In this document: piece after piece, positions 1 to 64,000 of the stretch
Layout: each line of letters opens with the position of its first letter
Position numbering within the stretch: position 1 is the first letter of the stretch
Assembly (NCBI GenBank): GCA_041675165.1
Contig: JBAYUI010000002.1
Coordinates: 376 to 64,375 of the forward strand
Length of the DNA stretch: 64,000 bases
Origin: Parcubacteria group bacterium
GTDB taxonomy: Bacteria; Patescibacteriota; Minisyncoccia; Moranbacterales; UBA2206
Direction: 5' to 3'
Notes under the pieces: generated by a model
What the model saw: only the letters and a program-made list of their open reading frames with translations
What the model was told of the DNA's origin: nothing
The model's database searches: none
Position numbers and translations under genes: made by a program

Positions 1-209
1 CGCGCCTGATTGAGATGCAGATCTATCACGCCATTTTGGAATCCAACGCGTCCAAAGAATCATCCAGAATGCTGGCCATGCGCAACGCCACAGACGCGGC
101 CGGGGAAATGAAAAACAGTCTGACATTTGTGTTCAATCAGATCCGGCAAGGCAAGATTACACAAGAGATTGCGGAAATTTCAGCGGGGAGAGCGGCGCTG
201 GAAAGTTAG
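1..209 (+). CDS. atpG: F1 ATP synthase gamma subunit, C-terminal fragment (gene continues upstream of window)
   Basis: Translation ends ...AMRNATDAAGEMKNSLTFVFNQIRQGKITQEIAEISAGRAAL, matching the conserved gamma C-terminus (AMxNATDNA motif). Confidence 0.8.
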   Translation, partial: RLIEMQIYHAILESNASKESSRMLAMRNATDAAGEMKNSLTFVFNQIRQGKITQEIAEISAGRAALES

Positions 210-305
210 TCAGAACCGCTGATTCGCACATGAGACCACGTGATTGCACTGAATTTTAAATTCACGTGCAATCAGGATGATCATGTGAGAATCAGTGGTT
301 CTGAC
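207..305. repeat. Imperfect ~47-bp inverted repeat (palindromic element, copy 1) with CACGTG cores. Starts at the atpG stop codon
   Basis: Left arm gtcagaaccgctgattcgcacatgagaccacgtgattgcactgaatt. Right arm aattcacgtgcaatcaggatgatcatgtgagaatcagtggttctgac. A second copy is at 27935-28122. Confidence 0.7.
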
Positions 306-404
306 AGTTCTTTGGAAAATTTTGGAAAAAAAATCGTCACGATCTATGTAGATAGAAAGTGACGACTTGGGAGAGGCAAAAGAACGGTAATCCTGAATAG
401 TAGG

Positions 405-632
405 TTATAATATTTTTTCTCTTTGAGCTACTCTTTGAGCCACGACGATAGACAGGATTGTCCCAGTAAAAGCGTTAACTCCTCCTGCTAGCGATGAAAT
501 TGCTAGAACATGAGTGGATATAGAGGCAGGTTCTTTTGAAAGAACGCTTGCTACAACTCCTATCATTAAAATTACGAGCAAGTAGGATAAAATAGCGCCA
601 ATACTTAAAATAAAAGTGGGAACATTTTTCAT
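405..632 (-). CDS. Small hydrophobic membrane protein (hypothetical)
   Basis: 75-aa ORF with two predicted TM helices on the opposite strand, between atpG and atpD. No recognisable family. Confidence 0.35.
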   Translation of the reverse strand: MKNVPTFILSIGAILSYLLVILMIGVVASVLSKEPASISTHVLAISSLAGGVNAFTGTILSIVVAQRVAQREKIL

Positions 633-784
633 GACAAGCTCCTTATTTTGAAAGAAATGGTTTGTTGGATAAAATACCTTGATTTATTACAACCCCGTAT
701 TATACTCCAAAATCACCAAAAAGTCAAGAGTTGAATTGTCATAAGGGAAAAATGACTGAAATAAAGGGAAAAACAGTAAATTTT

Positions 785-915
785 TAATAATCAATATTCA
801 ATAACCAATACTCATTCAATATCCAATAAATTAATATTCAATGTATTTGATTAAATATTGAGATATTATTTATTGAATGGATATTGAACATTGAATATTG
901 AGTATTATTAGTAAG
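785..915. repeat. AT-rich imperfect palindrome built from caatattcaat/attgaatattg units, immediately upstream of atpD
   Basis: The arms taatcaatattcaataaccaatactcattcaatatccaataaat and atttattgaatggatattgaacattgaatattgagtattatt are approximate reverse complements. Confidence 0.6.
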
Positions 916-942
916 TTAATAAATAAGTTTAAATTTATATAA

Positions 943-2340
<1,398 letters not shown>

Positions 2341-2379
2341 CCTAAGATTCTTAAGTAACTTAAGCAACTTAACTTTTAT

Positions 2380-2832
2380 ATGTCTGGTTCATTAATCAAA
2401 TTCAAAATCATTACGCCTGAGAAAACCGTTTTTGAGTCCGAGGTATCTCAGGTGACTTTGCCGGTAACGGAAGGTGAAGTGACAATTCTGGCCAATCACC
2501 GGCCATACATCGCCTCGCTTGAGTCGGGGGAAATTGTTCTGAAGACGAAAAAGCAGGAGGGTGAGGAAGAAACGAGTCTGGTGGTGTCCGGTGGCTTTAT
2601 TGAATTCAATGAAAATGTTCTGACGGTCTTGGCAGACACGGCGGAACGGGCGGAAGAAATTGATCTGAAGCGCGCGGAAGAAGCGCGAGCGCGAGCGGAA
2701 GAATTGAAAAAGAGCGCTATTTCGATGGATGAAAATGAATATGCACAAGTGGCGGCGGCCATCCAGAAAGAATCGGCGCGCATCCGCGTGGCGCAGAAGC
2801 ATTACACTAGGAATGGCATGAAGATAAACTAA
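2380..2832 (+). CDS. atpC: F1 ATP synthase epsilon subunit
   Basis: 150 aa. N-terminal beta-sandwich (ITPEKTVFESEVSQVTLPVTEGEVTILANHRP) and C-terminal helical hairpin. Directly follows atpD. Confidence 0.9.
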   Translation: MSGSLIKFKIITPEKTVFESEVSQVTLPVTEGEVTILANHRPYIASLESGEIVLKTKKQEGEEETSLVVSGGFIEFNENVLTVLADTAERAEEIDLKRAEEARARAEELKKSAISMDENEYAQVAAAIQKESARIRVAQKHYTRNGMKIN

Positions 2833-2865
2833 TACCAATTTAACTTATTCCGTGCAGCAAACATT

Positions 2866-2900
2866 GGAGGCTAAGCCTCCAAAAGGGAGGCTTAGCCTCC
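2866..2900. repeat. Two tandem 15-nt perfect palindromes, ggaggct(a/t)agcctcc. Possible terminator or protein-binding site after atpC
   Basis: ggaggctaagcctcc then aaaag then ggaggcttagcctcc. No strong T-run follows. Confidence 0.4.
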
Positions 2901-3208
2901 TGAAAGCGGAATCAATCTAGTTAATTTGATATAAGACAGGTCTATGAAAAGCAAGACCAATCTTTTAGTCGAACTTAACAAAAAGCACGCGGAAATTTTT
3001 TGCTCTCAAAAAATCGGATATATGAACTCTATGGCAGTGGTGGTCGATCAGAACACGATGAAAATGGAAACGGTGGAATAGGAAAAGTAATCCACAGGTT
3101 GACAAATCCAGCCAGGAGAGTAGGATAGTATTTGTTGAAACTTAATATATCTTTTATTTTAACTTCGGGTAATTCCGTTTTTTTGTTTGTTTTAGGGACG
3201 TTATTGTT

Positions 3209-3751
3209 ATGAAAATTTTTAAATTGCTGGACACTTTATTTTTGGGAAAAAAAGTCACTGAAAAAAGAGGTGATTTTTTTCCGACTGAAAGGGATTTTGA
3301 ATTTGAGGAAGTCGGTCAGGAAGTGAAAGAAATTATAAATAATTTGTACGGTGGCCGGTCATTGCATATCCGAGCGGTGGATGCCGGCTCAAATAATGCG
3401 GAAGAGATCGAACTTACCGCGCTCACCAATGCCTATTATGACATTGACCGCTTCGGCTTGAATTTCGTAGCTTCGCCGCGGCACGCCGATATGCTTTTTG
3501 TCACGGGACCGGTGACACGTAATTTGGAAAGAGCTTTGCTCACGACTTATGAAGCCGCGCCGCATCCAGTGATCGTAGCGGCGGTCGGTGACGGCGCGAT
3601 CGATGGCGGAATTTGGAAGGATTCTTATGCCGTGGTCGGCGGAGTGGACAAAGTCATTCCGGTGCACGTTTGCATTCCCGGCGATCCGCCGACGCCGACA
3701 GAGATCCTGCGCGGAGTGCTGGCGGCTCTCCAAAATCATAAAATCAAATAA
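3209..3751 (+). CDS. NuoB / [NiFe]-hydrogenase small-subunit homolog lacking all four [4Fe-4S] cysteine ligands (Ehr-type small subunit)
   Basis: Aligns with NuoB: ASPRHADMLFVTGPVT, VDKVIPVHVCIPGDPPTP. The CC motif, GSCxxxGG and GCPP are replaced by AG/S, GDGAIDGG and GDPP. Confidence 0.85.
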   Translation: MKIFKLLDTLFLGKKVTEKRGDFFPTERDFEFEEVGQEVKEIINNLYGGRSLHIRAVDAGSNNAEEIELTALTNAYYDIDRFGLNFVASPRHADMLFVTGPVTRNLERALLTTYEAAPHPVIVAAVGDGAIDGGIWKDSYAVVGGVDKVIPVHVCIPGDPPTPTEILRGVLAALQNHKIK

Positions 3752-3754
3752 TCT

Positions 3755-5749
3755 ATGTTGGAAAAATATATCCTAATCGGTATGGGGGTTTATTTTTGCG
3801 GACTGGCTTTGTCCGCCGTTTTGGCGTTCTTCGGCCAGTCATTTAAGAAGGGGGCATATCTTTTTATCTTTTCCAATGTGGTCGGTTTTTTGTCCGCCCT
3901 TGGATATTTTCTGAATAACGCTGGTGATAATTTCAGCTTGGCTCATTTTGATTGGTTTTTCCAATTCGCGCCGAGACTTGATTTTTTGTCGGCTATTTTT
4001 TTCCTAGTCATCAGTGGTGTTTCTGTTTTAGTAGGTGTCTATAGTTTGCGTTATTTGGAATTATATAAGGAAGAATATGATCCGCGGATGGTGCAATTTT
4101 TGATGGCTTTTTTTGTCCTAGGGATGCAAGGCGTTCTGATCGCCAATAACACTTTCGCTTTCTTATTTTTCTGGGAAGTGATGTCAATCACTTCTTTCTT
4201 CTTGGTCTTTTCGGATAGGAAGCATGAATCGATCAAAGCAGCGTTTTTATACTTCATTATGACGCATTTGGGCGCGTCAGCCATTTTGGGAGGTTTTTTG
4301 ATCTTGGGCGGCGGATCATTTTCATATGACCTTAGCCATATCCGCAGTGCCTCGGAAAATCTTTCTCCGGCCATGGCCGCTTTGGCGTTTTTGCTTTTTG
4401 TTTTCGGTTTCGGGTCGAAAGCGGGGCTGGTGCCGTTCCACATATGGCTGCCGGAGGCGCATCCGCAAGCCCCGAGCAACATTTCGGCGATGATGAGCGG
4501 TTTGATGTTGAAAATTGCCGTGTATGGGTTCATTATGGTTAGTCTGGGTATGGCGCGTATTCCCAGCTGGGCGGGATTGGTCGTCCTGTCACTGGGTCTT
4601 CTCTCCGGCGTAGTCGGGGCGTTATATGCCGCGGTGGAAAGGGATATGAAAAAAGCTTTGGCTTATAGTAGTATCGAAAATATGGGAATCATTTTCATCA
4701 TGCTGGGCTTGGCCGTTTATCTTTCGGTTTTCGGAAAATATCAAGCCATCGTTTATGCTCTTTTTGCCTTTGCCATTTTTCACGCTGTGAGTCACGCATT
4801 GTTCAAGACCGCGCTTTTTCTCAGCAGTGGAATAGTTATTAGCAGGGTGCATACTAAAAGTTTGGAGATGATGGGCGGCCTAGCCAAACTGATGCCGATT
4901 TTCAGCTTGGCTTTCCTTCTGGCCATTTTAGGATCCTTGCCTTTGCCATTGTTCGCGACTTTCTATGGCGAGTGGGGGCTCATCCAAAATATCATATTAC
5001 TTCTGGGTGAAAAAAGTCTGGGGGCGGGAACCATAGTGATGCTTCTGGCCATCCTGTCCGCGGTGGCGATGGTGAGCGGGTTGGCGATATTTGCGATGAT
5101 AAAGGTTTTCAGCTTATCTATGCTGGGCTTGCCGCATAACACTCATATGGAAAAAAGGGAAGAGAAGGCGGACGGTCTTTTGATCGCGCCTGTTCTATGC
5201 TTGGGCGCGGGCGTGGTGGCCTTGGGAATTTTTGCCAAATTTTTCATTACTGATATTGCAACGCATATTCAAACGGCGGCAACTGGCGCGGTTCCTGCAG
5301 CTAGCTTGCCACTGATGAACATATCTTCCTTGGCCGTCAGTGGTGCAATCATACTTTTCAGTTTGGCGGTGTATGCTATGCAAAAAATCGTTCTGACTAA
5401 TGACAAGGAAAGATTTTATCATACTTGGGATTGTGGGCAAGCAATCGACGTGACAATGCAATACAGTGCTACGGCTTTTTCTGCGCCTATCAGATTTTTT
5501 TTCCTGACTTTCATCGGCCGCCGGAAAGTGATGCAATCGGAAGCGATTGTAGGGACGAATCCGTGGATCAGAAAATATAATTTCCGCCTGTCTATCCGTC
5601 CGAGTTGGAATGATGTTTTGTATGCTCCGATTGCGAAAAGTTTGCTCAGCGCGGCGAAAAAAATCCGTTGCATCCAAAACGGGCGCATCCAATATTATAT
5701 CTTATTCTTGCTTTTGGCTCTAACTATCACTCTAATTTTTGCTTTATGA
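3755..5749 (+). CDS. Complex-I antiporter-like membrane subunit (NuoL / HyfB / MrpA family)
   Basis: 664 aa polytopic. Conserved WLPEAHPQAPSNISAMMSGLMLKIAVYG motif of NuoL/M/N-MrpA/D. Confidence 0.85.
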   Translation: MLEKYILIGMGVYFCGLALSAVLAFFGQSFKKGAYLFIFSNVVGFLSALGYFLNNAGDNFSLAHFDWFFQFAPRLDFLSAIFFLVISGVSVLVGVYSLRYLELYKEEYDPRMVQFLMAFFVLGMQGVLIANNTFAFLFFWEVMSITSFFLVFSDRKHESIKAAFLYFIMTHLGASAILGGFLILGGGSFSYDLSHIRSASENLSPAMAALAFLLFVFGFGSKAGLVPFHIWLPEAHPQAPSNISAMMSGLMLKIAVYGFIMVSLGMARIPSWAGLVVLSLGLLSGVVGALYAAVERDMKKALAYSSIENMGIIFIMLGLAVYLSVFGKYQAIVYALFAFAIFHAVSHALFKTALFLSSGIVISRVHTKSLEMMGGLAKLMPIFSLAFLLAILGSLPLPLFATFYGEWGLIQNIILLLGEKSLGAGTIVMLLAILSAVAMVSGLAIFAMIKVFSLSMLGLPHNTHMEKREEKADGLLIAPVLCLGAGVVALGIFAKFFITDIATHIQTAATGAVPAASLPLMNISSLAVSGAIILFSLAVYAMQKIVLTNDKERFYHTWDCGQAIDVTMQYSATAFSAPIRFFFLTFIGRRKVMQSEAIVGTNPWIRKYNFRLSIRPSWNDVLYAPIAKSLLSAAKKIRCIQNGRIQYYILFLLLALTITLIFAL

Positions 5750-7341
5750 ATCCGATAATCGCCACTCTGATCCAAATCGTTTTTGTCCTAGCTATCGCGC
5801 CATATGCCACGGGTCTGGTGAAATTTTTAAAGGCGCGTTTGCAAGGCCGAGATGGCGCTTCGCCTTTTTTGTCCTATGTCACTGTGGCGACGCTGCTCAA
5901 AAAAGAAATGGTGATATCTGAAACGGTTTCGTGGATATGGCGCGCGGTGCCGTTCGTTGTTTTCGGCAGTGTGGTTTTTTTGGCGGCTATCGTCCCGCTT
6001 GTTTTTACAGGCGCCGCGTTGGCATCACTCAGTGATTTTTTGGTGGTGGCGGGGGTGTTGGCAGTCGGCTCAATCTTTTTGGTACTAGGCGGATTGGATG
6101 CGGGCAGCGCTTTTGGCGGGATGGGATCCAGCCGGGAAATGACTATTGCGGCGCTCATCGAGCCGGTCGTCATTATGATTTTTGCCACTGTCAGTTTCAT
6201 TACTAAACAATCCACGCTGGATGGTATGTTGGGCGCGCAAGTCGGATTCCAGCCATATCTGATTTTGACTGTTATTGCCCTTGTCTTGGTGGCTTTGGCG
6301 GAAAACGCGCGCTATCCTGTGGATAATCCGGCCACCCATTTGGAGCTGACCATGGTGCATGAAGCGATGATATTGGAATATAGCGGAAAATATTTAGCCC
6401 TTTTGGAATACGCGTATTCCATAAAGCTAGTGGTTTTTTCATTGCTCATCGCTAATTTTATCTTCCCGATGTCACTGGTCGGGGCGCACACAATGGGAAT
6501 GGGGGCGTTGGGAATGGGACTTTTGCTCAGCACCGCAAAGGTCATTTCAGCGATGATGGGTCTGGCTTTTCTCGAATCGGTTATGGCCAAGATGCGGTTC
6601 TATCGGATGTCGGAATATTTCTCTATCGCATATGTCGTGGCATTTTTAGGAATGATCACGGCACTCCTTATGAATTTCGGAGAAATGTCCTTGCAATACA
6701 ACGCGCTCTTTTCTCTTTTGGCGGTGGTGTGCGTAGTGCTCCTCTTTGGGCGAGTGCGTTTGAAAGCGATTTTGCGTTATTATGCATTTTCTTCTTTGGC
6801 CATCGCGGCCTTGGCTCTGAGTCTGCTTCCATTGGTGGCGGAAGAGGAAAGGGCGCATCTGTGGCTGTTTGCTATTTTCACTATCATCACGAAAACAATG
6901 GCTGTGCCGTATGTCATCAATCGATCGAGCCATGCCAAAAGGAGCCTGACAAATCTGCCCTCTTTTCTCCGTCCGGGAAAAAGCTATTTTTTGGCTGTTT
7001 TTCTTATGATCCTGACCTATTTCACTTTGCGGAACATTTCTATTACGGGCTTGGTCAAATGGAACTCACTGCTATATGCTTCGGTGACACTGATAGTTTT
7101 GGGGATTACGATGATGATCATCAAGCGCAATATTTTTTCTCAGATTGTGGGACTGCTCATCATTGAAAACGGCATCGCGGTTTTTGTTCTGGCCACGGTC
7201 GGTTCCCTTCCGATTGTCATCGAATTTGGAATTTTCGCGGTGACGGTGGCGACTGCGTATATTTTAGCGATATTGAGTTCACAGATCAGTCAGCTGTATG
7301 GCAGCACGGACACGGATGATCTGCGCGGACTGACGGAATAA
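5746..7341 (+). CDS. HycD/HyfC (NuoH-like) membrane subunit fused to a HyfE/NuoK-like C-terminal domain
   Basis: N-terminal ~330 aa align with HycD (LDAGSAFGGMGSSREMTIAALIEP, EAMILEYSGKYL). The C-terminal ~200 aa are a separate polytopic domain (LIIENGIAVFVL). The ATGA overlaps the upstream stop. Confidence 0.75.
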   Translation: MNPIIATLIQIVFVLAIAPYATGLVKFLKARLQGRDGASPFLSYVTVATLLKKEMVISETVSWIWRAVPFVVFGSVVFLAAIVPLVFTGAALASLSDFLVVAGVLAVGSIFLVLGGLDAGSAFGGMGSSREMTIAALIEPVVIMIFATVSFITKQSTLDGMLGAQVGFQPYLILTVIALVLVALAENARYPVDNPATHLELTMVHEAMILEYSGKYLALLEYAYSIKLVVFSLLIANFIFPMSLVGAHTMGMGALGMGLLLSTAKVISAMMGLAFLESVMAKMRFYRMSEYFSIAYVVAFLGMITALLMNFGEMSLQYNALFSLLAVVCVVLLFGRVRLKAILRYYAFSSLAIAALALSLLPLVAEEERAHLWLFAIFTIITKTMAVPYVINRSSHAKRSLTNLPSFLRPGKSYFLAVFLMILTYFTLRNISITGLVKWNSLLYASVTLIVLGITMMIIKRNIFSQIVGLLIIENGIAVFVLATVGSLPIVIEFGIFAVTVATAYILAILSSQISQLYGSTDTDDLRGLTE

Positions 7342-7366
7342 TATATTTTTCTTAATCTAATTTTTT

Positions 7367-8866
7367 ATGAATCCGATTTTTCTAGCCATTCCATCCATCT
7401 TAGCGACTGTTTGGACGATGGCGTCAAAGAACGAAAAAACCGCGCGCTTGGGCAACTTGTCCTTTTCCTTGTTCGGTTTTTTGGCGATGATTTTTTATGC
7501 GGTGCCATTCCTTTTCAGTTTTGAAAGAGGCTTTCTGAACGCGTGGCTGCGGATGGATAGTTTTTCAGCGCTTATGACTGTGCTCATCGCGTGTGTCTAT
7601 ATCTTCGCTTCGATCATCAGTGTGCGTTATATCGGGCATGAATATGCGGAGAAAATCATTACATTTTTGCAGTATAAGATGTATTTCGCGCTTTTCCATC
7701 TGTTTACCTTGTGTATGTTGGTAGCGGTTTTGGCCAACAACGTCCTTCTTCTTTGGTTGGCTTTGGAAGGGACGACGCTTTTTTCCACTTTTCTAGTGGG
7801 GCTCTATCGTCGAAAAACCAGCATGGAAGCGGCGTGGAAATATATGATCCTTTGTTCGACGGGTATCAGCTTAGGTCTTTTGGGTATTTTGCTTTTGAGT
7901 TATGGTGCGCATGTGGGTGGAGTGATGGAAGGCAATATTTTTCTTTTGGACAAATTAGCGGAAAATGCCGCGGTCATTCCGGCCAATATCGTTAAACTGG
8001 CGTTCGTTTTCCTGTTTATCGGTTTTGGCACTAAGGTCGGATTGGCGCCGATGCATACTTGGCTGCCGGATGCGCACAGCAAAGCGCCGTCACCCATCTC
8101 GGCCATTTTTTCCGCCGTGCTTTTGAATGTTGCACTCTATGCCATTTTGCGTTTCAAATTCATCACTGACAGCGCTTTTCTGGGATCTTCTTGGACCAAT
8201 CATTTGTTTTTGATTTTTGGATTTTTTTCAGTGGTGCTGAGTGCGCTTATGATGCTTATCCAAGTCAATTATAAAAGAATGCTGGCCTATTCCAGCATTG
8301 AACATATGGGTCTCATGCTTTTTTCGTTAGGCATGCCGCCGCTCGGAGCAGTGGCGGCGGTGATGCATATGATCGCTCACACTTTCACCAAATCAGCTTT
8401 GTTTTTCGGGGCGGGCGAAATTTTGATCCGTTGGAAAACCACTAAGATCTCCAAGATAAAAAATATGTTTGCCGAAGCGAAATATACCAGTATCCTATTT
8501 TTGACCGGTATCGTGGCGATCGTGGCGATCCCGCCGTCAGCAATGTTTGTCAGTGAATACGCGATGTTTTCGCAAGCGATCATCCAACATCCGCTGGTGG
8601 CCATCTTGCTCTTCATTGCTCTGGGTATCATCGCGTATGCGATGCTGTCACTCAGCATGGAAATGATTTTTACGACTGACGAGGAAGGGGCAAAAGAAGT
8701 GACCCGCCTACGCTCTACGAGCTCCGGCGCGGCAAGGGAGCGTTGGAATGTGACACATACGATAATGACGGTCGAATTGGCTACAGTGGTGTTCTTGGCT
8801 TGGTGGTTCACGACGCCTATGGCGATGAAGGTGATCGGCAATATCGTGAAAACTTTTATTTATTAA
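7367..8866 (+). CDS. Complex-I antiporter-like membrane subunit (NuoN/M / HyfF / MrpD family)
   Basis: 499 aa. WLPDAHSKAPSPISAIFSAVLLNVALYAILRF motif. Confidence 0.85.
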   Translation: MNPIFLAIPSILATVWTMASKNEKTARLGNLSFSLFGFLAMIFYAVPFLFSFERGFLNAWLRMDSFSALMTVLIACVYIFASIISVRYIGHEYAEKIITFLQYKMYFALFHLFTLCMLVAVLANNVLLLWLALEGTTLFSTFLVGLYRRKTSMEAAWKYMILCSTGISLGLLGILLLSYGAHVGGVMEGNIFLLDKLAENAAVIPANIVKLAFVFLFIGFGTKVGLAPMHTWLPDAHSKAPSPISAIFSAVLLNVALYAILRFKFITDSAFLGSSWTNHLFLIFGFFSVVLSALMMLIQVNYKRMLAYSSIEHMGLMLFSLGMPPLGAVAAVMHMIAHTFTKSALFFGAGEILIRWKTTKISKIKNMFAEAKYTSILFLTGIVAIVAIPPSAMFVSEYAMFSQAIIQHPLVAILLFIALGIIAYAMLSLSMEMIFTTDEEGAKEVTRLRSTSSGAARERWNVTHTIMTVELATVVFLAWWFTTPMAMKVIGNIVKTFIY

Positions 8867-8885
8867 TTGGTTTTGAAAAGGGCTT

Positions 8886-10448
8886 ATGAATATTCAAGAA
8901 ATTATCAAAAAATTTGGAGAAGAGCTGATACCGAGAGCGGAAAAAAATGATTTGATAGAGGTTCAGGCTTCGCGTGAGGATCTGGCCAAAGTGGCGACAG
9001 TGCTTTTCAAAGAACATGGATTTCCGTTATCGCATATGTTCGGTACGGATGATCGGAGAGAAAGCGACAGCTTTGGAGTGCACGTTGTTTTCAGCATTCC
9101 TGCCGAAAAGAAATGGTTGAAAATTTCAGCCGAAATTCCGGCTTCGGATCCGCAATACCCGTCGCTTACCAGAACTATCATGGCCGCCCATTGGTATGAA
9201 AGATATTTGCGCGATATGTTCGGCGTGACGCCCATGGGTCATCCGGATCTGCGCCGTTTGGTGCATCATGAAAACATACCGGAAGACACTCATCCGTTAT
9301 GCAAGGATTTTTTGTGGAACACGAAACTGAAAAAAGACAGCGTGCCTTATCCGATGCATCACGTAACAGGCGAAGGAATTTTTGAGATTCCCGTCGGACC
9401 GATCCATGCCGGCATCATCGAACCGGGACATTTTCGCTTCAATGTGGCGGGGGAAAGAATCTTGACTTTGGAAGGTAAATTATTCTTCACGCATAAGGGC
9501 GTGGAAAAATTGGTGGAAGGCAAAAATATCTTAGAGACTTTGCCGTTCATCGAAAGGATTTCGGGCGATGCCGCGGCTTCGTATGCTTTGGCCTATTCTC
9601 AGGCGGTGGAAAAAATCTGCGATTGCGCGGTGCCGCGCCGCGCCCTTCAACTGCGCGCTATTTTGACTGAGTGTGAACGGATCACGATGCATATCCATGA
9701 CTTGGCCAATATCGGCGGAATGGGCACGGGCTACAGTTTCATCGTGGCCAATGGATGGCGCATCAAAGAAAGAATGATGCGTCTGTCACAAGACATCTGT
9801 GGCAATCGGTTTTGGCGGGGAATGATCGTGCCTGGTGGAGTCAAATATGATATTGTCGAAACAGATTTGAAAAAAATATTAAGCGTGTCGGAAGCGGCGT
9901 GGAGAGAAATGGAAAAAATCACTATCATCGCGCTCGACAGCGAAGGCTTTTTGGATCGCTTGCAGTATACGGGGGAATTGTCTAAAGAGGCGGCCGAAGC
10001 TTTTGGCGCGGTCGGACCCGCGGCGCGGGCGTCCAAGATCAATCGCGATGTCCGGCGTGATCACCCGTATGCTTCCTACGGAGAATTTCCAATTAAAGTG
10101 ATAACCAAAAAAAGCAAAGATGTTTTCGCGCGTTACCGGATGCGGACCAAGGAGATTGAACAATCAATAGTCCTGATTAAGACTCTGGTAGAAAAAATGG
10201 AGGAAGGGAATATTATTGAGAAATGTGAAACGCGCGATGGTTTTGCTCTCGGTGCCGTGGAATCTTGGCGCGGAGAACTTCTGTGCGCTTTGCAGATCAA
10301 AAATGGCGTGATTGGTCGGTGCGCTCCACGTGATCCATCTTTTTGCAATTGGGCGCTTTTTGGCATCATGGGTCCCGGCAACATCGTGCCGGATTTTCCG
10401 CTCATCAATAAGAGTTTGAATCTGTCTTATTCCGGGACGGATCTGTAA
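8886..10448 (+). CDS. NuoC-NuoD fusion / HycE-like large subunit without [NiFe]-binding cysteines (Ehr-type large subunit)
   Basis: N-terminal NuoC-like 30-kDa domain plus NuoD/large-subunit domain (GPIHAGIIEPGHFRF, HKGVEKL). The L1 motif RxCGxC reads RISGDAAAS. The C-terminal DPCxxC reads SLNLSYSGTDL. Confidence 0.85.
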   Translation: MNIQEIIKKFGEELIPRAEKNDLIEVQASREDLAKVATVLFKEHGFPLSHMFGTDDRRESDSFGVHVVFSIPAEKKWLKISAEIPASDPQYPSLTRTIMAAHWYERYLRDMFGVTPMGHPDLRRLVHHENIPEDTHPLCKDFLWNTKLKKDSVPYPMHHVTGEGIFEIPVGPIHAGIIEPGHFRFNVAGERILTLEGKLFFTHKGVEKLVEGKNILETLPFIERISGDAAASYALAYSQAVEKICDCAVPRRALQLRAILTECERITMHIHDLANIGGMGTGYSFIVANGWRIKERMMRLSQDICGNRFWRGMIVPGGVKYDIVETDLKKILSVSEAAWREMEKITIIALDSEGFLDRLQYTGELSKEAAEAFGAVGPAARASKINRDVRRDHPYASYGEFPIKVITKKSKDVFARYRMRTKEIEQSIVLIKTLVEKMEEGNIIEKCETRDGFALGAVESWRGELLCALQIKNGVIGRCAPRDPSFCNWALFGIMGPGNIVPDFPLINKSLNLSYSGTDL

Positions 10449-10472
10449 AAATATAATAAAGGAATGCTTGGG

Positions 10473-10504
10473 TCGTGAAGCTTTCGAGCTTCGCGATTTT
10501 TTTA
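10473..10504 (+). terminator. Rho-independent terminator after the complex-I-like cluster
   Basis: cgtgaagc-tttcga-gcttcgcg hairpin followed by a T7 run. Confidence 0.6.
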
Positions 10505-10547
10505 TGTACTTACATATCTCCTTACATAGGTACTTACCTCGGTTTAC

Positions 10548-10576
10548 TTGAAAAAGGTGGCTAAGTGGGGTAAAAT
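10548..10576 (+). promoter_or_regulatory. Sigma70-type promoter for leuS
   Basis: TTGAAA, 17-nt spacer, TAAAAT, 29 nt upstream of the leuS ATG. Confidence 0.5.
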
Positions 10577-10604
10577 AGAAAAGTAGACAAACTTAGGGAC
10601 TTTT

Positions 10605-13577
10605 ATGGAAGAAAACGCCAAATATAACCCGAAGGAAATTGAGGCCAAATGGCAGAAGTTTTGGCTTGAAAAAGGCGATTCTAAGATAGATAAAGACGAT
10701 GAAACCAAGAAGAAATTCTATATTTTAGACATGTTTCCCTATCCGTCCGGCAGTGGGCTGCATATGGGACACACGGAGAGTTATACGGCCAGCGATGTGG
10801 TTTATCGCTATAAAAAACTGCAGGGGTTTAATGTGCTTCATCCGCAAGGCTTTGATGCTTTCGGGCTGCCGGCGGAAAATTATGCCATTAAGACCGGCAT
10901 TTCTCCGGTGGAAACGACCAAGGCAAACATGGCCAATTATATCCGGCAGATGCAGTCACTCGGTTTTGCCTATGATTTTTCCGAAGCCGCGGTCACGTGC
11001 GATCCGGAATATTATAAATGGACGCAATGGATCTTCGGGGAATTTTTCAAAAACGGATTAGTATATAAAAAGACAGCCAAGACCAACTGGTGTTCTTCTT
11101 GTCAAACAGTGATTGCCAATGAACAAGTGTTGGATGGCAAATGTGAACGCTGCGGAACGGAAATTGAACAAAGAGCTGTACCGAGCTGGTTTTTCAAGAT
11201 CACGGATTTTGCCGAAGAACTAATTGGGGGATTGGACAAAGTTGATTGGCCGGAATATACCAAAAAGAATCAGAAAAATTGGATCGGAAAAAGTGAAGGA
11301 GTGACCGTTTCATTTGAAATAAAAATTTCAAATGAAAACGGAATTTCCAATTTCCAATTTCCAATTTCCAATAAAATCCAAAATCAAAATGATAAAAACC
11401 AAAAACAATTTATTGAGGTTTTTACCACCAGAATAGACACAATATATGGCGTGACTTATTTAGTTTTGGCACCGGAGCATGGGCTAGTTCAGGAACTGAA
11501 AAACGAGATCAAGAATTTTTCTGAAGTTGAAAAATATATTGAGCAAGCCAAAAACAAGACAGAGCTGAGCCGGATGGAGGCCAAAGAAAAAACAGGCGTG
11601 GAATTGCAAGGCATTAAGGCTATTAATCCATTTAATAATAAAGAAGTGCCGATTTTCATCGCGGACTATGTTTTGGCGCAATATGGCACGGGAGCAGTGA
11701 TGGCCGTGCCGGCTCATGATGAACGAGATTTTGAGTTTGCGAAGAGATATGATTTGGAAATCAAGGCAGTAATCGCCGTTGATGATTCTAATAGTTCTAT
11801 TTCTGTGGCAGTTTTAAGTTTCGCTAAAAAAATCGCGCAATATGCTTCAGAGAAAAAGATACTCGCAGTTTTCGATGGCGGAATTGGTTTGGATATTGCG
11901 TTTGGAAAAATTACCAGAAATCATGACGATATAGATTTACAAGTAGAAAGTGGTGAGCTTGATAAGTGGATAAAATATTTAGAAGAGGAAAATTTTAAAG
12001 TAAAAAAAAATCCTGATAAAAGATTTGATATTTATACGGCTGATAATGGTATTTTCCATATAGACTTCGGATGCTATATCGATCTGGATAAAAATAAAAA
12101 TGATAAGGATTATCTTATAAGAAATGTTATTGATGAGATTGAATTTGCAACTTTTAAACCAGGGGAAATATTAGAGTATAAAATTTCTGAAATAAAAAGA
12201 TTGGGAATCAAGAGACAAAAAGACTCGCATGATTTAGCCTTGCATAGCATGGAGGCTTTTGTGGAAGACGGATTTCTTATAAATTCCAGTGAGTATTCTG
12301 GATTATCTTCCAAAAATGCGCGGGAAAAAATGGCCGAATGGTTGGAAGAAAAAAAGCTTGGTGAAAAAATAACAAATTATCGTTTGCGGGACTGGTCCAT
12401 TTCTAGGCAGAGGTATTGGGGCTGTCCGATCCCGATCGTCTATTCTCCGGACGGGGAGGCGCATCTGGTTCCGGAGGAACATCTGCCGTGGAAATTGCCG
12501 ATGGACGTCGATTTTGTGCCGACCGGCACTTCGCCTTTGGCCAAGTCCGAGGAGCTGAAAAAACGGACGCAAGATTTTTTTGGTGCTGGCTGGACAGCGG
12601 AATATGACACCATGGACACCTTCGTTGATTCTTCGTGGTATTTCTTGCGTTATCCGGATGCGCACAACGACAAAGAATTTTGTTCCAAGGAGCGATTGAA
12701 AAAATGGTTGCCGGTGGACGTCTATATCGGTGGCGCGGAGCACACTTATATGCATCTGCTTTTCGCCAGGTTTTTTGTGAAAGCCATGCATCGGATCGGC
12801 CTTTTGGATTTCGATGAACCGTTTTTGAAGTTGCGCCATCAAGGGATGGTTTTGGACAAGGAAGGCAAGAAAATGTCCAAATCAAAGGGCAATGTCATCA
12901 ATCCGGACGAAATGGTGGAAAAATTCGGCGCTGACTCAGTGCGAGCGTATATGCTTTTCGCAGCGCCCTTGGAAGATGCTGTGATGTGGAATGAGGATAA
13001 TATTATTGGGGTGAGGAGGTTTTTGGAGAAAGTTTGGAAAATACAATATAAAATTACAAATGACAAATTGCAAATTTCAAATAAAGCTCAAAATCCAAAT
13101 GACCAAAATAAAAAACTAAATTCGCTGATACATAAAACCATTAAGAAAGTTGGAGAAGATATTGAAAACTTTAGATTTAATACGGCAGTGAGCCAGCTTA
13201 TGATACTCGTGAACGAGATGGAAAAACAAGAAGAATTAAGCATTACTGATTACGAATTATTGATTATTCTTCTTGCTCCATTTGCTCCACACATTGCCGA
13301 AGAAATTTTCCAAGAAGTTCTGGGTCACAAGGAATCGATATTTTTGCAGAAGTGGCCGGAGTTTTCTGAAACACTGACCAAGGATGAAGAGATCAATTTG
13401 GTGTTGCAAGTGAATGGCAAGGTGCGGGATATGGTGGCAGTGAGCGCAGATATATCAGAAGAAGAAGCGAAAGAAATCGCCTTGGTGAGTGAAAAAATCA
13501 AAAAGCATATTGCTGATAAAGAAATCAAGAAAATTATTTTTGTGAAAGGGAAGTTGGTTAATATCGTTGTAATGTAA
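10605..13577 (+). CDS. leuS: Leucyl-tRNA synthetase with an inserted nucleotidyltransferase domain and low-complexity inserts
   Basis: HMGH, KMSKS, editing-domain motifs TTRIDT and AVPAHDERD. 990 aa. Nucleotides 11760-12300 encode an ANT(2'')-like domain (GGIGLDIAFGKITRNHDDIDL). Confidence 0.95.
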   Translation: MEENAKYNPKEIEAKWQKFWLEKGDSKIDKDDETKKKFYILDMFPYPSGSGLHMGHTESYTASDVVYRYKKLQGFNVLHPQGFDAFGLPAENYAIKTGISPVETTKANMANYIRQMQSLGFAYDFSEAAVTCDPEYYKWTQWIFGEFFKNGLVYKKTAKTNWCSSCQTVIANEQVLDGKCERCGTEIEQRAVPSWFFKITDFAEELIGGLDKVDWPEYTKKNQKNWIGKSEGVTVSFEIKISNENGISNFQFPISNKIQNQNDKNQKQFIEVFTTRIDTIYGVTYLVLAPEHGLVQELKNEIKNFSEVEKYIEQAKNKTELSRMEAKEKTGVELQGIKAINPFNNKEVPIFIADYVLAQYGTGAVMAVPAHDERDFEFAKRYDLEIKAVIAVDDSNSSISVAVLSFAKKIAQYASEKKILAVFDGGIGLDIAFGKITRNHDDIDLQVESGELDKWIKYLEEENFKVKKNPDKRFDIYTADNGIFHIDFGCYIDLDKNKNDKDYLIRNVIDEIEFATFKPGEILEYKISEIKRLGIKRQKDSHDLALHSMEAFVEDGFLINSSEYSGLSSKNAREKMAEWLEEKKLGEKITNYRLRDWSISRQRYWGCPIPIVYSPDGEAHLVPEEHLPWKLPMDVDFVPTGTSPLAKSEELKKRTQDFFGAGWTAEYDTMDTFVDSSWYFLRYPDAHNDKEFCSKERLKKWLPVDVYIGGAEHTYMHLLFARFFVKAMHRIGLLDFDEPFLKLRHQGMVLDKEGKKMSKSKGNVINPDEMVEKFGADSVRAYMLFAAPLEDAVMWNEDNIIGVRRFLEKVWKIQYKITNDKLQISNKAQNPNDQNKKLNSLIHKTIKKVGEDIENFRFNTAVSQLMILVNEMEKQEELSITDYELLIILLAPFAPHIAEEIFQEVLGHKESIFLQKWPEFSETLTKDEEINLVLQVNGKVRDMVAVSADISEEEAKEIALVSEKIKKHIADKEIKKIIFVKGKLVNIVVM

Positions 13578-13579
13578 TA

Positions 13580-13668
13580 CAAATACGCGAATTTTACACA
13601 AATACGCGAATGCGCGAATGAATACCCATTCGCGTCATTCGCATCAATTCGTGTATTTGCATCAAATC
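13580..13668. repeat. Intergenic imperfect palindrome (cgcgaatg / cattcgcg units)
   Basis: caaatacgcgaatgcgcgaatgaatacccattcgcgtcattcgcatcaattcgtgtatttg. Confidence 0.5.
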
Positions 13669-13672
13669 TATT

Positions 13673-14353
13673 ATGCAAGCAGTCATCCTCGCCGCTGGAC
13701 GCGGAAAAAGAATGGGAAAACTGACAGTGGCTACGACGAAACCGATGCTCAAAATCAAGGGCAAGCCGATCCTTGAGCACAAACTCAATGCCTTGCCGAA
13801 AAAGATCAAAGAGATCATTTTCGTAGTGGGCTATCACAGTATGCATATCATTTCGCACTTCAAACATTGTTATGGCGGACGACGCATCATCTATGTCTTT
13901 CAAAGCAGTTTGAACGGGACGGGCGGAGCGTTGCATTTGGCCAAAAGCATCCTCAGGGATAAATTTCTGGTGATGATGGGGGACGATCTGTATCACAAGA
14001 AAGATCTGGAAGAAATGATCAAATATGATCTGGCCATCATGGGGCACGGTGTGTCGGACCCCAGCTCGTTCGGGATGATCAAAGATGACGGCAAAGGCTT
14101 GATGCTGGACGTGGTTGAGAAACCGAAAAATTCCCGCCATAAATTGGCCAATACCGGTGTATACGTTTTAAACAGGGCTTTTTTCGATTATGAATTGGTG
14201 CCGATCGGCAAAGTAGAATTCGGTTTGCCGCAGACCTTGGCCAAGATGGCGGCGAAGCATAAGATCAAGATCCACACAGCCCGTGCTTGGCATCCGATCG
14301 GAAATGCCGAAGATCTGAAGAAGGCGGAAGAGATTATTCAGACTTTTTTGTGA
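13673..14353 (+). CDS. Sugar-phosphate nucleotidyltransferase (NTP_transferase family)
   Basis: N-terminal AVILAAGRGKRMG motif typical of glucose-1-P thymidylyl/uridylyltransferases. 226 aa. Confidence 0.75.
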   Translation: MQAVILAAGRGKRMGKLTVATTKPMLKIKGKPILEHKLNALPKKIKEIIFVVGYHSMHIISHFKHCYGGRRIIYVFQSSLNGTGGALHLAKSILRDKFLVMMGDDLYHKKDLEEMIKYDLAIMGHGVSDPSSFGMIKDDGKGLMLDVVEKPKNSRHKLANTGVYVLNRAFFDYELVPIGKVEFGLPQTLAKMAAKHKIKIHTARAWHPIGNAEDLKKAEEIIQTFL

Positions 14354-14412
14354 GCGCTAAGGCGAGTTGGGGGATGAGAAAACATAATTCGTGATATTAT
14401 ATAGAATAGAAA

Positions 14413-14805
14413 ATGGATATCCGCGCTATTAAAAATGATCGCTTCTATTTTTGGACCAATCACGCCAAATACAAACTTTTGCAATATGGTTTTAGTCCGA
14501 CGGCCATTAAGAATGTCATCCGCCGGCCGGAGAGGACGGAAGAGGGCATTGCGCCCGAAACGATAGCGGTAATGCGGAGGAAGGATGCCAAGAAAACGAA
14601 ACGGGAAATCTGGGTGATGTATCAAAAAGTTAAAAAGGAAAAGTTTCCGCCAAAGGCGGATCAGTCTATGGCTGAAAAAGATAAAAGTGGCGGAAAAATT
14701 AAAATTATCAGCGCCTGGATCTATCCCGGAGTGAGTCCGACGGATAAGGAAATTTTTGTGCCGGAGGACGTGTGGGAGGCGCTCGGAGAATGCGTAAGTC
14801 AATAA
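14413..14805 (+). CDS. Hypothetical protein
   Basis: 130-aa ORF with coding-like composition. No family recognised. Confidence 0.4.
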   Translation: MDIRAIKNDRFYFWTNHAKYKLLQYGFSPTAIKNVIRRPERTEEGIAPETIAVMRRKDAKKTKREIWVMYQKVKKEKFPPKADQSMAEKDKSGGKIKIISAWIYPGVSPTDKEIFVPEDVWEALGECVSQ

Positions 14806-16280
14806 AACAAAAAATGGAAAACAAAAATATCGAAAAAATATCTCAAGAAAAGTTTTTTACCCTCTCTGAATTTCGCCATCGCGTCGGTATTCCTCTAATT
14901 ATGGCGAAAAAGTTGGTGATATGGGGCGAAGTGCGCGCGGTGCGGGCACTGGATGGCACTTGGCTCATCGCGGAAACAGAAGTGGTTAAAATCGCAAGAA
15001 TCATCAAAAATCCTTGGAAGAAGGCGTATTATTTTTTCCGTGCCTTGGGCCCTGGGGTGATTACGGGGGCCTCAGATGATGATCCGAGCGGCATTGGGAC
15101 TTATTCTTCCGTGGGAGCGCAATTCGGACTCGGACTTTTATGGATGGCGGCTTGGATCTTGCCGATGATGATGGCCATCCAGGAGGCGTGCGCGCGGATT
15201 GGGATCGTCACTAATCGGGGCTTGGCCGGAGTCCTGCAGAAGCACTATCATCGCAAAGTGATGGTTGGCATCGTGTCCATTCTTATCCTGGCCAATGTGA
15301 TAAACATCGGAGCGGATATCGGGGCGATGGCCAAATCTTTGCAGATGCTCATCAATATAAATTTTTATCTGGCAGCAATCGCGTTTGCGGCGATGATTAT
15401 CCTGCTGGAAGTTTTTGTTGGTTATCATACATATGTCAAAATTTTGAAGTGGCTGACGATTTCTGTCCTGGCTTATGTGGTGACGGGAATCATCATCAAA
15501 CCCGATTGGAATGCGATTCTGGCGGCGGCCGTTGTTCCTGAAATGCATTTTAATCGGGAATATCTTTTCGCTATCATTGCTGTGTTTGGGACAAGTATCA
15601 CGCCGTATCTGTTTTTTTGGCAGACTTCCGAAGAAGTGGAAGAGAACAAGAAGGATAAAAAACTATTCCGTAGCCTGCATCAGAAAGACGATCGTACGAT
15701 TGTGAATCGGATTGCCAAGATGCGCACAGACGTGGAAACCGGCATGGTTCTGGCCAATGTCGTTTTCTTTTTCATCATTGTGACCACCGCCCAAGTCTTG
15801 TTCAAAAACGGAATTTTCAATATTGATTCGGCAGAGCAAGCGGCGTTGGCGCTCAGGCCGTTGGCCGGTGATTATGCTTATCTGCTTTTCGCTCTCGGCA
15901 TCATCGGAACGGGACTTCTGGCGGTGCCGATCTTGGCCGGTTCAGGAGCTTATGCCTTGTCTGAAATTATGAAATGGCACGAAGGCTTGGAAGAAAAATT
16001 TTCCCGCGCCAAAGGATTCTATCTGGTCATCATAGTTTCCATCTTGGTCGGACTGGCTCTGAACTTTTTCCACATCAATCCGATTGCCGCTTTATACTAT
16101 TCAGCTTTCCTTAATGGCGTGATTTCTTTGCCGCTTCTGGCGGCCATTATGATCGTGAGCGATGACAAAAAGATAATGGGGCGCGAAACCAATCCTCTCT
16201 GGGTCAGGATTTTTGGCTGGTTGGCGGTGGTTTTCATCACGGGGATGATCATTTTGGCGGGCGTACTTTATTTCATCTGA
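14790..16280 (+). CDS. mntH: NRAMP/MntH-family divalent metal transporter with an N-terminal HTH-like extension
   Basis: GPGVITGASDDDPSGIGTYSSVGAQFGLGLLWMAAW signature. ~90-aa N-terminal extension (LSEFRHRVGIPLIMAKKLVIWGEV) resembles an excisionase/MerR-type HTH. Start codon uncertain (14772, 14790 or 14814). Confidence 0.8.
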   Translation: MRKSIKQKMENKNIEKISQEKFFTLSEFRHRVGIPLIMAKKLVIWGEVRAVRALDGTWLIAETEVVKIARIIKNPWKKAYYFFRALGPGVITGASDDDPSGIGTYSSVGAQFGLGLLWMAAWILPMMMAIQEACARIGIVTNRGLAGVLQKHYHRKVMVGIVSILILANVINIGADIGAMAKSLQMLININFYLAAIAFAAMIILLEVFVGYHTYVKILKWLTISVLAYVVTGIIIKPDWNAILAAAVVPEMHFNREYLFAIIAVFGTSITPYLFFWQTSEEVEENKKDKKLFRSLHQKDDRTIVNRIAKMRTDVETGMVLANVVFFFIIVTTAQVLFKNGIFNIDSAEQAALALRPLAGDYAYLLFALGIIGTGLLAVPILAGSGAYALSEIMKWHEGLEEKFSRAKGFYLVIIVSILVGLALNFFHINPIAALYYSAFLNGVISLPLLAAIMIVSDDKKIMGRETNPLWVRIFGWLAVVFITGMIILAGVLYFI

Positions 16281-16351
16281 TAACTTGTTGCCACATAAAA
16301 AATTTTAGCAATCCTTGCAATATCAGCCAGACTGAAGTAAGATTATGACCT

Positions 16352-17428
16352 ATGGATATTGAAAAATTAGAGGTTTTCTTGCAAGAACACAATCAGCCGA
16401 AATTTCGTTTGAAACAGGTCAAAAAAGCCATTTTCCAGGATGGGATTTCGAGCTTTTCAGAAATTACGACACTGAGCAAGGAATTGCGCGAAGAATTGGC
16501 CAAAAAGATGGAAGTATTGTCTTTTTCGGTGGAAAAAGTATTAGTTTCCAAAGATGGAAAATCGGCCAAGGCACTCTTTAAGTTGCAGGACGGGAAATTC
16601 ATCGAAGCAGTCCTGATTTCTCCGCTTGAAAACACTTGGTCAGTGTGTGTTTCGTCGCAAGTCGGCTGTCCGTTGGGATGTGAATTTTGTTCAACGGGGC
16701 AGATGGGTTTCGTGCGGAATCTGACGGCCGAAGAAATCACGGATCAGGTTTTGTTCTGGAAAAACTTCCTCCGTAACCCCTCCGGTTTCACAACCCCTCC
16801 GCCCCGATTACGGGGCACCTCCCCTGAATACAGGAGAGGGGGAGTATTGAGCAATGTCGTCTACATGGGGATGGGGGAGCCGTTCCTCAATTGGAAGGAA
16901 GTGAGCCGAAGCTTGCATGATCTCATCGATCCGGAGTTGTTCGGTTTCGGCGCGCGGAGCATTTCGGTTTCCACGGCCGGCATTCCGGAAGGAATTCTCA
17001 AAATGGCTGAGGAATTTCCACAAGTGAATCTGGCACTGTCACTGCATTTCGGAAGGGATGAAAAAAGAAGTGAGATTATGCCCATCAATCGTCAGTATAA
17101 TCTGGAAGCTGTTCGAGAAGCACTCTGGAAATATTTTGAGCTGTCTAATCGAAAAGTTTTTTTGGAATACGTGATGCTTAGTGGAATAAATGACAGCCAA
17201 AAGGACGCGGAGTCCTTGGCGCGTTTCGTGAAATCCATCGGTAAGCTGCAACTTTTGCACATCAATCTGATCCGCTATAGCGCGACGGGTTCGAAATTCA
17301 AACCCTCAAGCAAAGAGCAGACGTTGAAATTCAAGAATTATTTATTGAGCCAGAATCTGAGCGTGACCATCCGGAAAAGCTTAGGGGAAGAAATACAGGG
17401 GGCGTGCGGACAACTCGCTTCGCACTAA
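16352..17428 (+). CDS. rlmN: 23S rRNA (adenine2503-C2) methyltransferase RlmN (radical SAM). Carries an in-frame palindromic insertion
   Basis: VGCPLGCEFCSTG radical-SAM motif, MGMGEPFLN. A 27-aa Pro/Gly-rich insert is encoded by the 16770-16846 element. Confidence 0.9.
   Translation: MDIEKLEVFLQEHNQPKFRLKQVKKAIFQDGISSFSEITTLSKELREELAKKMEVLSFSVEKVLVSKDGKSAKALFKLQDGKFIEAVLISPLENTWSVCVSSQVGCPLGCEFCSTGQMGFVRNLTAEEITDQVLFWKNFLRNPSGFTTPPPRLRGTSPEYRRGGVLSNVVYMGMGEPFLNWKEVSRSLHDLIDPELFGFGARSISVSTAGIPEGILKMAEEFPQVNLALSLHFGRDEKRSEIMPINRQYNLEAVREALWKYFELSNRKVFLEYVMLSGINDSQKDAESLARFVKSIGKLQLLHINLIRYSATGSKFKPSSKEQTLKFKNYLLSQNLSVTIRKSLGEEIQGACGQLASH
16770..16846. repeat. Compound-hairpin element inserted in-frame in rlmN (RPE-like), copy 1
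   Basis: acaacccctccgccccgattacggggcacctcccctgaatacaggagagggggag contains nested hairpins ccccg-atta-cgggg and cccctg-aata-cagg. Near-identical copy in dxs. Confidence 0.8.
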
Positions 17429-17459
17429 CTTTCGCTGTTTAAATATATGCAATATATTT

Positions 17460-19385
17460 ATGAAAAAAAATAAATCAAAAAAAATATTAGACTCGATCAA
17501 TTTTCCGGCTGACCTGAGAAAATTGCCAAAAGAAAAGTTGTCCGAGCTGTGCAAAGAAGTGCGGCAGTTTTTGATCGATAGTGTGGCGGTGACGGGCGGG
17601 CATTTCGGCTCGAATTTGGGCGTGGTGGAGCTGACCGTGGCTTTGCATTATGTTTTTGAAACGCCGCAAGATAAATTGATCTGGGACGTTGGGCATCAGA
17701 GTTATCCGCATAAGATCCTGACTGGAAGAAAAGACAAAATGACGACGATCCGTAAATTTGGCGGGCTGGCACCTTTTCCCCGAAGGGAAGAAAGCGAATA
17801 TGACACTTTCAATGTGGGGCACTCCAGCACTTCTATCGGGGCGGCCGCCGGTATGGCGCTAGCCGAGCGTGACAAAAAAAATCCGGCGCAAATCGTGGCT
17901 ATCATTGGGGATGGGGCGCTGACTGGCGGGATGGCTTTGGAAGCGCTGAACCACGCGGGCGATGCGGCATCTGATATGCTGGTGATTCTGAATGACAATA
18001 AGATGTCCATTTCGCCGAACGTCGGGGCGATGGGTCAATATCTGACGCGACTCATTTCCTCGCCAGCTTACGTGAATACGCGTGCCAAGGGGCGGGAATT
18101 TTTTGATGCCGCGCCGCGCCTTAAAAGGATCCTGATGCGCGCCGAATCGCACACCAAAGGTATGATAGTGCCCGGCACGCTGTTCGAAGAATTGGGTTTT
18201 GAATATTATGGTCCGATCGATGGACACGATGTTTTGTCTTTGGTGGAAGTGCTTGAGAATTTGAAAAAAATCAAAGGGCCGAAATTTTTGCATATCTTGA
18301 CCAAAAAAGGCAAGGGCTATGCTCCCGCTGAAAATGACCGTTTGTCTTTTCATGCGGTGAAACCGTTTGATCCCATAACAGGCAAAAATATTCCCGGCAA
18401 ACAAAAAAGCAGTAGCTATACAGATATTTTTTCACAGTGGATCTGTGACAAGGCCGCGAAGGAAAAAAATTTGCACGCCATCACACCGGCCATGTGCCAT
18501 GGTTCCGGTCTGGTTGAGTTCAAAGAAAAATTTCCCTCTCGCTATCATGATGTGGGCATCGCTGAACAGCACGCGCTCACTCTGGCCGCGGGACTGGCTG
18601 CGGCGGGGAAAAAACCGGTCGTGGCCATCTATTCATCTTTTTTGCAAAGAGCTTATGACCAACTCATCCATGACATTGCTCTCCAAAATTTGAACGTCCT
18701 TTTGGCGATCGACCGCGCCGGCATTGTCGGGCCGGACGGCGCCACACATGCCGGCAGTTTCGATCTGTCATTTCTGCGGGTCATTCCCAATCTCGTTATT
18801 ATGGCGCCGAGGAATATCAGTGAATGTCGCGCTATGCTGGAAGTTGGTTTTGATCATAAGGGGCCGGTGGCGGTGCGTTATCCGAGAGGCGGGGATGTTG
18901 TTTCTTTGCAACCCCAACTGCAACCACAACCCCTCCGCTCCGACGATTACGTCGGAGCACCTCCCCTGAGTACAGGGGAGGGGGAATCACTCAAAATGGA
19001 AATTGGCAAGGCGCAGGTTTTGCGTGCTGGAAGAAACATTGCCATCTTGGCGTTCGGGGCGATGGTGGAAAGATGCAAAGCAGTGGCTGAAAATTTGGAT
19101 GCTACTTTGATCAATATGCGGTTTGTGAAACCGTTGGATGAAAAATTGCTGGAAGAATTAGCCAAGACGCATAAATATTTCATCACCGTCGAAGACAACG
19201 CCGTTCTCGGCGGCGCCGGCAGTGCGGTGGCCGAGTTTGTGTTGAATAATAAACTTTCTATTTCCATCAAAAACCTTGGTCTGCCCGATGAATTTTTGCC
19301 GCACGGTACGCGGGAAGAAATTTTGGCTCTGGCTGGCCTTTCGGGGGAGGAGATTGAAAAGGCGGTGAGGCGGTTTGTGGGATAG
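17460..19385 (+). CDS. dxs: 1-deoxy-D-xylulose-5-phosphate synthase. Carries the same in-frame palindromic insertion
   Basis: GGHFGSNLGVVELTVALHYVF, DVGHQSYPHKILTGR, thiamine-PP motif GDGALTGG. Extra ~25 aa (QPQLQPQPLRSDDYVGAPPLSTGEGES) from the 18908-18985 element. Confidence 0.95.
   Translation: MKKNKSKKILDSINFPADLRKLPKEKLSELCKEVRQFLIDSVAVTGGHFGSNLGVVELTVALHYVFETPQDKLIWDVGHQSYPHKILTGRKDKMTTIRKFGGLAPFPRREESEYDTFNVGHSSTSIGAAAGMALAERDKKNPAQIVAIIGDGALTGGMALEALNHAGDAASDMLVILNDNKMSISPNVGAMGQYLTRLISSPAYVNTRAKGREFFDAAPRLKRILMRAESHTKGMIVPGTLFEELGFEYYGPIDGHDVLSLVEVLENLKKIKGPKFLHILTKKGKGYAPAENDRLSFHAVKPFDPITGKNIPGKQKSSSYTDIFSQWICDKAAKEKNLHAITPAMCHGSGLVEFKEKFPSRYHDVGIAEQHALTLAAGLAAAGKKPVVAIYSSFLQRAYDQLIHDIALQNLNVLLAIDRAGIVGPDGATHAGSFDLSFLRVIPNLVIMAPRNISECRAMLEVGFDHKGPVAVRYPRGGDVVSLQPQLQPQPLRSDDYVGAPPLSTGEGESLKMEIGKAQVLRAGRNIAILAFGAMVERCKAVAENLDATLINMRFVKPLDEKLLEELAKTHKYFITVEDNAVLGGAGSAVAEFVLNNKLSISIKNLGLPDEFLPHGTREEILALAGLSGEEIEKAVRRFVG
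18908..18985. repeat. Compound-hairpin element inserted in-frame in dxs (RPE-like), copy 2
   Basis: acaacccctccgctccgacgattacgtcggagcacctcccctgagtacaggggagggggaa. Hairpins ctccgacg-atta-cgtcggag and tcccctg-agta-cagggga. Confidence 0.8.
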
Positions 19386-19398
19386 AAAAAATATATTT

Positions 19399-19430
19399 AT
19401 AGAGGCTTCTACGGAGACCTCTATTTTGTT
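19399..19430 (+). terminator. Putative terminator after dxs
   Basis: tagagg...cctcta stem followed by ttttgtt. Confidence 0.4.
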
Positions 19431-19497
19431 ATCAGTAGGACTTGCATCTTTTTCACATAATGATATAATATCATTGAAATCATTTAAAACAAAAAAG

Positions 19498-20301
19498 ATG
19501 AAAAATATTTTTGAAGAGATAAAAAGAATCAATGAATATGGAAGTGAATATTGGTCGGCGCGGGAGCTGTCTAAGGCGCTTGATTATTTTGATTATCGTA
19601 ATTTTATAAAGGCCGTAGATAAGGCCAAAGAAGCTTGCAAAAATAGTGGAGAAGTTATCCACAACCATTTTGTTGATGCCAACGAAATGGTTGCAATTGG
19701 TTCTAGCGCAAAAAGACAGGTAGATACGATTTATTTGTCCCGCTATGCTTGCTATTTGATTATTCAAAATTCTGACCCATCTAAAGAAATTGTTGCTTTG
19801 GGGCAGACATATTTTGCGTTGCAAACTAGACGGCAAGAAAAGACTGATCAGTTGATAGAAGACAGCAAGCGGATCAATTTGCGCCAGGAAATGAAAAAGC
19901 ATAATACTTCTTTGGCAGAAGCGGCGACAAATGCCGGAGTGGAAAATTATGGCAAGTTCCAAAACTATGGCTATAAAGGATTGTATGGCGGGCTGGATGC
20001 CAATGATATCCATGAAAAGAAAAAATTGAAAAAATCACAAAAAATTTTGGATCACATGGGCAGTGAAGAATTGGCCGCAAATTTGTTCCGTGCTACGCAA
20101 GCTGATGCAAAATTACGTCGGGAAAAAATCCAAGGCGAGATGAATGCGAATCTGACGCATTACGCAGTCGGACAAAAAGTTCGGAAAACCATCGAAGAGT
20201 TGGGCGGCGAAATGCCCGAAGATCTGCCCAGCACTGATGGCATCTGCCAAGCCAAGACTCGCGTTAGGAAAATAGACCAGAAGAAGATAGTAGGAGAGTA
20301 A
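19498..20301 (+). CDS. dinD: DNA-damage-inducible protein D homolog
   Basis: Strong similarity to the DinD family: EEIKRINEYGSEYWSARELSKALDY, RYACYLIIQN, GQTYFALQTRRQE, AGVENYGKFQNYGYKGLYGG. Low-GC context. Confidence 0.8.
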   Translation: MKNIFEEIKRINEYGSEYWSARELSKALDYFDYRNFIKAVDKAKEACKNSGEVIHNHFVDANEMVAIGSSAKRQVDTIYLSRYACYLIIQNSDPSKEIVALGQTYFALQTRRQEKTDQLIEDSKRINLRQEMKKHNTSLAEAATNAGVENYGKFQNYGYKGLYGGLDANDIHEKKKLKKSQKILDHMGSEELAANLFRATQADAKLRREKIQGEMNANLTHYAVGQKVRKTIEELGGEMPEDLPSTDGICQAKTRVRKIDQKKIVGE

Positions 20302-20388
20302 AGATTAAAAAATATTACTTTTATTGCATTTTTGCCAATTTTTATTTAGTGGAGTATGCTGGAGGAGTTTAAAGTTGAGGAAAGGGGC

Positions 20389-20417
20389 TTGACGGTGCGG
20401 AGTTATTGATATATAAT
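20389..20417 (+). promoter_or_regulatory. Strong sigma70-type promoter upstream of the 493-aa nuclease-like ORF
   Basis: TTGACG, 17-nt spacer, TATAAT. Confidence 0.5.
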
Positions 20418-20547
20418 TTACGCATAAAAACAGAAACACAAAAGGAAAGAAGAAAAATTTACGATTTTTGTCCGACAGACTGAAAAAGGACCGAATCTTA
20501 AAATCAAATACGGGTGAGTTTGCTTTTAAAAAAGGAAATTAGAAAGT

Positions 20548-22029
20548 ATGCCGCGACAATGCGTAGTATATTTTCTGGTTTCCTTTTTTTGTGGCATTAT
20601 GGCAATTTTATTAAGTGAATATTTAGGAGTAGATGCAAAAACTTTAAAAAATAAAGGCGTGTTCGACATGGTTATAGGGATAGATACGAAACTCTTTATT
20701 GATCCTCTTTTATTCAAAAAATGTGGAATTGCAGAATTTGTAGATTCCCGAAAAAAAATAATATTATATTTTAAAAAAGTTGTATCTCTTATAAAATATT
20801 TTTCAAACGATAGGGCACGTGAAGCTGCCATTCAATTGCTTACCTTTCCGGAACCTAAGGGCGTATCAATTGGTTATGGTTCAGACAATGATGATGGAAA
20901 TGCGATTGGACCAAAACTTGCAAAGCGACTAGCTGAATCTGGTCGAGAGATTTACGAAATGGGGATAGAAGATCCAGAAATATTTGAATTATTAGGATTA
21001 TTTGAAGAAGATTTTGGTCCTGACAGACTAAGTGATATGATAATAAATATAGTGTTATCTGATTTTTTTCGATATACTGAAAGAATTTGCGATGAACTTA
21101 AAATTAAACATACTTATGAATTTTTCCATGAGGATCATGAATTTTATTTGCCTCAACATCCCGATAAGCATGGATATTTGATATTTATTCCTGAGAAATT
21201 TCTTAGAAATTTGCCCGTAGCTTCTTCATGGGAGGAGGTGTGCGAATCCGCTCGATTTAATCAGGAATTGAGGAATCGTTTGAACAAGATGATGGCGGGT
21301 GTATTTAAAGGAAGCCATAGTAAAACAACAAAAAAACAATTAAGAGAGATTATTTTTAATAATAAAAATAATGTAAAGGAGCTTCTGGATGTGTATAAGG
21401 AGCTTGATCCGAGTGCATATGATTTTTTAGCTGATGTCCAGGGACACGGATTGTGGTATCAGAAGGGGAAAGAGATATTCGAAAAATATTATGAGTCTGA
21501 AAAATGCGAGAAACCAAAAAACATATGCGACCTTGATTCGTTTGTAGTGCGCATGATCAATCAATATAAGAGGGCAATTGAGGAAGTGGGCGCGAATAAA
21601 ATTTTATACTCTTTTAAAAAAGACAAATTTCATCCACATCGAGAGGAAATTGCTCAGCTTGTATTCTTGATTGTTGCAGATCTGAATTGCCAAAAGCAAG
21701 GAGTGTTTCTCGCCAGAGAATCAAATTATGGGCATGGCCCAGTAGATTTCTCCTTGGGGATAGGATATGATGAAAAAATTTTGGTGGAAATTAAAAAAAG
21801 TTCTAACCCTAATCTAATAAAGGGTTATATGGCACAACTTCCTGATTATGAAAAAAGTGAACATTCTGCAAAAAGTTATTTCGTAGTTTTGATTGTTGAT
21901 GAAAATAAAGAAAAAATCAAAAGACTTCTATCTAAAAAAACAGAGGCTAATAAAGAAGGGAAGAAATCCCCTGATATTATACTTATAGATGCAACAATTA
22001 AACCGTCTCCTAGTAAGCTAAGAACTTAA
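20548..22029 (+). CDS. Large hypothetical protein with a C-terminal PD-(D/E)xK nuclease-like motif
   Basis: 493 aa, very AT-rich. C-terminal GHGPVDFSLGIGYDEKILVEIKKS fits a D...E-x-K restriction-endonuclease-like core. The N-terminal ~350 aa match no family. Start uncertain. Confidence 0.55.
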   Translation: MPRQCVVYFLVSFFCGIMAILLSEYLGVDAKTLKNKGVFDMVIGIDTKLFIDPLLFKKCGIAEFVDSRKKIILYFKKVVSLIKYFSNDRAREAAIQLLTFPEPKGVSIGYGSDNDDGNAIGPKLAKRLAESGREIYEMGIEDPEIFELLGLFEEDFGPDRLSDMIINIVLSDFFRYTERICDELKIKHTYEFFHEDHEFYLPQHPDKHGYLIFIPEKFLRNLPVASSWEEVCESARFNQELRNRLNKMMAGVFKGSHSKTTKKQLREIIFNNKNNVKELLDVYKELDPSAYDFLADVQGHGLWYQKGKEIFEKYYESEKCEKPKNICDLDSFVVRMINQYKRAIEEVGANKILYSFKKDKFHPHREEIAQLVFLIVADLNCQKQGVFLARESNYGHGPVDFSLGIGYDEKILVEIKKSSNPNLIKGYMAQLPDYEKSEHSAKSYFVVLIVDENKEKIKRLLSKKTEANKEGKKSPDIILIDATIKPSPSKLRT

Positions 22030-22099
22030 AATAAAAACAAGATTCGGCAAATAGGTCGATGCCGATATAATTCGAAATAATAACTAATAAAAAAATAAA

Positions 22100-22273
22100 A
22101 TGAACAGACTTGAAGTTTATCAAGGTAACGATGGAAAATATTACTGCAGGCTTGTGGCAAGCAATAATACTATTGTATGCTGGACAGAGGGATACAATTC
22201 ACACGAGAATGCCCTAAAGGCAGCAATGTGGATAAAAAAGAATGCTGGTTTTGCCATCATCATGGAAAAATAA
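22100..22273 (+). CDS. DUF1508 / YegP-family small protein
   Basis: 57 aa, MNRLEVYQGNDGKYYCRLVASNNTIVCWTEGYNSHENALKAAMWIKKNAG, the canonical YegP repeat. Missed by the >=60-aa ORF track. Confidence 0.7.
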   Translation: MNRLEVYQGNDGKYYCRLVASNNTIVCWTEGYNSHENALKAAMWIKKNAGFAIIMEK

Positions 22274-22657
22274 TTTCACATTTCATTAGAACCTGAGGAA
22301 TGACTTATGCTGTCGTTGGATATAAAACTACGATGATTGCGGATTTTACCCGCGGGACATAAGAACAATGATTCCAATTGTGATTGAAGAAGTTATTTTG
22401 CAAGAACCAGCTCGATTAGGGCTGGTTTTTGTTTCCACTGGAATTCCCCGTTTGTGTTGTCTGGGATTTTTGATAAGCTCAAGGGTGAGAAAGAGCTGAT
22501 TTTTTTGAAGGAGAAAAATATCAAGCATTGCATCGGCTTTGAAAATAGATGAAATTGTTGAAAGAATTAATTCATGAATTAACTCCTGAATTTTAAAAGG
22601 GCAAACTCCGCTTTGAGGAATTTGCCCTTTTGTTTTTTGCGATACAAGCCAACTGGA

Positions 22658-23338
22658 TCAGATTTGTTTTCTGCCCAACTTGATGTCGATAGCCTCGAAG
22701 ATGTATTTGACGTATTCGGTGATTGTCATGCCTTCTGGTCGGGCACTCGGATCGTTTTCTGTGGATTCATCGGCGCGACGCAAGATTTCTTGCACCTGTT
22801 CGTCATCGAAACTGATGAGGCCGAGGAAATGATATTTTCCGAGCTCAAGCGCCAGGTCTTCCCATTCTTTGAGACCGGAGCAGGCGCCGGAACAGAAAAT
22901 TTGGAAGTGATGGCCTCTCTGGGATATGAAATAGAAAAACAGTTCGGCCGAGCCGCCCCATTCGCCGTTTTTCGGATTACGGCTTTCATGGGAACAGATA
23001 TGATTCTTGTGACGCGTCGTACGAGCCACTTTCTCCTGGCAGAAAATCCTGCAATTATTCTCGAAATCTTCACTAGGAAAACTTTTGCCGATTTTTTCTA
23101 CGAACCCGAAATGATGTTGGGCCTGGTAGAAAATACTGGTGCTCCAGACCGCGCGGCGCTCGGGAACCGCAGTCAGGCCATTTTCCAGCATCAGCGTCAG
23201 CACATCTTCGGTTGCGCCGGCAAAGGTTCTCTCTATCCACCGATCATCATTATTGAAAAAGCGCCGGTAGAGTTCAGGATGATCCTTCTCCTTGACTATG
23301 ATTGGAGCAAGGTCTTCGATTCTGTTGATTGATGACAT
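22658..23338 (-). CDS. Hypothetical protein, possibly heme-oxygenase-like/TenA-type all-alpha fold
   Basis: 226 aa from MSSINRIEDLAP..., SD ggagag 5 nt upstream. The family assignment is a weak guess. Confidence 0.45.
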   Translation of the reverse strand: MSSINRIEDLAPIIVKEKDHPELYRRFFNNDDRWIERTFAGATEDVLTLMLENGLTAVPERRAVWSTSIFYQAQHHFGFVEKIGKSFPSEDFENNCRIFCQEKVARTTRHKNHICSHESRNPKNGEWGGSAELFFYFISQRGHHFQIFCSGACSGLKEWEDLALELGKYHFLGLISFDDEQVQEILRRADESTENDPSARPEGMTITEYVKYIFEAIDIKLGRKQI

Positions 23339-23483
23339 GGCATCTCTCCTTCTCGTTTGATTTTTTTGGTTAGGTACAACGTTGATTAAAACAACATTGC
23401 ATAGTACCATCTGTACTATTTTGTGTCAAGCAGCTGAAATTTACCGTTTCAAAACACTAAACTGGAAAAAAAGTGGCCACATC

Positions 23484-23517
23484 GGTCGTGCAGGTTCGAG
23501 TCCCGCTCTGGGCACGA
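23484..23517 (+). other. tRNA-like 3' fragment (T-arm-like GGTTCGAGTCC plus acceptor-like strand) followed by a terminator
   Basis: ggtcgtgcaggttcgagtcccgctctgggcacga has a T-loop consensus but no matching 5' half nearby. Confidence 0.3.
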
Positions 23518-23528
23518 TAAAATATGAA

Positions 23529-23558
23529 AGAGACTTTTTGCTGGTCTCTTTTTTATTG
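23529..23558 (+). terminator. Rho-independent terminator
   Basis: agagac-tttttgctg-gtctct then tttttatt. Confidence 0.55.
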
Positions 23559-23720
23559 CGCTGGAATTTTCCGGCAGGGAACAAATTTTCCATAGCCTAC
23601 AAATGCCTGAAGCAAGCTGTTTTTAGCACTACTATTGACTTTTTGTCAAAAATGTGCTATTATTCTTAGAATTCTGAAAAATGGATTCGATCGGTAAATA
23701 AGTTCTTTTCAGCGCATCTT

Positions 23721-24128
23721 TTGGCTGACAAATTGAAAACCTTTTACGGAGGAACGGAAATGATGGAGAATAAGATGAAAGAAGCTGAAATTGAGGAAGA
23801 AGGTTTTTGGGACTATGCGAGAATGACAATCGCGTCATTGGTAGCAGTTGCCTTTCTTTGTATCTTGGGCGTGCATTTTTTCTTCGGAATAGATGCGCTT
23901 TATCAAGATGGTCATTTCAGCTATGAGCTTGGAAATCATCCTGGCGTGACAGAAATCAGCAGCATTTGCAGGAGGGATTTTTTTCCGGAAATAATTCAAG
24001 AGGAGTCTGCCACATCAAACGCTTTGGGGCCTATTATGCCTAAGGAGAGTGATTTGACGGGGGAATGGTTTTCAGGGAGACTTGTATGGCCTGCTATCTG
24101 GCTAGAAAAATCAGAAAAGGAGAAATGA
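23721..24128 (+). CDS. Hypothetical small membrane protein
   Basis: 135 aa with one TM helix (IASLVAVAFLCILGVHFFFGI). Confidence 0.4.
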   Translation: MADKLKTFYGGTEMMENKMKEAEIEEEGFWDYARMTIASLVAVAFLCILGVHFFFGIDALYQDGHFSYELGNHPGVTEISSICRRDFFPEIIQEESATSNALGPIMPKESDLTGEWFSGRLVWPAIWLEKSEKEK

Positions 24129-24425
24129 CGCATGTACAATAAGGAAGAAGGCGGCAATGTCCCGTCTACAAAAACGGAAACGGGCAAAGGGACTATAAGC
24201 CCATATAGCCAATATTCCCAAAAAGATAGGGAGGAGATTTATCAAGTCCTTGAAGGAGTGAAGAAAGTTCTAGATTCCATGTTTTAGGAGGCGGTAATCC
24301 GCTGGAAAATGGAATAGCCATTCGTCAAAATCTGACGGACGGCTATTTTTTATTCTCGTGGATTGTCAATCGGCTCCGAAATGGTATAATTATAACAGAT
24401 AAAAAAACAAAATTAGAAGCGTGGA

Positions 24426-25733
24426 ATGAATGATCCGATAATCCAGGTCGACCATTTGAAAGTTATTTATAACAAGGGCAAACAGAACGAAGTGCGCTCT
24501 CTTTTTGATGTGAGCGTGAAGATCTATCCGAAGGAATACGTCATCATCTATGGCCCGTCCGGCTGCGGCAAATCCACCTTGCTCTATTCAATGTCGGGGC
24601 TCCAAGCTCCGACCGAAGGACAGGTCATGGTGGAAGGCAAAAATCTATCCAATATATCCAAAAAAGACATGGTGGAATTGCATCAGGTCGGCATCGGAAT
24701 GATCTTCCAGGCTTTTTATCTGATCGCATCCTTGAGTGTTTTGGAAAATGTCTGTCTGCCGAAAGTTTTCCGCGGAGAATCCAAGAAAGAGCGACAGGAA
24801 GAGGGTATAAAATTGTTACATCGTTTCAGCATTGTGGAGCAGGCCAAAAAATTTCCCAGCGAACTTTCCGGCGGACAGCGCCAACGGGTGTCCATTGCTC
24901 GATCATTGGTCAACAATCCGCAGATCATTTTTGCCGATGAACCTGTGGGAAACCTCGACTCGGAATCTTCGGAAAATGTGATGCGGATCTTGAAAGAGCT
25001 CAATGAGGTGGACAAGAAAACTATCATTCTGGTGACCCACAACCCAGATCATCTGCACTATGCCGATCGGATCATCTATATGAAAGATGGCAAGGTGGTC
25101 AAAGAAGAAGTGAACAAGGAAAAGCGTCCGATAGATGCCATCAATATTCCGGAAGTCAATTACGGAGAGCTTTCCAATGAATTGAAATTGCTTATGCGCA
25201 CTTTCAAGAACTTGAGTCTGGCGCAGATTGGATCTTTAATGGTGCCCTTTAAAGCGAATCAGCTGATGTCGCATATCTTGTCAGAACTCAGCCGTGAACA
25301 GGTGCAAACGGCGGAAGGTTATCTGAAAGAATTTTTGTTCAAAAATATCGACGCGGAAACCCTGTTTAAAGATTTGGATATGAAATATGAGGCTGGCGGG
25401 GCGGACTGGAACAGAAGAAGGGCGCAATCGTTCATCGAAAGAGTGACGGCCATCACCGAACTCTCAAGGATAATAACGGAAAAGAACGAGACTGAATCGT
25501 CGGAAGCGATGGCGATCTATTTGACGCGGTTGTTCAAATTGAAATTGGATAAAGAAACTGGGAAGATCCTCGCCTCCTTCTTGCGGTTGCGGATCAGGAA
25601 TAAGATCGACAGGGAAGAGCTGGAAAAAAGATTGGATGCTCCGAAAAGGCTGGGTGGCGCGGGGATGCACAGCGTTACAGCGGATAAGATTTCCCGCGAA
25701 GTGGAAATCATTATGCTTATGAAATATAGTTGA
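24426..25733 (+). CDS. ABC transporter ATP-binding protein (MacB/LolD/FtsE-type) with a ~200-aa C-terminal extension
   Basis: Walker A GPSGCGKST, signature LSGGQRQRVSIARSL, Walker B IFADEP, H-loop. Extra C-terminal domain of unknown function. Confidence 0.9.
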   Translation: MNDPIIQVDHLKVIYNKGKQNEVRSLFDVSVKIYPKEYVIIYGPSGCGKSTLLYSMSGLQAPTEGQVMVEGKNLSNISKKDMVELHQVGIGMIFQAFYLIASLSVLENVCLPKVFRGESKKERQEEGIKLLHRFSIVEQAKKFPSELSGGQRQRVSIARSLVNNPQIIFADEPVGNLDSESSENVMRILKELNEVDKKTIILVTHNPDHLHYADRIIYMKDGKVVKEEVNKEKRPIDAINIPEVNYGELSNELKLLMRTFKNLSLAQIGSLMVPFKANQLMSHILSELSREQVQTAEGYLKEFLFKNIDAETLFKDLDMKYEAGGADWNRRRAQSFIERVTAITELSRIITEKNETESSEAMAIYLTRLFKLKLDKETGKILASFLRLRIRNKIDREELEKRLDAPKRLGGAGMHSVTADKISREVEIIMLMKYS

Positions 25734-25737
25734 TTTT

Positions 25738-26946
25738 ATGAAATTCAAAGACCTATTCCTATTATCCACCCGGATGTTCAAGGCGCGGCCGTCGCGGACT
25801 TTTTTGACGATCCTCGGAATGAGTGTTGGTATTGGGGCGATCCTTTTCTTGGTTTCTTTCGGTTATGGTTTGCAAAGGACGCTTTTGCAAAAAATCACCA
25901 CTTCCGATTCACTTCTGACGCTGGATGTGACCTCGGACCGATCCAAAGGGGTGTCGCTTGATCAAGCGGCAGTGGACAAGATCGGCGCGGTCGGCGGCGT
26001 GGTTAAGGTCAGTCCCGCCTATCAGCTGGATACGCGCGGAAACATCGATAGCCTTTCCGCCGATTTTACGGCGATGGTGGTGGAACCCGATTATATAAAA
26101 CTGGGAGGGCTTAAGGCGTCAGCCGGAATTTTATTGAGCGACAATGACCCGACAGGGATTGCCATCTCCACTTCTACGGCCAAGATCTTCGGCAAGGAAC
26201 CCGTCGAACTTATCGGTAAAAATATCAATCTGTCTTTTTCCACGCCCAAAAATTCCAACGGAAAATCCGATACTAGTAATAATGCGGAAAAAATAACCAT
26301 TCCGGAAAGCCAGTTTAAGATCTTGGGAGTTTTCGATAGTGATGACAGTTTGATATATGCCAACGCCAAGGCTTTCAGCGGTACGCAGGCGACTGTTTTC
26401 AGCCAATTGAAAGTGAAATGCCAAGAGAGCAAGATAATGCCGGGAATACAAGGTGAGATAAAAAACTTAGGATTTTCCGTTTCTTCCATTTCTGACACAG
26501 TCGATCAGGCCAACAAGATATTCGGAATAATAAAAGTGATCCTTATGCTTTTCGGCTGTATCGCGCTTATCGTCAGCGCCATCGGAATGTTCAACACAAT
26601 GACTATCACGCTTTTGGAGCGGACGGAAGAGATTGGAATCATGAAATCCATCGGAGCATCGAATTCGATGATTTCTTGGATGTTCATTATGGAAGCAACC
26701 ATTATGGGATTTTTAGGGGGGCTTATTGGGATCATCATCGGTTGGGTGGAGGGCCAAGCTTTCAATCTGATCATTAATCTAGTGGCGAACCATTTTGGTG
26801 GAGAAAAAGTCAGCCTGTTCTATAGTCCGTTATGGTTTGTCTCGGCTGTTATCGCCTTTTCCGCTTTCGTCGGACTTCTGACGGGGATTGTGCCGGCGCG
26901 GCGTGCGAGTAAGATCGATCCGTTGGAGGCGTTGAGGTATAAATAA
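25738..26946 (+). CDS. ABC transporter permease, FtsX/MacB family
   Basis: N-terminal TM helix, ~230-aa periplasmic domain, three C-terminal TM helices, FtsX-like conserved region. Confidence 0.85.
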   Translation: MKFKDLFLLSTRMFKARPSRTFLTILGMSVGIGAILFLVSFGYGLQRTLLQKITTSDSLLTLDVTSDRSKGVSLDQAAVDKIGAVGGVVKVSPAYQLDTRGNIDSLSADFTAMVVEPDYIKLGGLKASAGILLSDNDPTGIAISTSTAKIFGKEPVELIGKNINLSFSTPKNSNGKSDTSNNAEKITIPESQFKILGVFDSDDSLIYANAKAFSGTQATVFSQLKVKCQESKIMPGIQGEIKNLGFSVSSISDTVDQANKIFGIIKVILMLFGCIALIVSAIGMFNTMTITLLERTEEIGIMKSIGASNSMISWMFIMEATIMGFLGGLIGIIIGWVEGQAFNLIINLVANHFGGEKVSLFYSPLWFVSAVIAFSAFVGLLTGIVPARRASKIDPLEALRYK

Positions 26947-26975
26947 AAAAAGTATTTTTATTTTGTTGAAAAATA

Positions 26976-27003
26976 AAACCAGTCCGAAAAACGACTGGTT
27001 TTG
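26976..27003. terminator. Bidirectional hairpin terminator between the permease (+) and tRNA-Leu (-)
   Basis: accagtc-cgaaaaac-gactggt followed by tttg. Confidence 0.5.
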
Positions 27004-27010
27004 TCCATTG

Positions 27011-27093
27011 TGCCGAAAGAGAGAATCGAACTCTCATGGGATTGCTCCCGCGCGATTTTGAGTCGCGTGCGTCTACCGTTCCGCCATTTCGGC
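27011..27093 (-). tRNA. tRNA-Leu(CAA)
   Basis: Reverse complement folds as gccgaaa / tggcggaacggtagacgca / cgcga-ctCAAaa-tcgcg / long variable arm / agag-ttcgatt-ctct / tttcggc. 83 nt, type II tRNA. Confidence 0.85.
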
Positions 27094-27146
27094 AAATTTT
27101 GTATTTTACTTGTTCTATAGTACAATAAAGACAATACTTAGACATT

Positions 27147-27938
27147 ATGGCAAAAATAATTTCATTAGTCAACCAAAAGGGCGGGGTGGGCAAAACCACT
27201 TCGGCTATCAATCTGGCGACGTATCTGGCGTCCGCGGGGAAGTTCGTGCTGCTATGCGATCTTGATCCGCAGGGCAATGCTTCGTCCGGATTGGGATTGG
27301 ACGTGCGCAGCATCAAAAAGAGCCTCTATCATTCGATGATAATGGGGGAGCATCCTTCCAAAATAATCATCCGGACGGAAACTTTCGGACACGACCTCAT
27401 TCCCGCTTCGCAAGATCTGGCCGGAGCGGGCATCGAGTTGGTGCATATGGAGAATCGAGAATTCCGACTGTATAATGTTTTGCGAGAGATCCGCACCAAT
27501 TATGACTACATCATCATCGATTCTCCGCCGAGCCTTGGCCTCTTGACGATCAACGGCCTCGTGGCCAGTGATGAGATTATTATTCCGGTACAAACTGAAT
27601 ATTTCGCCTTGGAGGGCTTGAGCCAGCTTCTGAATACGATCGATCTGGTGCGCGAAAATTTGCAGCCGAATTTGAAGATTATGGGCGCGCTCCTCACGAT
27701 GTATGATAAGCGCAACCGTTTGGCTCGCCAAGTGGTGCGCGAGATCCAAGATCATTTTCCGGGGCATGTTTTCGATTCTGTCGTGCCGCGTTCGGTCAGA
27801 TTGGCGGAAGCTCCTGGATTTGGAAAATCAATTTTGAGTTTTGATTCTTTGTCCAAGGGGGCGCGAGCGTATAAGAATTTGGCGCGGGAAATCATCGAAA
27901 TGGACAAGAAAGATAGTCGGAAAGGATTTTCGGTCTGA
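27147..27938 (+). CDS. parA: Chromosome partitioning ATPase ParA/Soj
   Basis: KGGVGKTT deviant Walker A, 263 aa, followed by parB. Confidence 0.95.
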   Translation: MAKIISLVNQKGGVGKTTSAINLATYLASAGKFVLLCDLDPQGNASSGLGLDVRSIKKSLYHSMIMGEHPSKIIIRTETFGHDLIPASQDLAGAGIELVHMENREFRLYNVLREIRTNYDYIIIDSPPSLGLLTINGLVASDEIIIPVQTEYFALEGLSQLLNTIDLVRENLQPNLKIMGALLTMYDKRNRLARQVVREIQDHFPGHVFDSVVPRSVRLAEAPGFGKSILSFDSLSKGARAYKNLAREIIEMDKKDSRKGFSV

Positions 27939-28122
27939 ACCACTGATTGTCACATGAGGGCGCATGATTACACTGAATTGAAAAGACTTTTATTGGAAGA
28001 ATTGTTTGAATGCGGCGTTGAATAATCCTAATTTATATTTTATTTATTTAAAAAACATTAACCATTATTGATTTTAATTCACGTGTAATCAGGAAAATCA
28101 CGTGATAATCAGTGGTTCAGAA
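27935..28122. repeat. Second copy of the CACGTG-core palindromic element, split by a ~100-bp AT-rich spacer. Bridges the parA stop and the parB start
   Basis: Left arm tctgaaccactgattgtcacatgagggcgcatgattacactgaatt (27935-27978). Right arm aattcacgtgtaatcaggaaaatcacgtgataatcagtggttcagaa (28076-28122). Confidence 0.7.
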
Positions 28123-28126
28123 TCTT

Positions 28127-29080
28127 ATGGCACAAAACTATGGACTCGGGAGGGGATTATCTTCTCTTATCCCGCAAAAAAGCAAATCCGTTGATGAGGC
28201 GGGAGCAACGATAGACGGACCCAAAGAGGACTTCAACTATTTCGGAAACCGGCCGGCGGCCAAAGCGGTTGCGGAAGATGATATGCCGGTTGAGCAGACG
28301 ATTTCAACAGGCAAGGAATCCGTCCAAGAGATCAATGTTTCCGACATCGTTCCCAATCCTCAACAACCTAGGACAGAATTCAATGTGGAAAAATTGCAGG
28401 AGCTGGCGGATTCGATCAAGACTCATGGAATCATTCAACCTTTGATCGTTACGAAAAAAGACGTGGGGTTTGAGTTGATTGCGGGCGAAAGAAGATTGCA
28501 AGCCGCGAAATTAGCGGGTCTTGCGACCGTGCCTGTCATTTCGCGTGTGGCGGATGAGCAGAATAAACTGGAATTAGCCATTATTGAAAATGTGCAGCGG
28601 CATGATTTGAATGTGATTGAAGAGGCGGCTTCATACAAGAAGCTGGCGGAAGAATTTGGACTCAGCCAAGAAGCGGTGGCCCTCAAGATGGGGAAGAGTC
28701 GGAGCGCAGTGGCGAACAAGATGCGCTTGCTCACTTTGCCGATCGAAATCCAAAAGGCGCTTATCGCGGGAAAGATAACCGAAGGGCATGCCAAATTGCT
28801 TCTGGCCATTCCTAATCCTGAAAAACAGCGGGCTTTTTATGAAATGATTTTGAAAGACAAGCTCACTGTCCGTCAGACGGAGAGCCGGACCAATGAAATT
28901 TCCGTGCGCACGCACAAAAGAAAAGTGTCGATCGATCCTGAAGTGAAAAGCTTGGAAGATAATTTTTCAGCCATTCTCGGCACCAAGGTCAAAATCAAAA
29001 AAGCCGGCGGCGGCGGTCGGATCATCATTGAATATTATTCCCAAGAAGAATTGGATGGGATTTTGGGGAAGATCAAGTAG
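28127..29080 (+). CDS. parB: Chromosome partitioning protein ParB/Spo0J
   Basis: N-terminal GLGRGLSSLIP, ParB box IIQPLIV...LIAGERRLQAAKLAGL, HTH. The ATG at 28127 is preferred over the 28112 start in the ORF track. Confidence 0.93.
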   Translation: MAQNYGLGRGLSSLIPQKSKSVDEAGATIDGPKEDFNYFGNRPAAKAVAEDDMPVEQTISTGKESVQEINVSDIVPNPQQPRTEFNVEKLQELADSIKTHGIIQPLIVTKKDVGFELIAGERRLQAAKLAGLATVPVISRVADEQNKLELAIIENVQRHDLNVIEEAASYKKLAEEFGLSQEAVALKMGKSRSAVANKMRLLTLPIEIQKALIAGKITEGHAKLLLAIPNPEKQRAFYEMILKDKLTVRQTESRTNEISVRTHKRKVSIDPEVKSLEDNFSAILGTKVKIKKAGGGGRIIIEYYSQEELDGILGKIK

Positions 29081-29267
29081 ATTACGAACTACGAAATGAA
29101 CGAAATACGAAAAAGTCTTCATTCTAGGCGGAGTCTCCTTTTTGAGGCCGTAGCCTTGGAAGCAGAAATGCGGTATTAGACACTGGGTGTCTAGCGCTAC
29201 TTAATCCTTCGCCTCGAGACACCCAGTGTCTGAGGGGTGCCGTCTTTCTTATGGATACTCTTGCATT

Positions 29268-29294
29268 AAAATGCCTTAAATCAGGCATTTTTTC
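29268..29294 (+). terminator. Rho-independent terminator ending a structured region downstream of parB
   Basis: aatgcct-taaatc-aggcatt then tttttcg. Confidence 0.6.
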
Positions 29295-29528
29295 GACAAG
29301 TCCTGGACAAAAAGTTGATTTGGGTGTATAATACACAGTTAGTATAAATTGTCCCTTAAAAACCCAATTTCGCGCTTTGCCACAGCAGAAAGAGTTTTTC
29401 TGAGAAGAATTTTTTCTGCTGTGGCGAAACCGTGGTGGTTAGCTTGACAGCGAACATTAAATTGATAAGTCTGTGACTCTGATTATTTAAATTGGAGCGA
29501 GGGACAAATCAGGAATGGAGGCAATATC

Positions 29529-30227
29529 ATGGCAAAGAGCAAAAAGCAGGTAGAAGCTATTTCTTCAGGAATGGGAGTTTTCGTAACAATTATTTCTGGA
29601 CTAGTTGAACTTGTGAAAAGTTTCGGTGGTTCAATAGAAGATTTATATTATCTGGGAACCCCCGAAGGCAGACAAAAGCTGGAAGCTGTCGCACGCGTCA
29701 TTGTTGAGAAGGCGAAGGAGGAAAAGTTGAAACCAAAATCTATCGAACGCTTTCGCATCATCAATGAAACGACTATCATGGTCAACCTTGATGCCCCTCT
29801 CATTTTGCCATTTAATGGAGCAGAGATTGAGTTTCAGATCGGCAGCGGCTGGGTGAAAGTTGAGAAACGGACGGATGGCCTGTATGTGGATGGCTGCAAA
29901 GTTATTCTGCATTTGGTCGAACGCCAAAAAGGCGGAAAAGTCATTAAGGGATATGAGCTTCGAGAAGAACTGTCGGGAAAGCGCGTGCTTCACCCGAACA
30001 TTATGGACGCTCTTTTTGAAAATCAATACATGATTCCCGCTGACTGGAAGAAGGATGAAAGTGGGAATATTCGATTTATCTTTTTCTGGGCAGTAATCTT
30101 TCGCCGCGCCGTTGGTAAGCTCTATGTCCGCTGTTTCTACTTCAGCGATGGTGAGTGGTTTCGGGGCTTCCGCTGGCTCGGCGACGACTGGGGCTCCTTC
30201 AGCCCCGCGGCTTTGCTCGCAAGTTAG
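29529..30227 (+). CDS. Hypothetical protein, immediately upstream of the DGR
   Basis: 232-aa ORF, no family recognised. By position it would be the DGR target, but no VR was found. Confidence 0.5.
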   Translation: MAKSKKQVEAISSGMGVFVTIISGLVELVKSFGGSIEDLYYLGTPEGRQKLEAVARVIVEKAKEEKLKPKSIERFRIINETTIMVNLDAPLILPFNGAEIEFQIGSGWVKVEKRTDGLYVDGCKVILHLVERQKGGKVIKGYELREELSGKRVLHPNIMDALFENQYMIPADWKKDESGNIRFIFFWAVIFRRAVGKLYVRCFYFSDGEWFRGFRWLGDDWGSFSPAALLAS

Positions 30228-30301
30228 AACTCAGTGCTAAGTTACTCGGATCTAGCCCTTGGAAACTTAGTCCTAAAAATTTTGAAAATGAGGTGATGAA
30301 C

Positions 30302-30345
30302 AAAAGCCTTTCGAAAATTATTTCGAAAGGCTTTTAAATTTTTGT
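30302..30345 (+). terminator. Hairpin terminator
   Basis: aaagcctttcgaaa-attatt-tcgaaaggcttt then taaattttt. Confidence 0.5.
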
Positions 30346-30567
30346 GCTACAATAAAGTTGGTAGTAGGGAAGCATGCGGGCGATTACGGTTTCCCGCTTC
30401 CGAATCCAGTATCCATACACTCCGGAATATCCACGATTACGGTTTTGGATAGTGTGAGGTATGCAGAAACTTCAAAAAAATGAAGATACTTGGTGCGAAA
30501 TGCCAGGGCATTTAAGATGTCGAATGAGATACAGCTCGGAGAGTAGTCGATGAGCAGTGGTAAAGAA

Positions 30568-30710
30568 GGTATTCCGTACAATTCCGATGGCGATCCAAAC
30601 CTGCTCAACGCGAATCGTAACGATGATGGTCGACGGCTGAATACGACCTATGACAATCCTGACAACAAGTGGAATCGCGACAATGGGTTTGCGTTCGTCG
30701 CCTCGCAACT
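30568..30710 (+). repeat. Putative DGR template repeat (TR)
   Basis: Non-coding stretch whose + frame reads YNSDGDPNLLNANRNDDGRRLNTTYDNPDNKWNRDNGFAFVAS. Asn (AAY) codon-rich and ends in the ...NGF-x-F-V motif typical of C-type-lectin VR/TR pairs. Followed by a hairpin ctctcccgac...gggagag. Confidence 0.6.
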
Positions 30711-30714
30711 CTTT

Positions 30715-31020
30715 TCATTTCTCTCCCGACATTTGTTTGGGAGAGTTTTTCTTTTGAAGACTGCCGTTCCAGCCGCCCAAATCTTTGCCGATCGAGTTCA
30801 ATTTTTCCGAAAGAGTAATGTACTTTTTATCATCCAATGATTTGGTTTCCCAAAGAATATGCAAAAATATTTTCAGCACGTCTGATTTGCGAATGGCCAA
30901 CCTGACATAGGGAATTTTTTCCTCCGGTTTTAGGAAAGCGGCAATGGCGATTGATTCAATGATTTCCGTAAAATATTTATCCACTTTTTGCCCGAGGGTA
31001 TATCTATGTGTGGTGGGCAA
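30715..31020 (-). CDS. avd: DGR accessory variability determinant (Avd), a four-helix-bundle protein of the 23S rRNA-IVS family
   Basis: 101 aa. C-terminus SIGKDLGGWNGSLQKK resembles the Avd EVGRILGSWI end. Divergent from the adjacent RT. Confidence 0.65.
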   Translation of the reverse strand: MPTTHRYTLGQKVDKYFTEIIESIAIAAFLKPEEKIPYVRLAIRKSDVLKIFLHILWETKSLDDKKYITLSEKLNSIGKDLGGWNGSLQKKNSPKQMSGEK

Positions 31021-31185
31021 AACTCGGTAATACTCATACCACAGAAGATAAAGACTTTTTATTTTCTCAAATACCGCCGGCAGCTGGGGGGGGGGATTTA
31101 AAAGTTGAACTATTATTCACCCCGTTAGAAAACTGTTTGCTGAAAGTATTTTCTTTTTTATAATGCATAAATTTATAATTTACCA

Positions 31186-32229
31186 ATGATATTTAAAGAT
31201 ATGATTTCTAACGGGGTAAAAATTCAATTGAGTCATAGTTTTGAAAAAATAATTAGTGTTGAAAATTTACTCGAAGCTTGGAAAGAATTTGCGAGAGGCA
31301 AAAAAGACAGAAAAGATGTGCAGGCATTTTCCATGCGATTGATGGATAACATTTTTATACTGCATGAAGAACTTTCTAATCATACCTATAAACACGGCGG
31401 GTATCAAGCGTTCAAGATCAATGATCCCAAACCCAGAGATATTCATAAAGCCAGCGTGAGAGACCGATTGGTGCATCACGCCATTTACAGAGCTCTGTAT
31501 CCGTTTTTCGACAAAACTTTTATCGCAGATTCATACTCTTGCCGGAATGATAAAGGTACACACAAAGCCATTGATAAATTCCGCAGCTATTTCCCCAAAG
31601 TCAGCCAGAATAATACCCGGACTTGCTGGATTCTGAAATGTGACATCCGTAAATTTTTTGCCAATATTGATCATCAAATTTTACTCAACATCTTGGCTGA
31701 ATACATTCCGGATAAAAATATCATTAGTCTCTTGGAAAATATCATTGAAAGTTTCCACGCTGGCTTACCCTTAGGCAATCTCACTTCGCAATTGTTCGTG
31801 AATATCTATATGAACAGGTTTGACCAGTTTGTGAAGCACAAACTAAAAGCTAAATATTATATCCGTTATGCGGATGACTTTGTTTTCTTGTCTGAAAGTA
31901 AAAAGTATTTGGAAGAAATTATTTTAGTCACCAGAGAATTTTTAAAAGAAAAATTGAAACTGGAAATGCATCCAGATAAGGTTTCCATTCAAACGCTATC
32001 ATCCGGCGTAGATTTTCTGGGGATGGTTAACTTTTTTGATTATCGAATACTCAGAACAAATACAAAGAGAAGAATACTGAAAAAACTAGCCCTGAAACAG
32101 AAAATGTGTCAGGAGGGATTGGTTTCCAAGGAATCACTTGAGCAAAGCGTGCAATCATATTTAGGAGTGTTGAGGCATTGTGAAGGGTATTGGGTGGCGA
32201 GAGAGATAGAAAGGATGATATGCGGTTGA
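31186..32229 (+). CDS. Diversity-generating retroelement reverse transcriptase
   Basis: RT motifs PRDIHKASVRDRLVHHAI, ILKCDIRKFFANIDH, LPLGNLTSQLFVNIY (the DGR-specific GxxxSQ) and YIRYADDFVF (YxDD). Confidence 0.9.
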   Translation: MIFKDMISNGVKIQLSHSFEKIISVENLLEAWKEFARGKKDRKDVQAFSMRLMDNIFILHEELSNHTYKHGGYQAFKINDPKPRDIHKASVRDRLVHHAIYRALYPFFDKTFIADSYSCRNDKGTHKAIDKFRSYFPKVSQNNTRTCWILKCDIRKFFANIDHQILLNILAEYIPDKNIISLLENIIESFHAGLPLGNLTSQLFVNIYMNRFDQFVKHKLKAKYYIRYADDFVFLSESKKYLEEIILVTREFLKEKLKLEMHPDKVSIQTLSSGVDFLGMVNFFDYRILRTNTKRRILKKLALKQKMCQEGLVSKESLEQSVQSYLGVLRHCEGYWVAREIERMICG

Positions 32230-32359
32230 TATCAATATTGGGAAGACAGCGGAGTCCTCTTTTTTCACTCGCTTTCGCTCGTTCAAAAAGAGAGACTCCG
32301 CCGAGGAGAATGATATTGAAAATTCATTGATTATTGAAAATTGATCATTGAATATTCTC

Positions 32360-33838
32360 TCAGATCATCCCTTCTCTTTTCATGAACTTCCGGATGTGGG
32401 CTTTGGCGTTGGAAGTCTTGACGAAGCGCAGCCAGTCGCGGCTGGGGTTTTTGTGATCTTTGGAAGTGAGGATCTCAATGATTTCTCCGTTTTGAACTTT
32501 GTAATCCAAAGTGACGATGTGGCCGTTGACCTTGGCACCGACCGCGCGGTCACCGATTTCGCTGTGGACGCGGTAGGCAAAATCGATCGGAGTGGCTTCT
32601 TCGGGCAGATCGATGATGTCGCCCATCGGAGTGAAGGCAAAGATATGATTTTTGAAAAAATCGATCTTCAGGCTCTCCATAAATTCGTGGTCGTCTTTGC
32701 CCAATTCATTCTGCCATTCCCGAAGCTGTTTCACCCAGATCAATTCCTGATCGGGCACTTTGGTCTTCCTGCCGAAAAGGAGATCTTTGAGACTGCGCTT
32801 ATTTTCCGAATAGATCCAGTGCGCGGCAATTCCGAATTCCGCTTCGTCATCCATTTTTTTGGTGCGGATCTGGACTTCGAGGAATTTTCCTTCCGGTCCG
32901 AAAATCGTGGTGTGGATAGATTGATAACCATTGGGCTTGGGGAGCGAGATATAATCTTTGATGCGGCCGACCAGCGGGCGGTATTTTTTGTGAACGATGC
33001 CGAGGGTTTCATAACAGTTGACGATTTCCGGCACGATTATCCTCACTCCGACCAGATCATAAATCTTGGCGATATCCATATCGTGCCGTTTCAATTTTTG
33101 GAAAAGGCGATAGATGTGTTTGGATCGTCCGAAAATGTCCACGAACCGGATGCCCTCTCGGCCCAGTTCTTTTTTCAGTTCAGCCACGACTTTTTTGATG
33201 TATTTCTTCCTTTTTTCCTGTTGCGCCGCCGACAGATTGGCCACGTAAGTATAATTTTCCGGATCAAGATAGCGGAAAGCCAAATCTTCCAAGCGCGCCT
33301 TAATATCTCCGATGCCGAGGCGGTTCGCGATGGGCGCATAAATTTCCAAAGTTTCACGGGCGATGCGTTCTTGCTTTTCCGGCGGCAGGCTTTCTAAAGT
33401 TTCCATATTATGCAAACGGTCGGCCAATTTGATGAGCACTACTCGGATATCGGCGGCCATCGCCAAAAACATCTTCCTAAGATTCTCCAGATAGTTTTCC
33501 TCTTTAGTGCCGCGCAGCTTTATCTTTCCCAACTTGGTAACGCCGTCCACCAATGTGGCGATCTCTTTGCCGAATTTTTTTTCGATCTCTTCCAAAGTGA
33601 CGGCTGTGTCTTCGGGCACATCATGCAGCAGTCCGGCCGTAATCGTTCTGGCACCGAGCCCGATCCTCGCCAAATTCAAGGCCGTATGCAACGGATGTTG
33701 GATATAGTCTTCGCCAGATTTCCTTTTCTGGGCGGTGTGCGCGCCCAAAGCCAATTCATAAGCGCTTCTGATCATTGCTTCATTCTTGGCGCTCATCTTC
33801 AGTTTTATATTTTTGATTACTTCTTCAATAGTGACCAT
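32360..33838 (-). CDS. rel: Bifunctional (p)ppGpp synthetase/hydrolase, RelA/SpoT family (short form)
   Basis: HD domain (LLHDVPEDT), synthetase domain (YISLPKPNGYQSIHTT), TGS domain. 492 aa. Confidence 0.9.
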   Translation of the reverse strand: MVTIEEVIKNIKLKMSAKNEAMIRSAYELALGAHTAQKRKSGEDYIQHPLHTALNLARIGLGARTITAGLLHDVPEDTAVTLEEIEKKFGKEIATLVDGVTKLGKIKLRGTKEENYLENLRKMFLAMAADIRVVLIKLADRLHNMETLESLPPEKQERIARETLEIYAPIANRLGIGDIKARLEDLAFRYLDPENYTYVANLSAAQQEKRKKYIKKVVAELKKELGREGIRFVDIFGRSKHIYRLFQKLKRHDMDIAKIYDLVGVRIIVPEIVNCYETLGIVHKKYRPLVGRIKDYISLPKPNGYQSIHTTIFGPEGKFLEVQIRTKKMDDEAEFGIAAHWIYSENKRSLKDLLFGRKTKVPDQELIWVKQLREWQNELGKDDHEFMESLKIDFFKNHIFAFTPMGDIIDLPEEATPIDFAYRVHSEIGDRAVGAKVNGHIVTLDYKVQNGEIIEILTSKDHKNPSRDWLRFVKTSNAKAHIRKFMKREGMI

Positions 33839-33884
33839 TAGTGGGAAATTTAGAAGAGACGGAATTACTATTAGCTAGTACACA

Positions 33885-36131
33885 TCAAGCTGGATTTTCT
33901 TTTTCAAATTTGCATTCCTTGGAGGAGCAGCGGACCTTGTTTTTGGCGGCAAAAACAAGGAGGCTCTGGCACAAAGGGCATTTTTCACCAGTGGGCTTGT
34001 TCCAGAGGGCGAAATCGCATTTCGGATAAGAATTGCATCCGAAAAAAATCCGTCCCCGCTTGGATTTTCGCTCAACGATGTCTCCCGCGTCGCAGCGGGG
34101 ACACTTGATGCCGGTCTTATTCTCGATCTTCTTAATACCTTTGCATTCCGGATAATTCGAGCAACCGAGGAAGGCGCCGAAACGTCCCCTCTTGACCACC
34201 ATCGGTGCTCCGCAAATCTCGCAAATTTCATGGCTGTTTTCCGCGTCGATCTTTTTCTCCGTTTCTGTCTTTTCGGTATATTTGCATTCGGGATAGTTCG
34301 TGCAGGCGATGAATTTTCCGAAGCGGCCGAATTTCATGATCAGATCACCGCCGCAGTCGGGACAATTCCGGCCAAGTTTTTCTTGGAAATCTTCCTTACT
34401 GACTTTTTTGGTCTTAGCAAGCAGATTTTTATGGAAGGGTTCGTAAAAATTGCGGATGATCGGCACCCATTCGCTTCGGCCGTCGGCAATCTTGTCGAAT
34501 TCTTCTTCGATGTTGGCGGTGAATTTTATGTCTACGATATCCGTGAAGTGAGCAACGAGCAGGTCGCTGACCAGCGTGCCGATTTCCAGCGGGAAAAGCC
34601 GGCGTTCTTCGTTCTTTTCCACATATTTCCGTTCAATGATGGTCGTAATCGTGGGCGCGTATGTCGATGGCCTGCCGATGCCGTTCTCTTCCATCACTTT
34701 GATCAAGGTCGCTTCGCTGTAGCGGGGCGGTTGAGTGGTTGATTTCGCCGTGGCCGTGGCACTGATCAGGTCGAGCGGGTCATTTTTTTCCAAAGCCGGC
34801 AGAATATTTTCTGTGATTGCCTGGTCGCTGTAGACTTTCAGATAACCTTCGAAAAGCAAGGTCGATCCATTGGCCCGTAGGAGATAGATATTTTTCTCCG
34901 CTTTAGCTTCGATGTCCATTTTGACGGAATCGAATTTGGCCGGTTGCATCTGGCTGGCGATCATCCGGTTCCAGATGAGGCGGTATATCTTGTATTGGCT
35001 CGGTTCGAGCGAGCTTTCGAGCTCGGCGGGCGTTTTTTCCGGATAAGCCGGCCGGATAGCTTCGTGCGCTTCTTGGGCGTTCTTCGATTTTGTCTTATAG
35101 AAACGCGGAGTTGGCAAAGCATATTCTTTTCCGAAAAGTTTGGTGATGGTCTTTTGTGCCGAGAGCATCGATTCCATCGAAAGATTGGTGGAGTCGGTCC
35201 TCATATAGGTGATGAGGCCTTGCTCATAAAGTTTCTGCGCGGCCATCATCGTCTGCTTGGAAGAAAAACCCAAACTGTTGATGGCGCCTTGTTGCAAGGT
35301 CGAAGTGGTGAATGGGGCCGGCGGCGTGCGGAGCGTTTCTTTTTTGACGATATCTACGATCTGACAAACGGATGATTGCAGTTCGGCCACGATCGTATCA
35401 GCCATTTTTTGGGTGGTGATGTTGGTTTTTTTCGTTTTGTAATCCCCAGCAAAAAGTTTGAGCGTGATGGACTCGTCGATTTTTTCGCCATTTTTTTGCA
35501 ATAAACTGGCATTAAAAGAAGCCCTACTCCCTCCGTTCTTGGCCTGAAATTTTCCATCGATCACCCAAAATTTTTCCGCTTTGAACTTTTCAATCTCTTT
35601 TTCACGTTCAACAATCAGCCGCAAGGCGACTGATTGGACGCGGCCGGCTGAGAGCCCCCGCCTGATTTTTTTCCACAGGAAAGGCGAGAGTTCGAAACCG
35701 ACCAATCTATCCAAGATTCTGCGGGCTTGTTGCGCGTCAACCAGATTCAGATCGATGGCGCGCGGATTGTCCAGGGCTTTTTCGATGGCACTCTTGGTGA
35801 TCTCGTGGAATACGATCCGCTTGGTCGTTTTCGGATCGAGATTGAGCGCGCTCGAAAGATGCCAAGCGATGGCCTCTCCTTCGCGGTCTTCGTCGGAGGC
35901 GAGGATGATTTCGTCGGCTTTTTCGGCCAATGTTTTCAAGTTATCCACGCGTTCGATGGCTTTGGTCGGGATGACATAATCCGGCTGGAAATCATTTTCG
36001 ATATCGATACCCATCTTTTTTTCCGGCAAATCGCGGATATGGCCGTAGGAAGATTTGACGGTATATTTCTTGCCGAGGAATTTGGCAATAGTCTTGGCTT
36101 TAGTGGGAGACTCTACTATAACGAGCTTCAT
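33885..36131 (-). CDS. topA: DNA topoisomerase I
   Basis: Toprim N-terminus MKLVIVESPTKAKTIAKFLG...GHIRDLP, the active-site Tyr region, multiple C-terminal Cys4 zinc ribbons. 748 aa. Confidence 0.95.
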   Translation of the reverse strand: MKLVIVESPTKAKTIAKFLGKKYTVKSSYGHIRDLPEKKMGIDIENDFQPDYVIPTKAIERVDNLKTLAEKADEIILASDEDREGEAIAWHLSSALNLDPKTTKRIVFHEITKSAIEKALDNPRAIDLNLVDAQQARRILDRLVGFELSPFLWKKIRRGLSAGRVQSVALRLIVEREKEIEKFKAEKFWVIDGKFQAKNGGSRASFNASLLQKNGEKIDESITLKLFAGDYKTKKTNITTQKMADTIVAELQSSVCQIVDIVKKETLRTPPAPFTTSTLQQGAINSLGFSSKQTMMAAQKLYEQGLITYMRTDSTNLSMESMLSAQKTITKLFGKEYALPTPRFYKTKSKNAQEAHEAIRPAYPEKTPAELESSLEPSQYKIYRLIWNRMIASQMQPAKFDSVKMDIEAKAEKNIYLLRANGSTLLFEGYLKVYSDQAITENILPALEKNDPLDLISATATAKSTTQPPRYSEATLIKVMEENGIGRPSTYAPTITTIIERKYVEKNEERRLFPLEIGTLVSDLLVAHFTDIVDIKFTANIEEEFDKIADGRSEWVPIIRNFYEPFHKNLLAKTKKVSKEDFQEKLGRNCPDCGGDLIMKFGRFGKFIACTNYPECKYTEKTETEKKIDAENSHEICEICGAPMVVKRGRFGAFLGCSNYPECKGIKKIENKTGIKCPRCDAGDIVERKSKRGRIFFGCNSYPKCDFALWNKPTGEKCPLCQSLLVFAAKNKVRCSSKECKFEKENPA

Positions 36132-36169
36132 AAGGTTGTGTGGAAGTTAAGAGAGAATGAATTAATATT

Positions 36170-36310
36170 ATTTTTTATCAATCAAATTTAGATAATAAAT
36201 CCAAAATCCAAATATCAAATGTCAAATAAAATCCCAAGCTCTAAATTCAAAATTTTGACATTTGAACTTTGAAATTTATTGGAAATTTGGATTTTGACAT
36301 TTGGATTTTA
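36170..36310. repeat. Long intergenic hairpin made of simple repeats (aaatccaaaat... / ...atttggatttt)
   Basis: aaatccaaaatccaaatatcaaatgtcaaa...tttgacatttgaactttgaaatttattggaaatttggattttgacatttggatttta. Confidence 0.6.
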
Positions 36311-37426
36311 CAATAGTATATAGTTCTGTCCGCCGATATTTTTCACCCAGCCTTTCAGTTCCATCATGGAGAGCGTAGCGGCGACAGAGGCAGTTTGAAG
36401 TTTAGCGAGTTTCGAAATATTGTCAATGTGGAGCGGTTCGGAAGAAAGGATCCTGAGAAGAATTTCTTCCTCTTTACCGGTCGGCACTTTCGGTGCGGAA
36501 ATCTTTTGACGACCATTCTTTTCTAGGCCTAATTCTTCAAGGATATCCTTGACTCCCGTGACGACTTTGGCGCCGCTGCGGATGAGACTATTGGTGCCGA
36601 TAGAACTCTCTGAAAAGATGGAACCCGGCACGGCAAAAACTTCCCGATTGGATTCCAAAGCCATTTGCGCCGTGATGAGGGCACCACTTTTTTCACCGGC
36701 TTCAATCACGACCGTTCCGAGGGTAAGGCCGGCCACGATGCGGTTACGTGCCGGAAAAGTCAGTGGGCCGGCGGCAGTTTCAGTCGGATATTCGCCAAAG
36801 AGCGCTCCTGATCCCATAATTTCATGCGCGAGATTAATATTGTGTCGGGGATAGATATTTTTTTCATCTAGACTATTGCCCAGAACAGCTATTGTTTTTC
36901 CGTTTCCATCCAGCGCTCCGCGGTGCGCCCAGCTATCAATGCCCAAAGCCATTCCGCTGATTACCGTCACGCCTGCCGCGGCCAAGTCTTTGGACAGATT
37001 TTGCGCGGCCATCGCGCCATAGGGCGTGTTTTTTCTGGCACCAACAATGGCGATCGCCGGAGAGCCGACCAATTCCAGAAAAGCAACTTCGTCAAAAGGT
37101 AGGGAAGTTTTTATATATAATATATATGGAGGATGGAGCGCTTCTTTGAGAAGGGCCGGATAGAGCGGATCGCTCCACTCGATGAGCCGGATGTTTTCTT
37201 TCTCCATAATCTCCATTTCCTGATCCGGATCGGTGTTTTTCCTTTCGTCAAATATCCGTCCCGCCAGATTCTCTCCGATGCCGCTCCTTATGAGCAGTTC
37301 CAAATCGGCGCCCCAAGCGGTTTCAGCGCTGCCGAAGAAGCTGACGAGCTTCCTTAATCTTTGCGCGCCCACCCCAGAAATTTTATTGAGGGCGTTCAGA
37401 TATTTGAGGTCTTTGGAGTTTGCCAT
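36308..37426 (-). CDS. dprA: DNA processing protein DprA/Smf
   Basis: Rossmann-like DprA core (GMALGIDSWAHRGAL, VIEAGEKSGALITA). 372 aa. Confidence 0.88.
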   Translation of the reverse strand: MANSKDLKYLNALNKISGVGAQRLRKLVSFFGSAETAWGADLELLIRSGIGENLAGRIFDERKNTDPDQEMEIMEKENIRLIEWSDPLYPALLKEALHPPYILYIKTSLPFDEVAFLELVGSPAIAIVGARKNTPYGAMAAQNLSKDLAAAGVTVISGMALGIDSWAHRGALDGNGKTIAVLGNSLDEKNIYPRHNINLAHEIMGSGALFGEYPTETAAGPLTFPARNRIVAGLTLGTVVIEAGEKSGALITAQMALESNREVFAVPGSIFSESSIGTNSLIRSGAKVVTGVKDILEELGLEKNGRQKISAPKVPTGKEEEILLRILSSEPLHIDNISKLAKLQTASVAATLSMMELKGWVKNIGGQNYILL

Positions 37427-37520
37427 ATTTTTTTAAATGTAGCATAATATGTGACCTCTTGACAAATTTTTGATATATGCTAGAATAGTGTGAAATTTAA
37501 AAGTTATTAAATAAACATAT

Positions 37521-38597
37521 ATGAGCAACGAGCACAAGAGCAAAAATAACAAGGAAACGGGCAGAGCTAAGGCTTCTACGGAAGGTTTCAGCTTTTTGCT
37601 TTTGGCTGAAAAATTATTGGCCGATCTGACGCCGCGTTCCAGAGAAATAATCCGCCGCCGCTTCGGGCTAGTGGGCGATCAGAGTGAAACCTTGGAAAAA
37701 ATCGGTCAACGATATGAGATAACCAGAGAAAGAGTGCGGCAGATCATTACCGAGGCGGTGAAAAATATCTCGCAACGATCCGGTCATGAAGATTTTTTGA
37801 GTGCTGAAGAGAAAATTGTTTTTACAATAATCCAAAACGGAGGTATAATTAGGGAAGTTGATGCTATTGAAAAAATAGAACTCAGTTCTGATCAAGAAGC
37901 CAACGCGGTCAAGTTTTTTGTCAGTTGTTCCAAGAATATTTTTGAAGTTGAAGAGAAAGGACTCTTGGAAAAAGCGTGGGTCGTTTCTTTGGACATCATT
38001 GAGGGGATCAAACGATTGATTGTCGAAGCGGAGAAAAACGCCCTGAAGGACAAGGAACTGTTGGCCGATGAAGAGATGCTCGGCAAATTGGCCGCTTTGA
38101 TACCGGACATTCCAAAAGAGCAGATAATGAATTTTTTGTCAGTGTCCGAGCGCGTAAAGAAGAATAAGTTCGGCAAATGGGGCATCATCGATTGGATGGA
38201 AGTTTCTCCCAAAGGTACGCGGGAAAAGGTCTACCTGATCCTTAAAGAGCACAAAAAGCCGTTACACTTCACCGAGATTGCCGGTTTGATCGATAAATAT
38301 GAATTGAGCAAGCGCGGAGCCCATCCTCAAACGGTGCATAATGAATTGATCAAGGACGAACGTTTCGTTTTGGTCGGCCGAGGGATCTATGCCCTCTCGG
38401 AATGGGGATATTTTTCTGGCACGATCAGGGATATCATTGAAGTGATCCTGAAAGCTTCTGGTCGCGCGATGAAGAAAGAAGAAGTCATCGCTGAAGTGTT
38501 GAAAATGAGAAAAGTGAAGAAGACGACCATCATGATTAACCTGAACAATCGCAAATTTTTCAAAAAAGAAGGAGAATTTTATAAGCTGAAAAAATAA
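37521..38597 (+). CDS. Protein with an N-terminal sigma-70 region-4-type HTH. The remaining ~290 aa are unassigned
   Basis: LTPRSREIIRRRFGLVGDQSETLEKIGQRYEITRERVRQIITEAVKNI matches sigma region 4 (LxxRExxVLxxRFGL...TLEEIG...TRERIRQIE). Confidence 0.6.
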   Translation: MSNEHKSKNNKETGRAKASTEGFSFLLLAEKLLADLTPRSREIIRRRFGLVGDQSETLEKIGQRYEITRERVRQIITEAVKNISQRSGHEDFLSAEEKIVFTIIQNGGIIREVDAIEKIELSSDQEANAVKFFVSCSKNIFEVEEKGLLEKAWVVSLDIIEGIKRLIVEAEKNALKDKELLADEEMLGKLAALIPDIPKEQIMNFLSVSERVKKNKFGKWGIIDWMEVSPKGTREKVYLILKEHKKPLHFTEIAGLIDKYELSKRGAHPQTVHNELIKDERFVLVGRGIYALSEWGYFSGTIRDIIEVILKASGRAMKKEEVIAEVLKMRKVKKTTIMINLNNRKFFKKEGEFYKLKK

Positions 38598-38629
38598 AAA
38601 TTTAAGAAAACGCAAAAACTATAAATGTT

Positions 38630-39898
38630 ATGAACAACGTTTCAGACATTGGTTCTGCTTTGGGAGTCGTAGGACAAACTTTCGGAATATTCTGGTGGGC
38701 TCTTCTGCCGCCGCTTTTTTATACGGTTTTCAAATTTCTTTGGATCGACTTCGTGGCTTTTTACGCGCCCAATTCTTGGCATGCCGGCCAGCAGTGGACA
38801 TATTTGGAAATTTTTCCGCCGCGCGAAATCGAACGTGGACCCAAAACTATGGAAAGTATCTTTACGGCTATGACAGGGGTTCTCACGACTTTTAATACTT
38901 TCAATGAATATTTAGAAGGGGCTTTTTGGCATGACCGTTTTAGCGTGGAGCTGGTCGGAAAAGAGGGTCAGATGCATTTCTATATCCGGACTCAGAAAAA
39001 ATATCGTACCTTGATCGAATCGCATATCTACGCGCAATATCCGGATGCCAAAGTTTTGGAAGTGGCGGATTATACGGAAAATTTTCCCAAGATCGTGCCG
39101 AATAAGTTTTGGGATCTGTGGGGGACGGACTTTGAATTTGTCGCGAAAAATGCCATCCCGATCAAGACTTATGAAAAATTCGAAGAAAGCGTGACGGGCG
39201 AGATGATTGATCCGATTTCAGCTTTGGCGGAAGTGATGGGGTCATTGGGTCCCAATCAACACATTTGGCTGCAATATGTCTTGCAACCCTTGCCGGAACC
39301 GGAAAGGAACAGTGATGAACATAAGAATGTGATTAAAAAGTTGAAAGGCGAGCCGGTAGTGGAACCGATGAGTTTTTTCGGCCATCTGATGGATGTCATT
39401 GCCAACATTCCCGCTGCGTTTTCCGGCCCAGTAGCATTCGGGGCGGCGGATAAAAAAGATTTGGCACCTTTGGAATTCCGCCTTTCTCCTGTTGAGAAAG
39501 ACCTCTTGAAAGCGACGGAGGAGAACTTGGGCAAGAATCTTTTCAAGACAAAGATGCGGATGTTGTATATCGGACGCAAAGAAAATTATGATAAATCTAA
39601 TATCTCCTCTTTCATTGGAGCAATCAAACAATTCAATGATATCAATTTCAATCAAGTGAAGCCGGAAGATATCAGTAAGACGTATGGTACTTTCTTTTGG
39701 GCGAAGCAACGTTTGGAATTCAGGAAAAGAAAGATTTATAACCGTTACAAAAAAAGGAATATGGACGGGAACAATATGATTTTTTCCGTCAAAGAATTGG
39801 CTACTGTTTTTCATTTTCCGGATATGGGCGTGAAAGCGCCGTCCATCACGCGTACGGAATCGAAATTGGGCAGTGCTCCATCTAATTTGCCTATATAA
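38630..39898 (+). CDS. Membrane-anchored hypothetical protein (partner of the downstream ATPase)
   Basis: 422 aa, N-terminal TM segment(s), no family recognised. 10-nt gap to the next gene. Confidence 0.5.
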   Translation: MNNVSDIGSALGVVGQTFGIFWWALLPPLFYTVFKFLWIDFVAFYAPNSWHAGQQWTYLEIFPPREIERGPKTMESIFTAMTGVLTTFNTFNEYLEGAFWHDRFSVELVGKEGQMHFYIRTQKKYRTLIESHIYAQYPDAKVLEVADYTENFPKIVPNKFWDLWGTDFEFVAKNAIPIKTYEKFEESVTGEMIDPISALAEVMGSLGPNQHIWLQYVLQPLPEPERNSDEHKNVIKKLKGEPVVEPMSFFGHLMDVIANIPAAFSGPVAFGAADKKDLAPLEFRLSPVEKDLLKATEENLGKNLFKTKMRMLYIGRKENYDKSNISSFIGAIKQFNDINFNQVKPEDISKTYGTFFWAKQRLEFRKRKIYNRYKKRNMDGNNMIFSVKELATVFHFPDMGVKAPSITRTESKLGSAPSNLPI

Positions 39899-39907
39899 AA
39901 TAAAAAA

Positions 39908-41881
39908 ATGTCCGAAATCAATTTTTTTGCTAAAACTAATTTCAGAAATAAAGAAGTGGCTTTTGGCATCAAGGAAGATGACCGGCGCCGGCATATGTAT
40001 GTCATCGGGAAGACGGGTATGGGGAAATCCAATATGCTGGAAAATATGGCTATCCAAGACATTCGCGATGGCCATGGCGTATGCTATGTCGATCCGCACG
40101 GCGAAGGAGCGGAAAAGATGCTCCGAGCCGTACCGGCCAATCGTATCAATGATGTGGTCTATTTCAATCCATCCGACAAGGAATTTCCCATCGCTTTCAA
40201 TATCTTGGAATCGGTGGATGAAGATAAGAAAAACTTGGTGGCCAGCGGTATGATGGGAGTTTTCAAGAAGATCTGGCCGGACGTGTGGAGTCCGCGGATG
40301 GAATATATCCTCAATAACACCATTCTGGCGCTTTTGGACTATCCCGGCTCGACGATGCTCGGCGTGAACCGGATGATGAGTGACAAGGATTTCAGGAAGC
40401 GGGTCTATCCGAAGATCAAAGATCCGGTCGTGAAATCTTTCTGGATCAATGAGTTCGACCAATGGGATGACAAGTTCAGAAAAGAAGCGGTGGCGGCCAT
40501 CCAGAACAAAGTCGGACAATTTTTGTCATCTTTCGTCATCCGGCATATCGTGGGCCAGCCCAAATCGACCATCGATATGCGCGAGATTATGGATAATCAA
40601 AAAATTCTGATTGTCAATCTTTCCAAGGGTAAGATCGGTGAAGACGCAATGCGGCTTCTCGGCGGAATGATCGTGACCAAGATCCAGTTGGCCGCGATGG
40701 GACGGGTAGAGATTTCGGAAGCGGAGCGCAAAGACTTTTTTCTGTATGTGGATGAATTCCAGAATTTCGCGACTGAATCATTCGCCAATATATTATCCGA
40801 AGCGAGAAAATATCGTTTGTGCCTCATCTTGGCCCATCAATATATCAACCAGTTGATTTTCGACGGTAATGCCACGGTGCGTGATGCCATCTTCGGCAAT
40901 GTCGGCACGCTCGTATCTTTTCGCGTGGGAGCGGAAGACGCGGAGCATCTGGAAAAAGAATTCGAGCCGGTCTTTATGCAAAACGATATTGTGAACTTGG
41001 CCAAATATCAGATGTATCTCAAACTGATGATCGATGGTATTGCGGGGGATGCTTTTTCGGCCACTTCTTTGCCGCCCGTAGACCTGTCCGATACGCTAGG
41101 CAATGAGGAAAAGGTGATCAAGATTTCTCGCGAACGATATGGCAAATCTCGGGCGGAAGTTGAAGAACGGATCGCGCGTTGGAGCGGGATGTTTGATTTT
41201 TCTGAATTTGAAAAAGAAACACCGCTCAAAAAAAATTATTCGGACGCGGCTAGGCTCACGGTCAGACCGGGGGCGGGCATCATCAGGGAAAATGCTGCCG
41301 GTGCGGCGAATGCCAAGGGAAGAACGAACGGGAACAATCTTTCCAACAATAGATACGATCCGGCTAGAGCGGTGAAGGAAAATCTGTCTCAGGGTGAATA
41401 TGTTGCTAAAGTTCCGACTCCGAGCGATAAAAAGTCTGTCCCTGTTGCACCGGCTCCCATTGCGCCTGTTTCCACCTCGTCGTCTTCTCCGGCACCTGTC
41501 GCTGAGCGAAAGATGTTTGAAGCGGTTTGCAGCAGTTGTGAAGAACATATCCAAGTGCCGTTCGCCCCTGATCCGAAACGCCCGACATTTTGCAGAGAAT
41601 GTTTGAAGGAATATCAAAGGGCAAGAGCGCGGTCGCAATATGATAGGGCGGATCAGAACCAACTAGCCGTTAAAGAAAGACCGGACTATGATGGTAAAAG
41701 TAATAAAGAGGATGAACCCAGAGATGGCTCTCTGCCGGTCGCAATAGTGGCTAATGAAAAACCGATGCGACTCACTCAGATGGTGAATATGGCACCGAAA
41801 AAATTCCAAAGTGCGCGCCGAAGGCCGGAAGTGGATGTGGCCGGCGTGCGTGATCTCATCAATAAAACAAAAAATAATTGA
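39908..41881 (+). CDS. TraD/VirD4/FtsK-HerA-superfamily P-loop ATPase (T4CP-like) with a C-terminal zinc ribbon
   Basis: Walker A GKTGMGKSN, VDPHGE, Walker B FLYVDEFQNF, AHQYINQL. C-terminal CSSCEEHIQVPFAPDPKRPTFCRECL. Confidence 0.7.
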   Translation: MSEINFFAKTNFRNKEVAFGIKEDDRRRHMYVIGKTGMGKSNMLENMAIQDIRDGHGVCYVDPHGEGAEKMLRAVPANRINDVVYFNPSDKEFPIAFNILESVDEDKKNLVASGMMGVFKKIWPDVWSPRMEYILNNTILALLDYPGSTMLGVNRMMSDKDFRKRVYPKIKDPVVKSFWINEFDQWDDKFRKEAVAAIQNKVGQFLSSFVIRHIVGQPKSTIDMREIMDNQKILIVNLSKGKIGEDAMRLLGGMIVTKIQLAAMGRVEISEAERKDFFLYVDEFQNFATESFANILSEARKYRLCLILAHQYINQLIFDGNATVRDAIFGNVGTLVSFRVGAEDAEHLEKEFEPVFMQNDIVNLAKYQMYLKLMIDGIAGDAFSATSLPPVDLSDTLGNEEKVIKISRERYGKSRAEVEERIARWSGMFDFSEFEKETPLKKNYSDAARLTVRPGAGIIRENAAGAANAKGRTNGNNLSNNRYDPARAVKENLSQGEYVAKVPTPSDKKSVPVAPAPIAPVSTSSSSPAPVAERKMFEAVCSSCEEHIQVPFAPDPKRPTFCRECLKEYQRARARSQYDRADQNQLAVKERPDYDGKSNKEDEPRDGSLPVAIVANEKPMRLTQMVNMAPKKFQSARRRPEVDVAGVRDLINKTKNN

Positions 41882-41885
41882 AACA

Positions 41886-42074
41886 ATGATAAAATTCGAA
41901 CCTAATCGCAGGACGCTTAATTACTTGGCCTTGTTTATGTTGATATTTTTTAATGGCGTGCTGTTCGGTGTTTTGGCGTATGTCGGACGGAACGTGGTCA
42001 ATAATACGAAAGAGTCGCAAGTTCTGGAAGTTTCTCAGGATGTTCGCAACGAAATGGCGGGGCAAAAAAGGTAG
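41886..42074 (+). CDS. Small hydrophobic protein (hypothetical)
   Basis: 62-aa ORF with one TM helix. Weak. Confidence 0.25.
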   Translation: MIKFEPNRRTLNYLALFMLIFFNGVLFGVLAYVGRNVVNNTKESQVLEVSQDVRNEMAGQKR

Positions 42075-42152
42075 GTTGATAAGCGGGCTTGAAAATATTG
42101 TTTAAGCCTTTTTTATTTGCCTATTGTATCAAACTTTGATACCTTTTTACTT

Positions 42153-43265
42153 ATGAAACAGGAAAAGCTAAAAATTTTAGTCGGGATGAGCGGCGGGGTG
42201 GATTCGAGTGTGGCGGCGGCCTTGCTTAAATATCAGGGCTATGATGTCACGGGTCTTTTTATGCGGATGCATAAAGGAGAAGGGGTGGAAAAAGATCTGG
42301 CGGACGTGATAAATGTGTGTGAAAAATTGGGCATCCCGTTGCAGACAGTTGACGTGCGGCGCAAATTCCAAAAAGAAGTGGTGAAATATTTTCTCTCCGA
42401 ATATGCCGCCGCGCGGACGCCCAATCCGTGCGTTTTTTGCAATAAGAATTTCAAGTTTAAGATTTTGCTGGAAGAAGCTAAAAAGATTAAGGCAGATTAT
42501 GTTGCTACAGGTCATTATGCGAGAATAACCAAGATACAAGAAACAATAACCAAGCAAAATCCAAAATCCAAAATTCCAAATTACAAATTAAAAACCGCTA
42601 AAGACAAAAGCAAAGACCAATCATATTTTCTATATCGCCTAGGACAAGAAGAATTGGCTATGATTATTTTTCCACTGGGGGAATATGAGAAAACTGAAGT
42701 GAAGAAGCTGGCGAAAAAGTTGGGGCTCGAGGTGAGTGAGAAAAAGGAATCGCAGGATGTGTGCTTTATGGCCGGGCTGACGAAGGAAGCATTCCTCAAG
42801 AGGAATCTGAAACTTGAGAAAGGCAAGATAGTTGACGTGCAGGGTGAAATTATTGGGGAGCATAGCGGCTTGCCGTTGTATACGCTCGGGCAGAGAAAAG
42901 GCATCCATATCGGCGGCACAGGACCATATTATGTGGTGGATAAAGATTTTAAGCAGAACCGACTGGTGGTGACGAATGATAAAAAAGCGGCCGCATTATT
43001 TTCTACAACGATAAATCTGGAAGATGTTAATTGGACCTTTGGCGCAGCGCCTAAGTTGCCCGTGCGGGTTCTGATGCGCAGCCGGTACCGAAATCCTTTG
43101 GTTTATGCTACAATTAAGTCACAAATCAGTACGAATAAAAAATCCGCGAATAGTTACGAGTATAGCGTTAAATTTGAAAAGCCGGAGAAGGCAGCGGCTA
43201 GCGGCCAGTCAGTAGTGTTTTATACCAAAGCCGGCGAAGTGATCGGCGGAGGGATAATAAAATAA
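42153..43265 (+). CDS. mnmA: tRNA-specific 2-thiouridylase MnmA, with an in-frame low-complexity insert
   Basis: PP-loop ILVGMSGGVDSSVAA, DQSYFLY. Insert TKIQETITKQNPKSKIPNYKLKT is encoded by caaaatccaaaatccaaaattccaaattacaaat. Confidence 0.9.
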   Translation: MKQEKLKILVGMSGGVDSSVAAALLKYQGYDVTGLFMRMHKGEGVEKDLADVINVCEKLGIPLQTVDVRRKFQKEVVKYFLSEYAAARTPNPCVFCNKNFKFKILLEEAKKIKADYVATGHYARITKIQETITKQNPKSKIPNYKLKTAKDKSKDQSYFLYRLGQEELAMIIFPLGEYEKTEVKKLAKKLGLEVSEKKESQDVCFMAGLTKEAFLKRNLKLEKGKIVDVQGEIIGEHSGLPLYTLGQRKGIHIGGTGPYYVVDKDFKQNRLVVTNDKKAAALFSTTINLEDVNWTFGAAPKLPVRVLMRSRYRNPLVYATIKSQISTNKKSANSYEYSVKFEKPEKAAASGQSVVFYTKAGEVIGGGIIK

Positions 43266-43380
43266 AAATTTCAAAATCCAAAATCCAAATGATAAATAAA
43301 ATCCAAATGACAAAAATTTGAAATTTGTCATTGGAAATTGATTTGACATTAGGACTTTGAAATTTGGATTTACAACTTAT
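43262..43380. repeat. Long intergenic simple-repeat hairpin (aaaatccaaat units)
   Basis: aaaatttcaaaatccaaaatccaaatgataaataaaatccaaatgacaaaaatttgaaatttgtcattggaaattgatttgacattaggactttgaaatttggattt. Confidence 0.6.
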
Positions 43381-43657
43381 GTATACCGACGATGATTTGA
43401 AAAATTTAAGCGGAGAAGATAAAAAGCGGCAATCGCGCAATTTTCAGATGCAGATTATCGTGCTCGATTCTGACAATCGCAAGGTGGAAAATCGGAAGAA
43501 CATGTTGGACGCGGAAATCAGGAAGTTGAGGGTCGATCAGGAGCGGATGCGGATCAAGATGGATGAGAAAAAAAAGGAATATGATGAGGCTGTCCGTCAA
43601 ATTTTGAAAAATGAAGAAGATATGAAAAGGCTGAAGAAAAAAATGAATCTATTGTAA
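43379..43657 (+). CDS. Hypothetical coiled-coil protein
   Basis: Charged, heptad-rich 90-97 aa ORF. Start 43364 or 43379. Confidence 0.35.
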   Translation: MYTDDDLKNLSGEDKKRQSRNFQMQIIVLDSDNRKVENRKNMLDAEIRKLRVDQERMRIKMDEKKKEYDEAVRQILKNEEDMKRLKKKMNLL

Positions 43658-43675
43658 TTAGTAAACTTAAAATAT

Positions 43676-43909
43676 ATGATATCAAAATTTTATAACATTG
43701 CAATCGCACAGATCGGCAGTCGCGGTGCCGAGATGAATAAAAATGTTTATAACTATCAAAATATCATAAAAGATATAGAAAAAGAGCTTGACCGCAAAAT
43801 AATCAATGTCGATGAAGCGATGAAAAGATTACATGGCCGTTTTTCTTATCATCTGACAGGCGATGATTATCAAAAGATCGAAAAAGAAGTGCGGTATAAC
43901 GTCAAATGA
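43676..43909 (+). CDS. Hypothetical small protein
   Basis: 77-aa ORF. No family. Confidence 0.3.
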   Translation: MISKFYNIAIAQIGSRGAEMNKNVYNYQNIIKDIEKELDRKIINVDEAMKRLHGRFSYHLTGDDYQKIEKEVRYNVK

Positions 43910-43962
43910 ATATCCAATATATACCTGCAATAGCCACAACTCTTAAACAGCTATAATACATA

Positions 43963-45804
43963 ATGCCTATGACTGCCAATGAACTCCGTCAACAATATTT
44001 GGAATTTTTCAAAAGCAAGGGACACGCCATCATCCCCAGCGCGCCGGTGGTGCCGGAAAATGATCCGACCACGCTTTTCATCACGGCCGGGATGCATCCT
44101 TTGGTGCCATACTTAATGGGGGAAAATCATCCGCAAGGTATGCGCTTGGCCAATGCGCAAAAATCCATCCGTACGATCGACATTGACGAAGTGGGCGACC
44201 GCACTCACCACACTTTTTTCGAGATGCTGGGCAATTGGTCTCTCGGCGACTATTTCAAAAAAGAAGCCCTAACGTGGAGCTGGGAATTTCTGACTTCGCC
44301 GGACTGGCTCGGGCTGGACAAAAATCGTTTGGCTTGTTCGGTGTTCGAGGGGGACACGGATGCGCCGTTCGATGAGGAAGCTTTCAATATTTGGAAAAAT
44401 TTGGGTATGCCGGTTGCGCGCATCGCCAAGTTGCCGAAGAAGAATAATTGGTGGGGACCGGCCGGGACGACCGGGCCGTGCGGACCGGACAGTGAAATGT
44501 TCTATTGGATCGGCGACCCCAAAAAAGTGCCGGACAGCTTCAATGATGATAATGACAATTGGGTGGAGATCTGGAATGATGTTTTCATGCAATACAACAA
44601 AAAAGCGGATGGTACGTTTGAAAAATTGGCGCAACAGAATGTCGACACGGGGATGGGACTGATGCGGGTGCTCACCGCCATAAACGGTCTCGATGACAAT
44701 TATCGCACGGAACTTTTCTGGCCGCTCATCCAAAAAATTGAAGAATTGTCGGGAAAGAAATATGATGAAGTAGGGGTTATGAGGCCGATGCGTATTATTG
44801 CTGACCATATCAAGGCAGCTGTGTTCATTATGGCTGATGGCGTGAAGCCAGGAAATTCTGAGAGAAGTTATATTCTCAGGCGCCTTATTCGTCGAGCGGT
44901 GCGTCAAGGACATATCTTGGGCATCAAAGAAAATTTCACGGTTTCAATTGCTAAAGTGGTGCAAGAAATTTATGGAGCAGTTTACGGGGAAATTTTAGAT
45001 GATAATATTATGAATATTTTAGAAAATGAGGAGGATAAGTTTAAAAAGACTGTTGTAAAAGGCCTGGGAGAATTGTTTAAACTAGTCGGGATTGAAAATC
45101 AATTTGCTCAAGGGAAAATTGAAGACATGAAAATCAATATAGAAGATATCAATGGTAGGGAATTATTTAATCTATATCAGACATACGGACTCCCTATAGA
45201 GCTAAGTATTGAAGAAATAAATCACCAAATGTTGTCTGAATCAAGAAAGATTGACGAAGAAACGGAAAAAAAGTGGTTAGCTGGTTTTAAAAATGAATTG
45301 CAAAAACACCAAGAACTTTCTCGTACCGCTTCAGCCGGAATGTTCAAGGGCGGCTTGGCTGATACGAAGGAAGAAACGACGGCCTTGCACACGGCGGCGC
45401 ATCTGATGTTGGCGGGACTGCGGAAAGTTTTGGGCAGCCATGTGCATCAGAAAGGTTCGAACATCAACGGCGAAAGGTTGCGTTTTGATTTTTCCCATGC
45501 GGAAAAAATGACGGATGAACAGAAAAAATTGGTGGAAGATTATGTCAATGAAGCTATCACGGCCAAAATGCCGGTGGAAATGACTGAAATGACACTGGAC
45601 GAAGCGCGCGCCGCGGGAGCGGAAGGTGCGTTCGAGAATAAATATGGCGAGGTGGTGAAGGTCTATAAGATCGAAGGTTTCTCTTCGGAAATCTGCGGCG
45701 GTCCACACGTGGCCAACACCGGCGATATCCATGGCACGTTCAAGATTAAAAAAGAAGAAAGTTCTTCAGCTGGCGTAAGAAGGATTAAGGCAGTGATTGC
45801 ATAA
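43963..45804 (+). CDS. alaS: Alanyl-tRNA synthetase, short form (catalytic and editing domains, no C-Ala domain)
   Basis: N-terminal FFKSKGH...PSAP, HHTFFEMLGNWSLGDYFK. Editing-domain HxxxH (HTAAHLMLAGLRKVLGSH). 613 aa. Confidence 0.9.
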   Translation: MPMTANELRQQYLEFFKSKGHAIIPSAPVVPENDPTTLFITAGMHPLVPYLMGENHPQGMRLANAQKSIRTIDIDEVGDRTHHTFFEMLGNWSLGDYFKKEALTWSWEFLTSPDWLGLDKNRLACSVFEGDTDAPFDEEAFNIWKNLGMPVARIAKLPKKNNWWGPAGTTGPCGPDSEMFYWIGDPKKVPDSFNDDNDNWVEIWNDVFMQYNKKADGTFEKLAQQNVDTGMGLMRVLTAINGLDDNYRTELFWPLIQKIEELSGKKYDEVGVMRPMRIIADHIKAAVFIMADGVKPGNSERSYILRRLIRRAVRQGHILGIKENFTVSIAKVVQEIYGAVYGEILDDNIMNILENEEDKFKKTVVKGLGELFKLVGIENQFAQGKIEDMKINIEDINGRELFNLYQTYGLPIELSIEEINHQMLSESRKIDEETEKKWLAGFKNELQKHQELSRTASAGMFKGGLADTKEETTALHTAAHLMLAGLRKVLGSHVHQKGSNINGERLRFDFSHAEKMTDEQKKLVEDYVNEAITAKMPVEMTEMTLDEARAAGAEGAFENKYGEVVKVYKIEGFSSEICGGPHVANTGDIHGTFKIKKEESSSAGVRRIKAVIA

Positions 45805-45808
45805 AATT

Positions 45809-47401
45809 ATGAATCTTGAACCAAAACTTGAAAACATTGCTATTGCAAACAAAAAAGAGAGTGGGAATGAACAATCCATAGGGAATTCCAATAGGGAAGA
45901 CAATCAAACCGAAGAACTGCATTCAGAAGAATTACAGCAGGAAAATTTGCAAAGAGATCATGATGTGCTTAAGAGAGAGCTTTTTCAAAAATACGGACAA
46001 GCTTTTTGGGATCTTGGTGACAAGAAAAAATTCCCTCTTGAAATAAATGAGAAAGTGAGAAGCGTGATCACTGATCCGAAAGATTGGGCAACTTATTTTA
46101 GATTTGCCCAAGCCGCTTATGTAACAAGAAGTGGTGCAAAATATGAAAAACCGCAAGGTCATCCTAATATCATGCATCCGTCAGAAAAGACTATTGAAAA
46201 AATAGAAGTGAATATTGCTGATTCGTCCACGCGCGAAAAATATATAGAAAATTGGCCGTATAAAGATTTTTCCCTTGATGAATGGGAAGAAAATGGTTTT
46301 TTGATTACCAAGGAAGGATTGCCTTCGAAACTTGAACGTGAATATTATGAACTGGTTAGAACAGGAGATTTCAAAAAATGGTTTGGCGATTGGGAAGATC
46401 ATTCAGATGATCAAGAAGTGAGTAAAATGATTGATCCTGATACCAAAGAACCTAAAGTTTTTTATCGCGGAGATAAATCTCGTTTCAAGCCAGGTTTTAT
46501 AGTTTTGGATGACGACGGTCGAACACCTGATATTGATAAATTAAAATTAGATGAAGAGGGTAATCCCGTCCTTGGCGAGGGCAATCCTATTCTTGGTATA
46601 GAAAGAGAAAAAGCTCTTTCAAGAAGACAAGGGGTGTTTTTTACTAATAACAAAAAAGTAGCATTGGATTATGGGGTTGATATCGACGCCAATACATTAG
46701 GGAAGACCGGTCTTGAATCAGAAAGAGATCATCCGGAAACATTTCCAAAAATGAAAGATTGGCTCGAATCTTTTGCTAACTCTTCTCCAAATTTTTGGAA
46801 AAATATTACACAGTACATATTAGACTACAGTCCTGAAATAGAAGCGGATGATTATAGGCATCGTTTTCATGTTATGTGTTACGACATGCGCATAATGGGA
46901 AAGAACGAAGATGATTTATGGGATGAAGTTACTAATCAGAGGAGACATGAAAAACCCAGCTACTATATAGATATATTTATCAAATCAGGAAATTTTGAGC
47001 GATTGATAGATGGATTTAATTCATATGTAAAGGATGAATCTGATAATTCATTTAAAAAAAGTTTAAAATCTAACGAGTGGCATAAGCCGGAATGGATGTT
47101 GCAGTTTAGGAAATTGCGATTGGATTATTTGACGGAACCATTAGTTCTTTCAACTGTTTTTATCCGATCTAAAAATCCTAGAATAGAAAGAAGAATTGAT
47201 GTGACTGAAAATTCAGATGTGCATTGGGCGCGAAAAGATGGACATGATTCATTTATTAACAAAGAAGGAGTCGGAGGAATAAAGGAGGCAGATGAAATAG
47301 TAATGTTTGATTTGAAAAATATTTGGGTTGCAAAAAAAGAACATCTGGATTACTCGGATGTGGAAAGAGTTGATAAGGTGAATGGAATTACAAGACTTTA
47401 A
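45809..47401 (+). CDS. Large hypothetical protein (AT-rich, unassigned)
   Basis: ~530 aa. An alternative ATG at 45797 overlaps the alaS stop. No family recognised. Composition differs from the flanking tRNA synthetase genes. Confidence 0.5.
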   Translation: MNLEPKLENIAIANKKESGNEQSIGNSNREDNQTEELHSEELQQENLQRDHDVLKRELFQKYGQAFWDLGDKKKFPLEINEKVRSVITDPKDWATYFRFAQAAYVTRSGAKYEKPQGHPNIMHPSEKTIEKIEVNIADSSTREKYIENWPYKDFSLDEWEENGFLITKEGLPSKLEREYYELVRTGDFKKWFGDWEDHSDDQEVSKMIDPDTKEPKVFYRGDKSRFKPGFIVLDDDGRTPDIDKLKLDEEGNPVLGEGNPILGIEREKALSRRQGVFFTNNKKVALDYGVDIDANTLGKTGLESERDHPETFPKMKDWLESFANSSPNFWKNITQYILDYSPEIEADDYRHRFHVMCYDMRIMGKNEDDLWDEVTNQRRHEKPSYYIDIFIKSGNFERLIDGFNSYVKDESDNSFKKSLKSNEWHKPEWMLQFRKLRLDYLTEPLVLSTVFIRSKNPRIERRIDVTENSDVHWARKDGHDSFINKEGVGGIKEADEIVMFDLKNIWVAKKEHLDYSDVERVDKVNGITRL

Positions 47402-47437
47402 TTTTTTATTATTATTGAATGTTAATTTAACAAAAAT

Positions 47438-48652
47438 ATGTCAAAAATTATTACAGATGAAAAAAGGATTGATGAGATTTTGGAGCGGGGAGTGCTGGTT
47501 GATTTTTTGCCGACCAAAAAAGAATTCAAGGAAGCGCTGATGAATGCCGAAAAACCCTTGCGTTTCTATATGGGCGCCGATCCGACGGCCAAAGCCTTGC
47601 ATCTGGGGCATGCGCAAAATCTGATGGTGCTGGAAGATTTTCGAAAATTGGGTCATGAAGTGATTTTTCTCATCGGGGATTTCACTGGGATGATTGGTGA
47701 TCCGAGCGACAAAAGTTCGGCGCGAGTGAAGCAGACACGCGAAGAAGTGGCGGAAAATTTCAGCCATTGGAAAGAGCAAGTGAAAAATATTTTGGATTTC
47801 GATGATGCGGCTAATCCTGTTTTGATCAAATATAATTCTGAATGGTTGAGCAAGCTCAATTATGGTGAAGTCTTGGAATTGGCCAGTAATTTCACGGTTC
47901 AGCAGATGTTGGAGCGAGATATGTTTGAAAAACGACTGAAAGAAGCGCGGCCGATCTATCTGCACGAGTTTCTCTATCCTTTGATGCAAGGCTATGACAG
48001 CGTGGCGATGGATGTGGACGTGGAGTTGTGCGGGACGGATCAGATTTTCAACGCTTTGGCCGGCCGGACTTTGATGCAAAAACTCAAAAATAAGAATAAG
48101 TTTGTCATTGCCACGAAACTCATTGCAGATGAAAAAACCAAAATGCTGATGTCCAAATCAAATGGCACGGGAGTATTTTTGGACTTGGAGTCCAATGATC
48201 TTTTCGGCGCCATTATGTCGCAACCCGACGGAATGCTCCGGCCGCTTCTTGTCGGATGCACGCGAATCACTCCGGCCGAAATCGAAGATTTGATGAATTT
48301 GGAAAATCCGCGCGACGCGAAAGTCCGATTAGCTGGTGAAATTGTGAAAATTTATCATGGCGAGGAAGCTGCTTCGGCCGCTCAAGAAAATTTTGAGAAA
48401 GTTTTTTCCCAAAAAGGCACGCCGGACAAGGTGACGGAAATAGAAATTTCCACAGAAGCTTCTATAGTGGAAGTGATGGTGGGTGCAAATCTGGCAGACT
48501 CCAACGCGGACGCTAAAAGAAAAATCAAACAAAGCGGCGTGAAAATAAACGACGAAGTCATCGATAGCGTCGAAACGGTCATTGCGCCGGAAATGGATGG
48601 ACAGATTTTAAAAGTGGGGAAAAGAGAGTTTCGGAAGATTAAATTGAAATAA
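47438..48652 (+). CDS. tyrS: Tyrosyl-tRNA synthetase
   Basis: HLGH (HIGH-like) motif, KMSKS-like LMSKSNG, C-terminal S4 domain. 404 aa. Confidence 0.92.
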   Translation: MSKIITDEKRIDEILERGVLVDFLPTKKEFKEALMNAEKPLRFYMGADPTAKALHLGHAQNLMVLEDFRKLGHEVIFLIGDFTGMIGDPSDKSSARVKQTREEVAENFSHWKEQVKNILDFDDAANPVLIKYNSEWLSKLNYGEVLELASNFTVQQMLERDMFEKRLKEARPIYLHEFLYPLMQGYDSVAMDVDVELCGTDQIFNALAGRTLMQKLKNKNKFVIATKLIADEKTKMLMSKSNGTGVFLDLESNDLFGAIMSQPDGMLRPLLVGCTRITPAEIEDLMNLENPRDAKVRLAGEIVKIYHGEEAASAAQENFEKVFSQKGTPDKVTEIEISTEASIVEVMVGANLADSNADAKRKIKQSGVKINDEVIDSVETVIAPEMDGQILKVGKREFRKIKLK

Positions 48653-48699
48653 TTTCTCGAGAGAGTTGTTTTATTTACCACCTTTGATAGAATGAGAAT

Positions 48700-49116
48700 A
48701 TGACAAATATAAATTCGCTGACAAGCGAGCAAAAGTTGAGAGTTGCTAAGATTGCCAAAAAATTTAGCCTGAGATTGGTTTTAGTTTTTGGCTCTTTTGC
48801 CGCGGGAAAAAACAGAAAGGACAGTGATTTGGATATTGCTGTTTTGGGTTCAGGCGGCATTTCTTTTCGAGAACAAGTAAGTCTTATTAATGAACTCTCA
48901 CATATTTTCGGCAAGGATGTTGATTTGTCAGTTTTAAATAGAGCTAACCCACTCTTGCTTTTTGAGGTTAGCAAAAACTCATTGCTGTTATATGGAGAAA
49001 AAGAAGAGTTTTTCAATTTTAAGTTGCGTGCTTTTCATGCTTACAATGACTACGCTCCTTATTTTGAAATGGAAAAAGAGTTGAATAAAAAAAACATAAA
49101 CGCTTATGCCAATTGA
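48700..49116 (+). CDS. Minimal nucleotidyltransferase (MNT) antitoxin of a HEPN/MNT pair
   Basis: LVLVFGSFAAGKNRKDSDLDIAVLG, i.e. GSx(n)DxD. Confidence 0.75.
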   Translation: MTNINSLTSEQKLRVAKIAKKFSLRLVLVFGSFAAGKNRKDSDLDIAVLGSGGISFREQVSLINELSHIFGKDVDLSVLNRANPLLLFEVSKNSLLLYGEKEEFFNFKLRAFHAYNDYAPYFEMEKELNKKNINAYAN

Positions 49117-49528
49117 TGAAAGGCTTATTAGCCGAAAAATAACTTTTATAAACAACGATCTGAAAAGTCTGAAATCGCTAAGCAAGCTTTCTCTTAAAAC
49201 TTATTTAAGCAAGTCTGATTACGAGGCTTTAGCGGAAAGATATTTGGAAAGAATAATTGGTAGGATGATTGATATTAACTATCATATTTTGTCAGAAAAA
49301 GAGAATGAGATCCCAACGGATTTTTACAGTTCGTTCATTATGCTCGGCAGAAAAAAATATTTGCCGTTAAAGCTAGCCGAAGCGATGGCGTCTTCCGCCG
49401 GACTTCGAAACAGATTGGCGCATGAATATGATGAGGTTGATGCCAAGAAAATTTTTGATGCGATTGGGACATGCCTAAAAGATGTGCCTAGATATTTGAA
49501 AAATATTGTTAACGCGCTGGAGTTGTGA
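49106..49528 (+). CDS. HEPN-domain (HepT/DUF86-like) toxin of a HEPN/MNT pair
   Basis: Rx4-6H motif RNRLAHEY. Overlaps the MNT gene by 11 nt. Confidence 0.7.
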   Translation: MPIDERLISRKITFINNDLKSLKSLSKLSLKTYLSKSDYEALAERYLERIIGRMIDINYHILSEKENEIPTDFYSSFIMLGRKKYLPLKLAEAMASSAGLRNRLAHEYDEVDAKKIFDAIGTCLKDVPRYLKNIVNALEL

Positions 49529-49714
49529 AAAAGGTTCGTGAATAGACACGAAGAAAAACGTCCAATATGTCACTGGCCGGTTTTTGCAGTTGACTTTTTG
49601 GCCGGTTTGTGCTATCATTCTGGGTCAAATAGGTCGTTGTAAATTAAATAAAAAAGCTGGATAAAATCGTAAGAAGACAAAGAAGGCATAACCTAAAATC
49701 AACGGAGGTGTGTT

Positions 49715-50092
49715 ATGAGAAAGGGAACATTTTTTGCAGTAATTCTGGCAGTTTTTATGTCTATTGTAAATTGTAATGCCAGTGATGGCAATTGCATTAA
49801 AGGCCTTGGCACGGCCATTGGCAACGGCGAAATTAATACGGTGCCGGTGTATGTCGTGACAAAAGGGGAATTCAATGCTCCACTTAAAGGAGAAGGCATG
49901 GAGGTTCCCTTAGGCCAGTACATCGTTGGAAAAGATGGAAAGCTGGTTAATGTGACTGGAAAATCTATGCGAGGAATATTTGAGGCCGGACTAGCTTCCT
50001 ATGGGATAAAAGAGTCTGGTAGCATACTCAATGTAAACAGATGTCTAGAAGGTAGTAACCTTATCATCTACGTATTTGATTACAGAAAATAA
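49715..50092 (+). CDS. Small secreted hypothetical protein
   Basis: Signal peptide MRKGTFFAVILAVFMSIVNCNA. 125 aa. Confidence 0.45.
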   Translation: MRKGTFFAVILAVFMSIVNCNASDGNCIKGLGTAIGNGEINTVPVYVVTKGEFNAPLKGEGMEVPLGQYIVGKDGKLVNVTGKSMRGIFEAGLASYGIKESGSILNVNRCLEGSNLIIYVFDYRK

Positions 50093-50206
50093 TCGAGTTA
50101 CGAAACAGAAGAGTTCTTGAAGAACGCATTTCCTCAAGGGCTCTTTTTTTATTTGTCACATTCCCTAATTTATTCTATAATTAACTTGCAGAGGAAGAAG
50201 TAAACC

Positions 50207-50268
50207 AGCCTCCGCTAAAGCTATGGCGTGGCGAAGCCTGCCTTCGCTGAAGCTACGGCGTGGCAAAG
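50207..50268 (+). repeat. Two tandem ~24-bp imperfect direct repeats upstream of ftsA
   Basis: cgctaaagctatggcgtggcgaag / cgctgaagctacggcgtggcaaag. Confidence 0.5.
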
Positions 50269-50297
50269 GAAAAACAAAATAAAAAAAGATTTTATAT

Positions 50298-51566
50298 ATG
50301 GGAATGTTTTCCAAAATTTTAGGCTTTAAGAAAAGTTCTTCGGAGAATTTTCTGTCTTTGGATATCGGAACGGAAGTGGTGAAAGCCTTGGTTTTCAGGA
50401 TCGATGAAAATTCCGGCGCGGGCGTGGTTCGTGGCGTGGGACGGGCGCGCCAAGGCTTGCGCGATATGCATTCCGGCGCGGTCTCGGACATCTCCGGCGT
50501 GATCGCGAACTGTCGAGAGGCGATCAATGCGGCCAAGACGATGGCAGGTGTCAAGAAAGTGGAGAAAGCTATTGTGGGGATTGCTGGAGAGTTGGTGAAA
50601 GGTACGACCACGACGGTACATTATGAAAGGATCAATCCGGAAATCCGGATCGATATTCCGGAATTGAAAAACATCATCCAAAAAGTGCAATGGAAAGCGT
50701 TTGATCGTATCCGGCAGCAATTGGCGTGGGAAACCGGCCACAGCGAGATCGAAGTGAAACTCATCAACGCGGTGATTGTAGACGTGCGCATCGACGGATA
50801 CAAGGTGACCAATCCCGTCGGTTTTCAGGGGCGCGATGTTTCCATCTCCGTTTTCAATGCCTACGCGCCGATGATCCATCTCGGAGCTTTGCAAAAAATC
50901 GCGGACGAATTGAAATTGGAACTTTTGAATATTGCGGCGGAACCATATGCGGTGGCACGTTCGATGGGCATTGAAGATTCGACGGAATTCAGCGCGGTCT
51001 TCATCGACATCGGCGGCGGTACGACCGACATTGCCGTGGTGAGGAACGGAGGACTGGAAGGGACCAAAATGTTTGGATTGGGCGGCCGTGCTTTCACCAA
51101 AAGGCTTTCACAAGAGTTGGGCATCGGCATCGAAGAAGCGGAAGTTTTGAAGATTAAGTACGCGGAAGGGAAGTTGGGTAAAGACGTGAGTATGAAGATC
51201 GAAAAGATTCTGGCGGATGATTGCGATGTGTGGCTGCGCGGTATCGAGCTGACTTTGTCTGAATTTTCCGAATCGGATCTTCTGCCGCACCGTTTTTTCT
51301 TGTGCGGCGGCGGTTCGGGTCTACCGGGAGTGAAGAAAGCCTTGCTCGGAAAAGGCTGGTGCAAGAATCTACCTTTTGCCAAACCCGTGGAAGTGAGTTT
51401 TCTCCAACCGAAAGACGTGGTGAATATCTCGGATGAGACTGGCAAGCTGAAAGACCCGCAAGATATTACGCCGATGGGCTTGGCGAATCTTGCGTTGGAC
51501 CTGGTCGGTGAAGAGAAAATGATGGCAGGCATCTTACGAAGAGCGGTGAGGATGATACAGAAATAG
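50298..51566 (+). CDS. ftsA: Actin-like ATPase, FtsA-type cell-division protein
   Basis: LDIGTEVVKALV N-terminus, FIDIGGGTTDIAV phosphate-2 motif, FLCGGGSGLPGV. 422 aa. No ftsZ follows. Confidence 0.7.
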   Translation: MGMFSKILGFKKSSSENFLSLDIGTEVVKALVFRIDENSGAGVVRGVGRARQGLRDMHSGAVSDISGVIANCREAINAAKTMAGVKKVEKAIVGIAGELVKGTTTTVHYERINPEIRIDIPELKNIIQKVQWKAFDRIRQQLAWETGHSEIEVKLINAVIVDVRIDGYKVTNPVGFQGRDVSISVFNAYAPMIHLGALQKIADELKLELLNIAAEPYAVARSMGIEDSTEFSAVFIDIGGGTTDIAVVRNGGLEGTKMFGLGGRAFTKRLSQELGIGIEEAEVLKIKYAEGKLGKDVSMKIEKILADDCDVWLRGIELTLSEFSESDLLPHRFFLCGGGSGLPGVKKALLGKGWCKNLPFAKPVEVSFLQPKDVVNISDETGKLKDPQDITPMGLANLALDLVGEEKMMAGILRRAVRMIQK

Positions 51567-51746
51567 GTAATAGGTAAAAGGTTTCTCCGGTTGTCCCGCA
51601 GAAAATTCCAATATGGAGTTGAGGTCGGGTGAAGATTTGTGTTCGTAGACGCCTAACGGCTTAGTTTGGAAATAGTCTAAAGTTTTAATAGCGAATTTTC
51701 GCGGGATGCTCATTTTTTTAGCTTCTCGCTTCGCTCGAAGAAAAAA

Positions 51747-53684
51747 ATGGCACATCAAACATTTTACATCGACATCGACGAAGAAATCACTTCCATTGTG
51801 GAACGGTTGCGCCGCGCGCGGGCCAGTGAAATAATCTTGGTGGTGCCCAAGCGCGCGCTTCTGATCCAGAGCATCGTCAATCTGCGCATTTTGAAACGAG
51901 AAGCGGATGAGGCTCGGCTGCAGCTTATGATGGTGACACAGGATAAACTGGGCAAGATTCTGATTGAAAAAGCTGGTATTTTTGTGCAGCAAAAGATGGA
52001 CAATATTTCAGACGAAGAGATCGAGCTGAAGGAAGAATCTCCGTCTTTGGAGAAATATGAAACAGGAACTGAAGTGGAAAAAGAAAGCATCATCAGTGGC
52101 AAGAACCGTTTGGACAAGATCGGATCGGACAGCTATTTCGATGAGAAACAGATAGAAGATCTGAAGCGGAATGAATCGATCAATCTGGAAAAGGAAAAAT
52201 TCTTATTAACGAAGAAAAAGACCGAGAAAGAAGAATTGATAAATAAAGAATTGGTTCTCCGGACCAAAAAAAATCCGGAAATGAAATTGTTGGCCACGCC
52301 ATCTTTTGATCTGAAGCCGGCCACGCCCGCCGTGAAGGCGCCGCCGATCGTTAAGGCGGAAGTGCCTATGCCGGCACCGGCGAGCAGAAGCTTTGTCGGC
52401 CGAGAGGGCGGGGATAATTTCCAAGACAAGAAGATAGAAAATTTCTTCTATCAACCGAATGCCATCGAAAGACAATCGCAAAAAGTTCCAAGCAAGAATT
52501 ATGATACTTATAGCCTTCCCGTGAAAGTGCACAAGTGGTTTTGGGTCTTTGGCGTGGTCACGGTCCTTCTGGCGGCCGGAATCGCAACCTATCTGCTTGT
52601 GCCTAAGGCGGTAGTAGTTGTTTCGGTCAGATTGGATTCACAATCTGTCGATTCTCAGATGACCGGTAAAGTCGGACTGGCGGTTCTGGATGTCGCCAAC
52701 GGAACCGTTCCGGCCAAAGAAGTCTCTTCCGCGCAAGAAGTTAGCGGAAGCTATGACGCGACGGGCAGTGAACTCGTTTCGAATCAGAAAGCGCATGGTA
52801 AAGTTACGATCTATAACGAATTCAGTTCCAGCCCGCAGCCATTGGTGGCCACTACCCGTTTTTTGACGGCGGATGGAAAATTATTCCGCTTGGCGAGCGG
52901 CGTGACGGTCCCCGGGACGGCCGTTGTCGATGGTCAGACGAAGAGCGGAGAAGTGGAAGCTGAGATAGTAGCGGATTCTTCTGGCGATAGCTATAATATC
53001 GGTCCATCCACTTTCAATATCCCCGGTTTCAAAAGCAGCGGGACCAAATATGACAAGATTTATGCCAAATCCGCCACTGCTTTTACCAGTGGCGGAAATG
53101 GGGCGGCGGAATCGAAGGTCATCACTGATAATGACATAGCTTCCGCCAAGAATAAGATATTGACAATGCTCAATAGCCAATTGGAAGAAGCGATGAAAAA
53201 ATCCGGCGGAGAAGATACTGTCATCTTGGACGGAGCTATGAATGAGTCTGATGTGACTTACAAGATTTCCAACTCAACCGGTGACGTGGCGGATTCTTTC
53301 CAGATAACCGCCAGTGCGAATGCCAAAGCGATCGTGATCAGCCAAAAAGATATGAATAGTGTCTTGGCTGATGCATTGGGGAAGAAAGCCGGAGCGAAAA
53401 AAATAGACATCAGTTCCATAAAGACGGATTTCTCCCGATCGGATGTCGATTTTGCCAATGGAACGATCAGTATCAGATTCCATACCACGGGCAAAATCAT
53501 ACCTGATTTCACGACGGACACCATTAAAAAAGCCATTCTGGGAAAAAATGAAGAGCAGATAAAGGCTTATCTCAGCGATTTATCCAATATTGAAAAAGTG
53601 GAAGTGAATTATTGGCCGTCTTTCATAAACGGTCGAGTTCCGGTCTTGTCGGGCCGAGTGAATGTATCTCTTGACCCGATTTAG
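51747..53684 (+). CDS. Large hypothetical membrane-anchored protein
   Basis: 645 aa. Single TM helix near residue 270 (WFWVFGVVTVLLAAGIATYLLV). Ser/Thr/Gly-rich extracytoplasmic region. Confidence 0.5.
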   Translation: MAHQTFYIDIDEEITSIVERLRRARASEIILVVPKRALLIQSIVNLRILKREADEARLQLMMVTQDKLGKILIEKAGIFVQQKMDNISDEEIELKEESPSLEKYETGTEVEKESIISGKNRLDKIGSDSYFDEKQIEDLKRNESINLEKEKFLLTKKKTEKEELINKELVLRTKKNPEMKLLATPSFDLKPATPAVKAPPIVKAEVPMPAPASRSFVGREGGDNFQDKKIENFFYQPNAIERQSQKVPSKNYDTYSLPVKVHKWFWVFGVVTVLLAAGIATYLLVPKAVVVVSVRLDSQSVDSQMTGKVGLAVLDVANGTVPAKEVSSAQEVSGSYDATGSELVSNQKAHGKVTIYNEFSSSPQPLVATTRFLTADGKLFRLASGVTVPGTAVVDGQTKSGEVEAEIVADSSGDSYNIGPSTFNIPGFKSSGTKYDKIYAKSATAFTSGGNGAAESKVITDNDIASAKNKILTMLNSQLEEAMKKSGGEDTVILDGAMNESDVTYKISNSTGDVADSFQITASANAKAIVISQKDMNSVLADALGKKAGAKKIDISSIKTDFSRSDVDFANGTISIRFHTTGKIIPDFTTDTIKKAILGKNEEQIKAYLSDLSNIEKVEVNYWPSFINGRVPVLSGRVNVSLDPI

Positions 53685-53757
53685 AAAGTTTGCTAAGCTG
53701 ATGTAGTTGGAATTTGCCGGTAAAAAGACGCTGAAAAATGTTTGTGGACCGATGGGG

Positions 53758-53786
53758 TTGACAAATAAAAAAAATGGCGTTAGTAT
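53758..53786 (+). promoter_or_regulatory. Sigma70-type promoter for the infA-rpmJ-rpsM-rpsK-rpsD-rpoA-rplQ operon
   Basis: TTGACA, 17-nt spacer, TAGTAT. The ~170-nt leader contains a hairpin plus T-run (ctcaag...cttgag...ctatttttt). Confidence 0.5.
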
Positions 53787-53955
53787 GATAAAGACATTAA
53801 AAATATTGTGAAGTTATAGAGGGAATTTTCCGCTGTGCAAGAATTTGGTCCGGTTTCCGTCCTCAAGCATAAAACAATGATGATCCATAGTTTTGTCTTG
53901 AGAAAGTTCCGTCTATTTTTTGTTTTCCGGGCAATATTTAAAGATAAAATTTTTT

Positions 53956-54177
53956 ATGGCAATCGATAAAGAGCTGGTCAAATTGGAAGGAGAAGTTCTG
54001 GAAAACCTCCCCAATGCCACTTTTAAAATAAAATTGGATAACGGCCACGAAGTGTTGGCCCATATTTCCGGTCGGATGAGGGTGAACTATATCCGGATGA
54101 TTCCTGGGGACAGAGTGATCGTGGAAATGAGCCCGTATGACCTAACTAAGGGAAGGATAGTCCAAAGATTAAAATAA
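53956..54177 (+). CDS. infA: Translation initiation factor IF-1
   Basis: [70 protein letters not shown]1-like IF-1. Confidence 0.95.
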
Positions 54178-54178
54178 T

Positions 54179-54292
54179 ATGAAGGTTCGAGCATCGGTGA
54201 AAAAAATTTGCGACAAATGCAAAACGATAAAGCGTAAGGGAAAACTTTACGTGATTTGTTCTAATCCGAAACATAAACAACGCCAAGGCTAA
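54179..54292 (+). CDS. rpmJ: Ribosomal protein L36
   Basis: [37 protein letters not shown], 37 aa. Below the ORF-track cutoff. Confidence 0.9.
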
Positions 54293-54301
54293 TATACAAT
54301 T

Positions 54302-54688
54302 ATGCTACGAATTTCCGGGGTCAATATCCCAGACGAAAAAAGAATAATAATTTCACTGACTTACATCTATGGCATCGGACCGGCCATTTCCGCGCGTATT
54401 TTGGGAGAACTTAAAATTTCTCCTGACAAACGGACAAGAGACCTTTCGGAAGACGAACAGAACGAAATCCGATCCTACGTGGAGAAAAAGATCAAAACGG
54501 AAGGAGATTTGAAATATGAAGTGCGCAACAATGTGAAGCGTTTGAAAGAAGTGGGCTGCTATCGCGGTACGCGCCATCAGAAAGGCTTGCCATCTCGTGG
54601 ACAAAGGACTAAGACGAACAATCGGACCGTAAGAGGCAACGTTAGACATACGATGGGAAGCGGAAGAGTCAAAACGGAAAAGACTTAG
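54302..54688 (+). CDS. rpsM: Ribosomal protein S13
   Basis: MLRISGVNIPDEKRIIISLTYIYGIGPAISARIL. Confidence 0.95.
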   Translation: MLRISGVNIPDEKRIIISLTYIYGIGPAISARILGELKISPDKRTRDLSEDEQNEIRSYVEKKIKTEGDLKYEVRNNVKRLKEVGCYRGTRHQKGLPSRGQRTKTNNRTVRGNVRHTMGSGRVKTEKT

Positions 54689-54776
54689 GATACTGTTGCC
54701 ATATTGTTATATTGCTAAATTGTTATTTATTTAAAACGGGCAATGTAACAAGTTAACTATTTAGTAATGCAATTCA

Positions 54777-55241
54777 ATGACTGAAGAAATCAATAAAAAA
54801 GAAGAAAGCGCAGTAGCGCCGCTGGGAACTCAAGATTTGGATGTGGAGGCAGTGGAAACGCCGGCTGTTAAAAAAGCCAAAAAAAGCAAACGTCAGATTA
54901 CGCGCGGACGAGCAGTCGTCAAATGCTCCTACAACAATACCGCGGTGAATATCGCGGATGCTCAAGGGAATATCTTGGGCTGGGCGACTTCCGGTCTGAT
55001 GGGATTCAAGGGTGCGAAAAAAGCAACCCCGTATGCCGCGACTCAAGTGGTGGCTAACGTGACTGAAAAGGTCAGAAAATATGGCATCAAAGAATTGGAA
55101 GTTTATGTGAAGGGAGTCGGCAGCGGACGAGAATCCTCGATCCGAGCCTTGGCTAATAATGGTTTCGATTTAATTTTAATCAAAGATATAACGCCCATTC
55201 CGCACAATGGTTGTCGGGCGAAAAAACCTAGAAGAGTATAA
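54777..55241 (+). CDS. rpsK: Ribosomal protein S11
   Basis: AVVKCSYNNTAVNIADAQGNILGWATSG...TPIPHNGCRAKKPRRV. Has an N-terminal extension. Confidence 0.93.
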   Translation: MTEEINKKEESAVAPLGTQDLDVEAVETPAVKKAKKSKRQITRGRAVVKCSYNNTAVNIADAQGNILGWATSGLMGFKGAKKATPYAATQVVANVTEKVRKYGIKELEVYVKGVGSGRESSIRALANNGFDLILIKDITPIPHNGCRAKKPRRV

Positions 55242-55243
55242 AT

Positions 55244-55876
55244 ATGGCACGAGATACGCAAGCTAAATGCAGGAAATGTCGGAGAGCCGGCGAAAAACTT
55301 TTTTTGAAAGGTGACCGTTGTGGTACGCCAAAATGCGCTATGACCCGCCGCGCTTATGCGCCGGGAGTCCATGGGAAAAAACCGGGCAGAGGTCTTAGTG
55401 AATATGGATTACAGTTGGCCGCCAAGCAGAAGCTGAAAAGAGTTTATGGAATCTTGGAAAAACAATTCCGCAAACATTTTGACGATATCAAGCACAAAAA
55501 GGGGATTACGGGAGACTTGCTCTTGGCCCGCTTGGAAATGCGTTTGGACAATGTGATATATCGCACAGGCCTCGCTGCTTCTAGGTCGCAAGCCAGACAA
55601 TTGGTGAATCATGGCCTGATTGTGGTGGATGGTAAAAAAGTGACCATTCCTTCTTATGAGATCAAGATCGGTCAGACTGCGGGAATCAATCCGAACAAGG
55701 CCGGCAAAAATTATTTCAAGAACTTAGAGCAGATACTCAAAAATAAGAATGATTTTCCTTCTTGGCTCACCTATGACGTTGCAAGCGGCCAAGCCAAGAT
55801 AACCGCTGTTCCGAACAAGGATGAGATCGGAGTGAACGTGGACGCGCAAATCATCGTTGAATATTATTCCAGATAA
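55244..55876 (+). CDS. rpsD: Ribosomal protein S4
   Basis: MARDTQAKCRKCRRAGEKLFLKGDRCGTPKC zinc-ribbon N-terminus. S4 domain. Confidence 0.95.
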   Translation: MARDTQAKCRKCRRAGEKLFLKGDRCGTPKCAMTRRAYAPGVHGKKPGRGLSEYGLQLAAKQKLKRVYGILEKQFRKHFDDIKHKKGITGDLLLARLEMRLDNVIYRTGLAASRSQARQLVNHGLIVVDGKKVTIPSYEIKIGQTAGINPNKAGKNYFKNLEQILKNKNDFPSWLTYDVASGQAKITAVPNKDEIGVNVDAQIIVEYYSR

Positions 55877-55898
55877 ATTAAATAATTTAATCAAAATT

Positions 55899-56885
55899 AT
55901 GCAATCAATATCTCTTCCTCAAAAACCCAAATACACCGTCATCGATGAAAAAACGGGGTTATTTGAAATTGAAGGATGCTATCCGGGGTATGGCACGACA
56001 CTAGGCAATGCCATCCGTCGAGTGCTTCTGTCTTCTATGCCGGGCGCGGCCATCACATCGGTCAAGGTCAAGAATGCCAAGCATGAATTCTCAACCCTGC
56101 CGAATGTTATGGAGGATATCATCCAGATCATCCTCAATCTGAAACAAGTTAGATTCAGATTGTTCGACGAGGGACCGGTCAAAGTCAATTTGAATGTCAA
56201 AGGGGAGAAAGTCATCACTGCGGGGATGATAGAGTGCCCGTCCAACTTGGAAGTGGTCAACAAAGATGCCCACATTGCGACCATTACGGGAGCCAAAGGA
56301 GAATTGGAGATGGAACTGGAAGTTTCTTCCGGCATCGGCTATGTGCCTGTTGAACAGCAAGAGCGTAGGGAAAAAGAAGTGGGTGTCATCGCTTTGGACG
56401 CGATCTACACTCCCGTACGGAGAGTGAATTACACTATTTCCAATATGCGCGTAGGCAAGAAGACCGATTTCGAAAAGATCAGCTTGGAAGTGATGACCGA
56501 CGGAAGCGTCACTCCGCTCGTAGCCTTTTCCCAAGCGGTAGATATTTTGGTGAAGCAATTTTCCGAATTGGTCGAAATGGAAGCGGAAATGAAGGTAGAG
56601 GCGGTGGTGGAAAAAGTTGCTAAGCAGGAAGACGCAGTAGTCGAAGAAAAAGAAGTCTCTTCCGCGACAGCGACCGATCCGGAAAAAATCGAAGTGACCG
56701 AGCTCAAAAATCTGTCTACCCGCACCTTGAACGTTCTGGAGAAAGGCAAGATCCATCGCGTGGGAGATATCATAAAGTTGGATGAAGCCCGTCTTATGGA
56801 GTTGGAAGGTATGGGAGCCAAAGGAGTGAAAGAGATCAAAAAAGCTATTGGAGATTTCGGATTGAATCTGAAAAAATCCGAATAG
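55899..56885 (+). CDS. rpoA: DNA-directed RNA polymerase alpha subunit
   Basis: N-terminal domain GYGTTLGNAIRRVLLSSMPGAAITSVKV. C-terminal alpha-CTD (LSTRTLNVLEKGKIHRVGDI). Confidence 0.93.
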   Translation: MQSISLPQKPKYTVIDEKTGLFEIEGCYPGYGTTLGNAIRRVLLSSMPGAAITSVKVKNAKHEFSTLPNVMEDIIQIILNLKQVRFRLFDEGPVKVNLNVKGEKVITAGMIECPSNLEVVNKDAHIATITGAKGELEMELEVSSGIGYVPVEQQERREKEVGVIALDAIYTPVRRVNYTISNMRVGKKTDFEKISLEVMTDGSVTPLVAFSQAVDILVKQFSELVEMEAEMKVEAVVEKVAKQEDAVVEEKEVSSATATDPEKIEVTELKNLSTRTLNVLEKGKIHRVGDIIKLDEARLMELEGMGAKGVKEIKKAIGDFGLNLKKSE

Positions 56886-56911
56886 GAAAAAGATAATTTT
56901 AAGCTAAAGTT

Positions 56912-57277
56912 ATGCAACACAAGAATAAAACTAAAGAATTCGGAAGGACTGCCAGCCAGAGGAAGGCGCTTTGGCGCACGATGTTGGGAAGCCTGATCAT
57001 CAGTGAAAAGATCGAGACGACTGAAGCAAAAGCCAAGGAATTGAAGGGTAGGATCGATAAAATCATCAATAAGGCCAAGAAATATCCGAAAGAAGGAGAG
57101 CAGAGACTGGCCGCAAGAAGAAATCTGAAAAAAGACATCCCGCTTATGGCTGTAGAAAAAATGATGGGAGAATTTTTGAAAAAATTTGAAAATAGACGAA
57201 GCGGCTATACGCGAGTGATTAAGCTGGCTCCGCGCAAAAGTGATAACGCCAGATTAGCGATAATCGAATTCGTGTAG
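56912..57277 (+). CDS. rplQ: Ribosomal protein L17
   Basis: RKALWRTMLGSLIISEKIETTEAKAKELKG...YTRVIKLAPRKSDNA. Confidence 0.92.
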   Translation: MQHKNKTKEFGRTASQRKALWRTMLGSLIISEKIETTEAKAKELKGRIDKIINKAKKYPKEGEQRLAARRNLKKDIPLMAVEKMMGEFLKKFENRRSGYTRVIKLAPRKSDNARLAIIEFV

Positions 57278-57372
57278 GTTACGAAATACGAAATAAATAC
57301 GAAATACGAAAAAATTAAAATACGGAGAATGTCAATATGGTAACGTTTCGTATTTAGTAAATTTCGTAGTTC
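57278..57372. repeat. Intergenic simple-repeat hairpin (acgaaatacgaaa / tttcgtatttcgt units)
   Basis: ttacgaaatacgaaataaatacgaaatacgaaaaaat...aacgtttcgtatttagtaaatttcgtagttcgtaaat. A related acgaactacgaaatgaacgaaatacgaaa sits after parB (29083-29112). Confidence 0.6.
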
Positions 57373-57386
57373 GTAAATAGAAATTT

Positions 57387-57782
57387 ATGAAAAACATTAC
57401 CAGAAAATATCATCTGTTTGACGCCAAAAGCAAACCTCTTGGCCGTTTAGCGACGGAAATAGCGACTATTTTGCGCGGGAAGAACAAAGCTGATTTCACT
57501 CCGCACATCGATGGCGGCGATATCGCTGTGGTGATAAATTCCGACAGTCTTTGCGTGAGCGGCAAGAAGATGGAAGATAAGATCTATCATTATTTCAGCG
57601 GATATCCCGGCGGAGTGAGAGACGTGAAACTCAAGGATAAGATTGAAGCTGATTCCAGAAAAGTGGTTTCCGAGGCGGTCTATGGAATGTTGCCGAAGAA
57701 TAAATTGCGCAACAAGATGATGCTGCGGCTCAAGATCTATAAAGATGATAAGCACGAACATAAGATAGAAGTAACACACTAG
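57387..57782 (+). CDS. rplM: Ribosomal protein L13
   Basis: KPLGRLATEIATILRGKNKADFTPHIDGGDIAVVINSD. Confidence 0.93.
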   Translation: MKNITRKYHLFDAKSKPLGRLATEIATILRGKNKADFTPHIDGGDIAVVINSDSLCVSGKKMEDKIYHYFSGYPGGVRDVKLKDKIEADSRKVVSEAVYGMLPKNKLRNKMMLRLKIYKDDKHEHKIEVTH

Positions 57783-57795
57783 TCAAGTCAACATT

Positions 57796-58248
57796 ATGGC
57801 AATCAAAAAAGCAGTCGAAAAAGAAAATACCAAGAAAGAAGAGGTTTCCAAGGAAGAACGCTATTTTTATGCGGTCGGAAGACGAAAGACTTCTGTGGCT
57901 AAAATAAAACTTTTCCCTTCCAAAGAAGAACAGAGCTCGATCGAGATCAATGAAAAGAAATTAGAAGCTTATTTCCCCACAGAACATCTTTGGGAGATCG
58001 CCAAGGCCCCGTTGGAGCTGATGGGTGATAGCAAGTTTCGAGTGTCAGTCAAGGCGTCCGGTGGCGGCTGTAGCGCCCAGGCGGATGCGGTGAGACTGGG
58101 AATCGCCCGAGCTTTGGTCGTGCTTGATGAAACATTGAAAAAGACTTTCAAAGATAAAGGTTATCTGACCCGTGATCCACGTGAAGTGGAACGCAAAAAA
58201 CCAGGACTCAAAAAAGCCCGGCGCGCGCCGCAGTGGGCGAAGCGCTAG
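57796..58248 (+). CDS. rpsI: Ribosomal protein S9
   Basis: C-terminus KKPGLKKARRAPQWAKR. GRRKTSVAKI. Confidence 0.93.
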   Translation: MAIKKAVEKENTKKEEVSKEERYFYAVGRRKTSVAKIKLFPSKEEQSSIEINEKKLEAYFPTEHLWEIAKAPLELMGDSKFRVSVKASGGGCSAQADAVRLGIARALVVLDETLKKTFKDKGYLTRDPREVERKKPGLKKARRAPQWAKR

Positions 58249-58325
58249 GATCGGAATCATATATCTTGTTTGCAAAGACTCTTCTATCCGGAAGGGTTTT
58301 TTGATGGACAATGTTTTTTAATCGG

Positions 58326-58353
58326 AAAAAAGACACCCTAGCGGGTGTCTTTT
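58326..58353. terminator. Bidirectional terminator between rpsI (+) and rpmE (-)
   Basis: aaaaaagacaccc-tagc-gggtgtctttt. Confidence 0.6.
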
Positions 58354-58382
58354 GCGTTTTTCGTGAAACTTTTCCGAGAAAA

Positions 58383-58673
58383 TTATTTCTTTTTCTTTTT
58401 CGATACGACTTTTTTGGTTTCAGCCTTAGCTTTTCTGACACGTTCTTTCTTGACCGGTGCCGTTTTTTTCTGGGCGGCTTTTTCGGCCAGTTTCTTGAAG
58501 CGGTCAACGCGGCCAGCAGTGCTCATGACCTTCTTTTTACCGGTATAGAGCGGATGACAAGCGCTGCAAATCTCCACTTTCATCTCCTTTATGGTTGAAC
58601 CGACTTCAATCACATTACCGCAAGCACAGATTATCTTAGCGTCGTGATATGTCGGGTGGATGTTCTTTTTCAT
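58383..58673 (-). CDS. rpmE: Ribosomal protein L31 with a Lys-rich C-terminal tail
   Basis: [48 protein letters not shown]. Confidence 0.9.
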
Positions 58674-58916
58674 GGTTTATATACGAATTAGGCTGCTTAC
58701 ATTTACTAGAGTAATCTAGCATACAAAAATATAATTGACAAGAGGGCGTGGGGCTGGTATATTGGGTAGGTAACAAAAACTCATATTTTTTGGGCTTTCT
58801 CCTGCCCCGACGTAGCGTCGAGGTTAAAAAGCTGGAATGTGACGAAGGTCACAACCCAACAAGAAATAGCGGACGCTGGCCGATAATGGTCGGAGTATAA
58901 TAATTAAGGAAAAAAT

Positions 58917-59732
58917 ATGCAAAATGAAGAAGTCGAGCCGGCGGCAAAATCCGACTCAAAAAAGGCAGAATCCAATCCCGCTGTGGATTATTTTGCCGGT
59001 GTTAATTTTTCGAAACTGGAAGTCAGGATCGAGGATATGTTCAAGAGCGGAGTGCACTTCGGACATCACAAATCCAGAAGGAATCCCAAGATGAGCGAAT
59101 ATATTTTCGCTACGAAAAACGATATCAATATTTTCGATCTGGAAAAGACCAAGGCCAAGCTGGATGAAGCGATGCGATTTTTGACGGGAGTGGCAGCTGC
59201 GGGAGAAGAGATCCTTTTTGTGGGCACGAGAAAACAAGCCAAGAAAATCGTAGAGGTTGCCGCACTTAAGTGTGAAATGCCATTCGTGACTGAGAGATGG
59301 TTGGGTGGAACATTCACTAACTTTTCGGTTATTTCCATTCGCACCAAATATTTGCGCGATGGTTTGGAAAATATGGAAAAAGGCGAATATGCCAAATACA
59401 CGAAGTTTGAACGGATGAAAAAAGCCGAGGAATTGGAAAGGATGGAGAGAAGGATGGGCGGTATCAAAAATATGCGTAAACTTCCGGGGGCGATTTTTGT
59501 TTCTTCCATAATCGAAGATAATCTGGCGATCAAAGAAGCGCAAAGTCTGCATATCCCGATCGTCGCCCTAGCTGATTCCAACACTAATCCGACAGGCATC
59601 GATTATCTGATCCCGTCCAATGAAGACGCGGTGTCGGCACTGCGCTTAATGATGGCCTATATGACCAAAGCGATCCTAGAAGGCAAGGCGAAAAAAGTGG
59701 CGCCACAACCCGCAGAAGAAAAAAAGAACTAA
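58917..59732 (+). CDS. rpsB: Ribosomal protein S2
   Basis: GVHFGHHKSRRNPKMSEYIFATKNDINIFDLEKT. 271 aa. Confidence 0.95.
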   Translation: MQNEEVEPAAKSDSKKAESNPAVDYFAGVNFSKLEVRIEDMFKSGVHFGHHKSRRNPKMSEYIFATKNDINIFDLEKTKAKLDEAMRFLTGVAAAGEEILFVGTRKQAKKIVEVAALKCEMPFVTERWLGGTFTNFSVISIRTKYLRDGLENMEKGEYAKYTKFERMKKAEELERMERRMGGIKNMRKLPGAIFVSSIIEDNLAIKEAQSLHIPIVALADSNTNPTGIDYLIPSNEDAVSALRLMMAYMTKAILEGKAKKVAPQPAEEKKN

Positions 59733-59752
59733 TAAGTCATAAGTGTGAAAAT

Positions 59753-60331
59753 ATGTTGGAAAAAATAAAAAAATTAAGAGAACAAACTGGCGCCGGAATG
59801 GTGGAGATCAAAAAAGCTCTGACTGAGGCCGAAGGCGACGAAGCCAAGGCCATTGAAATTTTGAGAGAAAAGGGTTTGGAGAAAGCTTCCAAGAAAGCGA
59901 CCAGAGAGACACAAGAAGGCGTTGTGGCCAGCTATATCCATTCCAATGGACGAGTGGGCGCGATGGTCAAGCTGCTCTGCGAAACTGATTTCGTGGCACG
60001 CAATGATGAATTCAAAACTTTGGCTGTTGATATCGCAATGCACATCACGGCTATGAAACCGCAAGCCATAAGACCGGAAGAAGTGAGCGCAGAAGCGGTA
60101 GCTAATGAGAAAGCGATCTGGCTGGAACAGTTGAAAGAAGAAAAAAAACCTGAGCAGATGATCCCTGGAATTCTGGACGACCAAGAAAAGAAATTTCGCG
60201 AAGAGATTTCGCTAATGACGCAAGCTTTCGTGAAGGACCCCGATCGGACGGTGGGGGATGTCATAAATGAAAAGATCGCCAAGATCGGAGAGAATATTCA
60301 GATAGGAGAATTTAGTCGTTTAGAATTATAA
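59753..60331 (+). CDS. tsf: Elongation factor Ts (short form)
   Basis: MLEKIKKLREQTGAGMVEIKKALTEAEGDEAKAIEILREKG, UBA-like N-terminus plus dimerisation core. 192 aa. Confidence 0.93.
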   Translation: MLEKIKKLREQTGAGMVEIKKALTEAEGDEAKAIEILREKGLEKASKKATRETQEGVVASYIHSNGRVGAMVKLLCETDFVARNDEFKTLAVDIAMHITAMKPQAIRPEEVSAEAVANEKAIWLEQLKEEKKPEQMIPGILDDQEKKFREEISLMTQAFVKDPDRTVGDVINEKIAKIGENIQIGEFSRLEL

Positions 60332-60419
60332 ATGCGAACAGCTGCGAATCAAAAATGAATGATTACGGATTAAATTTGGAAATATTCATAACTGCATTCG
60401 CGATGATTCGCTAATCCTT

Positions 60420-61193
60420 ATGGCAAATGTTTTAGTTTCCATATACTCTTGGGAGGCTCATCGGATTTGTGACGCAGGTTCTTTTGATATAAAAAAAGGT
60501 TCGAAGGTCATCGTTTCACTGGAGAATGGGAATGAACTAGGCATTATTATGGATATGCATGCCGCGCCCGGCGAAAGGTCCGACAAGATTATCCGGCTGG
60601 CGACCGTTCATGATACTGAGATCTATGAAAAATATGAAAAGGAGAAGGAAGCTTTTTTGAAGTTCTGCCATCGAGAAGTGAAAAAGCAGGATCTTCCGAT
60701 GAAGATAATCGACGCGCGCATCAGTCTGGACGGGAAGCAATTGACTTTTGTCTTTACGGCGGACACGCGGGTGGATTTTCGAGAGCTGGTGAAGAATATC
60801 TCCAAAGAATCCAAACGGGGCGTGCGGATGCAGCAGATCGGGAGTCGGGATGAAGCGAGGAAGCTGGGAGGATTTGGGATCTGCGGCCGAGAATTGTGTT
60901 GCGTGAAATTTCCCGGCAGCATCCCGAGCATTACGACCGATATGGCCAAGGTCCAGCAGATCGCTCATCGAGGATCAGAAAGAATCTCGGGCTTATGTGG
61001 AAGGTTGATGTGCTGCTTGGCCTATGAAGCGGAACAATACAGGAGTCTTTTGGCGGGTATGCCGGAACTCTACAGCGTAGTGAATACCAAGGAAGGCCGA
61101 GGAACCGTGATCGAGATAAACGCCGGTACGCAAGAAATCAAGGTTAAGATAGAAAATGGCAAATATGTGATTTTGAAAAAAGAAGATTTGTAG
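60420..61193 (+). CDS. PSP1 C-terminal-domain protein (RicT/YaaT-like)
   Basis: Conserved GICGRELCC and GLCGRLMCCLAYE motifs typical of YaaT/RicT. Confidence 0.8.
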   Translation: MANVLVSIYSWEAHRICDAGSFDIKKGSKVIVSLENGNELGIIMDMHAAPGERSDKIIRLATVHDTEIYEKYEKEKEAFLKFCHREVKKQDLPMKIIDARISLDGKQLTFVFTADTRVDFRELVKNISKESKRGVRMQQIGSRDEARKLGGFGICGRELCCVKFPGSIPSITTDMAKVQQIAHRGSERISGLCGRLMCCLAYEAEQYRSLLAGMPELYSVVNTKEGRGTVIEINAGTQEIKVKIENGKYVILKKEDL

Positions 61194-61240
61194 GAAAGCG
61201 AAAGAGCTGCGGAAAAGTTAAAAACAAACCAATAAATCAG

Positions 61241-61957
61241 ATGTTGTATTCCATCATTCCTCCGGCATTAGTCGTATTGAGTCTTGTCGGAATCATAATA
61301 ATTCTCATGAAAAAAGCGCCGCAAATGGCGCGTTTGGAAGACAACAAGAACCTGTTTTCTGAAGAGGAGCGCAAAGAGCGGGAGCTTTCCGCCAGATATG
61401 CCGCCCTGAAAAGAGAAAATAGGAAATCTTTCAAAGAATTTTTTTTGGCGACCATCACGGGGATTGTGGGAGCGTTGAAGGGGCTGGGCCTGTTTTTCAT
61501 CCGCTTCTTCGGTTCCGGCAAGGCGGCTTTGCGCAAGATTAATGATGATGCCAAGGCGAAGATCGAAGCGCGCGGCGCGGCCAAGAAGCACCCCCGACAG
61601 GAAGAGGCGCAGAATGATTTTTTCCGCCGCCGAGCTGACCGGCAGATCCGGATAGCCGATGAGGAAAGATATGCGCCAGAAGAGCTGCAGGAGGAACTGG
61701 AGAGAGCGGCGAGTGCTTCGCAGAAGGAAGAGAAAAAAGCCGAGAAAAAAGATCTTTTCGAAAAGATCCTAATTGATCGGATCGCGAGCAATCCGAAAGA
61801 CATTGAAGCGTATGAACGGTTGGGAGAATATTATCTGGAGATCGAGAATTGGGAATATGGCAAAGAATGTTTCAAGCAGGTGATCAAGCTCAATCCGAGG
61901 AACATCAACGCGCGGAGCAGAATGCGGAAGTTGGAAAAGATTTTGAGCAAGCGATGA
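61241..61957 (+). CDS. Hypothetical membrane-anchored protein with a C-terminal TPR-like repeat
   Basis: N-terminal TM (IIPPALVVLSLVGIIIILM), charged coiled region, TPR-like ECFKQVIKLNPRNINARSRM. Confidence 0.5.
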   Translation: MLYSIIPPALVVLSLVGIIIILMKKAPQMARLEDNKNLFSEEERKERELSARYAALKRENRKSFKEFFLATITGIVGALKGLGLFFIRFFGSGKAALRKINDDAKAKIEARGAAKKHPRQEEAQNDFFRRRADRQIRIADEERYAPEELQEELERAASASQKEEKKAEKKDLFEKILIDRIASNPKDIEAYERLGEYYLEIENWEYGKECFKQVIKLNPRNINARSRMRKLEKILSKR

Positions 61958-61971
61958 TTGTCATAAAAAAT

Positions 61972-62047
61972 GCCTGAGTAGCTCAGCTGGTTAGAGCAAC
62001 TGTTTTGTAAACAGTAGGTCGTCGGTCCGAATCCGACCTCAGGCTCA
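61972..62047 (+). tRNA. tRNA-Thr(UGU)
   Basis: gcctgag/ta/gctc-agctggttag-gagc/a/actgt-ttTGTaa-acagt/aggtc/gtcgg-tccgaat-ccgac/ctcaggc/t. 76 nt cloverleaf. Confidence 0.85.
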
Positions 62048-62131
62048 GAAGGCATATTAGCAGTTTATCATTTTAGCAAAACTCTTTTTTATGCTAATAT
62101 GTTAAAATGTTAATATGATGAAATGAATATT

Positions 62132-62214
62132 GGGTCGGTGGCAGAGTGGTCAATTGCACCTGACTGTAAATCAGGCGACGTAAGTCTACGGCGGTTCAAA
62201 TCCGTCCCGGCCCA
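62132..62214 (+). tRNA. tRNA-Tyr(GUA), type II with long variable arm
   Basis: gggtcgg...cctga-ctGTAaa-tcagg...ggcgg-ttcaaat-ccgtc-ccggccc-a. 83 nt. Confidence 0.85.
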
Positions 62215-62240
62215 CACAATTTGATGTTAGTGAATAGTTT

Positions 62241-62517
62241 GCCGTTGTAGCTCAGTTGGTAGAGCATTTCCATGGTAAAAATTTGCCCACCGTTTGGAAA
62301 ACTAAACAGTGCATACCCGAATAACGGTTAAAGACCTAGTATCAGGTTCAGACCGTGGCATCTTGTTGTGGCAAGAGGCCCGAACGACTGACAAGGGGGG
62401 CTAAATCCCACGTAAATGGGACATGTCCGATATACAGTCTAATCCTTTAATAGATATTTTATAAAATAAAGGTTCAAATGAAGGAAAAGGTCTCCGGTCC
62501 GATTCCGGACAACGGCT
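62241..62517 (+). tRNA. tRNA-Thr(GGU) interrupted by a 204-nt intervening sequence after anticodon-loop position 36
   Basis: 5' half 62241-62276 gccgttg/ta/gctc-agttggta-gagc/a/tttcc-atGGT. 3' half 62481-62517 aa-ggaaa/aggtc/tccgg-tccgatt-ccgga/caacggc/t. The halves give a perfect 73-nt cloverleaf that parallels tRNA-Thr(UGU). Confidence 0.75.
62277..62480 (+). ncRNA. Putative self-splicing (group I-like) intron inside tRNA-Thr(GGU)
   Basis: 204 nt. The 5' exon ends in U and the intervening sequence ends in G (ggttcaaatG), as at group I splice sites. Internal hairpins (cccacgtaaatggg, ggacatgtcc). gactg...cagtc could form a P7-like pairing. No ORF. Confidence 0.45.
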
Positions 62518-62549
62518 CAGTAAGTTGTAATTATGTAATATCTAATAAT

Positions 62550-62705
62550 ATGGCACGAGAAAACCTAGTGAAGATGAAATGCAGCGTGTGCAATTCCATC
62601 AATCATTTCACGAAAAGGAATAAGAAGAAGATCAAGGAGAAATTGGAGCTGAAGAAGTTCTGCAAGAAATGCCGAACAAATACGGTGCATAAGGAGATGA
62701 AATAA
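62550..62705 (+). CDS. rpmG: Ribosomal protein L33 (zinc-ribbon form)
   Basis: MARENLVKMKCSVCNSINHFTKRNKKKIKEKLELKKFCKKCRTNTVHKEMK, 51 aa. The 62478 start in the ORF track overlaps the tRNA exon and is not real. Confidence 0.85.
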   Translation: MARENLVKMKCSVCNSINHFTKRNKKKIKEKLELKKFCKKCRTNTVHKEMK

Positions 62706-62832
62706 GACCCGGCTGCGGCGGAATTTTCAATTCACAAATTTTCAATTTTCAATGAATTTTCAATTCTTTAATTTTTAAATTTTAAAATTGGGATTTGTTT
62801 GAAAATTGAAAATTGGAGTTTGAAAATTCCAT
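62706..62832. repeat. Intergenic simple-repeat hairpin (ttttcaatt / aattgaaaa units)
   Basis: ttcaattcacaaattttcaattttcaatgaattttcaattc...ttgaaaattgaaaattggagtttgaaaattcc. Confidence 0.55.
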
Positions 62833-62845
62833 GCGAAGCATGGCT

Positions 62846-62918
62846 GCGGGCGTCGTATAGTGGCTATTACATCGGTCTCCAAAACCGATTACGGGGGTTC
62901 AATTCCCTCCGCCCGTGC
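62846..62918 (+). tRNA. tRNA-Trp(CCA)
   Basis: gcgggcg/tc/gtat...tcggt-ctCCAaa-accga/ttacg/ggggg-ttcaatt-ccctc/cgcccgt/g. G1-U72 wobble at the top of the acceptor stem. Confidence 0.75.
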
Positions 62919-63138
62919 ATTTAAAAAGAATTACGTAATTAATTACGTAATTCTTTTTGTTTTTGCCAAAAATCTAGCTGAGGCGTAGAATGGATTTATA
63001 TAAGCTATTATTGATGAGTTGAGGACCGTCCTCGACTGGGTTTAATCCTCGACTGGGTTTAGTATTGATTGCTTTGGCGGCGAAGGGTTAGTTTTCTGAT
63101 ATTATTTTATTGCGCTTTAGGAATATTAAAAAATTATT

Positions 63139-63969
63139 ATGGAAAAGATATATTATGTGTGTTTGAATTTAGACAACCCAATTGTTGCTTGGGAGGTTTG
63201 CAGAGGTCGCATAATAAGCTGTGATAAAATAGAAGATAAGAGTTTTAACCCTCTGAGTTTCTGGTATGTAGAATATTTGCGTCGTATACTTTCAAACACG
63301 AACACGTCAAAAAATGAAACTAAGCTGGAGATCTTCCGACAGCAATATTTTCCCAAAGAAGTGTCTCGATTGAAGGGCTTGTACCTGTTTGAATCATTAG
63401 AAACTGCCAAACAAGCAAAGGTTGATTGGGACATGCAGGGGGTTATAGCCGAAGTTATACTTAAAAACAACGAACATATAACAAAAGTTGACGCTAAATG
63501 GATTACGGAGAATTTGCCTAGCTTAGAAGAGAGTGATTGGATGATGAAATATTGGTCTGGCCAACAATATAACGAGTTTCCCCATTGGGAATTGATTGTT
63601 TCTGGCGAACTTGAAATAGTTGATAAGAAACTTATCCATGAAGCATATGAAAATGTAGCTATTAAATGGCCAGCATCAATACCACTCTTGAAATTATCAA
63701 TAATAGCTTCAGTCCTTGAATCTGAATTAGGGCATATAGTTCCTATAATTTTAGAAGAACAGATTGGAATTTGTGAAGTAACTTACATAATAAATATGGG
63801 AGATATGAACAGATCTTCATTTCTACAAAAGCTTGATAAATATCTGGCTGATAATGAAATTGCTAAATTTTATGAGAGCAGTGCTGATTTTATTACACCT
63901 GGCTTACGAGAATATGTTTTTAAATTCGAATTTGAAGATAAAGAAAGTACAAGTTTAATAAAAATATAA
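63139..63969 (+). CDS. Hypothetical protein (AT-rich)
   Basis: 276-aa ORF. No family recognised. Confidence 0.45.
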   Translation: MEKIYYVCLNLDNPIVAWEVCRGRIISCDKIEDKSFNPLSFWYVEYLRRILSNTNTSKNETKLEIFRQQYFPKEVSRLKGLYLFESLETAKQAKVDWDMQGVIAEVILKNNEHITKVDAKWITENLPSLEESDWMMKYWSGQQYNEFPHWELIVSGELEIVDKKLIHEAYENVAIKWPASIPLLKLSIIASVLESELGHIVPIILEEQIGICEVTYIINMGDMNRSSFLQKLDKYLADNEIAKFYESSADFITPGLREYVFKFEFEDKESTSLIKI

Positions 63970-64000
63970 TACAAGTAATAAATTTTTTAGGACTGCAGCG

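Follow-up and report, generated by a model that had tools for sequence, protein, structure and literature searches.

What does a membrane complex of the complex I and formate hydrogenlyase type do once every one of its metal-binding residues has been lost, and why do its genes follow those of the ATP synthase? The question is raised by five tightly packed genes on the forward strand (3209-10448) of a 64,000-nt stretch of DNA, here called the window, whose host is a Parcubacteria/Moranbacteria-type CPR bacterium, a tiny, uncultured organism of groundwater type. Most likely the complex moves ions rather than electrons, because the metal-binding residues are lost, the ion-pumping parts are kept and ATP synthase genes adjoin.

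The gene cluster and its family

The cluster and the two genes before it are as follows:

952 to 2340, forward strand: atpD, F1 beta subunit (PF00006, PF02874, PF22919), at the end of the atp operon
2380 to 2832, forward strand: atpC, F1 epsilon subunit, the last atp gene (PF02823, PF00401)
3209 to 3751, forward strand: ehrS, small subunit, HycG/MbhJ/NuoB-like (PF01058)
3755 to 5749, forward strand: ehrA/B, antiporter-type subunit, HyfB/NuoL/MrpA-like, with a long C-terminal extension (PF00361 and PF00662)
5746 to 7341, forward strand: ehrHE, fusion of a HycD/NuoH-like and a HyfE/NuoK-MrpC-like part (PF00146 and PF00420)
7367 to 8866, forward strand: ehrF, antiporter-type subunit, HyfF/NuoN/MrpD-like (PF00361)
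8886 to 10448, forward strand: ehrL, fused NuoC-NuoD/HycE-like large subunit (PF00329 and PF00346)

Pfam and NCBIfam assignments agree with the content and order given in the first-pass annotation (small subunit, HyfB, HycD+HyfE fusion, HyfF, NuoC-NuoD). Translation of ehrHE truly begins with the ATG at 5746, whose overlap with the ehrA/B stop reads ATGA; a TTG at 5668 was rejected as its start.

The cluster is a member of the energy-converting hydrogenase-related (Ehr) family. In a neighbour-joining tree, Ehr and the true group-4 (CCCC) hydrogenases are split with 96% bootstrap, and the window's own CPR clade has 100%. The earlier match to the Ehr type is borne out by this tree but was incomplete: nearly all other Ehr sampled keep all four small-subunit cysteines, so the version in the window is a derived one, free of all cofactors. 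Loss of the NiFe cysteines in a CPR Ehr clade had been published before (Jaffe 2020, PMC7304191), and papers up to 2023 call Ehr function unknown. A literature search found no description of Fe-S ligand loss in the Ehr small subunit, or of an Ehr cluster directly following the atp operon.

There are more than 100 intact homologues (60-89% identity); the names that homologues bear are Parcubacteria, Moranbacteria or Falkowbacteria. Purifying selection is strong on all five genes (dN/dS 0.07-0.11): against the related locus L086 the values are 0.076, 0.080, 0.071, 0.112 and 0.079 in gene order, with 0.077 for atpC and 0.111 for leuS.

The cap and its former cofactor sites

The EhrS ligands were checked residue by residue against the solved structures of E. 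coli HycG (7z0s_G) and MbhJ (6cfw_J). CxxC becomes N62/E65, GxC becomes G129 and PGCPP becomes PGD159PP; the CC positions of complex I fall on A64/E65. All four [4Fe-4S] cysteines are replaced, as had been read from the sequence, and the single Cys in the whole protein is non-conserved. Across 121 homologues, E65 and G129 are conserved at 100% and D159 at 90%. The HycG match reaches 2.6e-28, and the AF2 model (pLDDT 83.7) matches MbhJ with TM 0.87 and rmsd 1.7 A. The former cluster site would be filled by the carboxylates E65 and D159, beside the older D128.

EhrL aligns over its full length to HycE (7z0s_E, E = 1.4e-72), which is also the top fold match (TM 0.84) of its AF2 model (pTM 0.82). 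In this alignment RVCGIC becomes RIS226GDA229 and DPCYSC becomes NLS514YSG517; both [NiFe] CxxC motifs, and with them four more cysteines, are gone, in agreement with the first-pass annotation. The quinone-site Tyr of complex I (Nqo4 Y87) is Gly and H38 is Ile. Among 21 relatives there is no variation at the substituted positions, in the former NiFe pocket (S226-G227-D228 and S514-Y515-S516-G517) or in the beta1-beta2 loop (E167-V187). The large-subunit motifs RxSGD....H and LSYSG are common to the Ehr of many phyla, bacterial and archaeal; the His after the SGD motif is Tyr in the window's protein. A search of all frames of the window for a CxxCxxCxxxC ferredoxin motif gave no hit, which bears out the reported lack of a ferredoxin-like subunit.

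With all eight metal ligands and the Tyr/His pair of the quinone site gone, the complex can be neither a [NiFe] hydrogenase nor an NADH:quinone oxidoreductase, and the earlier exclusion of both holds. The comparison shows that no redox reaction could drive the predicted complex, because its cap is without a Ni-Fe site, an Fe-S cluster, the quinone-site residues and a ferredoxin-type partner.

It is unlikely, but deserves weighing, that the complex is still an enzyme: the Ser-Gly-Asp and Ser-Tyr-Ser-Gly pocket of the large subunit would hold a substrate, or a metal bound by other residues than cysteine, and a non-redox or directly coupled reaction would power ion pumping, a part played by the active site in complex I or MBH. 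The pocket and the coupling loop are invariant in the CPR clade, the two motifs extend across bacterial and archaeal Ehr, and the cap genes are as constrained as the membrane genes (dN/dS 0.076 for ehrS and 0.079 for ehrL). E65, D128 and D159, which by homology would converge on the old cluster site, could hold a cation. Pocket, loop and the motifs in common with cluster-containing Ehr hint at an unrecognised chemistry or ligand at the site. However, no substrate, partner-enzyme or cofactor-synthesis gene is conserved beside the cluster, only atp. The Fe-S cluster retained by other Ehr implies an electron-dependent chemistry there, and this clade cannot deliver electrons; the Tyr in place of the motif's His also speaks against an enzyme.

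The membrane arm and the neighbouring ATP synthase

The NCBIfam matches of the membrane subunits have strong E-values, although all scores fall below the curated cutoffs: HyfB NF005086 for EhrA/B (E = 1.9e-141), HyfF NF005044 for EhrF (2e-104) and HyfE NF008556 for the HyfE half of EhrHE. EhrA/B aligns to HycC (1.3e-46), MbhH and MrpA, with TM5 Glu, TM7 Lys, TM8 Lys and TM12 Glu kept; EhrF keeps TM5 Glu, TM7 Lys and TM12 Glu, with Asn, not Lys, in TM8. EhrHE consists of a HycD/NuoH-like half (about aa 1-310) and a HyfE/NuoK-MrpC-like half (about aa 310-531), which are separate genes in L002, L003, L106 and L107; it aligns to HycD (1.1e-26) and MbhM, keeps the conserved NuoH acidic cluster and has the MrpC-type membrane Glu. 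The alignments show that the predicted membrane arm retains the charged residues by which complex I, MBH and Mrp move protons or cations. The Na+ path proposed for Mrp and MBH is formed in part by MrpB, E, F and G; no homologue of these four was detected for the Ehr complex among the Pfam and NCBIfam assignments, so Na+/H+ exchange by it is not guaranteed.

The gap between atpC and ehrS is 376 nt. The suggested functional link to the F-type ATPase gains support from synteny: of 18 distinct clade-A loci with enough context, which are phylogenetically non-independent, about 14 have atpD-atpC immediately before the cluster and in the same orientation. Two loci (L116 and L117) hold whole atpIBEFHAGDC-ehrSBHEFL arrays with outer flanks that differ between them, and a distant Ehr sits between atpD and atpC in L011, a locus from Daviesbacteria. 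In four related loci (L083, L002, L003 and L110) the cluster lies apart from atp. Near Cys-containing Ehr or true-hydrogenase loci, atp genes were found in 0 of 67 cases (Fisher p = 1e-12, uncorrected for relatedness). In the relatives' c subunits, the equivalents of Q32 and S/T66 are Ile and Ala; the Na+ motif of the I. tartaricus c-ring is thus absent at these positions, and this points to H+ coupling of the ATPase. The gap itself holds two elements:

2866 to 2900, forward strand: hairpin, two copies of the 15-nt palindrome GGAGGCTWAGCCTCC, 33 nt past atpC
3099 to 3126, forward strand: promoter-like TTGACA-N16-TAGGAT (10/12 matches), then a conserved leader up to the start codon

The hairpin had been called weak but is strong (15-bp stem, -32.3 kcal/mol); it is without a U tract, recurs nowhere else in the window and is not conserved in relatives. 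The putative promoter noted earlier is, taken alone, no better than chance, but L081 and L086 both retain element and leader, and ehr is probably transcribed from a promoter of its own. Given this probable promoter and the strong hairpin, the link between atp and ehr rests on synteny, not on demonstrated co-transcription.

Together the five products probably form a small membrane complex, L-shaped like complex I or FHL, with two antiporter-like subunits, a NuoH-like and a HyfE/NuoK-like subunit in the membrane arm and a NuoB-NuoCD-like cap above. We infer a pure ion-translocating module. There is about an even chance that this CPR-specific, cofactor-free Ehr is a redox-inert, Mrp-like cation/proton translocator or exchanger, or a gated proton path, that works with the proton-type F1Fo. 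Acting as a secondary device, it would stand in series with the ATPase encoded next to it: where a fermentative cell has no respiratory chain, ATP hydrolysis by F1Fo would set up a proton gradient, and the Ehr module would convert or balance this gradient (e.g. by Na+ extrusion or pH homeostasis), with the cap retained as a structural or gating element. Against this reading, a proton-only device without energy input would be a mere leak, and a pure antiporter has no obvious need of so constrained a cap.

The complex is rather improbably an accessory of the ATP synthase instead of an independent transporter, such as a regulated proton return or leak, a pmf or pH sensor, or a partner tuning the direction of F1Fo in a cell without a respiratory chain. 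Such a role would suit the conserved arrays with varying outer flanks, the Ehr embedded in the L011 atp operon and the absence of an energy source for pumping. It fits poorly with the four loci where the two clusters are apart; a five-subunit machine of 2,400 residues would be a costly regulator for a reduced genome, and the sequences give no sign of F1Fo contact.

That an Fe-S cluster or metal is still bound through Asp, Glu or Thr, in a redox enzyme with unusual ligation, is very improbable. Other proteins have [4Fe-4S] clusters with one Asp or Glu ligand, and at two of the four EhrS ligand positions the replacement is a conserved carboxylate. Yet no ligand position has a Cys and one is Gly; to our knowledge, no [4Fe-4S] cluster is without any Cys ligand, and both the electron-input subunit and the acceptor site are absent. 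A decaying hydrogenase remnant, in keeping with CPR genomes being reduced and shedding pathways, or a sequencing or frameshift artefact has practically no probability and is refuted by the conservation data: five intact ORFs with overlapping or closely spaced starts, the same substitutions in more than 100 independent assemblies, and dN/dS at the level of housekeeping genes.

Comparison with known systems

The subunit set is that of the Ehr family (Geobacter EhrA-S; Nitrospira, ammonia-oxidising archaea, Margulisbacteria, Elusimicrobia and the CPR clade), and the window's large subunit has the family-wide motifs, with Tyr for His, in place of the two CxxC. In contrast to nearly all sampled non-CPR Ehr, its small subunit is without the four Fe-S cysteines; unlike other Ehr, the cluster stands beside the atp operon and its NuoH-like and HyfE-like parts are fused, and no formate dehydrogenase or NuoEF-type partner lies near the window's cluster.

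Every subunit finds its best match, in sequence and in fold, in E. coli formate hydrogenlyase/hydrogenase-4 (Hyc/Hyf; 7Z0S), and the alignments to HycE, HycG, HycC and HycD, like those to MBH, run over the full length; the HyfB, HyfE and HyfF models are the top NCBIfam matches of the membrane subunits, and the NuoC and NuoD domains are likewise fused. The window differs in lacking the NiFe and Fe-S ligands, the ferredoxin subunits (HycB/HycF/HyfA/HyfH) and FdhF, and in placing the small-subunit gene first, whereas it is last in Hyc/Hyf.

Complex I (Nuo/Nqo) and P. furiosus MBH/MBS share the core junction of NuoB, C, D, H, K and antiporter-like homologues, and the window keeps their beta1-beta2 loop and NuoH acidic residues; it is without the N2 cluster, quinone Tyr/His, NuoI and NuoEFG of complex I, and without the NiFe or sulfur-reducing site of MBH/MBS. 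The proposed redox-independent translocator resembles Mrp (Mnh/Pha) in its mode of action, in its two MrpA/MrpD-type subunits with TM5 Glu and TM7 Lys and in its MrpC/NuoK-type subunit with a membrane Glu. It differs from Mrp in its undetected B, E, F and G counterparts, and in having a NuoH-like subunit and a NuoB-NuoCD-like cap, both absent from Mrp.

Gene content and cofactor ligands of the ehr cluster

The ehr cluster (window 3209-10448) consists of five same-strand genes with intergenic distances of -4 to 25 nt. Their content and order had been proposed in the first-pass annotation, and matches to Pfam, NCBIfam and PDB bear them out.

Genes of the ehr cluster (window coordinates; all on the same strand)
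3209-3751, ehrS, small subunit (PF01058)
3755-5749, HyfB/NuoL-like subunit (PF00361 and PF00662)
5746-7341, fusion of a HycD/NuoH-like and a HyfE/NuoK-like subunit (PF00146 and PF00420)
7367-8866, HyfF/NuoN-like subunit
8886-10448, ehrL, fused NuoC-NuoD/HycE-like large subunit (PF00329 and PF00346)

The start codon of the fusion gene, an ATG, shares bases with the stop before it (ATGA). [quoted passage not shown] The top NCBIfam models were HyfB, HyfE, HyfF, NuoB and NuoD; every score fell below its curated cutoff, which marks the cluster as a divergent family.

Ligand positions were read residue by residue from phmmer alignments to solved structures, and the loss of all Fe-S and NiFe cysteines, claimed from the raw sequence, holds at each of them. 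In the small subunit, aligned to Escherichia coli HycG and Pyrococcus furiosus MbhJ, the CxxC pair is replaced by N62 and E65, the Cys of GxC by G129 and the Cys of PGCPP by D159; against PSST/Nqo6, the adjacent CC pair of complex I falls on A64/E65, followed by G129 and D159, so the N2 ligands are absent. EhrS has one Cys, which is not conserved. The large subunit aligns to HycE over residues 23-519 (E = 1.4e-72), with RVCGIC replaced by RISGDA and DPCYSC by NLSYSG; both NiFe CxxC motifs (L1 and L2) are gone, their cysteines corresponding to S226, A229, S514 and G517, and PF00374 scores 21.3 bits, under its cutoff of 25.8. Tyr87 and His38 (Thermus thermophilus Nqo4 numbering), the quinone-binding residues of NuoD, are Gly and Ile at the equivalent positions.

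Electron input is likewise missing. The cluster has, as had been asserted, no ferredoxin-type subunit, and no ferredoxin motif (CxxCxxCxxxC) occurs in any frame within the 64 kb window. NuoI, NuoA, NuoJ and the NuoEFG module are absent from the five-gene operon (gaps of at most 25 nt), and no Hyp maturation gene or endopeptidase was seen in the 64 kb window, the only part of the genome within scope. The cluster encodes an Ehr-type complex without ligands for Ni-Fe, Fe-S or quinone and without an electron-input subunit. A true hydrogenase or complex I is rejected, because the metal ligands and quinone-site residues are absent in the alignments to solved structures.

The folds of both cap subunits (ehrS and ehrL) are preserved in AF2 models: the large subunit (pTM 0.82) best matches 7z0s_E with a TM score of 0.84, and the small subunit (pLDDT 83.7) matches MbhJ with a TM score of 0.87 and an rmsd of 1.7 Å. 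In the membrane arm, HycC, MbhH and MrpA align with the HyfB-like subunit, which carries a Glu in each of TM5 and TM12 and a Lys in each of TM7 and TM8; the HyfF-like subunit shows the same residues in TM5, TM7 and TM12, and its TM8 position is Asn. The NuoH-like half of the fusion keeps the HycD acidic cluster and the SRE/EP loop motifs, and the HyfE-like half has an MrpC-type membrane Glu.

Each cap subunit has more than 100 intact homologues at 60-89% identity, the nearest being named Parcubacteria group, Moranbacteria and Falkowbacteria. S226, G227, D228, S514, Y515, S516, G517 and the entire β1-β2 loop are invariant in 21 large subunits. The ligand positions of 121 small subunits are occupied by T/S/N62, E65 (100%), G129 (100%) and D159 (90%, otherwise mostly Asn), with D128, beside G129, conserved in 98%; no conserved four-Cys set occurs among the 121. 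Compared with the nearest relative, the five genes all have dN/dS values of 0.07-0.11, no different from atpC and leuS. On residue content and substitution rates, the ion path of the membrane arm looks intact and the genes are under strong constraint. The intact homologues, the purifying dN/dS and the sites invariant in relatives dispose of a pseudogene, relic or sequencing artefact, outcomes of the kind that would have undone the first reading.

Placement within Ehr and recurrence of Fe-S ligand loss

The comparison set comprised the best 80 GTDB loci (mostly non-CPR relatives) and 150 clustered representatives; trees were distance-based only (NJ, 229 sequences; bootstrap on 107 sequences). 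In the large-subunit tree, true NiFe enzymes (CCCC) split from the rest with 96% bootstrap, the window's clade (clade A) has 100%, and the window's large subunit groups with Ehr, apart from true group-4 hydrogenases, which answers the phylogenetic doubt attached to the original assignment. The RxSGD....H and LSYSG motifs are common to Ehr of Nitrospirota, Acidobacteriota, Rokubacteria, Actinomycetes, Thiobacillus, Thaumarchaeota, Methanomassiliicoccales and others; the large-subunit substitutions are therefore an Ehr hallmark, not peculiar to the window.

The small subunit is where the window departs from typical Ehr. Among the matches listed, nearly all non-CPR Ehr loci keep the four cysteines, a retention that is typical of the Ehr sampled and not a formal membership criterion; the window has N62, E65, G129 and D159 in their place. 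The earlier statement that the cluster matches the Ehr type thus stands for gene set, NiFe CxxC loss and tree position, but not for the small-subunit cysteines. Among the same matches, complete Cys loss is confined to clade A and one further locus (L021). A second CPR-associated clade with support of its own (L011 from Daviesbacteria, L015 and L017) shows partial loss (T/D, C, D/G, D), and the small subunits of two Methanosarcinales loci (L055 11511-12023 and L077 11335-11844) are Cys-free in another pattern (D, T/P, D, N). An Asp, Glu or Asn replacement recurs in every loss lineage. Monophyly of the two CPR-associated clades is rejected, since they unite in 4% of replicates; Fe-S ligand loss was thus probably recurrent, the separate Ehr lineages concerned numbering at least two or three (CPR clade A, the second CPR-associated clade and Methanosarcinales).

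Two further arrangements were seen in the comparison set. A Chloroflexota MAG (L048 8600-12280) pairs a large subunit with four NiFe Cys with a small subunit retaining only one of four cluster Cys (E, C, E, D), which is odd for a working hydrogenase. In two Nitrospirota loci (L012 and L060), a pair of complete Ehr clusters, each from a different subclade, is arranged in tandem on one strand.

Linkage to the ATP synthase operon and genomic neighbourhood

The cluster lies between atpD-atpC, which end 376 nt before ehrS, and leuS on its 3' side. Synteny in CPR was assessed from a metagenome scan and four contig look-ups of relatives. In about 14 distinct clade-A loci with enough upstream sequence, atpD-atpC lie directly upstream on the same strand, with atpC-ehr gaps mostly of 70-506 nt and three of 0.9-2.1 kb; four clade-A loci lack the adjacency (L083 and the basal L002/L003/L110 group). 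This gene order supports the functional link to the ATPase that had been suggested from the window alone. Two relatives (L116 and L117) have atpI-B-E-F-H-A-G-D-C followed by ehrS-B-HE-F-L; their arrays are flanked by different genes, so atp and ehr are the only genes that stay together. Judged from gene order, the ehr cluster is fixed beside the atp operon in one CPR lineage.

Outside clade A, a 1.1 Mb Candidatus Daviesbacteria contig (L011 2983-20765) has a split atp operon, with atpA-G-D and atpC about 13 kb apart on one strand and a distant Ehr cluster between atpD and atpC on the other, together with several genes without a Pfam match. One second-clade locus (L014) shows the atpDC-ehr arrangement and is discounted because a masked N run (about 2110-2215) separates atpC from a truncated ehrS; the atp-adjacency count is 15/22 without it and 16/23 with it. 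No atp genes lie within 10 kb of any of the 67 listed loci with Cys-containing Ehr or true hydrogenases (Fisher p = 1e-12, with no correction for relatedness), and none lie near the two Methanosarcinales Ehr loci with Cys-free small subunits.

The spacer between atpC and ehrS had been described as holding weak hairpins and a putative promoter. The hairpin just 3' of atpC (2866-2900) is in fact strong (-32 kcal/mol): it consists of a 15-nt palindrome (GGAGGCTWAGCCTCC) present twice side by side, has no U tract, occurs once in the window and is absent from relatives. The promoter-like element TTGACA-N16-TAGGAT at 3099-3126 is conserved, with the following leader, in two relatives (L081 and L086). 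This leader of about 80 nt, from the promoter-like element to the ehrS start (...TATTTTAACTTCGGGTAATTCCGTTTTTTTGTTTG...), is highly conserved in the three genomes, beyond expectation for a spacer.

Conserved leader upstream of ehrS
3127-3208, window
4147-4267, L081
781-923, L086

Rfam gave nothing credible in the atpC-ehrS spacer, leader included. The strong hairpin after atpC and the conserved element and leader suggest that the ehr genes probably have their own promoter.

Other features of the window were recorded alongside. The leuS gene (10605-13577) encodes 990 aa, compared with 860 aa in L081; an insert at about aa 400-540, after the editing domain, weakly matches an aminoglycoside-2''-adenylyltransferase-like nucleotidyltransferase domain (PF10706, aa 410-490), and another comparison locus (L087) also has the long form (977 aa). 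An Nramp-family divalent-metal/proton transporter gene (14772-16280) is found 4 kb downstream of ehr; L081 has it as well, L117 and L083 do not, and its closeness to ehr is therefore probably a coincidence. The lowest-GC stretch (19375-22029; 0.35 vs about 0.45) encodes a phage-associated BRO-N domain protein and, after it, an ORF of 493 aa that matched nothing in Pfam, and may be mobile DNA. A reverse transcriptase gene (RVT_1, 31186-32229, forward strand) adjoins a small opposite-strand ORF (30715-31020), which resembles four-helix-bundle/Avd-like proteins found in diversity-generating retroelements; a search of 27-34 kb for template/variable repeats of at least 40 nt revealed no such pair.

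Possible function and comparison with known systems

CPR bacteria have been reported to hold a monophyletic Ehr clade with no metal-binding cysteines in its large subunits, which were concluded to be likely unable to interact with H2; the small subunit and gene neighbourhood of this clade are not discussed in that text (Jaffe et al. 2020, PMC7304191). The lack of NiFe cysteines in CPR Ehr was thus already known (PMC7304191), and the Fe-S ligand loss and atp linkage are new as far as we found, an incomplete literature search having returned no published account of either.

The c subunits of two relatives lack the Gln and Ser/Thr of the Na+-site motif, so H+ coupling of the ATPase is predicted. 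We infer that the complex serves as a cation/proton translocator that is Mrp-like and redox-inert, or else as a gated proton path; it would operate in series with an F1Fo ATPase of the H+ type, hydrolysing ATP in a fermentative cell, and would keep its cap for structure or gating. To our knowledge, CPR/Patescibacteria have F-type ATP synthases and no respiratory chain; the atp-ehr array, with an Ehr incapable of electron transfer, is a concrete, testable candidate for the missing ATPase partner in these organisms. As a naturally cofactor-free complex that joins the complex I/FHL junction (NuoB, CD and H) to only two antiporter-like subunits, it would offer a compact system in which ion translocation and conformational coupling can be studied apart from redox chemistry, and may help in probing the role of the conserved Ehr pocket.

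The striking invariance of the cap pocket counts against an Mrp-like translocator and leaves room for a ligand or chemistry there: the large-subunit pocket (SGD and SYSG) might still bind a substrate or metal, the complex being still an enzyme. It is also conceivable, if rather unlikely, that complex I coupling runs backwards without redox, with the H+ gradient of the ATPase driving the arm and a conformational change of the cap/NuoH cavity doing non-redox work. Such work might be, for example, the binding, gating or moving of a ligand, perhaps a cation or a membrane-derived hydrophobic molecule, and could serve a scavenging episymbiont. If true, complex-I-type machines would gain a new functional class, and complex I coupling a natural minimal model.

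The Mrp-like translocator or gated proton path is best weighed against Mrp itself. Unlike Mrp, the window cluster has a NuoB- and NuoCD-like cap, and no MrpB, E, F or G domains were found with Pfam or NCBIfam, an absence that also speaks against the Mrp-like reading; like Mrp, it has subunits of the MrpA and MrpD types, in which the conserved TM5 Glu and TM7 Lys are kept.

What the first reader, a model, noticed from the sequence alone, without database searches (positions are those of the whole stretch)
11320..62832. Genome-specific family of long simple-repeat hairpins in intergenic regions, with the same motifs appearing as in-frame low-complexity inserts in leuS and mnmA
At least seven intergenic regions consist of a run of short tandem motifs followed by its reverse complement: 785-915, 13580-13668, 29083-29112, 36170-36310, 43262-43380, 57278-57372 and 62706-62832. 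Motifs include caatattcaat, aaatccaaaat, acgaaatacgaaa and ttttcaatt. These would form 40-60 bp imperfect stems, plausibly bidirectional terminators. The caaaatccaaat and tccaattt motifs also occur inside coding sequence: leuS 11335-11420 and 13060-13110, and mnmA 42545-42585. There they encode Asn/Gln/Lys/Pro-rich inserts (ISNFQFPISNKIQNQNDKNQ, NKAQNPNDQNKK, KQNPKSKIPNYK) absent from orthologs. This suggests one slippage or insertion process that creates both hairpin terminators and tolerated protein inserts.
Basis: seen in the sequence. Interest (0 to 1): 0.5.

Follow-up and report, generated by a model that had tools for sequence, protein, structure and literature searches.

The report
Seven-base repeat hairpins and protein inserts
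This small groundwater-type (CPR) bacterium is peppered with short 7-base tandem repeats that form long hairpins between genes and add low-complexity loops to essential proteins. The repeat type is already known from other bacteria and is shared with this organism's relatives, so it is not unique to this genome.

Summary
Six of the seven listed spacers are long imperfect hairpins (RNA fold z -2.9 to -7.0). 29083-29112 is only a tandem array. I found one more hairpin at 62053-62117.

The unifying feature is that the arms are degenerate heptanucleotide tandem repeats. Period 7 is the only enriched period. The inserts in leuS and mnmA are the same kind of array read in frame: (AATTTCC)n gives NFQFPIS and (CAAAATC)n gives QNPKSKI.

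The family is not genome-specific.
- Relatives carry different-unit hairpins in the same leuS-downstream spacer, or none (4-12 nt spacer).
- (AATTTCC)x3 or longer occurs in at least 120 places in reference genomes. Of the 80 titles listed, 45 are CPR/Patescibacteria.
- About half of these arrays lie in frame in housekeeping genes.
- The LeuRS and MnmA loops are recurrent hot spots.

None of the hairpins has a U-tract. One lies between divergent promoters. Canonical terminators exist elsewhere in the window. The terminator reading is therefore weak.

Best explanation: slippage-driven heptanucleotide repeats, duplicated in inverted orientation in spacers and filtered by selection in genes. The closest precedent is the paired GGGAATC heptamer arrays of Xanthomonas. 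Verdict: a new member of a known kind, of moderate interest.

The parts
785..907 (.). hp1: hairpin of degenerate heptamers (CAATATT / CAATAAC / CAATACT ...). Arms are 785-842 and 850-907. It lies between the start of a 75-aa minus-strand membrane ORF (405-632) and atpD (952).
   Evidence: 58-nt arms, 78% complementary. (z -5.4). (flanked by divergent promoter-like sites at 727..699 on the minus strand and 916-943 on the plus strand). Read directly from the arm sequences: both arms carry the same out-of-phase CATT after the fourth unit.
13572..13667 (.). hp2: hairpin filling the leuS-stop to NTP-transferase-start spacer. Units are 8 and 17/18 nt (ACAAATACGCGAAT..., CGCGAATG), not 7.
   Evidence: z -7.0; the orthologous spacer is 6 nt in L002, and carries hairpins with different units in L001 and L245.
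29083..29112 (+). (TACGAAA)x4 tandem array 3 nt after the parB stop. Not a hairpin.
   Evidence: (z +0.39).
36197..36309 (.). hp3: hairpin of AAAATCC / AAATGTC / AAATATC units. It abuts the dprA stop (36308-36310, minus strand) and lies 65 nt upstream of the topA start (36131).
   Evidence: (z -3.2).
43260..43378 (.). hp4: hairpin of AAAATCC / AAATGAY units filling the spacer from the mnmA stop (43263-43265) to the next ORF (ATG at 43379).
   Evidence: z -2.9; aligns with hp3, including the irregular AAATAAAATCC unit..
57280..57378 (.). hp5: hairpin of TACGAAA units between the rplQ stop (57275-57277) and the rplM start (57387).
   Evidence: (z -5.0).
62706..62845 (.). hp6: hairpin of AATTTTC units (62722-62830) inside a short G+C clamp, between the rpmG stop (62703-62705) and tRNA-Trp (62846).
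   Evidence: (z -4.7).
62053..62117 (.). Additional hairpin of 8-nt units (TAATATGT / TAAAATGT) between tRNA-Thr and tRNA-Tyr.
   Evidence: z -3.0.
11331..11405 (+). leuS insert 1: a perfect (AATTTCC)x4.4 array (11342-11372) plus a degenerate G-poor tail. It encodes ISNFQFPISNKIQNQNDKNQ, in the loop between WIGKSEG and FTTR.
   Evidence: The basal loop is 16 aa; here it is 40 aa.
13044..13112 (+). leuS insert 2: a degenerate (CAAATTA)n array followed by AAAATCC / AAATGAC units. It encodes QYKITNDKLQISNKAQNPNDQNKK.
   Evidence: L002 has the same 93-nt segment with a perfect (ACAAATT)x4.
42545..42596 (+). mnmA insert: (CAAAATC)x3 followed by CAAATTC / CAAATTA units. It encodes KQNPKSKIPNYK, in the loop between GHYAR and KDQSYFLY.
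   Evidence: +12 aa relative to E. coli MnmA (2DER); loop length is 13-55 aa among the first 70 of the 113 relatives parsed (those printed), median 24 over all 113.

Best explanation
What it is. These are heptanucleotide simple-sequence repeats. The units are strand-asymmetric and A/T-rich, with one or two C on one strand: AATTTCC, AAAATCC, AATTTTC, AATATTC, CAAATTA, TACGAAA.

How it most likely works.
1. Arrays arise and are kept homogeneous by replication slippage on 7-nt units. This step is inferred. The preference for heptamers is a described property of prokaryotic SSRs.
2. In the very short spacers of this compact genome, an array becomes duplicated in inverted orientation. A likely route is intramolecular template switching (inferred). 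The result is a 30-60 bp imperfect, register-slippery hairpin that now makes up almost the whole spacer.
3. Inside genes, only arrays that are stop-free, a multiple of 3 nt in total and located in permissive surface loops survive selection. A 7-nt unit read in any of the three frames gives the same 7-aa repeat, so the survivors appear as N/Q/K/S/I/F/P-rich inserts.

Function. The hairpins are most likely tolerated by-products. At most they add secondary effects on mRNA 3' ends. They are not dedicated intrinsic terminators.

Distribution. The phenomenon is widespread in CPR/Patescibacteria and occurs sporadically elsewhere. This genome is about ten-fold richer in such hairpins than the average LeuS-neighbourhood of its relatives.
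For: Shown:
- Period 7 (and 14) is the only enriched repeat period in the window. It is the modal tandem-repeat period in 1.1 Mb of relatives chosen without regard to repeats: 46 arrays, against 27 for 9-mers and 26 for 6-mers.
- The hairpins are real. Pairing is best in the central register and next best at +/-7 nt.
- Both arms of hp1 carry the same out-of-phase CATT after the fourth unit, read from the arm sequences. hp3 and hp4 share the irregular AAATAAAATCC unit. The hp1 observation indicates inverted duplication.
- Spacer comparison: the leuS-downstream spacer holds hairpins of three different units in the window, L001 and L245, and is 4-6 nt in L002 and L243. L002 has a heptamer hairpin between atpD and atpC, where the window has 39 nt.
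- Coding arrays: (AATTTCC)x4 is perfect in both the window and L001 although flanking coding DNA is only 79% identical. I read this as concerted evolution.
- The same LeuRS loop carries AATTTCC, AGTCAAA or other arrays in L001, L192, L205, L223, L248 and L252. Among 110 relatives the loop ranges from 16 to 58 aa.
- In L246 the unexpanded 16-aa loop reads ...EFPISNSQF..., encoded by GAATTCCCAATTTCTAATTCCCAATTTC. This is already repeat-like and a plausible slippage seed.
- The MnmA loop likewise carries heptamer-coded peptides in many relatives, such as QITNYKLQITN, ISNFKFQISN, FPISNFQFPN and KSQKSKV.
- Of 124 (AATTTCC)x3-or-longer arrays, 59 are in frame with the C-type strand as sense, 12 with the G-type strand as sense, 49 are outside long ORFs and 4 are ambiguous.
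- Ten of the host ORFs were scanned against Pfam. They are MnmA, LeuRS, a second class I tRNA synthetase, a formyltransferase, LepA, a family-4 glycosyltransferase, a pseudouridine synthase, a radical SAM protein, LigA and TopA.
- Period-7 hairpin density is 62 per Mb in the window, 5.5 per Mb in the unbiased relatives and 39 per Mb in genomes that carry an AATTTCC array.

Literature:
- Heptamers are the most abundant long-unit SSR in most prokaryotic genomes, and polymerase slippage was proposed as the cause. This is Mrazek 2007 as summarised in PMC4679880 and PMC4692102.
- In Xanthomonas, GGGAATC arrays are 89-93% intergenic and lie on average 28 nt from the 5' neighbouring ORF. In 70-75 cases they occur as convergent pairs able to form stem-loops.
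Against: - No strain-level data were available to show length changes in 7- or 21-nt steps. L002 and L244 are identical, and the source contig was found only once.
- Orthologous arrays in window/L001 and window/L002 have identical lengths. Slippage with free length drift would not predict this.
- The same unusual units recur at several loci in 64 kb: TACGAAA at 2 loci, AAAATCC at 4, and a 24-nt composite at 3. The same AATTTCC array appears in distant phyla. That hints at copying between loci or a sequence-specific process rather than purely local seeding.
- Arrays are polar, with perfect units at the 5' end of the C-type strand and a degenerate tail at the 3' end (88 against 26). Simple slippage does not explain this.
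- Three differently built hairpins in one spacer could also mean selection for a hairpin at that position.
Confidence: 0.62

Rival explanations
1. The hairpins are functional RNA elements selected at gene ends. They would act as factor-independent or bidirectional terminators, or as 3' stem-loops that protect upstream mRNA, as REP sequences do in E. coli.
For: - Five of the six listed hairpins, and the parB array, begin 0-15 nt after a stop codon.
- hp5 follows rplQ and hp6 follows rpmG. Both are common operon ends (general knowledge).
- The leuS-downstream spacer has a hairpin in three of five relatives, each with different units. This could reflect convergent selection.
- In Xanthomonas the repeat type (single or inverted pair) is usually preserved between species, and most are transcribed.
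Against: - None has a T/U tract, and stems have few G-C pairs. The terminator scan lists none of them.
- The scan does find canonical terminators at 2866-2900, 10470-10499, 58328-58353 and 62922-62959.
- hp1 lies between divergent promoter-like sites and so would not be in either transcript.
- hp2, hp4 and hp5 fill the spacer up to 0-8 nt before the next start codon. That leaves no room for a new promoter.
- L002 and L243 do without a hairpin after leuS.
- There is no sequence conservation and no alignable orthologues on which to test covariation.
Confidence: 0.2
2. They are copies of very small mobile palindromic elements (MITE-, REP/REPIN- or Rickettsia-RPE-like). These would insert into spacers and, in frame, into genes.
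For: - Presence/absence at orthologous sites with otherwise conserved flanks.
- hp3 and hp4 align over about 120 nt, including irregular units.
- hp1 and the L002 atpD-atpC hairpin share CATTCAATA..CAAT and a CAATGT loop.
- A 24-nt composite occurs at three loci.
- NPNDQN-type tails recur in different genes and genomes.
- The same genome does hold other small palindromic inserts in frame: CACCTCCCCTGARTACAGG in rlmN and dxs.
Against: - No terminal inverted repeats distinct from the array, and no target-site duplication visible at filled against empty sites.
- Units differ from locus to locus: at least 6 units in 64 kb.
- Coding copies are single-armed. None of the 5 arrays inside ORFs in the window has an inverted partner.
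- About half of the AATTTCC arrays abut unique sequence with no shared tail.
- The LeuRS loop contains a native proto-repeat that can seed the array locally.
- No transposase was seen among the genes examined.
Confidence: 0.13
3. The arrays are binding platforms for a protein that reads 7-nt units on single-stranded nucleic acid (cold-shock-type OB folds bind one heptamer per protein) or on DNA. They would be maintained for regulation or nucleoid organisation.
For: - Perfect (AATTTCC)x4 is conserved at all three codon positions between the window and L001 despite 21% divergence in the flanks.
- Heptamer direct repeats are bound one protein per unit by CspB, as reviewed in PMC4679880.
- The same unit recurs in many phyla.
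Against: - Many different units coexist.
- Arrays are lost or replaced between close relatives.
- Placement inside essential coding loops has no obvious regulatory logic.
- No candidate protein was identified.
Confidence: 0.05

Closest known systems
Paired (convergent) GGGAATC heptameric SSRs of Xanthomonas campestris and X. axonopodis, and GGGGA(T/C)T repeats of Nostoc (Rehm et al. 2015, PMC4692102)
   Same: Both consist of tandem 7-nt units at many loci. Both are mostly intergenic, between co-oriented genes and close to the end of the upstream ORF. Arrays frequently occur as two convergent copies that can form stem-loops or cruciforms. Length and sequence vary between related genomes while the position is kept. 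A minority lie in coding regions.
   Different: Units here are A/T-rich and have no G-runs, so G-quadruplexes and i-motifs are not possible. Several different units coexist instead of one genome-typical unit. A much larger share lies in frame inside housekeeping genes. The host is a CPR bacterium with very short spacers, so the hairpin makes up nearly the whole spacer.
Long simple sequence repeats with 5-11 nt units (Mrazek, Guo & Shah 2007) and cyanobacterial STRR heptamers. STRR is cited from my own knowledge (Mazel et al. 1990) and is mentioned for Calothrix in PMC4692102.
   Same: There is an excess of heptanucleotide units over other unit lengths, and a slippage origin has been proposed. 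The phylogenetic distribution is sporadic.
   Different: Those surveys did not cover CPR genomes. They reported that units in multiples of three dominate inside genes, whereas here 7-nt units are common in genes, tolerated in 21-nt multiples. The inverted arrangement is not part of the STRR description.
TAACTGA direct repeats of marine Beggiatoaceae, some Cyanobacteria and Bacteroidetes (MacGregor 2015, PMC4679880)
   Same: Heptamer arrays in intergenic regions. The same unit is shared across distant phyla with no evident transfer mechanism. Close relatives show indels in 7-nt steps. Relatives have shorter, repeat-free spacers at the same position.
   Different: TAACTGA arrays lie mainly just upstream of start codons. 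They are almost never inverted (1 indirect set against 169 direct sets). They contain stop codons in the forward orientation.
Rickettsia palindromic elements (RPE; Ogata et al. 2000, from my own knowledge)
   Same: Small repeats inserted in frame into essential protein-coding genes at structurally permissive sites, as well as into spacers.
   Different: RPEs are conserved palindromic elements of about 100-150 bp. The coding inserts here are single-armed simple-repeat arrays of 30-75 nt with no conserved element sequence.
REP / BIME / REPIN extragenic palindromes (PMC3116915)
   Same: Imperfect palindromes in spacers after genes, often inside operons. A possible mRNA-stabilising side effect.
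   Different: REPs have a conserved consensus sequence and a cognate RAYT transposase. Here the sequences differ by locus, the arms are internally repetitive, and no RAYT was seen.

Membership tests
Heptanucleotide simple-sequence repeats (LSSR / STRR type) | Head-to-tail tandem copies of a 7-nt unit, at least about 3 copies | tested here: met
   TRF and my own lag analysis find such arrays at 786-842, 881-906, 11342-11372 (4.4 perfect copies), 13051-13082, 29083-29112, 36197-36228, 36254-36303, 42555-42594, 43272-43366, 57280-57311 and 62722-62828.
Heptanucleotide simple-sequence repeats (LSSR / STRR type) | Excess over chance and over other unit lengths | tested here: met
   Period 7 gives 5 regions against 0.05 in shuffles, and other periods give about 0, apart from 14 (5 regions), 12 (3), and 8 and 15 (1 each). 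Period 7 is modal in the window and in the unbiased relatives.
Heptanucleotide simple-sequence repeats (LSSR / STRR type) | Copy-number polymorphism in unit steps between strains | not testable with these tools
   No second strain was found. L002 equals L244, and the source contig is on record once.
Heptanucleotide simple-sequence repeats (LSSR / STRR type) | One dominant genome-typical unit (as in STRR, GGGAATC or TAACTGA) | tested here: not met
   At least six units occur in 64 kb: AATTTCC, AAAATCC, AATATTC, AAATTTC/AATTTTC, AAATTAC and TACGAAA.
Xanthomonas-type paired convergent heptamer arrays | Two arrays of complementary units in inverted orientation, close together | tested here: met
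   Four were recovered by an independent ungapped scan.
Xanthomonas-type paired convergent heptamer arrays | Intergenic, nearer to the end of the upstream ORF than to the downstream ORF | tested here: inconclusive
   Five of the six listed hairpins start 0-15 nt after a stop codon. Because the spacers are tiny, three of them also end 0-8 nt before the next start.
Xanthomonas-type paired convergent heptamer arrays | G-run units able to form G-quadruplexes | tested here: not met
   Units contain at most GG on the G-type strand.
Intrinsic (rho-independent) terminators | G+C-rich stem followed by a T/U tract | tested here: not met
   None of the hairpins appears in the terminator scan. Inspection of their 3' flanks shows no T-run. 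Canonical sites exist at 2866-2900, 10470-10499, 58328-58353 and 62922-62959.
Intrinsic (rho-independent) terminators | Located at the 3' end of a transcription unit | tested here: inconclusive
   hp5 and hp6 are at plausible operon ends. hp1 lies between divergent promoter-like sites. hp2 and hp4 leave no room for a downstream promoter.
REP / REPIN | Conserved palindromic consensus shared by many copies | tested here: not met
   Hairpin sequences differ by locus. Only hp3 and hp4 align well.
REP / REPIN | Cognate RAYT (IS200/IS605-like) transposase in the genome | not tested
   Only one 64-kb window was available, and only genes flanking the hairpins were scanned.
Rickettsia palindromic elements (RPE) | In-frame insertion into conserved protein-coding genes | tested here: met
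   LeuRS and MnmA here. Ten further host ORFs in other genomes were confirmed as conserved protein families.
Rickettsia palindromic elements (RPE) | The insert is itself a conserved palindromic element of about 100-150 bp | tested here: not met
   Coding arrays have no inverted partner: 0 of 5 in the window, and 15 of 162 period-7 arrays inside ORFs in the genome-scan loci. There is no conserved element sequence.
MITE | Terminal inverted repeats plus target-site duplication at filled against empty sites | tested here: not met
   Filled/empty comparisons at leuS-3' and atpD-atpC show no duplication or distinct termini.

The most novel reading that the evidence does not exclude
The arrays are not seeded only locally. 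A sequence-directed process disperses defined heptamer blocks between loci and between CPR lineages, and so writes both the spacer hairpins and the protein inserts. Candidate processes are a very small mobile element, inter-array gene conversion, or templated repeat addition at breaks.

Pointers:
- The same 24-nt composite occurs at three loci in this window.
- The unusual unit TACGAAA occurs at two loci.
- (AATTTCC)n with NPNDQN-type tails recurs in unrelated genes of distant CPR classes.
- Arrays are strongly polar.
- Orientation is biased about 5:1 towards the C-type strand as sense.
Probability: 0.15. Interest if true: 0.75.

Novelty: new member of a known kind. Interest (0 to 1): 0.42.

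Why it matters
The origin and role of heptameric repeats in bacteria remain unexplained in the literature I could read. PMC4692102 states that no detailed literature on heptameric repeats was available at the time.

CPR genomes would be a clean natural experiment for three reasons.
- The genomes are tiny and the spacers are only 4-12 nt long, so every array stands out as an insertion.
- Many related genomes allow filled and empty sites to be compared.
- The same essential-protein loops (LeuRS, MnmA) are hit again and again.

That last point makes two things directly measurable. One is how a DNA-level slippage process creates low-complexity protein segments. The other is how much frameshift hazard an essential gene tolerates, since only changes of 3 units keep the frame.

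There is also a practical use. Peptides such as ISNFQFPISN in CPR proteins should be read as repeat-derived inserts, not as functional motifs. Long A/T-rich hairpins after genes in these genomes should not be annotated as terminators without evidence.

Tried and rejected
- Rfam at gathering threshold finds only four tRNAs and no family for the hairpins.
- Chance or A/T-rich background is rejected by shuffles.
- Assembly artefact is rejected. Arrays keep the reading frame inside conserved genes, and they recur in assemblies from different sources (JGI, ENA, NCBI).
- A fixed 'C-rich arm first' polarity looked consistent in the window. It fails in the wider sample: 24 G-first against 13 C-first.
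- A conserved 3' tail after (AATTTCC)n is only partial. Many arrays abut unique sequence.
- Look-ups of the exact L17 and L13 proteins, intended to find sister strains, returned nothing.
- L002 and L244 turned out to be the same sequence, so they give no polymorphism data.
- Elhai et al. 2008 and Mrazek et al. 2007 are not held in the library. One literature search was wasted on the acronym STRR.
- A peptide-level database search for NFQFPIS repeats was considered and dropped. The inserts are only about 10 aa long, too short for significance.

Full report
**Source and context**

The window comes from a Parcubacteria/Moranbacteria-like CPR metagenome-assembled contig. Its LeuRS is identical to a protein named 'MAG... 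Parcubacteria group bacterium' on a 72-kb contig, and the nearest hits are Moranbacteria. The ENA contig is 100% identical over 23 kb. Genes are almost all on the + strand and are housekeeping genes: atpD/C, a hydrogenase/complex-I-like cluster, leuS, rlmN, dxs, parAB, topA, dprA, mnmA, alaS, ribosomal proteins and tRNAs.

**Check of the observation**

- The inverted-repeat tool finds arms of 58, 56, 41 and 31 nt at 785/850, 36197/36253, 13572/13627 and 43260/43341.
- Folding the seven listed spacers as RNA gives z-scores of -5.4, -7.0, +0.39, -3.2, -2.9, -5.0 and -4.7.
- Six are therefore real hairpins. 29083-29112, just after parB, is only a (TACGAAA)x4 tandem array.
- An independent seed-and-extend scan recovers four of the six listed hairpins. 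That one is built of 8-nt units and has z -3.0.
- The motifs are far above chance. AAATCCAAAAT occurs 6 times exactly against 0.37 expected. TACGAAATACGAAA gives 7 against 0.84. AATTTTCAATTTTC gives 14 against 5.8.

**What unifies the loci**

- TRF assigns period 7 to nearly all of them.
- In a lag analysis, period 7 and its multiple 14 are the enriched periods, and shuffles give about 0.
- hp2 is the exception, with 8- and 17/18-nt units.
- Units are A/T-rich with one or two C on one strand and no G.
- Because 7 and 3 are coprime, a heptamer array encodes the same 7-aa repeat in all three frames. (AATTTCC)n gives NFQFPIS, (CAAAATC)n gives QNPKSKI and (CAAATTA)n gives QITNYKL. These are exactly the 'low-complexity' peptides in LeuRS and MnmA.
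- The link between hairpins and coding inserts goes beyond unit identity. The 24-nt composite AATAAAATCCAAAATCCAAATGAY occurs, with up to 3 mismatches, in leuS insert 1, leuS insert 2 and the 5' arm of hp4, against 0 expected.

**Not genome-specific: spacers**

I compared the window with three syntenic relatives.
- L001: LeuRS 81% identical.
- L002 (identical to L244): 87% identical over the aligned part, with the same gene order from atpD to parA.
- L245: 78% identical.

Coding DNA is 75-82% identical between the window and these relatives.

In the spacer between leuS and the NTP-transferase gene:
- the window has hp2;
- L001 has a hairpin of AATTTTY units;
- L245 has a hairpin of AAAGTTT units with the G-containing arm first;
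- L002 and L243 have spacers of 6 and 4 nt.

Conversely, L002 has a 120-nt heptamer hairpin between atpD and atpC, where the window has 39 nt. The hairpins therefore turn over quickly at orthologous sites, and they account for nearly the whole length of the spacers that hold them.

**Not genome-specific: coding inserts**

LeuRS loop between WIGKSEG and FTTR:
- The basal length is 16 aa, and among 110 relatives the loop ranges from 16 to 58 aa.
- The window, P0002/L001, P0006 and P0010 share ISNFQFPISN. P0004 has a decayed copy.
- Other lineages have KSQKSKV, from (AGTCAAA)n, or FSIFNFQFSN, from (AATTTTC)n.
- Others carry peptides encoded by G+C-rich palindromes.
- In L246 the unexpanded loop (…EFPISNSQF…) is encoded by GAATTCCCAATTTCTAATTCCCAATTTC, which is already repeat-like. 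This gives a natural seed for local expansion.

Array homogeneity:
- The (AATTTCC)x4 block is perfect in both the window and L001, while the tail and the flanking gene have diverged by about 20%.
- This is the signature of concerted evolution within an array rather than of protein-level constraint.

LeuRS insert 2:
- It is orthologous between the window and L002 (93 nt in both). It is perfect (ACAAATT)x4 in L002 and decayed in the window.
- In L245 it is replaced by (GTCACAA)x4.
- In L001 it is absent.

MnmA loop between GHYAR and KDQSYFLY:
- It is 12 aa longer than in E. coli MnmA, PDB 2DER.
- Among the first 70 of the 113 relatives parsed (those printed) it is 13-55 aa long; the median over all 113 is 24.
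- It carries a different heptamer-coded peptide in almost every lineage.

**Wider distribution**

Of the 80 titles shown, 45 are CPR/Patescibacteria from many classes.
- The remainder are scattered: Saprospiraceae, other Bacteroidota, Nitrospirae, a Gemmatimonadota, a Planctomyces, a Verrucomicrobiota, a Caulobacteraceae and a cyanobacterium.
- Of 124 arrays, 59 lie inside long ORFs with the C-type strand as sense, 12 with the G-type strand as sense, 49 are outside long ORFs and 4 are ambiguous.
- Ten host ORFs scanned against Pfam are MnmA, LeuRS, a second class I tRNA synthetase, a formyltransferase, LepA, a family-4 glycosyltransferase, a pseudouridine synthase, a radical SAM enzyme, LigA and TopA.
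- Of 106 period-7 arrays outside ORFs in these loci, 39 have an inverted partner nearby. Arm order is not fixed: 24 G-first against 13 C-first.
- Arrays are polar, with a sharp 5' edge of perfect units and a decaying G-free tail on the 3' side (88 against 26).
- In 1.1 Mb of LeuS neighbourhoods chosen without regard to repeats, period 7 is still the commonest tandem-repeat period.
- Period-7 hairpins there number only 5.5 per Mb, against 62 per Mb in the window. This lineage is rich in them but not unique.

**Function**

The terminator idea fares poorly.
- None of the hairpins has a T-tract, and their stems have few G-C pairs.
- The consensus scan lists none of them. It does find ordinary terminators after atpC (2866-2900), before leuS (10470-10499), after rpsI (58328-58353) and after tRNA-Trp (62922-62959).
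- hp1 lies between a strong minus-strand promoter-like site (TTGACT-17-TATAAT, 727..699) for a called 75-aa membrane ORF and a plus-strand site (916-943) just before atpD. It is probably in neither transcript.
- hp2, hp4 and hp5 run from the stop codon to within 0-8 nt of the next start.

In favour of some RNA-level effect:
- Five of the six listed hairpins follow a stop codon.
- hp5 and hp6 sit at usual operon ends.
- One spacer has gained a hairpin in three relatives.

With spacers this short, position alone cannot discriminate. No orthologous hairpins are alignable, so covariation could not be tested.

**Origin of the hairpin form**

- Pairing is best in the central register and next best at shifts of 7 nt.
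- The two arms of hp1 carry the same out-of-phase CATT after the fourth unit, read from the arm sequences. hp3 and hp4 share an irregular AAATAAAATCC unit.
- The hp1 arms are therefore inverted copies of each other, not two independent arrays.
- A template-switch or inverted-duplication origin is inferred, not shown.
- No terminal repeats or target duplications are visible at filled against empty sites.

**Comparison with what is known**

- Heptamers are reported as the most abundant long-unit SSR in most prokaryotic genomes, with polymerase slippage proposed as the cause. This is Mrazek 2007 as summarised in PMC4679880 and PMC4692102.
- The closest precedent is Xanthomonas. Its GGGAATC arrays are 89-93% intergenic and lie on average 28 nt from the 5' neighbouring ORF. 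In 70-75 cases they form convergent pairs able to make stem-loops, and their length varies between species.
- TAACTGA repeats of Beggiatoaceae are another case of a heptamer shared across phyla with no known mechanism.
- My searches found no paper on such repeats in CPR bacteria. That is absence from this library only.
- The present case differs in four ways: A/T-rich units that cannot form quadruplexes, several units per genome, a high share of in-frame arrays in essential genes, and recurrent use of the same protein loops.

**Verdict**

The common-process idea is right. The 'genome-specific', 'absent from orthologs' and 'terminator' parts are not supported. It is a new member of a known kind, heptanucleotide SSRs including inverted pairs, with a useful twist for understanding CPR protein inserts.

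What remains unexplained:
- recurrence of identical units and composites at several loci and in several phyla;
- array polarity;
- the strand bias.

These keep a more active dispersal mechanism open at low probability.

Noticed in passing
window 16796-16834 (rlmN) and 18897-18976 (dxs); L002:10697-10783; L245:9049-9219: A second family of in-frame inserts made of G+C-rich palindromes. rlmN and dxs both contain CACCTCCCCTGARTACAGG (2 exact sites, 0 expected), within inserts that are absent from relatives. L002 has a similar palindrome in the LeuRS loop in place of the heptamer array. L245 has a G+C-rich palindrome nested inside heptamer remnants in the same loop.
   Followed up: partly
window 209-305 and 27934-28121: Two copies of a MITE-like element with about 24-nt terminal inverted repeats (GTCAGAACCRCTGATT..CACATGA) and an inner CACGTG-containing palindrome. 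One copy lies after the first ORF of the window. The other lies exactly between the parA stop and the parB start and has about 90 nt of extra internal sequence.
   Followed up: partly
window about 19400-24400: A 5-kb segment absent from the syntenic relative L002. G+C drops to 0.35. It encodes a Bro-N domain protein, a DUF8370/DUF8371 protein, a DUF1508 protein and a minus-strand 250-aa ORF. It is probably a small integrated island.
   Followed up: no
window 10605-13577 (LeuRS, about residues 395-590): LeuRS carries an extra domain of about 190 aa after the editing domain. Precomputed Pfam gives PF10706, aminoglycoside adenylyltransferase-like. Other Moranbacteria have a NUDIX domain (PF00293) at the same position, and some relatives (P0003, P0005, P0006) have neither.
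   Followed up: partly
window 29376-29428: A near-perfect 25-bp hairpin (z -9.4, -40 kcal/mol) in the spacer after parB. It is not repeat-based, and its nature is unknown.
   Followed up: no
window 50205-50274; L002:8030-8098; L245 (Proton_antipo_M gene): A G+C-rich 32-nt tandem repeat, GCCTCCGCTAAAGCTACGGCGTGGCAAAGCCT, is intergenic in the window. It has 83% identical copies inside a complex-I-like membrane subunit gene of L002. A related in-frame insert (QGYGVARPASAQGY) occurs in L245.
   Followed up: no
window 62922-62959: A perfect 18+18-nt palindrome flanked by A5/T5 directly after tRNA-Trp. It is a textbook bidirectional intrinsic terminator and a useful contrast to the heptamer hairpins.
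   Followed up: yes
L146:3366-7073 (Paceibacteria): A class I tRNA synthetase ORF of 1236 aa, apparently IleRS, with a histidine-phosphatase domain (PF00300) inserted in the catalytic domain. It also carries an (AATTTCC)n insert.
   Followed up: no

Follow-up and report, generated by a model that had tools for sequence, protein, structure and literature searches.

A short hairpin repeat probably tolerated in frame within protein loops of Candidate Phyla Radiation bacteria

In a Parcubacteria/Moranbacteria-like bacterium of the Candidate Phyla Radiation (CPR), rlmN and dxs each contain, in frame, one copy of a short, GC-rich hairpin element, and the two copies probably belong to a dispersed repeat family that is tolerated in protein loops. 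Both near-identical copies are located on the forward strand of the 64-kb stretch of DNA analyzed here (the window), in the open reading frames (ORFs) named by the initial annotation, and approximately 65 further copies were identified in public data from related CPR genomes and metagenomes. The two sequences are probably solo members of a dispersed repeat family whose units are short, GC-rich hairpins, and in function they resemble REP, MITE, and Rickettsia palindromic elements (RPE). Beyond the initial annotation, the sequence comparisons show a modular element with three size classes, its nucleotide-conserved retention at orthologous sites, and an apparent link to DUF559 genes.

The general layout of the element is a C-rich tail (AACCCCTCC), a variable and optional hairpin 1 (6- or 9-bp stem, NNTA loop), a conserved hairpin 2 (CCTCCCCTG-NNTA-CAGGGGAGG; 9–10-bp stem, 4-nt loop), and a terminal GGG. 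The 7–8-nt ends are inverted (CCCCTCC/GGAGGGG), and the 3′ end overlaps the arm of hairpin 2. Copy 1, in rlmN, is a 51-nt medium form at 16792–16842 (+; nhmmer E=7e-19), composed of the tail (16792–16800), hairpin 1 (16801–16816; GCCCCG-ATTA-CGGGGC), hairpin 2 (16818–16839; CCTCCCCTG-AATA-CAGGAGAGG), and GGG (16840–16842), all on the + strand; its hairpin 1 variant also occurs, identically, in loci L030, L054, and L066. Copy 2, in dxs, is a 57-nt long form at 18928–18984 (+; nhmmer E=2e-20) with the same order of parts on the same strand: tail (18928–18936), hairpin 1 (18937–18958; GCTCCGACG-ATTA-CGTCGGAGC), hairpin 2 (18960–18981; CCTCCCCTG-AGTA-CAGGGGAGG), and GGG (18982–18984). The conserved cores are therefore smaller than the 60–75 bp originally assigned to the element. 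Two perfect hairpins had also been assigned to each copy, which is correct for dxs, where both 9-bp stems are perfect, but not for rlmN, where hairpin 2 has one C.A mismatch.

Predicted folding energies range from −29 to −39 kcal/mol, with z-scores of −3.0 and −6.5 for the two copies; the dxs copy is the more extreme (−39.1 kcal/mol, z −6.5 versus shuffles). The 28-nt right half has two exact matches in the window versus zero expected, and none of 100 shuffles reached two. The element is GC-rich in a genome of 44% GC. Searches of the 64-kb window with nhmmer profiles built for each size form (short, medium, and long) returned only the two known copies and a 10-nt partial 5′ duplicate of the tail (AACCCCTCCG; 16775–16784, +), which sits just upstream of the rlmN copy and was recognized by direct reading and a weak HMM match. 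This duplicate is probably a remnant of an older copy or of recombination between copies. The closest relative, locus L072, has the same tail remnant (AATCCTTCCG), and similar compounds of a tail fragment and a full element are present at loci L020, L045, L055, and L064.

Both host genes are intact with the element included. The rlmN gene (16352–17428, +) encodes 358 amino acids and matches the NCBIfam model TIGR00048 at 299 bits (cutoff 290), and dxs (17460–19385, +) encodes 641 amino acids and matches TIGR00204 at 841 bits (cutoff 466). Compared with the closest insert-free orthologs, the net gain is 14 amino acids for RlmN (358 versus 344 in the syntenic locus L018) and 22 for Dxs (641 versus 619), less than the 25–27 added residues initially estimated; compared with solved structures, 27–28 residues stand in place of 4 in both proteins. 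The RlmN insertion point falls in a loop between Cfr residues 142 and 147. The Dxs insert lies inside residues 484–511 and replaces residues 487–490 of E. coli Dxs (PDB: 2O1S), so that its insertion point is the loop between E. coli residues 486 and 491, which we take from the E. coli Dxs structure to be the linker joining domains II and III. In the AlphaFold model of Dxs, pLDDT is 26–32 over residues 478–510, and the insert is predicted to be disordered.

The insertion points are variable loops or linkers, in agreement with the earlier suggestion that they are short loops in homologs. Most of the 120 Dxs homologs listed are 612–625 amino acids long, and the Dxs insert is missing from 33 of 35 aligned homologs. 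RlmN homologs of basal loop length also do not have the insert; approximately two-thirds of 120 homologs exceed the basal 26–28 residues in one RlmN loop, and the extra sequence there comes from several unrelated repeat families. In other genomes, the same loops are filled by different, unrelated repeat families.

As first noted from the sequence, the reading frame differs between the two copies, giving TPPPRLRGTSPEYRRGG in RlmN and QPLRSDDYVGAPPLSTGEGES in Dxs (full dxs-frame translation, QPLRSDDYVGAPPLSTGEG), and neither frame contains a stop codon. Selection for a conserved peptide was ruled out because identical DNA is read in different frames.

The wider family was collected by pattern matching to the consensus, which gave exact-pattern matches at 14 genome loci and 48 metagenome loci. 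The full catalog holds 70 matches, 67 of them inside ORFs of at least 120 amino acids, and covers 51 distinct CPR host ORFs. The search for further copies and their context that the initial annotation had proposed therefore places nearly all of them in long ORFs, and the size of the family excludes the alternative that only two copies exist. Three size classes were found (39, 51, and 57 nt), each a multiple of three. The element has the same orientation as the host gene in 49 matches and the opposite orientation in 21. Across the 51 host ORFs only stop-free frames are used, including TPP..SPEYRGGG, QPL..PPLSTGEG, PLPCTQGRAGEG, and PSPVLRGG, and no ORF-embedded copy has a stop in the host frame. 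Host proteins recognized by sequence include LepA, Dus, TilS-like, CCA-adding enzyme, IleRS-like, PheT-like, UvrA, HypE, and HypF. The short form is 83–87% identical over approximately 40 nt to intergenic repeats of Aeromonas, Rahnella, and Azospirillum, which sit in BIME-like alternating clusters. A scan of viral contigs gave zero matches to the element, and Rfam at gathering thresholds returned four tRNAs only, with no family matching the element.

Comparison of orthologous sites revealed both filled and empty states. The dxs site is filled in the window and in L016 and empty in L017 and L018; the rlmN site is filled in the window, L072, L073, and L051 and empty in L018. The window also has an empty site for the family (31525–31989, +, located by ortholog comparison) in its reverse transcriptase gene (31186–32229): the orthologs in L053 and L060 contain a 54-nt block with a short-form element between ..SF(N/H) and (V/A)GLP, and this block is missing in the window and in L034. 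In all orthologous sets, frame and orientation are kept while the form varies, and copies stay at the same codon position in genomes whose flanks are 72–99% identical in amino acid sequence. Mean core identity across 14 orthologous pairs is 96%, an estimate biased by the selection of copies through matching to the consensus, and flanking third codon positions are 45–67% identical in 13 of the 14; the exception, L053/L060, is near-identical throughout (97%). Degenerate orthologous copies are also present (L016, L018 LeuRS, L041, L049, and L051). The stems carry compensatory changes; for example, hairpin 2 of L051 is CCTCTCCCG/CGGGAGAGG versus CCTCCCCTG/CAGGAGAGG in the window. No new insertions were observed among the sites compared. 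Most copies look old and vertically inherited, and present-day mobility is therefore only putative.

Clearly non-coding copies of the element flank genes for DUF559 (PF04480, Vsr-like) endonucleases. At L002, L047, and L056, which carry medium, long, and short forms that match the window's patterns, non-coding copies precede DUF559 genes (Pfam E=3.9e-35) by no more than 140 nt, and Rhodanobacter (L010) and a Clostridia MAG (L007) show the same arrangement. When CPR DUF559 genes were chosen by protein homology alone, all five were flanked on both sides, and all 12 C-rich-arm hairpins in those five loci (21.75 kb) were within 96 nt of the DUF559 gene. Outside the CPR, the same type of hairpin was present at seven of eight DUF559 loci, and it brackets DUF559 genes in six other phyla. 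A 49-kb stretch of a Deinococcus plasmid contains only two such hairpins, one 18 nt upstream of the DUF559 gene and the other 3 nt downstream. The resulting cassette is approximately 0.5 kb, with inverted elements at both ends of the gene (hairpin-tail-gene-tail-hairpin), and DUF559 is the gene consistently bracketed in every locus examined. The product of the element-bracketed CPR gene matches PDB: 3hrl (E=7e-21), a DUF559 protein of N. gonorrhoeae. Hairpin arrays at a distance from DUF559 genes were also seen in proteobacteria (Photobacterium, Neisseria). The 64-kb window itself contains no DUF559 gene, and a comparison of the neighbor genes of five cassettes with all collected loci gave no informative pair of empty and filled cassette sites.

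On these data, the likeliest partner of the element is the small DUF559 (PF04480) Vsr-like PD-(D/E)XK endonuclease, an assignment whose chances we put at about even. The Vsr-like PD-(D/E)XK clade also includes a group I intron homing endonuclease (PMC3424549), which provides a precedent for selfish behavior. A role in very-short-patch repair has been proposed for Caulobacter VsrA, the one characterized DUF559 protein that the literature search yielded, and this search returned no link between DUF559 and hairpin repeats. By analogy with REP-RAYT, we tentatively propose, at somewhat below even confidence, that DUF559 endonucleases may be the partners of pan-bacterial C-rich hairpin repeats (CCCCTCCCC-type), a second such system built on a PD-(D/E)XK nuclease; in CPR the repeats would have spread into coding sequences, where gene conversion driven by the nuclease would preserve the near-identity of dozens of in-frame copies over evolutionarily long periods, and the loops of essential enzymes would be remodeled.

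In the proposed mechanism, copies would land in, or recombine into, many genomic places. In gene-dense genomes, a copy would survive only if it lengthens the gene by a multiple of three bases, is read in a frame free of stops, and falls in a surface loop or a linker between domains that can accommodate it. To judge from frame preservation, the basis on which translation is proposed, the surviving copies would be translated into a disordered segment with many Pro, Gly, Ser, Thr, Glu, and Arg residues, and the host enzyme would remain intact. Once fixed, a copy would be inherited vertically for a long time, with its sequence and palindromic symmetry held near the family consensus. The likeliest cause of this upkeep would be gene conversion among copies or hairpin-templated repair; alternatively, selection for recognition by a partner protein may be responsible. 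If the candidate DUF559 nuclease nicks or breaks DNA at the hairpin and repair proceeds from another copy, this would explain spread without target-site duplication, homogenization of the copies, and the interchange of short, medium, and long forms at a given orthologous position.

The likeness to RPEs drawn by the initial annotation stands for behavior and not for literal membership. RPEs, which reviews found in the literature search also mention, are selfish DNA in the protein-coding genes of Rickettsia and are approximately 100–150 bp long. Like them, the element is a multi-copy palindromic repeat found in frame in housekeeping genes, at ORF loops where it forms a hydrophilic surface segment and leaves the host protein intact; several reading frames are used, and no transposase is known. 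However, the host is a CPR (Patescibacteria) bacterium and not Rickettsia, the element is only 39–57 nt, and it is GC-rich, modular, strongly conserved in nucleotides between orthologous sites, and has a candidate partner in DUF559. This comparison is one of behavior and general descriptions.

Hairpin 2 and its copy number agree with REP sequences, which are imperfect palindromes of 20–40 nt in many copies. As in REP/REPIN-RAYT systems, the palindromes are short and GC-rich, target-site duplications are lacking, and inverted copies of the repeat lie on either side of a small gene for a nuclease-type protein; in related genomes, the tail-plus-hairpin unit brackets the PF04480 gene in this way. 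The short form is also close to proteobacterial intergenic repeats in alternating clusters. REPs are extragenic, whereas the CPR copies are mostly intragenic, and the bracketed gene encodes a Vsr-like PD-(D/E)XK protein rather than an HUH Y1 transposase. A conserved GTAG/GTGG tetranucleotide marks the REP 5′ end, but here the conserved 5′ end is (C)AACCCCTCC. Fungal mitochondrial GC clusters and double-hairpin elements are short, GC-rich repeats with two adjacent hairpins in an AT-richer genome, both intergenic and in frame in coding regions; the element shares this architecture but differs in that GC clusters are organellar and unrelated in sequence, and we know of no link between them and an endonuclease of the DUF559 family. 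MITEs (small mobile sequences are reviewed in PMC2229807 and PMC3184786) are small non-autonomous repeats with inverted ends, within and between genes, that can alter proteins, and those of Coxiella burnetii create in-frame fusions (PMC5896051). The element is shorter than MITEs usually are. The longest direct repeat shared by its flanks averaged 1.82 versus 1.75 ± 0.16 in shuffled pairings, giving no sign of a target-site duplication, and flank complementarity beyond the element did not exceed that of shuffled controls. No insertion sequence sharing the ends of the element was found; the DUF559 cassette has inverted elements at both ends, but DUF559 is not a known transposase.

These features bear on an ordinary non-autonomous transposon (MITE/REP), moved in trans by a RAYT or an IS200/IS605-type Y1 enzyme acting on single-stranded hairpins, with DUF559 incidental. 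The hairpin architecture, the short inverted ends (CCCCTCC...GGAGGGG), and the lack of target-site duplication are as in IS200/IS605 and REP, and the resemblance of the short form to the BIME-like repeats of Aeromonas, Rahnella, and Azospirillum points the same way, but we consider this explanation unlikely given the missing GTAG/GTGG tag and the consistent bracketing of DUF559. A phmmer search with one distant query (E. coli RayT) of 2101 ORFs from approximately 500 kb of element-bearing loci of incomplete genomes also gave no match, a weak negative. A similarly low probability is given to domestication of the hairpins for a host role at the RNA or DNA level, such as ribosome pausing at domain boundaries, mRNA stability, or binding of a host protein. 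The conserved core with saturated synonymous sites in most pairs, the compensatory stem changes, the retention at the same codon positions, and the location of the Dxs copy in the presumed domain II/III linker are all compatible with such a role. Nevertheless, close relatives have dxs (L017, L018) and rlmN (L018) genes without the insert, which is therefore dispensable, and the occurrence of both orientations argues against an mRNA-specific role. Unrelated repeat families fill the same loops elsewhere, templated repair can restore palindrome symmetry without selection, and the conservation measure is biased by the search route.

It is very improbable that the insert is untranslated, that is, excised from the transcript or skipped during translation as a miniature intervening sequence. 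The very stable predicted structure is what such a segment might have, and CPR bacteria are known for intervening sequences in their rRNA genes, but neither sizes in multiples of three nor stop-free host frames would be needed if the segment were removed, and no Rfam family matches. An intein, intron, or translational bypass was ruled out by the same sizes and frames. An assembly artifact or a chance or compositional coincidence has next to no probability: although the window comes from a metagenome assembly, the family recurs across independent assemblies (ENA, JGI, NCBI, Logan), also at orthologous positions, which refutes this explanation, and zero matches are expected by chance. A dispersed in-frame repeat family tolerated in loops is the reading we retain.

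To our knowledge, most described cases of palindromic repeats in frame in essential genes come from Rickettsia, Coxiella, and some mitochondria, and a search for literature on palindromic, MITE, or in-frame repeats in CPR, Patescibacteria, or Parcubacteria returned nothing relevant. The same in-frame colonization now appears in the Candidate Phyla Radiation on a large scale. Such inserts can affect how CPR genes are called and how the structures of their proteins are predicted, as well as alignments and protein-length statistics, and they supply very small genomes with new loop sequence. If the DUF559 link is true, it would give DUF559, a widespread domain of unknown function, a role and define a new kind of repeat-nuclease partnership.

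Several other sequences in the window were considered. The cgattacgg-containing sequences at 30375–30460, suggested initially as diverged relatives, have no profile similarity to the element and do not fold better than shuffles (z −1.16). A 12-mer shared with tRNA-Trp (62885–62896) was treated as chance. Two adenine-tolerant scans for a TR/VR pair at the reverse transcriptase locus found none. The 30375–30460 sequences adjoin a gene pair encoding the reverse transcriptase and a bAvd-like protein.

The rlmN ORF (16352–17428, forward strand; 358 aa; TIGR00048, 299 bits, cutoff 290) and the dxs ORF (17460–19385, forward strand; 641 aa; TIGR00204, 841 bits, cutoff 466) each contain one copy of a GC-rich repeat, and the shared sequence is as the initial annotation described it. 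Core limits were set by aligning both window copies and then approximately 65 relatives. The cores measure 51 nt in rlmN (16792–16842: AACCCCTCC / GCCCCG-ATTA-CGGGGC / A / CCTCCCCTG-AATA-CAGGAGAGG / GGG) and 57 nt in dxs (18928–18984: AACCCCTCC / GCTCCGACG-ATTA-CGTCGGAGC / A / CCTCCCCTG-AGTA-CAGGGGAGG / GGG) instead of the 60–75 bp first proposed, and the tail has a 10-nt duplicate at 16775–16784. Two adjacent hairpins are predicted for both the rlmN copy (−29.1 kcal/mol, z −3.0) and the dxs copy (−39.1 kcal/mol, z −6.5); the description of two perfect hairpins per copy fails for rlmN, where hairpin 2 has one mismatch. The right half of the element has two exact matches in 64 kb, compared with zero expected by chance, and profile searches of the 64 kb found no third copy. 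The segment at 30375–30460, put forward earlier as a source of diverged relatives, showed no similarity in these searches and folded no better than shuffled sequence. The window holds two solo copies. An assembly artefact is excluded as the source of the shared sequence. We infer that the inserts are translated; the peptides expected would cover GTSPEYR or SDDYVGAPPLSTGEGESLK.

The two copies belong to a modular hairpin repeat family that has colonised loops of housekeeping proteins in a CPR lineage. Exact-pattern scans recovered approximately 65 relatives, confirming that the repeat is multi-copy: 14 loci came from one scan of species-representative genomes, of which five belong to one relative (MAG AlinenLipids_bin-5474) and further ones to Moranbacteria and Kerfeldbacteria MAGs, and JGI metagenomes, also scanned once, contributed 55 matches at 48 loci. 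The element occurs in a short form (39 nt; AACCCCTCCCCAGCCCTCCCCTGAGTACAGGGGAGGGGG), a medium form (51 nt; hairpin 1 stem of 6 bp) and a long form (57 nt; stem of 9 bp), and because these sizes are 12 and 6 nt apart, every form keeps the reading frame. A few variants differ in hairpin 1, and compounds with a tail fragment ahead of a complete element also occur. Nearly all catalogued matches (67/70) lie inside ORFs of at least 120 aa, distributed over 51 different host ORFs of low-GC loci; by sequence, the hosts include LepA, Dus, TilS-like, TatD-like, CCA-adding enzyme, IleRS-like, PheT-like, UvrA, HypE and HypF, the last with four copies by itself. Read in the host frame, no ORF-embedded copy contains a stop codon, and the usual readings are TPPxRLRxTSPEYRGGG, QPLRPDYGTPPLSTGEG, PLPCTQGRAGEG and PSPVLRGG. 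Orientation relative to the host gene is the same in 49 cases and opposite in 21, counting orthologous copies, so these events are not independent. Position-specific information delimits the element at (C)A|ACCCC (5′) and GGG (3′); compared with shuffled controls, the flanks showed no target-site duplication and no excess of complementarity. The complement of the short form, GGGGAGGGCTGGGGAGGGG, has four G-runs separated by loops of 1–2 nt, a canonical G-quadruplex motif by sequence, and the given strand would be the corresponding i-motif candidate. A G-quadruplex in the short form would compete with the hairpin; in the long form the fourth G-run is missing.

Comparison with orthologues bore out the placement of both inserts in what are short loops elsewhere. 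Residues 484–511 of the window Dxs stand in place of residues 487–490 of E. coli Dxs (2O1S), and residues 137–163 of the window RlmN in place of four residues of Cfr (9p0p). The syntenic relative L018 (L numbers denote compared DNA loci, P numbers homologous proteins) has an empty Dxs site and an RlmN orthologue of 344 aa without the insert. The 120 best Dxs homologues are mostly 612–625 aa long compared with 641 aa in the window, and among 35 aligned sequences only the window protein and P0003 (83% identity) have this insert, between RYPRGG and IEIGKA. P0003, encoded in L016, carries here a shorter related element in the identical frame, and the site is also empty in L017, which is listed at 85% identity. 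An AlphaFold model of Dxs, for which 59 homologues were used, has high overall confidence (mean pLDDT 80); residues 478–510 score pLDDT 26–32 and have no secondary structure. The RlmN loop from DQVLFW to YMGMGEP spans 26–28 residues at its shortest and up to 74 among 120 homologues; the extra sequence derives from several distinct repeat families, and the GC-rich family is present in approximately 10 of the 120.

Orthologous sites display both presence/absence and long retention of the element. In L053 and L060, for example, a 54-nt block occupies a site that is empty in the window reverse-transcriptase gene (31186–32229). Orientation and frame are constant within every orthologous set (LepA, TilS-like, CCA-adding enzyme, Dus, HypE, IleRS-like, UvrA, Dxs and RlmN), which argues for one ancestral insertion per set, and the short, medium and long forms often switch between orthologues at one site. 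Over 34 comparable positions in 14 orthologous pairs, core identity is 88–100% (mean 96%); flanking third codon positions are 45–67% identical in 13 of the 14 pairs, and the L053/L060 pair is near-identical throughout (third codon positions 97%). This contrast between core and flank is inflated because copies were found by consensus matching, and degenerate orthologous copies do occur in L016, L018 (LeuRS), L041, L049 and L051. Even so, the exact pattern is kept in both members of more than 10 independent orthologous pairs, which neutral decay would not produce. Double changes affect three base pairs in hairpin 1 and one in hairpin 2, with 93% of cells paired; at the rlmN site of L051 the arms read CCTCTCCCG/CGGGAGAGG versus CCTCCCCTG/CAGGAGAGG in the window. 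The conservation could stem from gene conversion among copies, from hairpin-templated repair or from selection for protein recognition, and we infer that copies are homogenised through conversion or templated repair.

Element-type units also bracket genes of the Vsr-like endonuclease family DUF559 outside the window. Clearly non-coding CPR copies are few (L002, equivalent to L043 and L052; L047; and L056), and in L002, L047 and L056 they form inverted pairs at most 140 nt upstream of a small DUF559 gene (Pfam PF04480, E = 3.9e-35; PDB 3hrl, probably N. gonorrhoeae NGO0050, E = 7e-21). Matches from outside the CPR, in Rhodanobacter (L010) and a Clostridia MAG (L007), have the same arrangement relative to DUF559. 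As an independent test in CPR, five DUF559 homologues were picked solely for protein similarity; their sources include Moranbacteria, Portnoybacteria and Gracilibacteria. Each of the five is bracketed in the order hairpin-tail-gene-tail-hairpin, and all 12 hairpins with C-rich arms in the 21.75 kb of these loci lie within 96 nt of the DUF559 gene. Among DUF559 genes of other phyla, obtained by tblastn of plasmid and chromid records, a like hairpin adjoins the gene in seven of eight loci (Photobacterium, Deinococcus, Azospirillum, Synechocystis, Neisseria, Sphingomonas and Sinorhizobium). As a background control, only two such hairpins occur in 49 kb of a Deinococcus plasmid, one 18 nt upstream of DUF559 and the other 3 nt downstream; in Photobacterium and Neisseria hairpin arrays abut the gene, yet further arrays occur elsewhere. 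The short CPR form is 83–87% identical over approximately 40 nt to intergenic repeats of Aeromonas, Rahnella and Azospirillum. The DUF559 cassette adjoins uvrA in three CPR genomes (L002, L047 and L056), so in this lineage it looks vertically inherited at one locus and not recently moved.

That DUF559 is the nuclease responsible for spread and conversion of the element is, in our judgement, about as likely as not. A survey of PD-(D/E)XK proteins places DUF559, Vsr and a group I intron homing endonuclease in one clade (PMC3424549). No paper tying DUF559 to repeats was found in the literature searched, and DUF559 as a candidate partner protein would be new. We also considered a conventional transposase acting in trans; a search with E. 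coli RayT of about 500 kb of element-bearing loci found no RAYT. The gene-flanking arrangement recalls REP-RAYT systems, but unlike REPs the element lacks a GTAG tag and is mostly not extragenic. A host function for the hairpin was considered as well. That the insert is removed from the RNA is unlikely, given sizes that are multiples of three and stop-free frames. In behaviour the element resembles in-frame MITEs and Rickettsia palindromic elements (RPEs), as the initial annotation held for the latter, but it differs from RPEs in size and host and from MITEs in having no target-site duplication; on these features it belongs to none of the RPE, REP and MITE families. Its two-hairpin form recalls mitochondrial double-hairpin elements.

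A second repeat family in the window is AT-rich and partly palindromic (..AAATCCAAAATCCAAATGACAAA..). Two copies (11336–11399 and 13046–13109) are in frame inside LeuRS (10605–13577, forward strand), with peptides ISNFQFPISNKIQNQNDKNQKQ and KLQISNKAQNPNDQNKK, and three (36192–36316, 43254–43365 and 62721–62829) look intergenic. L018 has a degenerate GC-rich element at the first LeuRS site, and the two families share loops in other orthologue sets too (HypF, UvrA, RlmN and others). Further palindromic families occupy the same loops in UvrA orthologues (L025, L041, L047 and L056) and RlmN homologues (P0138, P0147, P0148, P0159, P0170, P0176 and P0207), with peptides including VETQHAASLQ, PHPNPLLSKERG, ENCKPARPAGGLKIEN and CLPDRQA; the lineage has therefore been colonised in frame by several families, not one. 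A 50-nt repeat with two CACGTG-centred palindromes (TTCACGTG.AATCAGG....ATCA.GTGA) is 86% identical between 255–304 and 28072–28121, the latter between parA-like (27147–27938) and parB-like (28112–29080) genes; these repeats may be parS-like sites. The tRNA-Trp gene (62846–62918) has a 12-mer (CCGATTACGGGG) and a 10-mer (CCCTCCGCCC) in common with the rlmN copy, in a different order, and the sharing was judged to be chance.

LeuRS is 990 aa long in the window compared with 860 aa in syntenic L018; the extra ~130 residues form an inserted domain (about 11800–12240; residues about 400–545) with a weak precomputed Pfam match to PF10706 (Aminoglyc_resit). The reverse-transcriptase gene (RVT_1, E = 2.6e-25; locus 29529–32229) encodes an LGNLTSQ motif, typical of diversity-generating retroelement reverse transcriptases. 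Its locus includes a bAvd-like gene on the opposite strand (30715–31020), whose E = 3e-7 falls short of the Pfam cutoff, a stretch rich in asparagine and adenine (30550–30720) and twin cgattacggttt loops at 30375–30460; two adenine-tolerant scans found no TR/VR pair there. Directly 3′ of dxs, a block from 19375 to about 23500 encodes a Bro-N protein, a DUF8370/DUF8371 protein, DUF1508 and others. L017 and L018 lack this block and carry the ABC transporter after dxs; it probably represents an inserted mobile or defence island.
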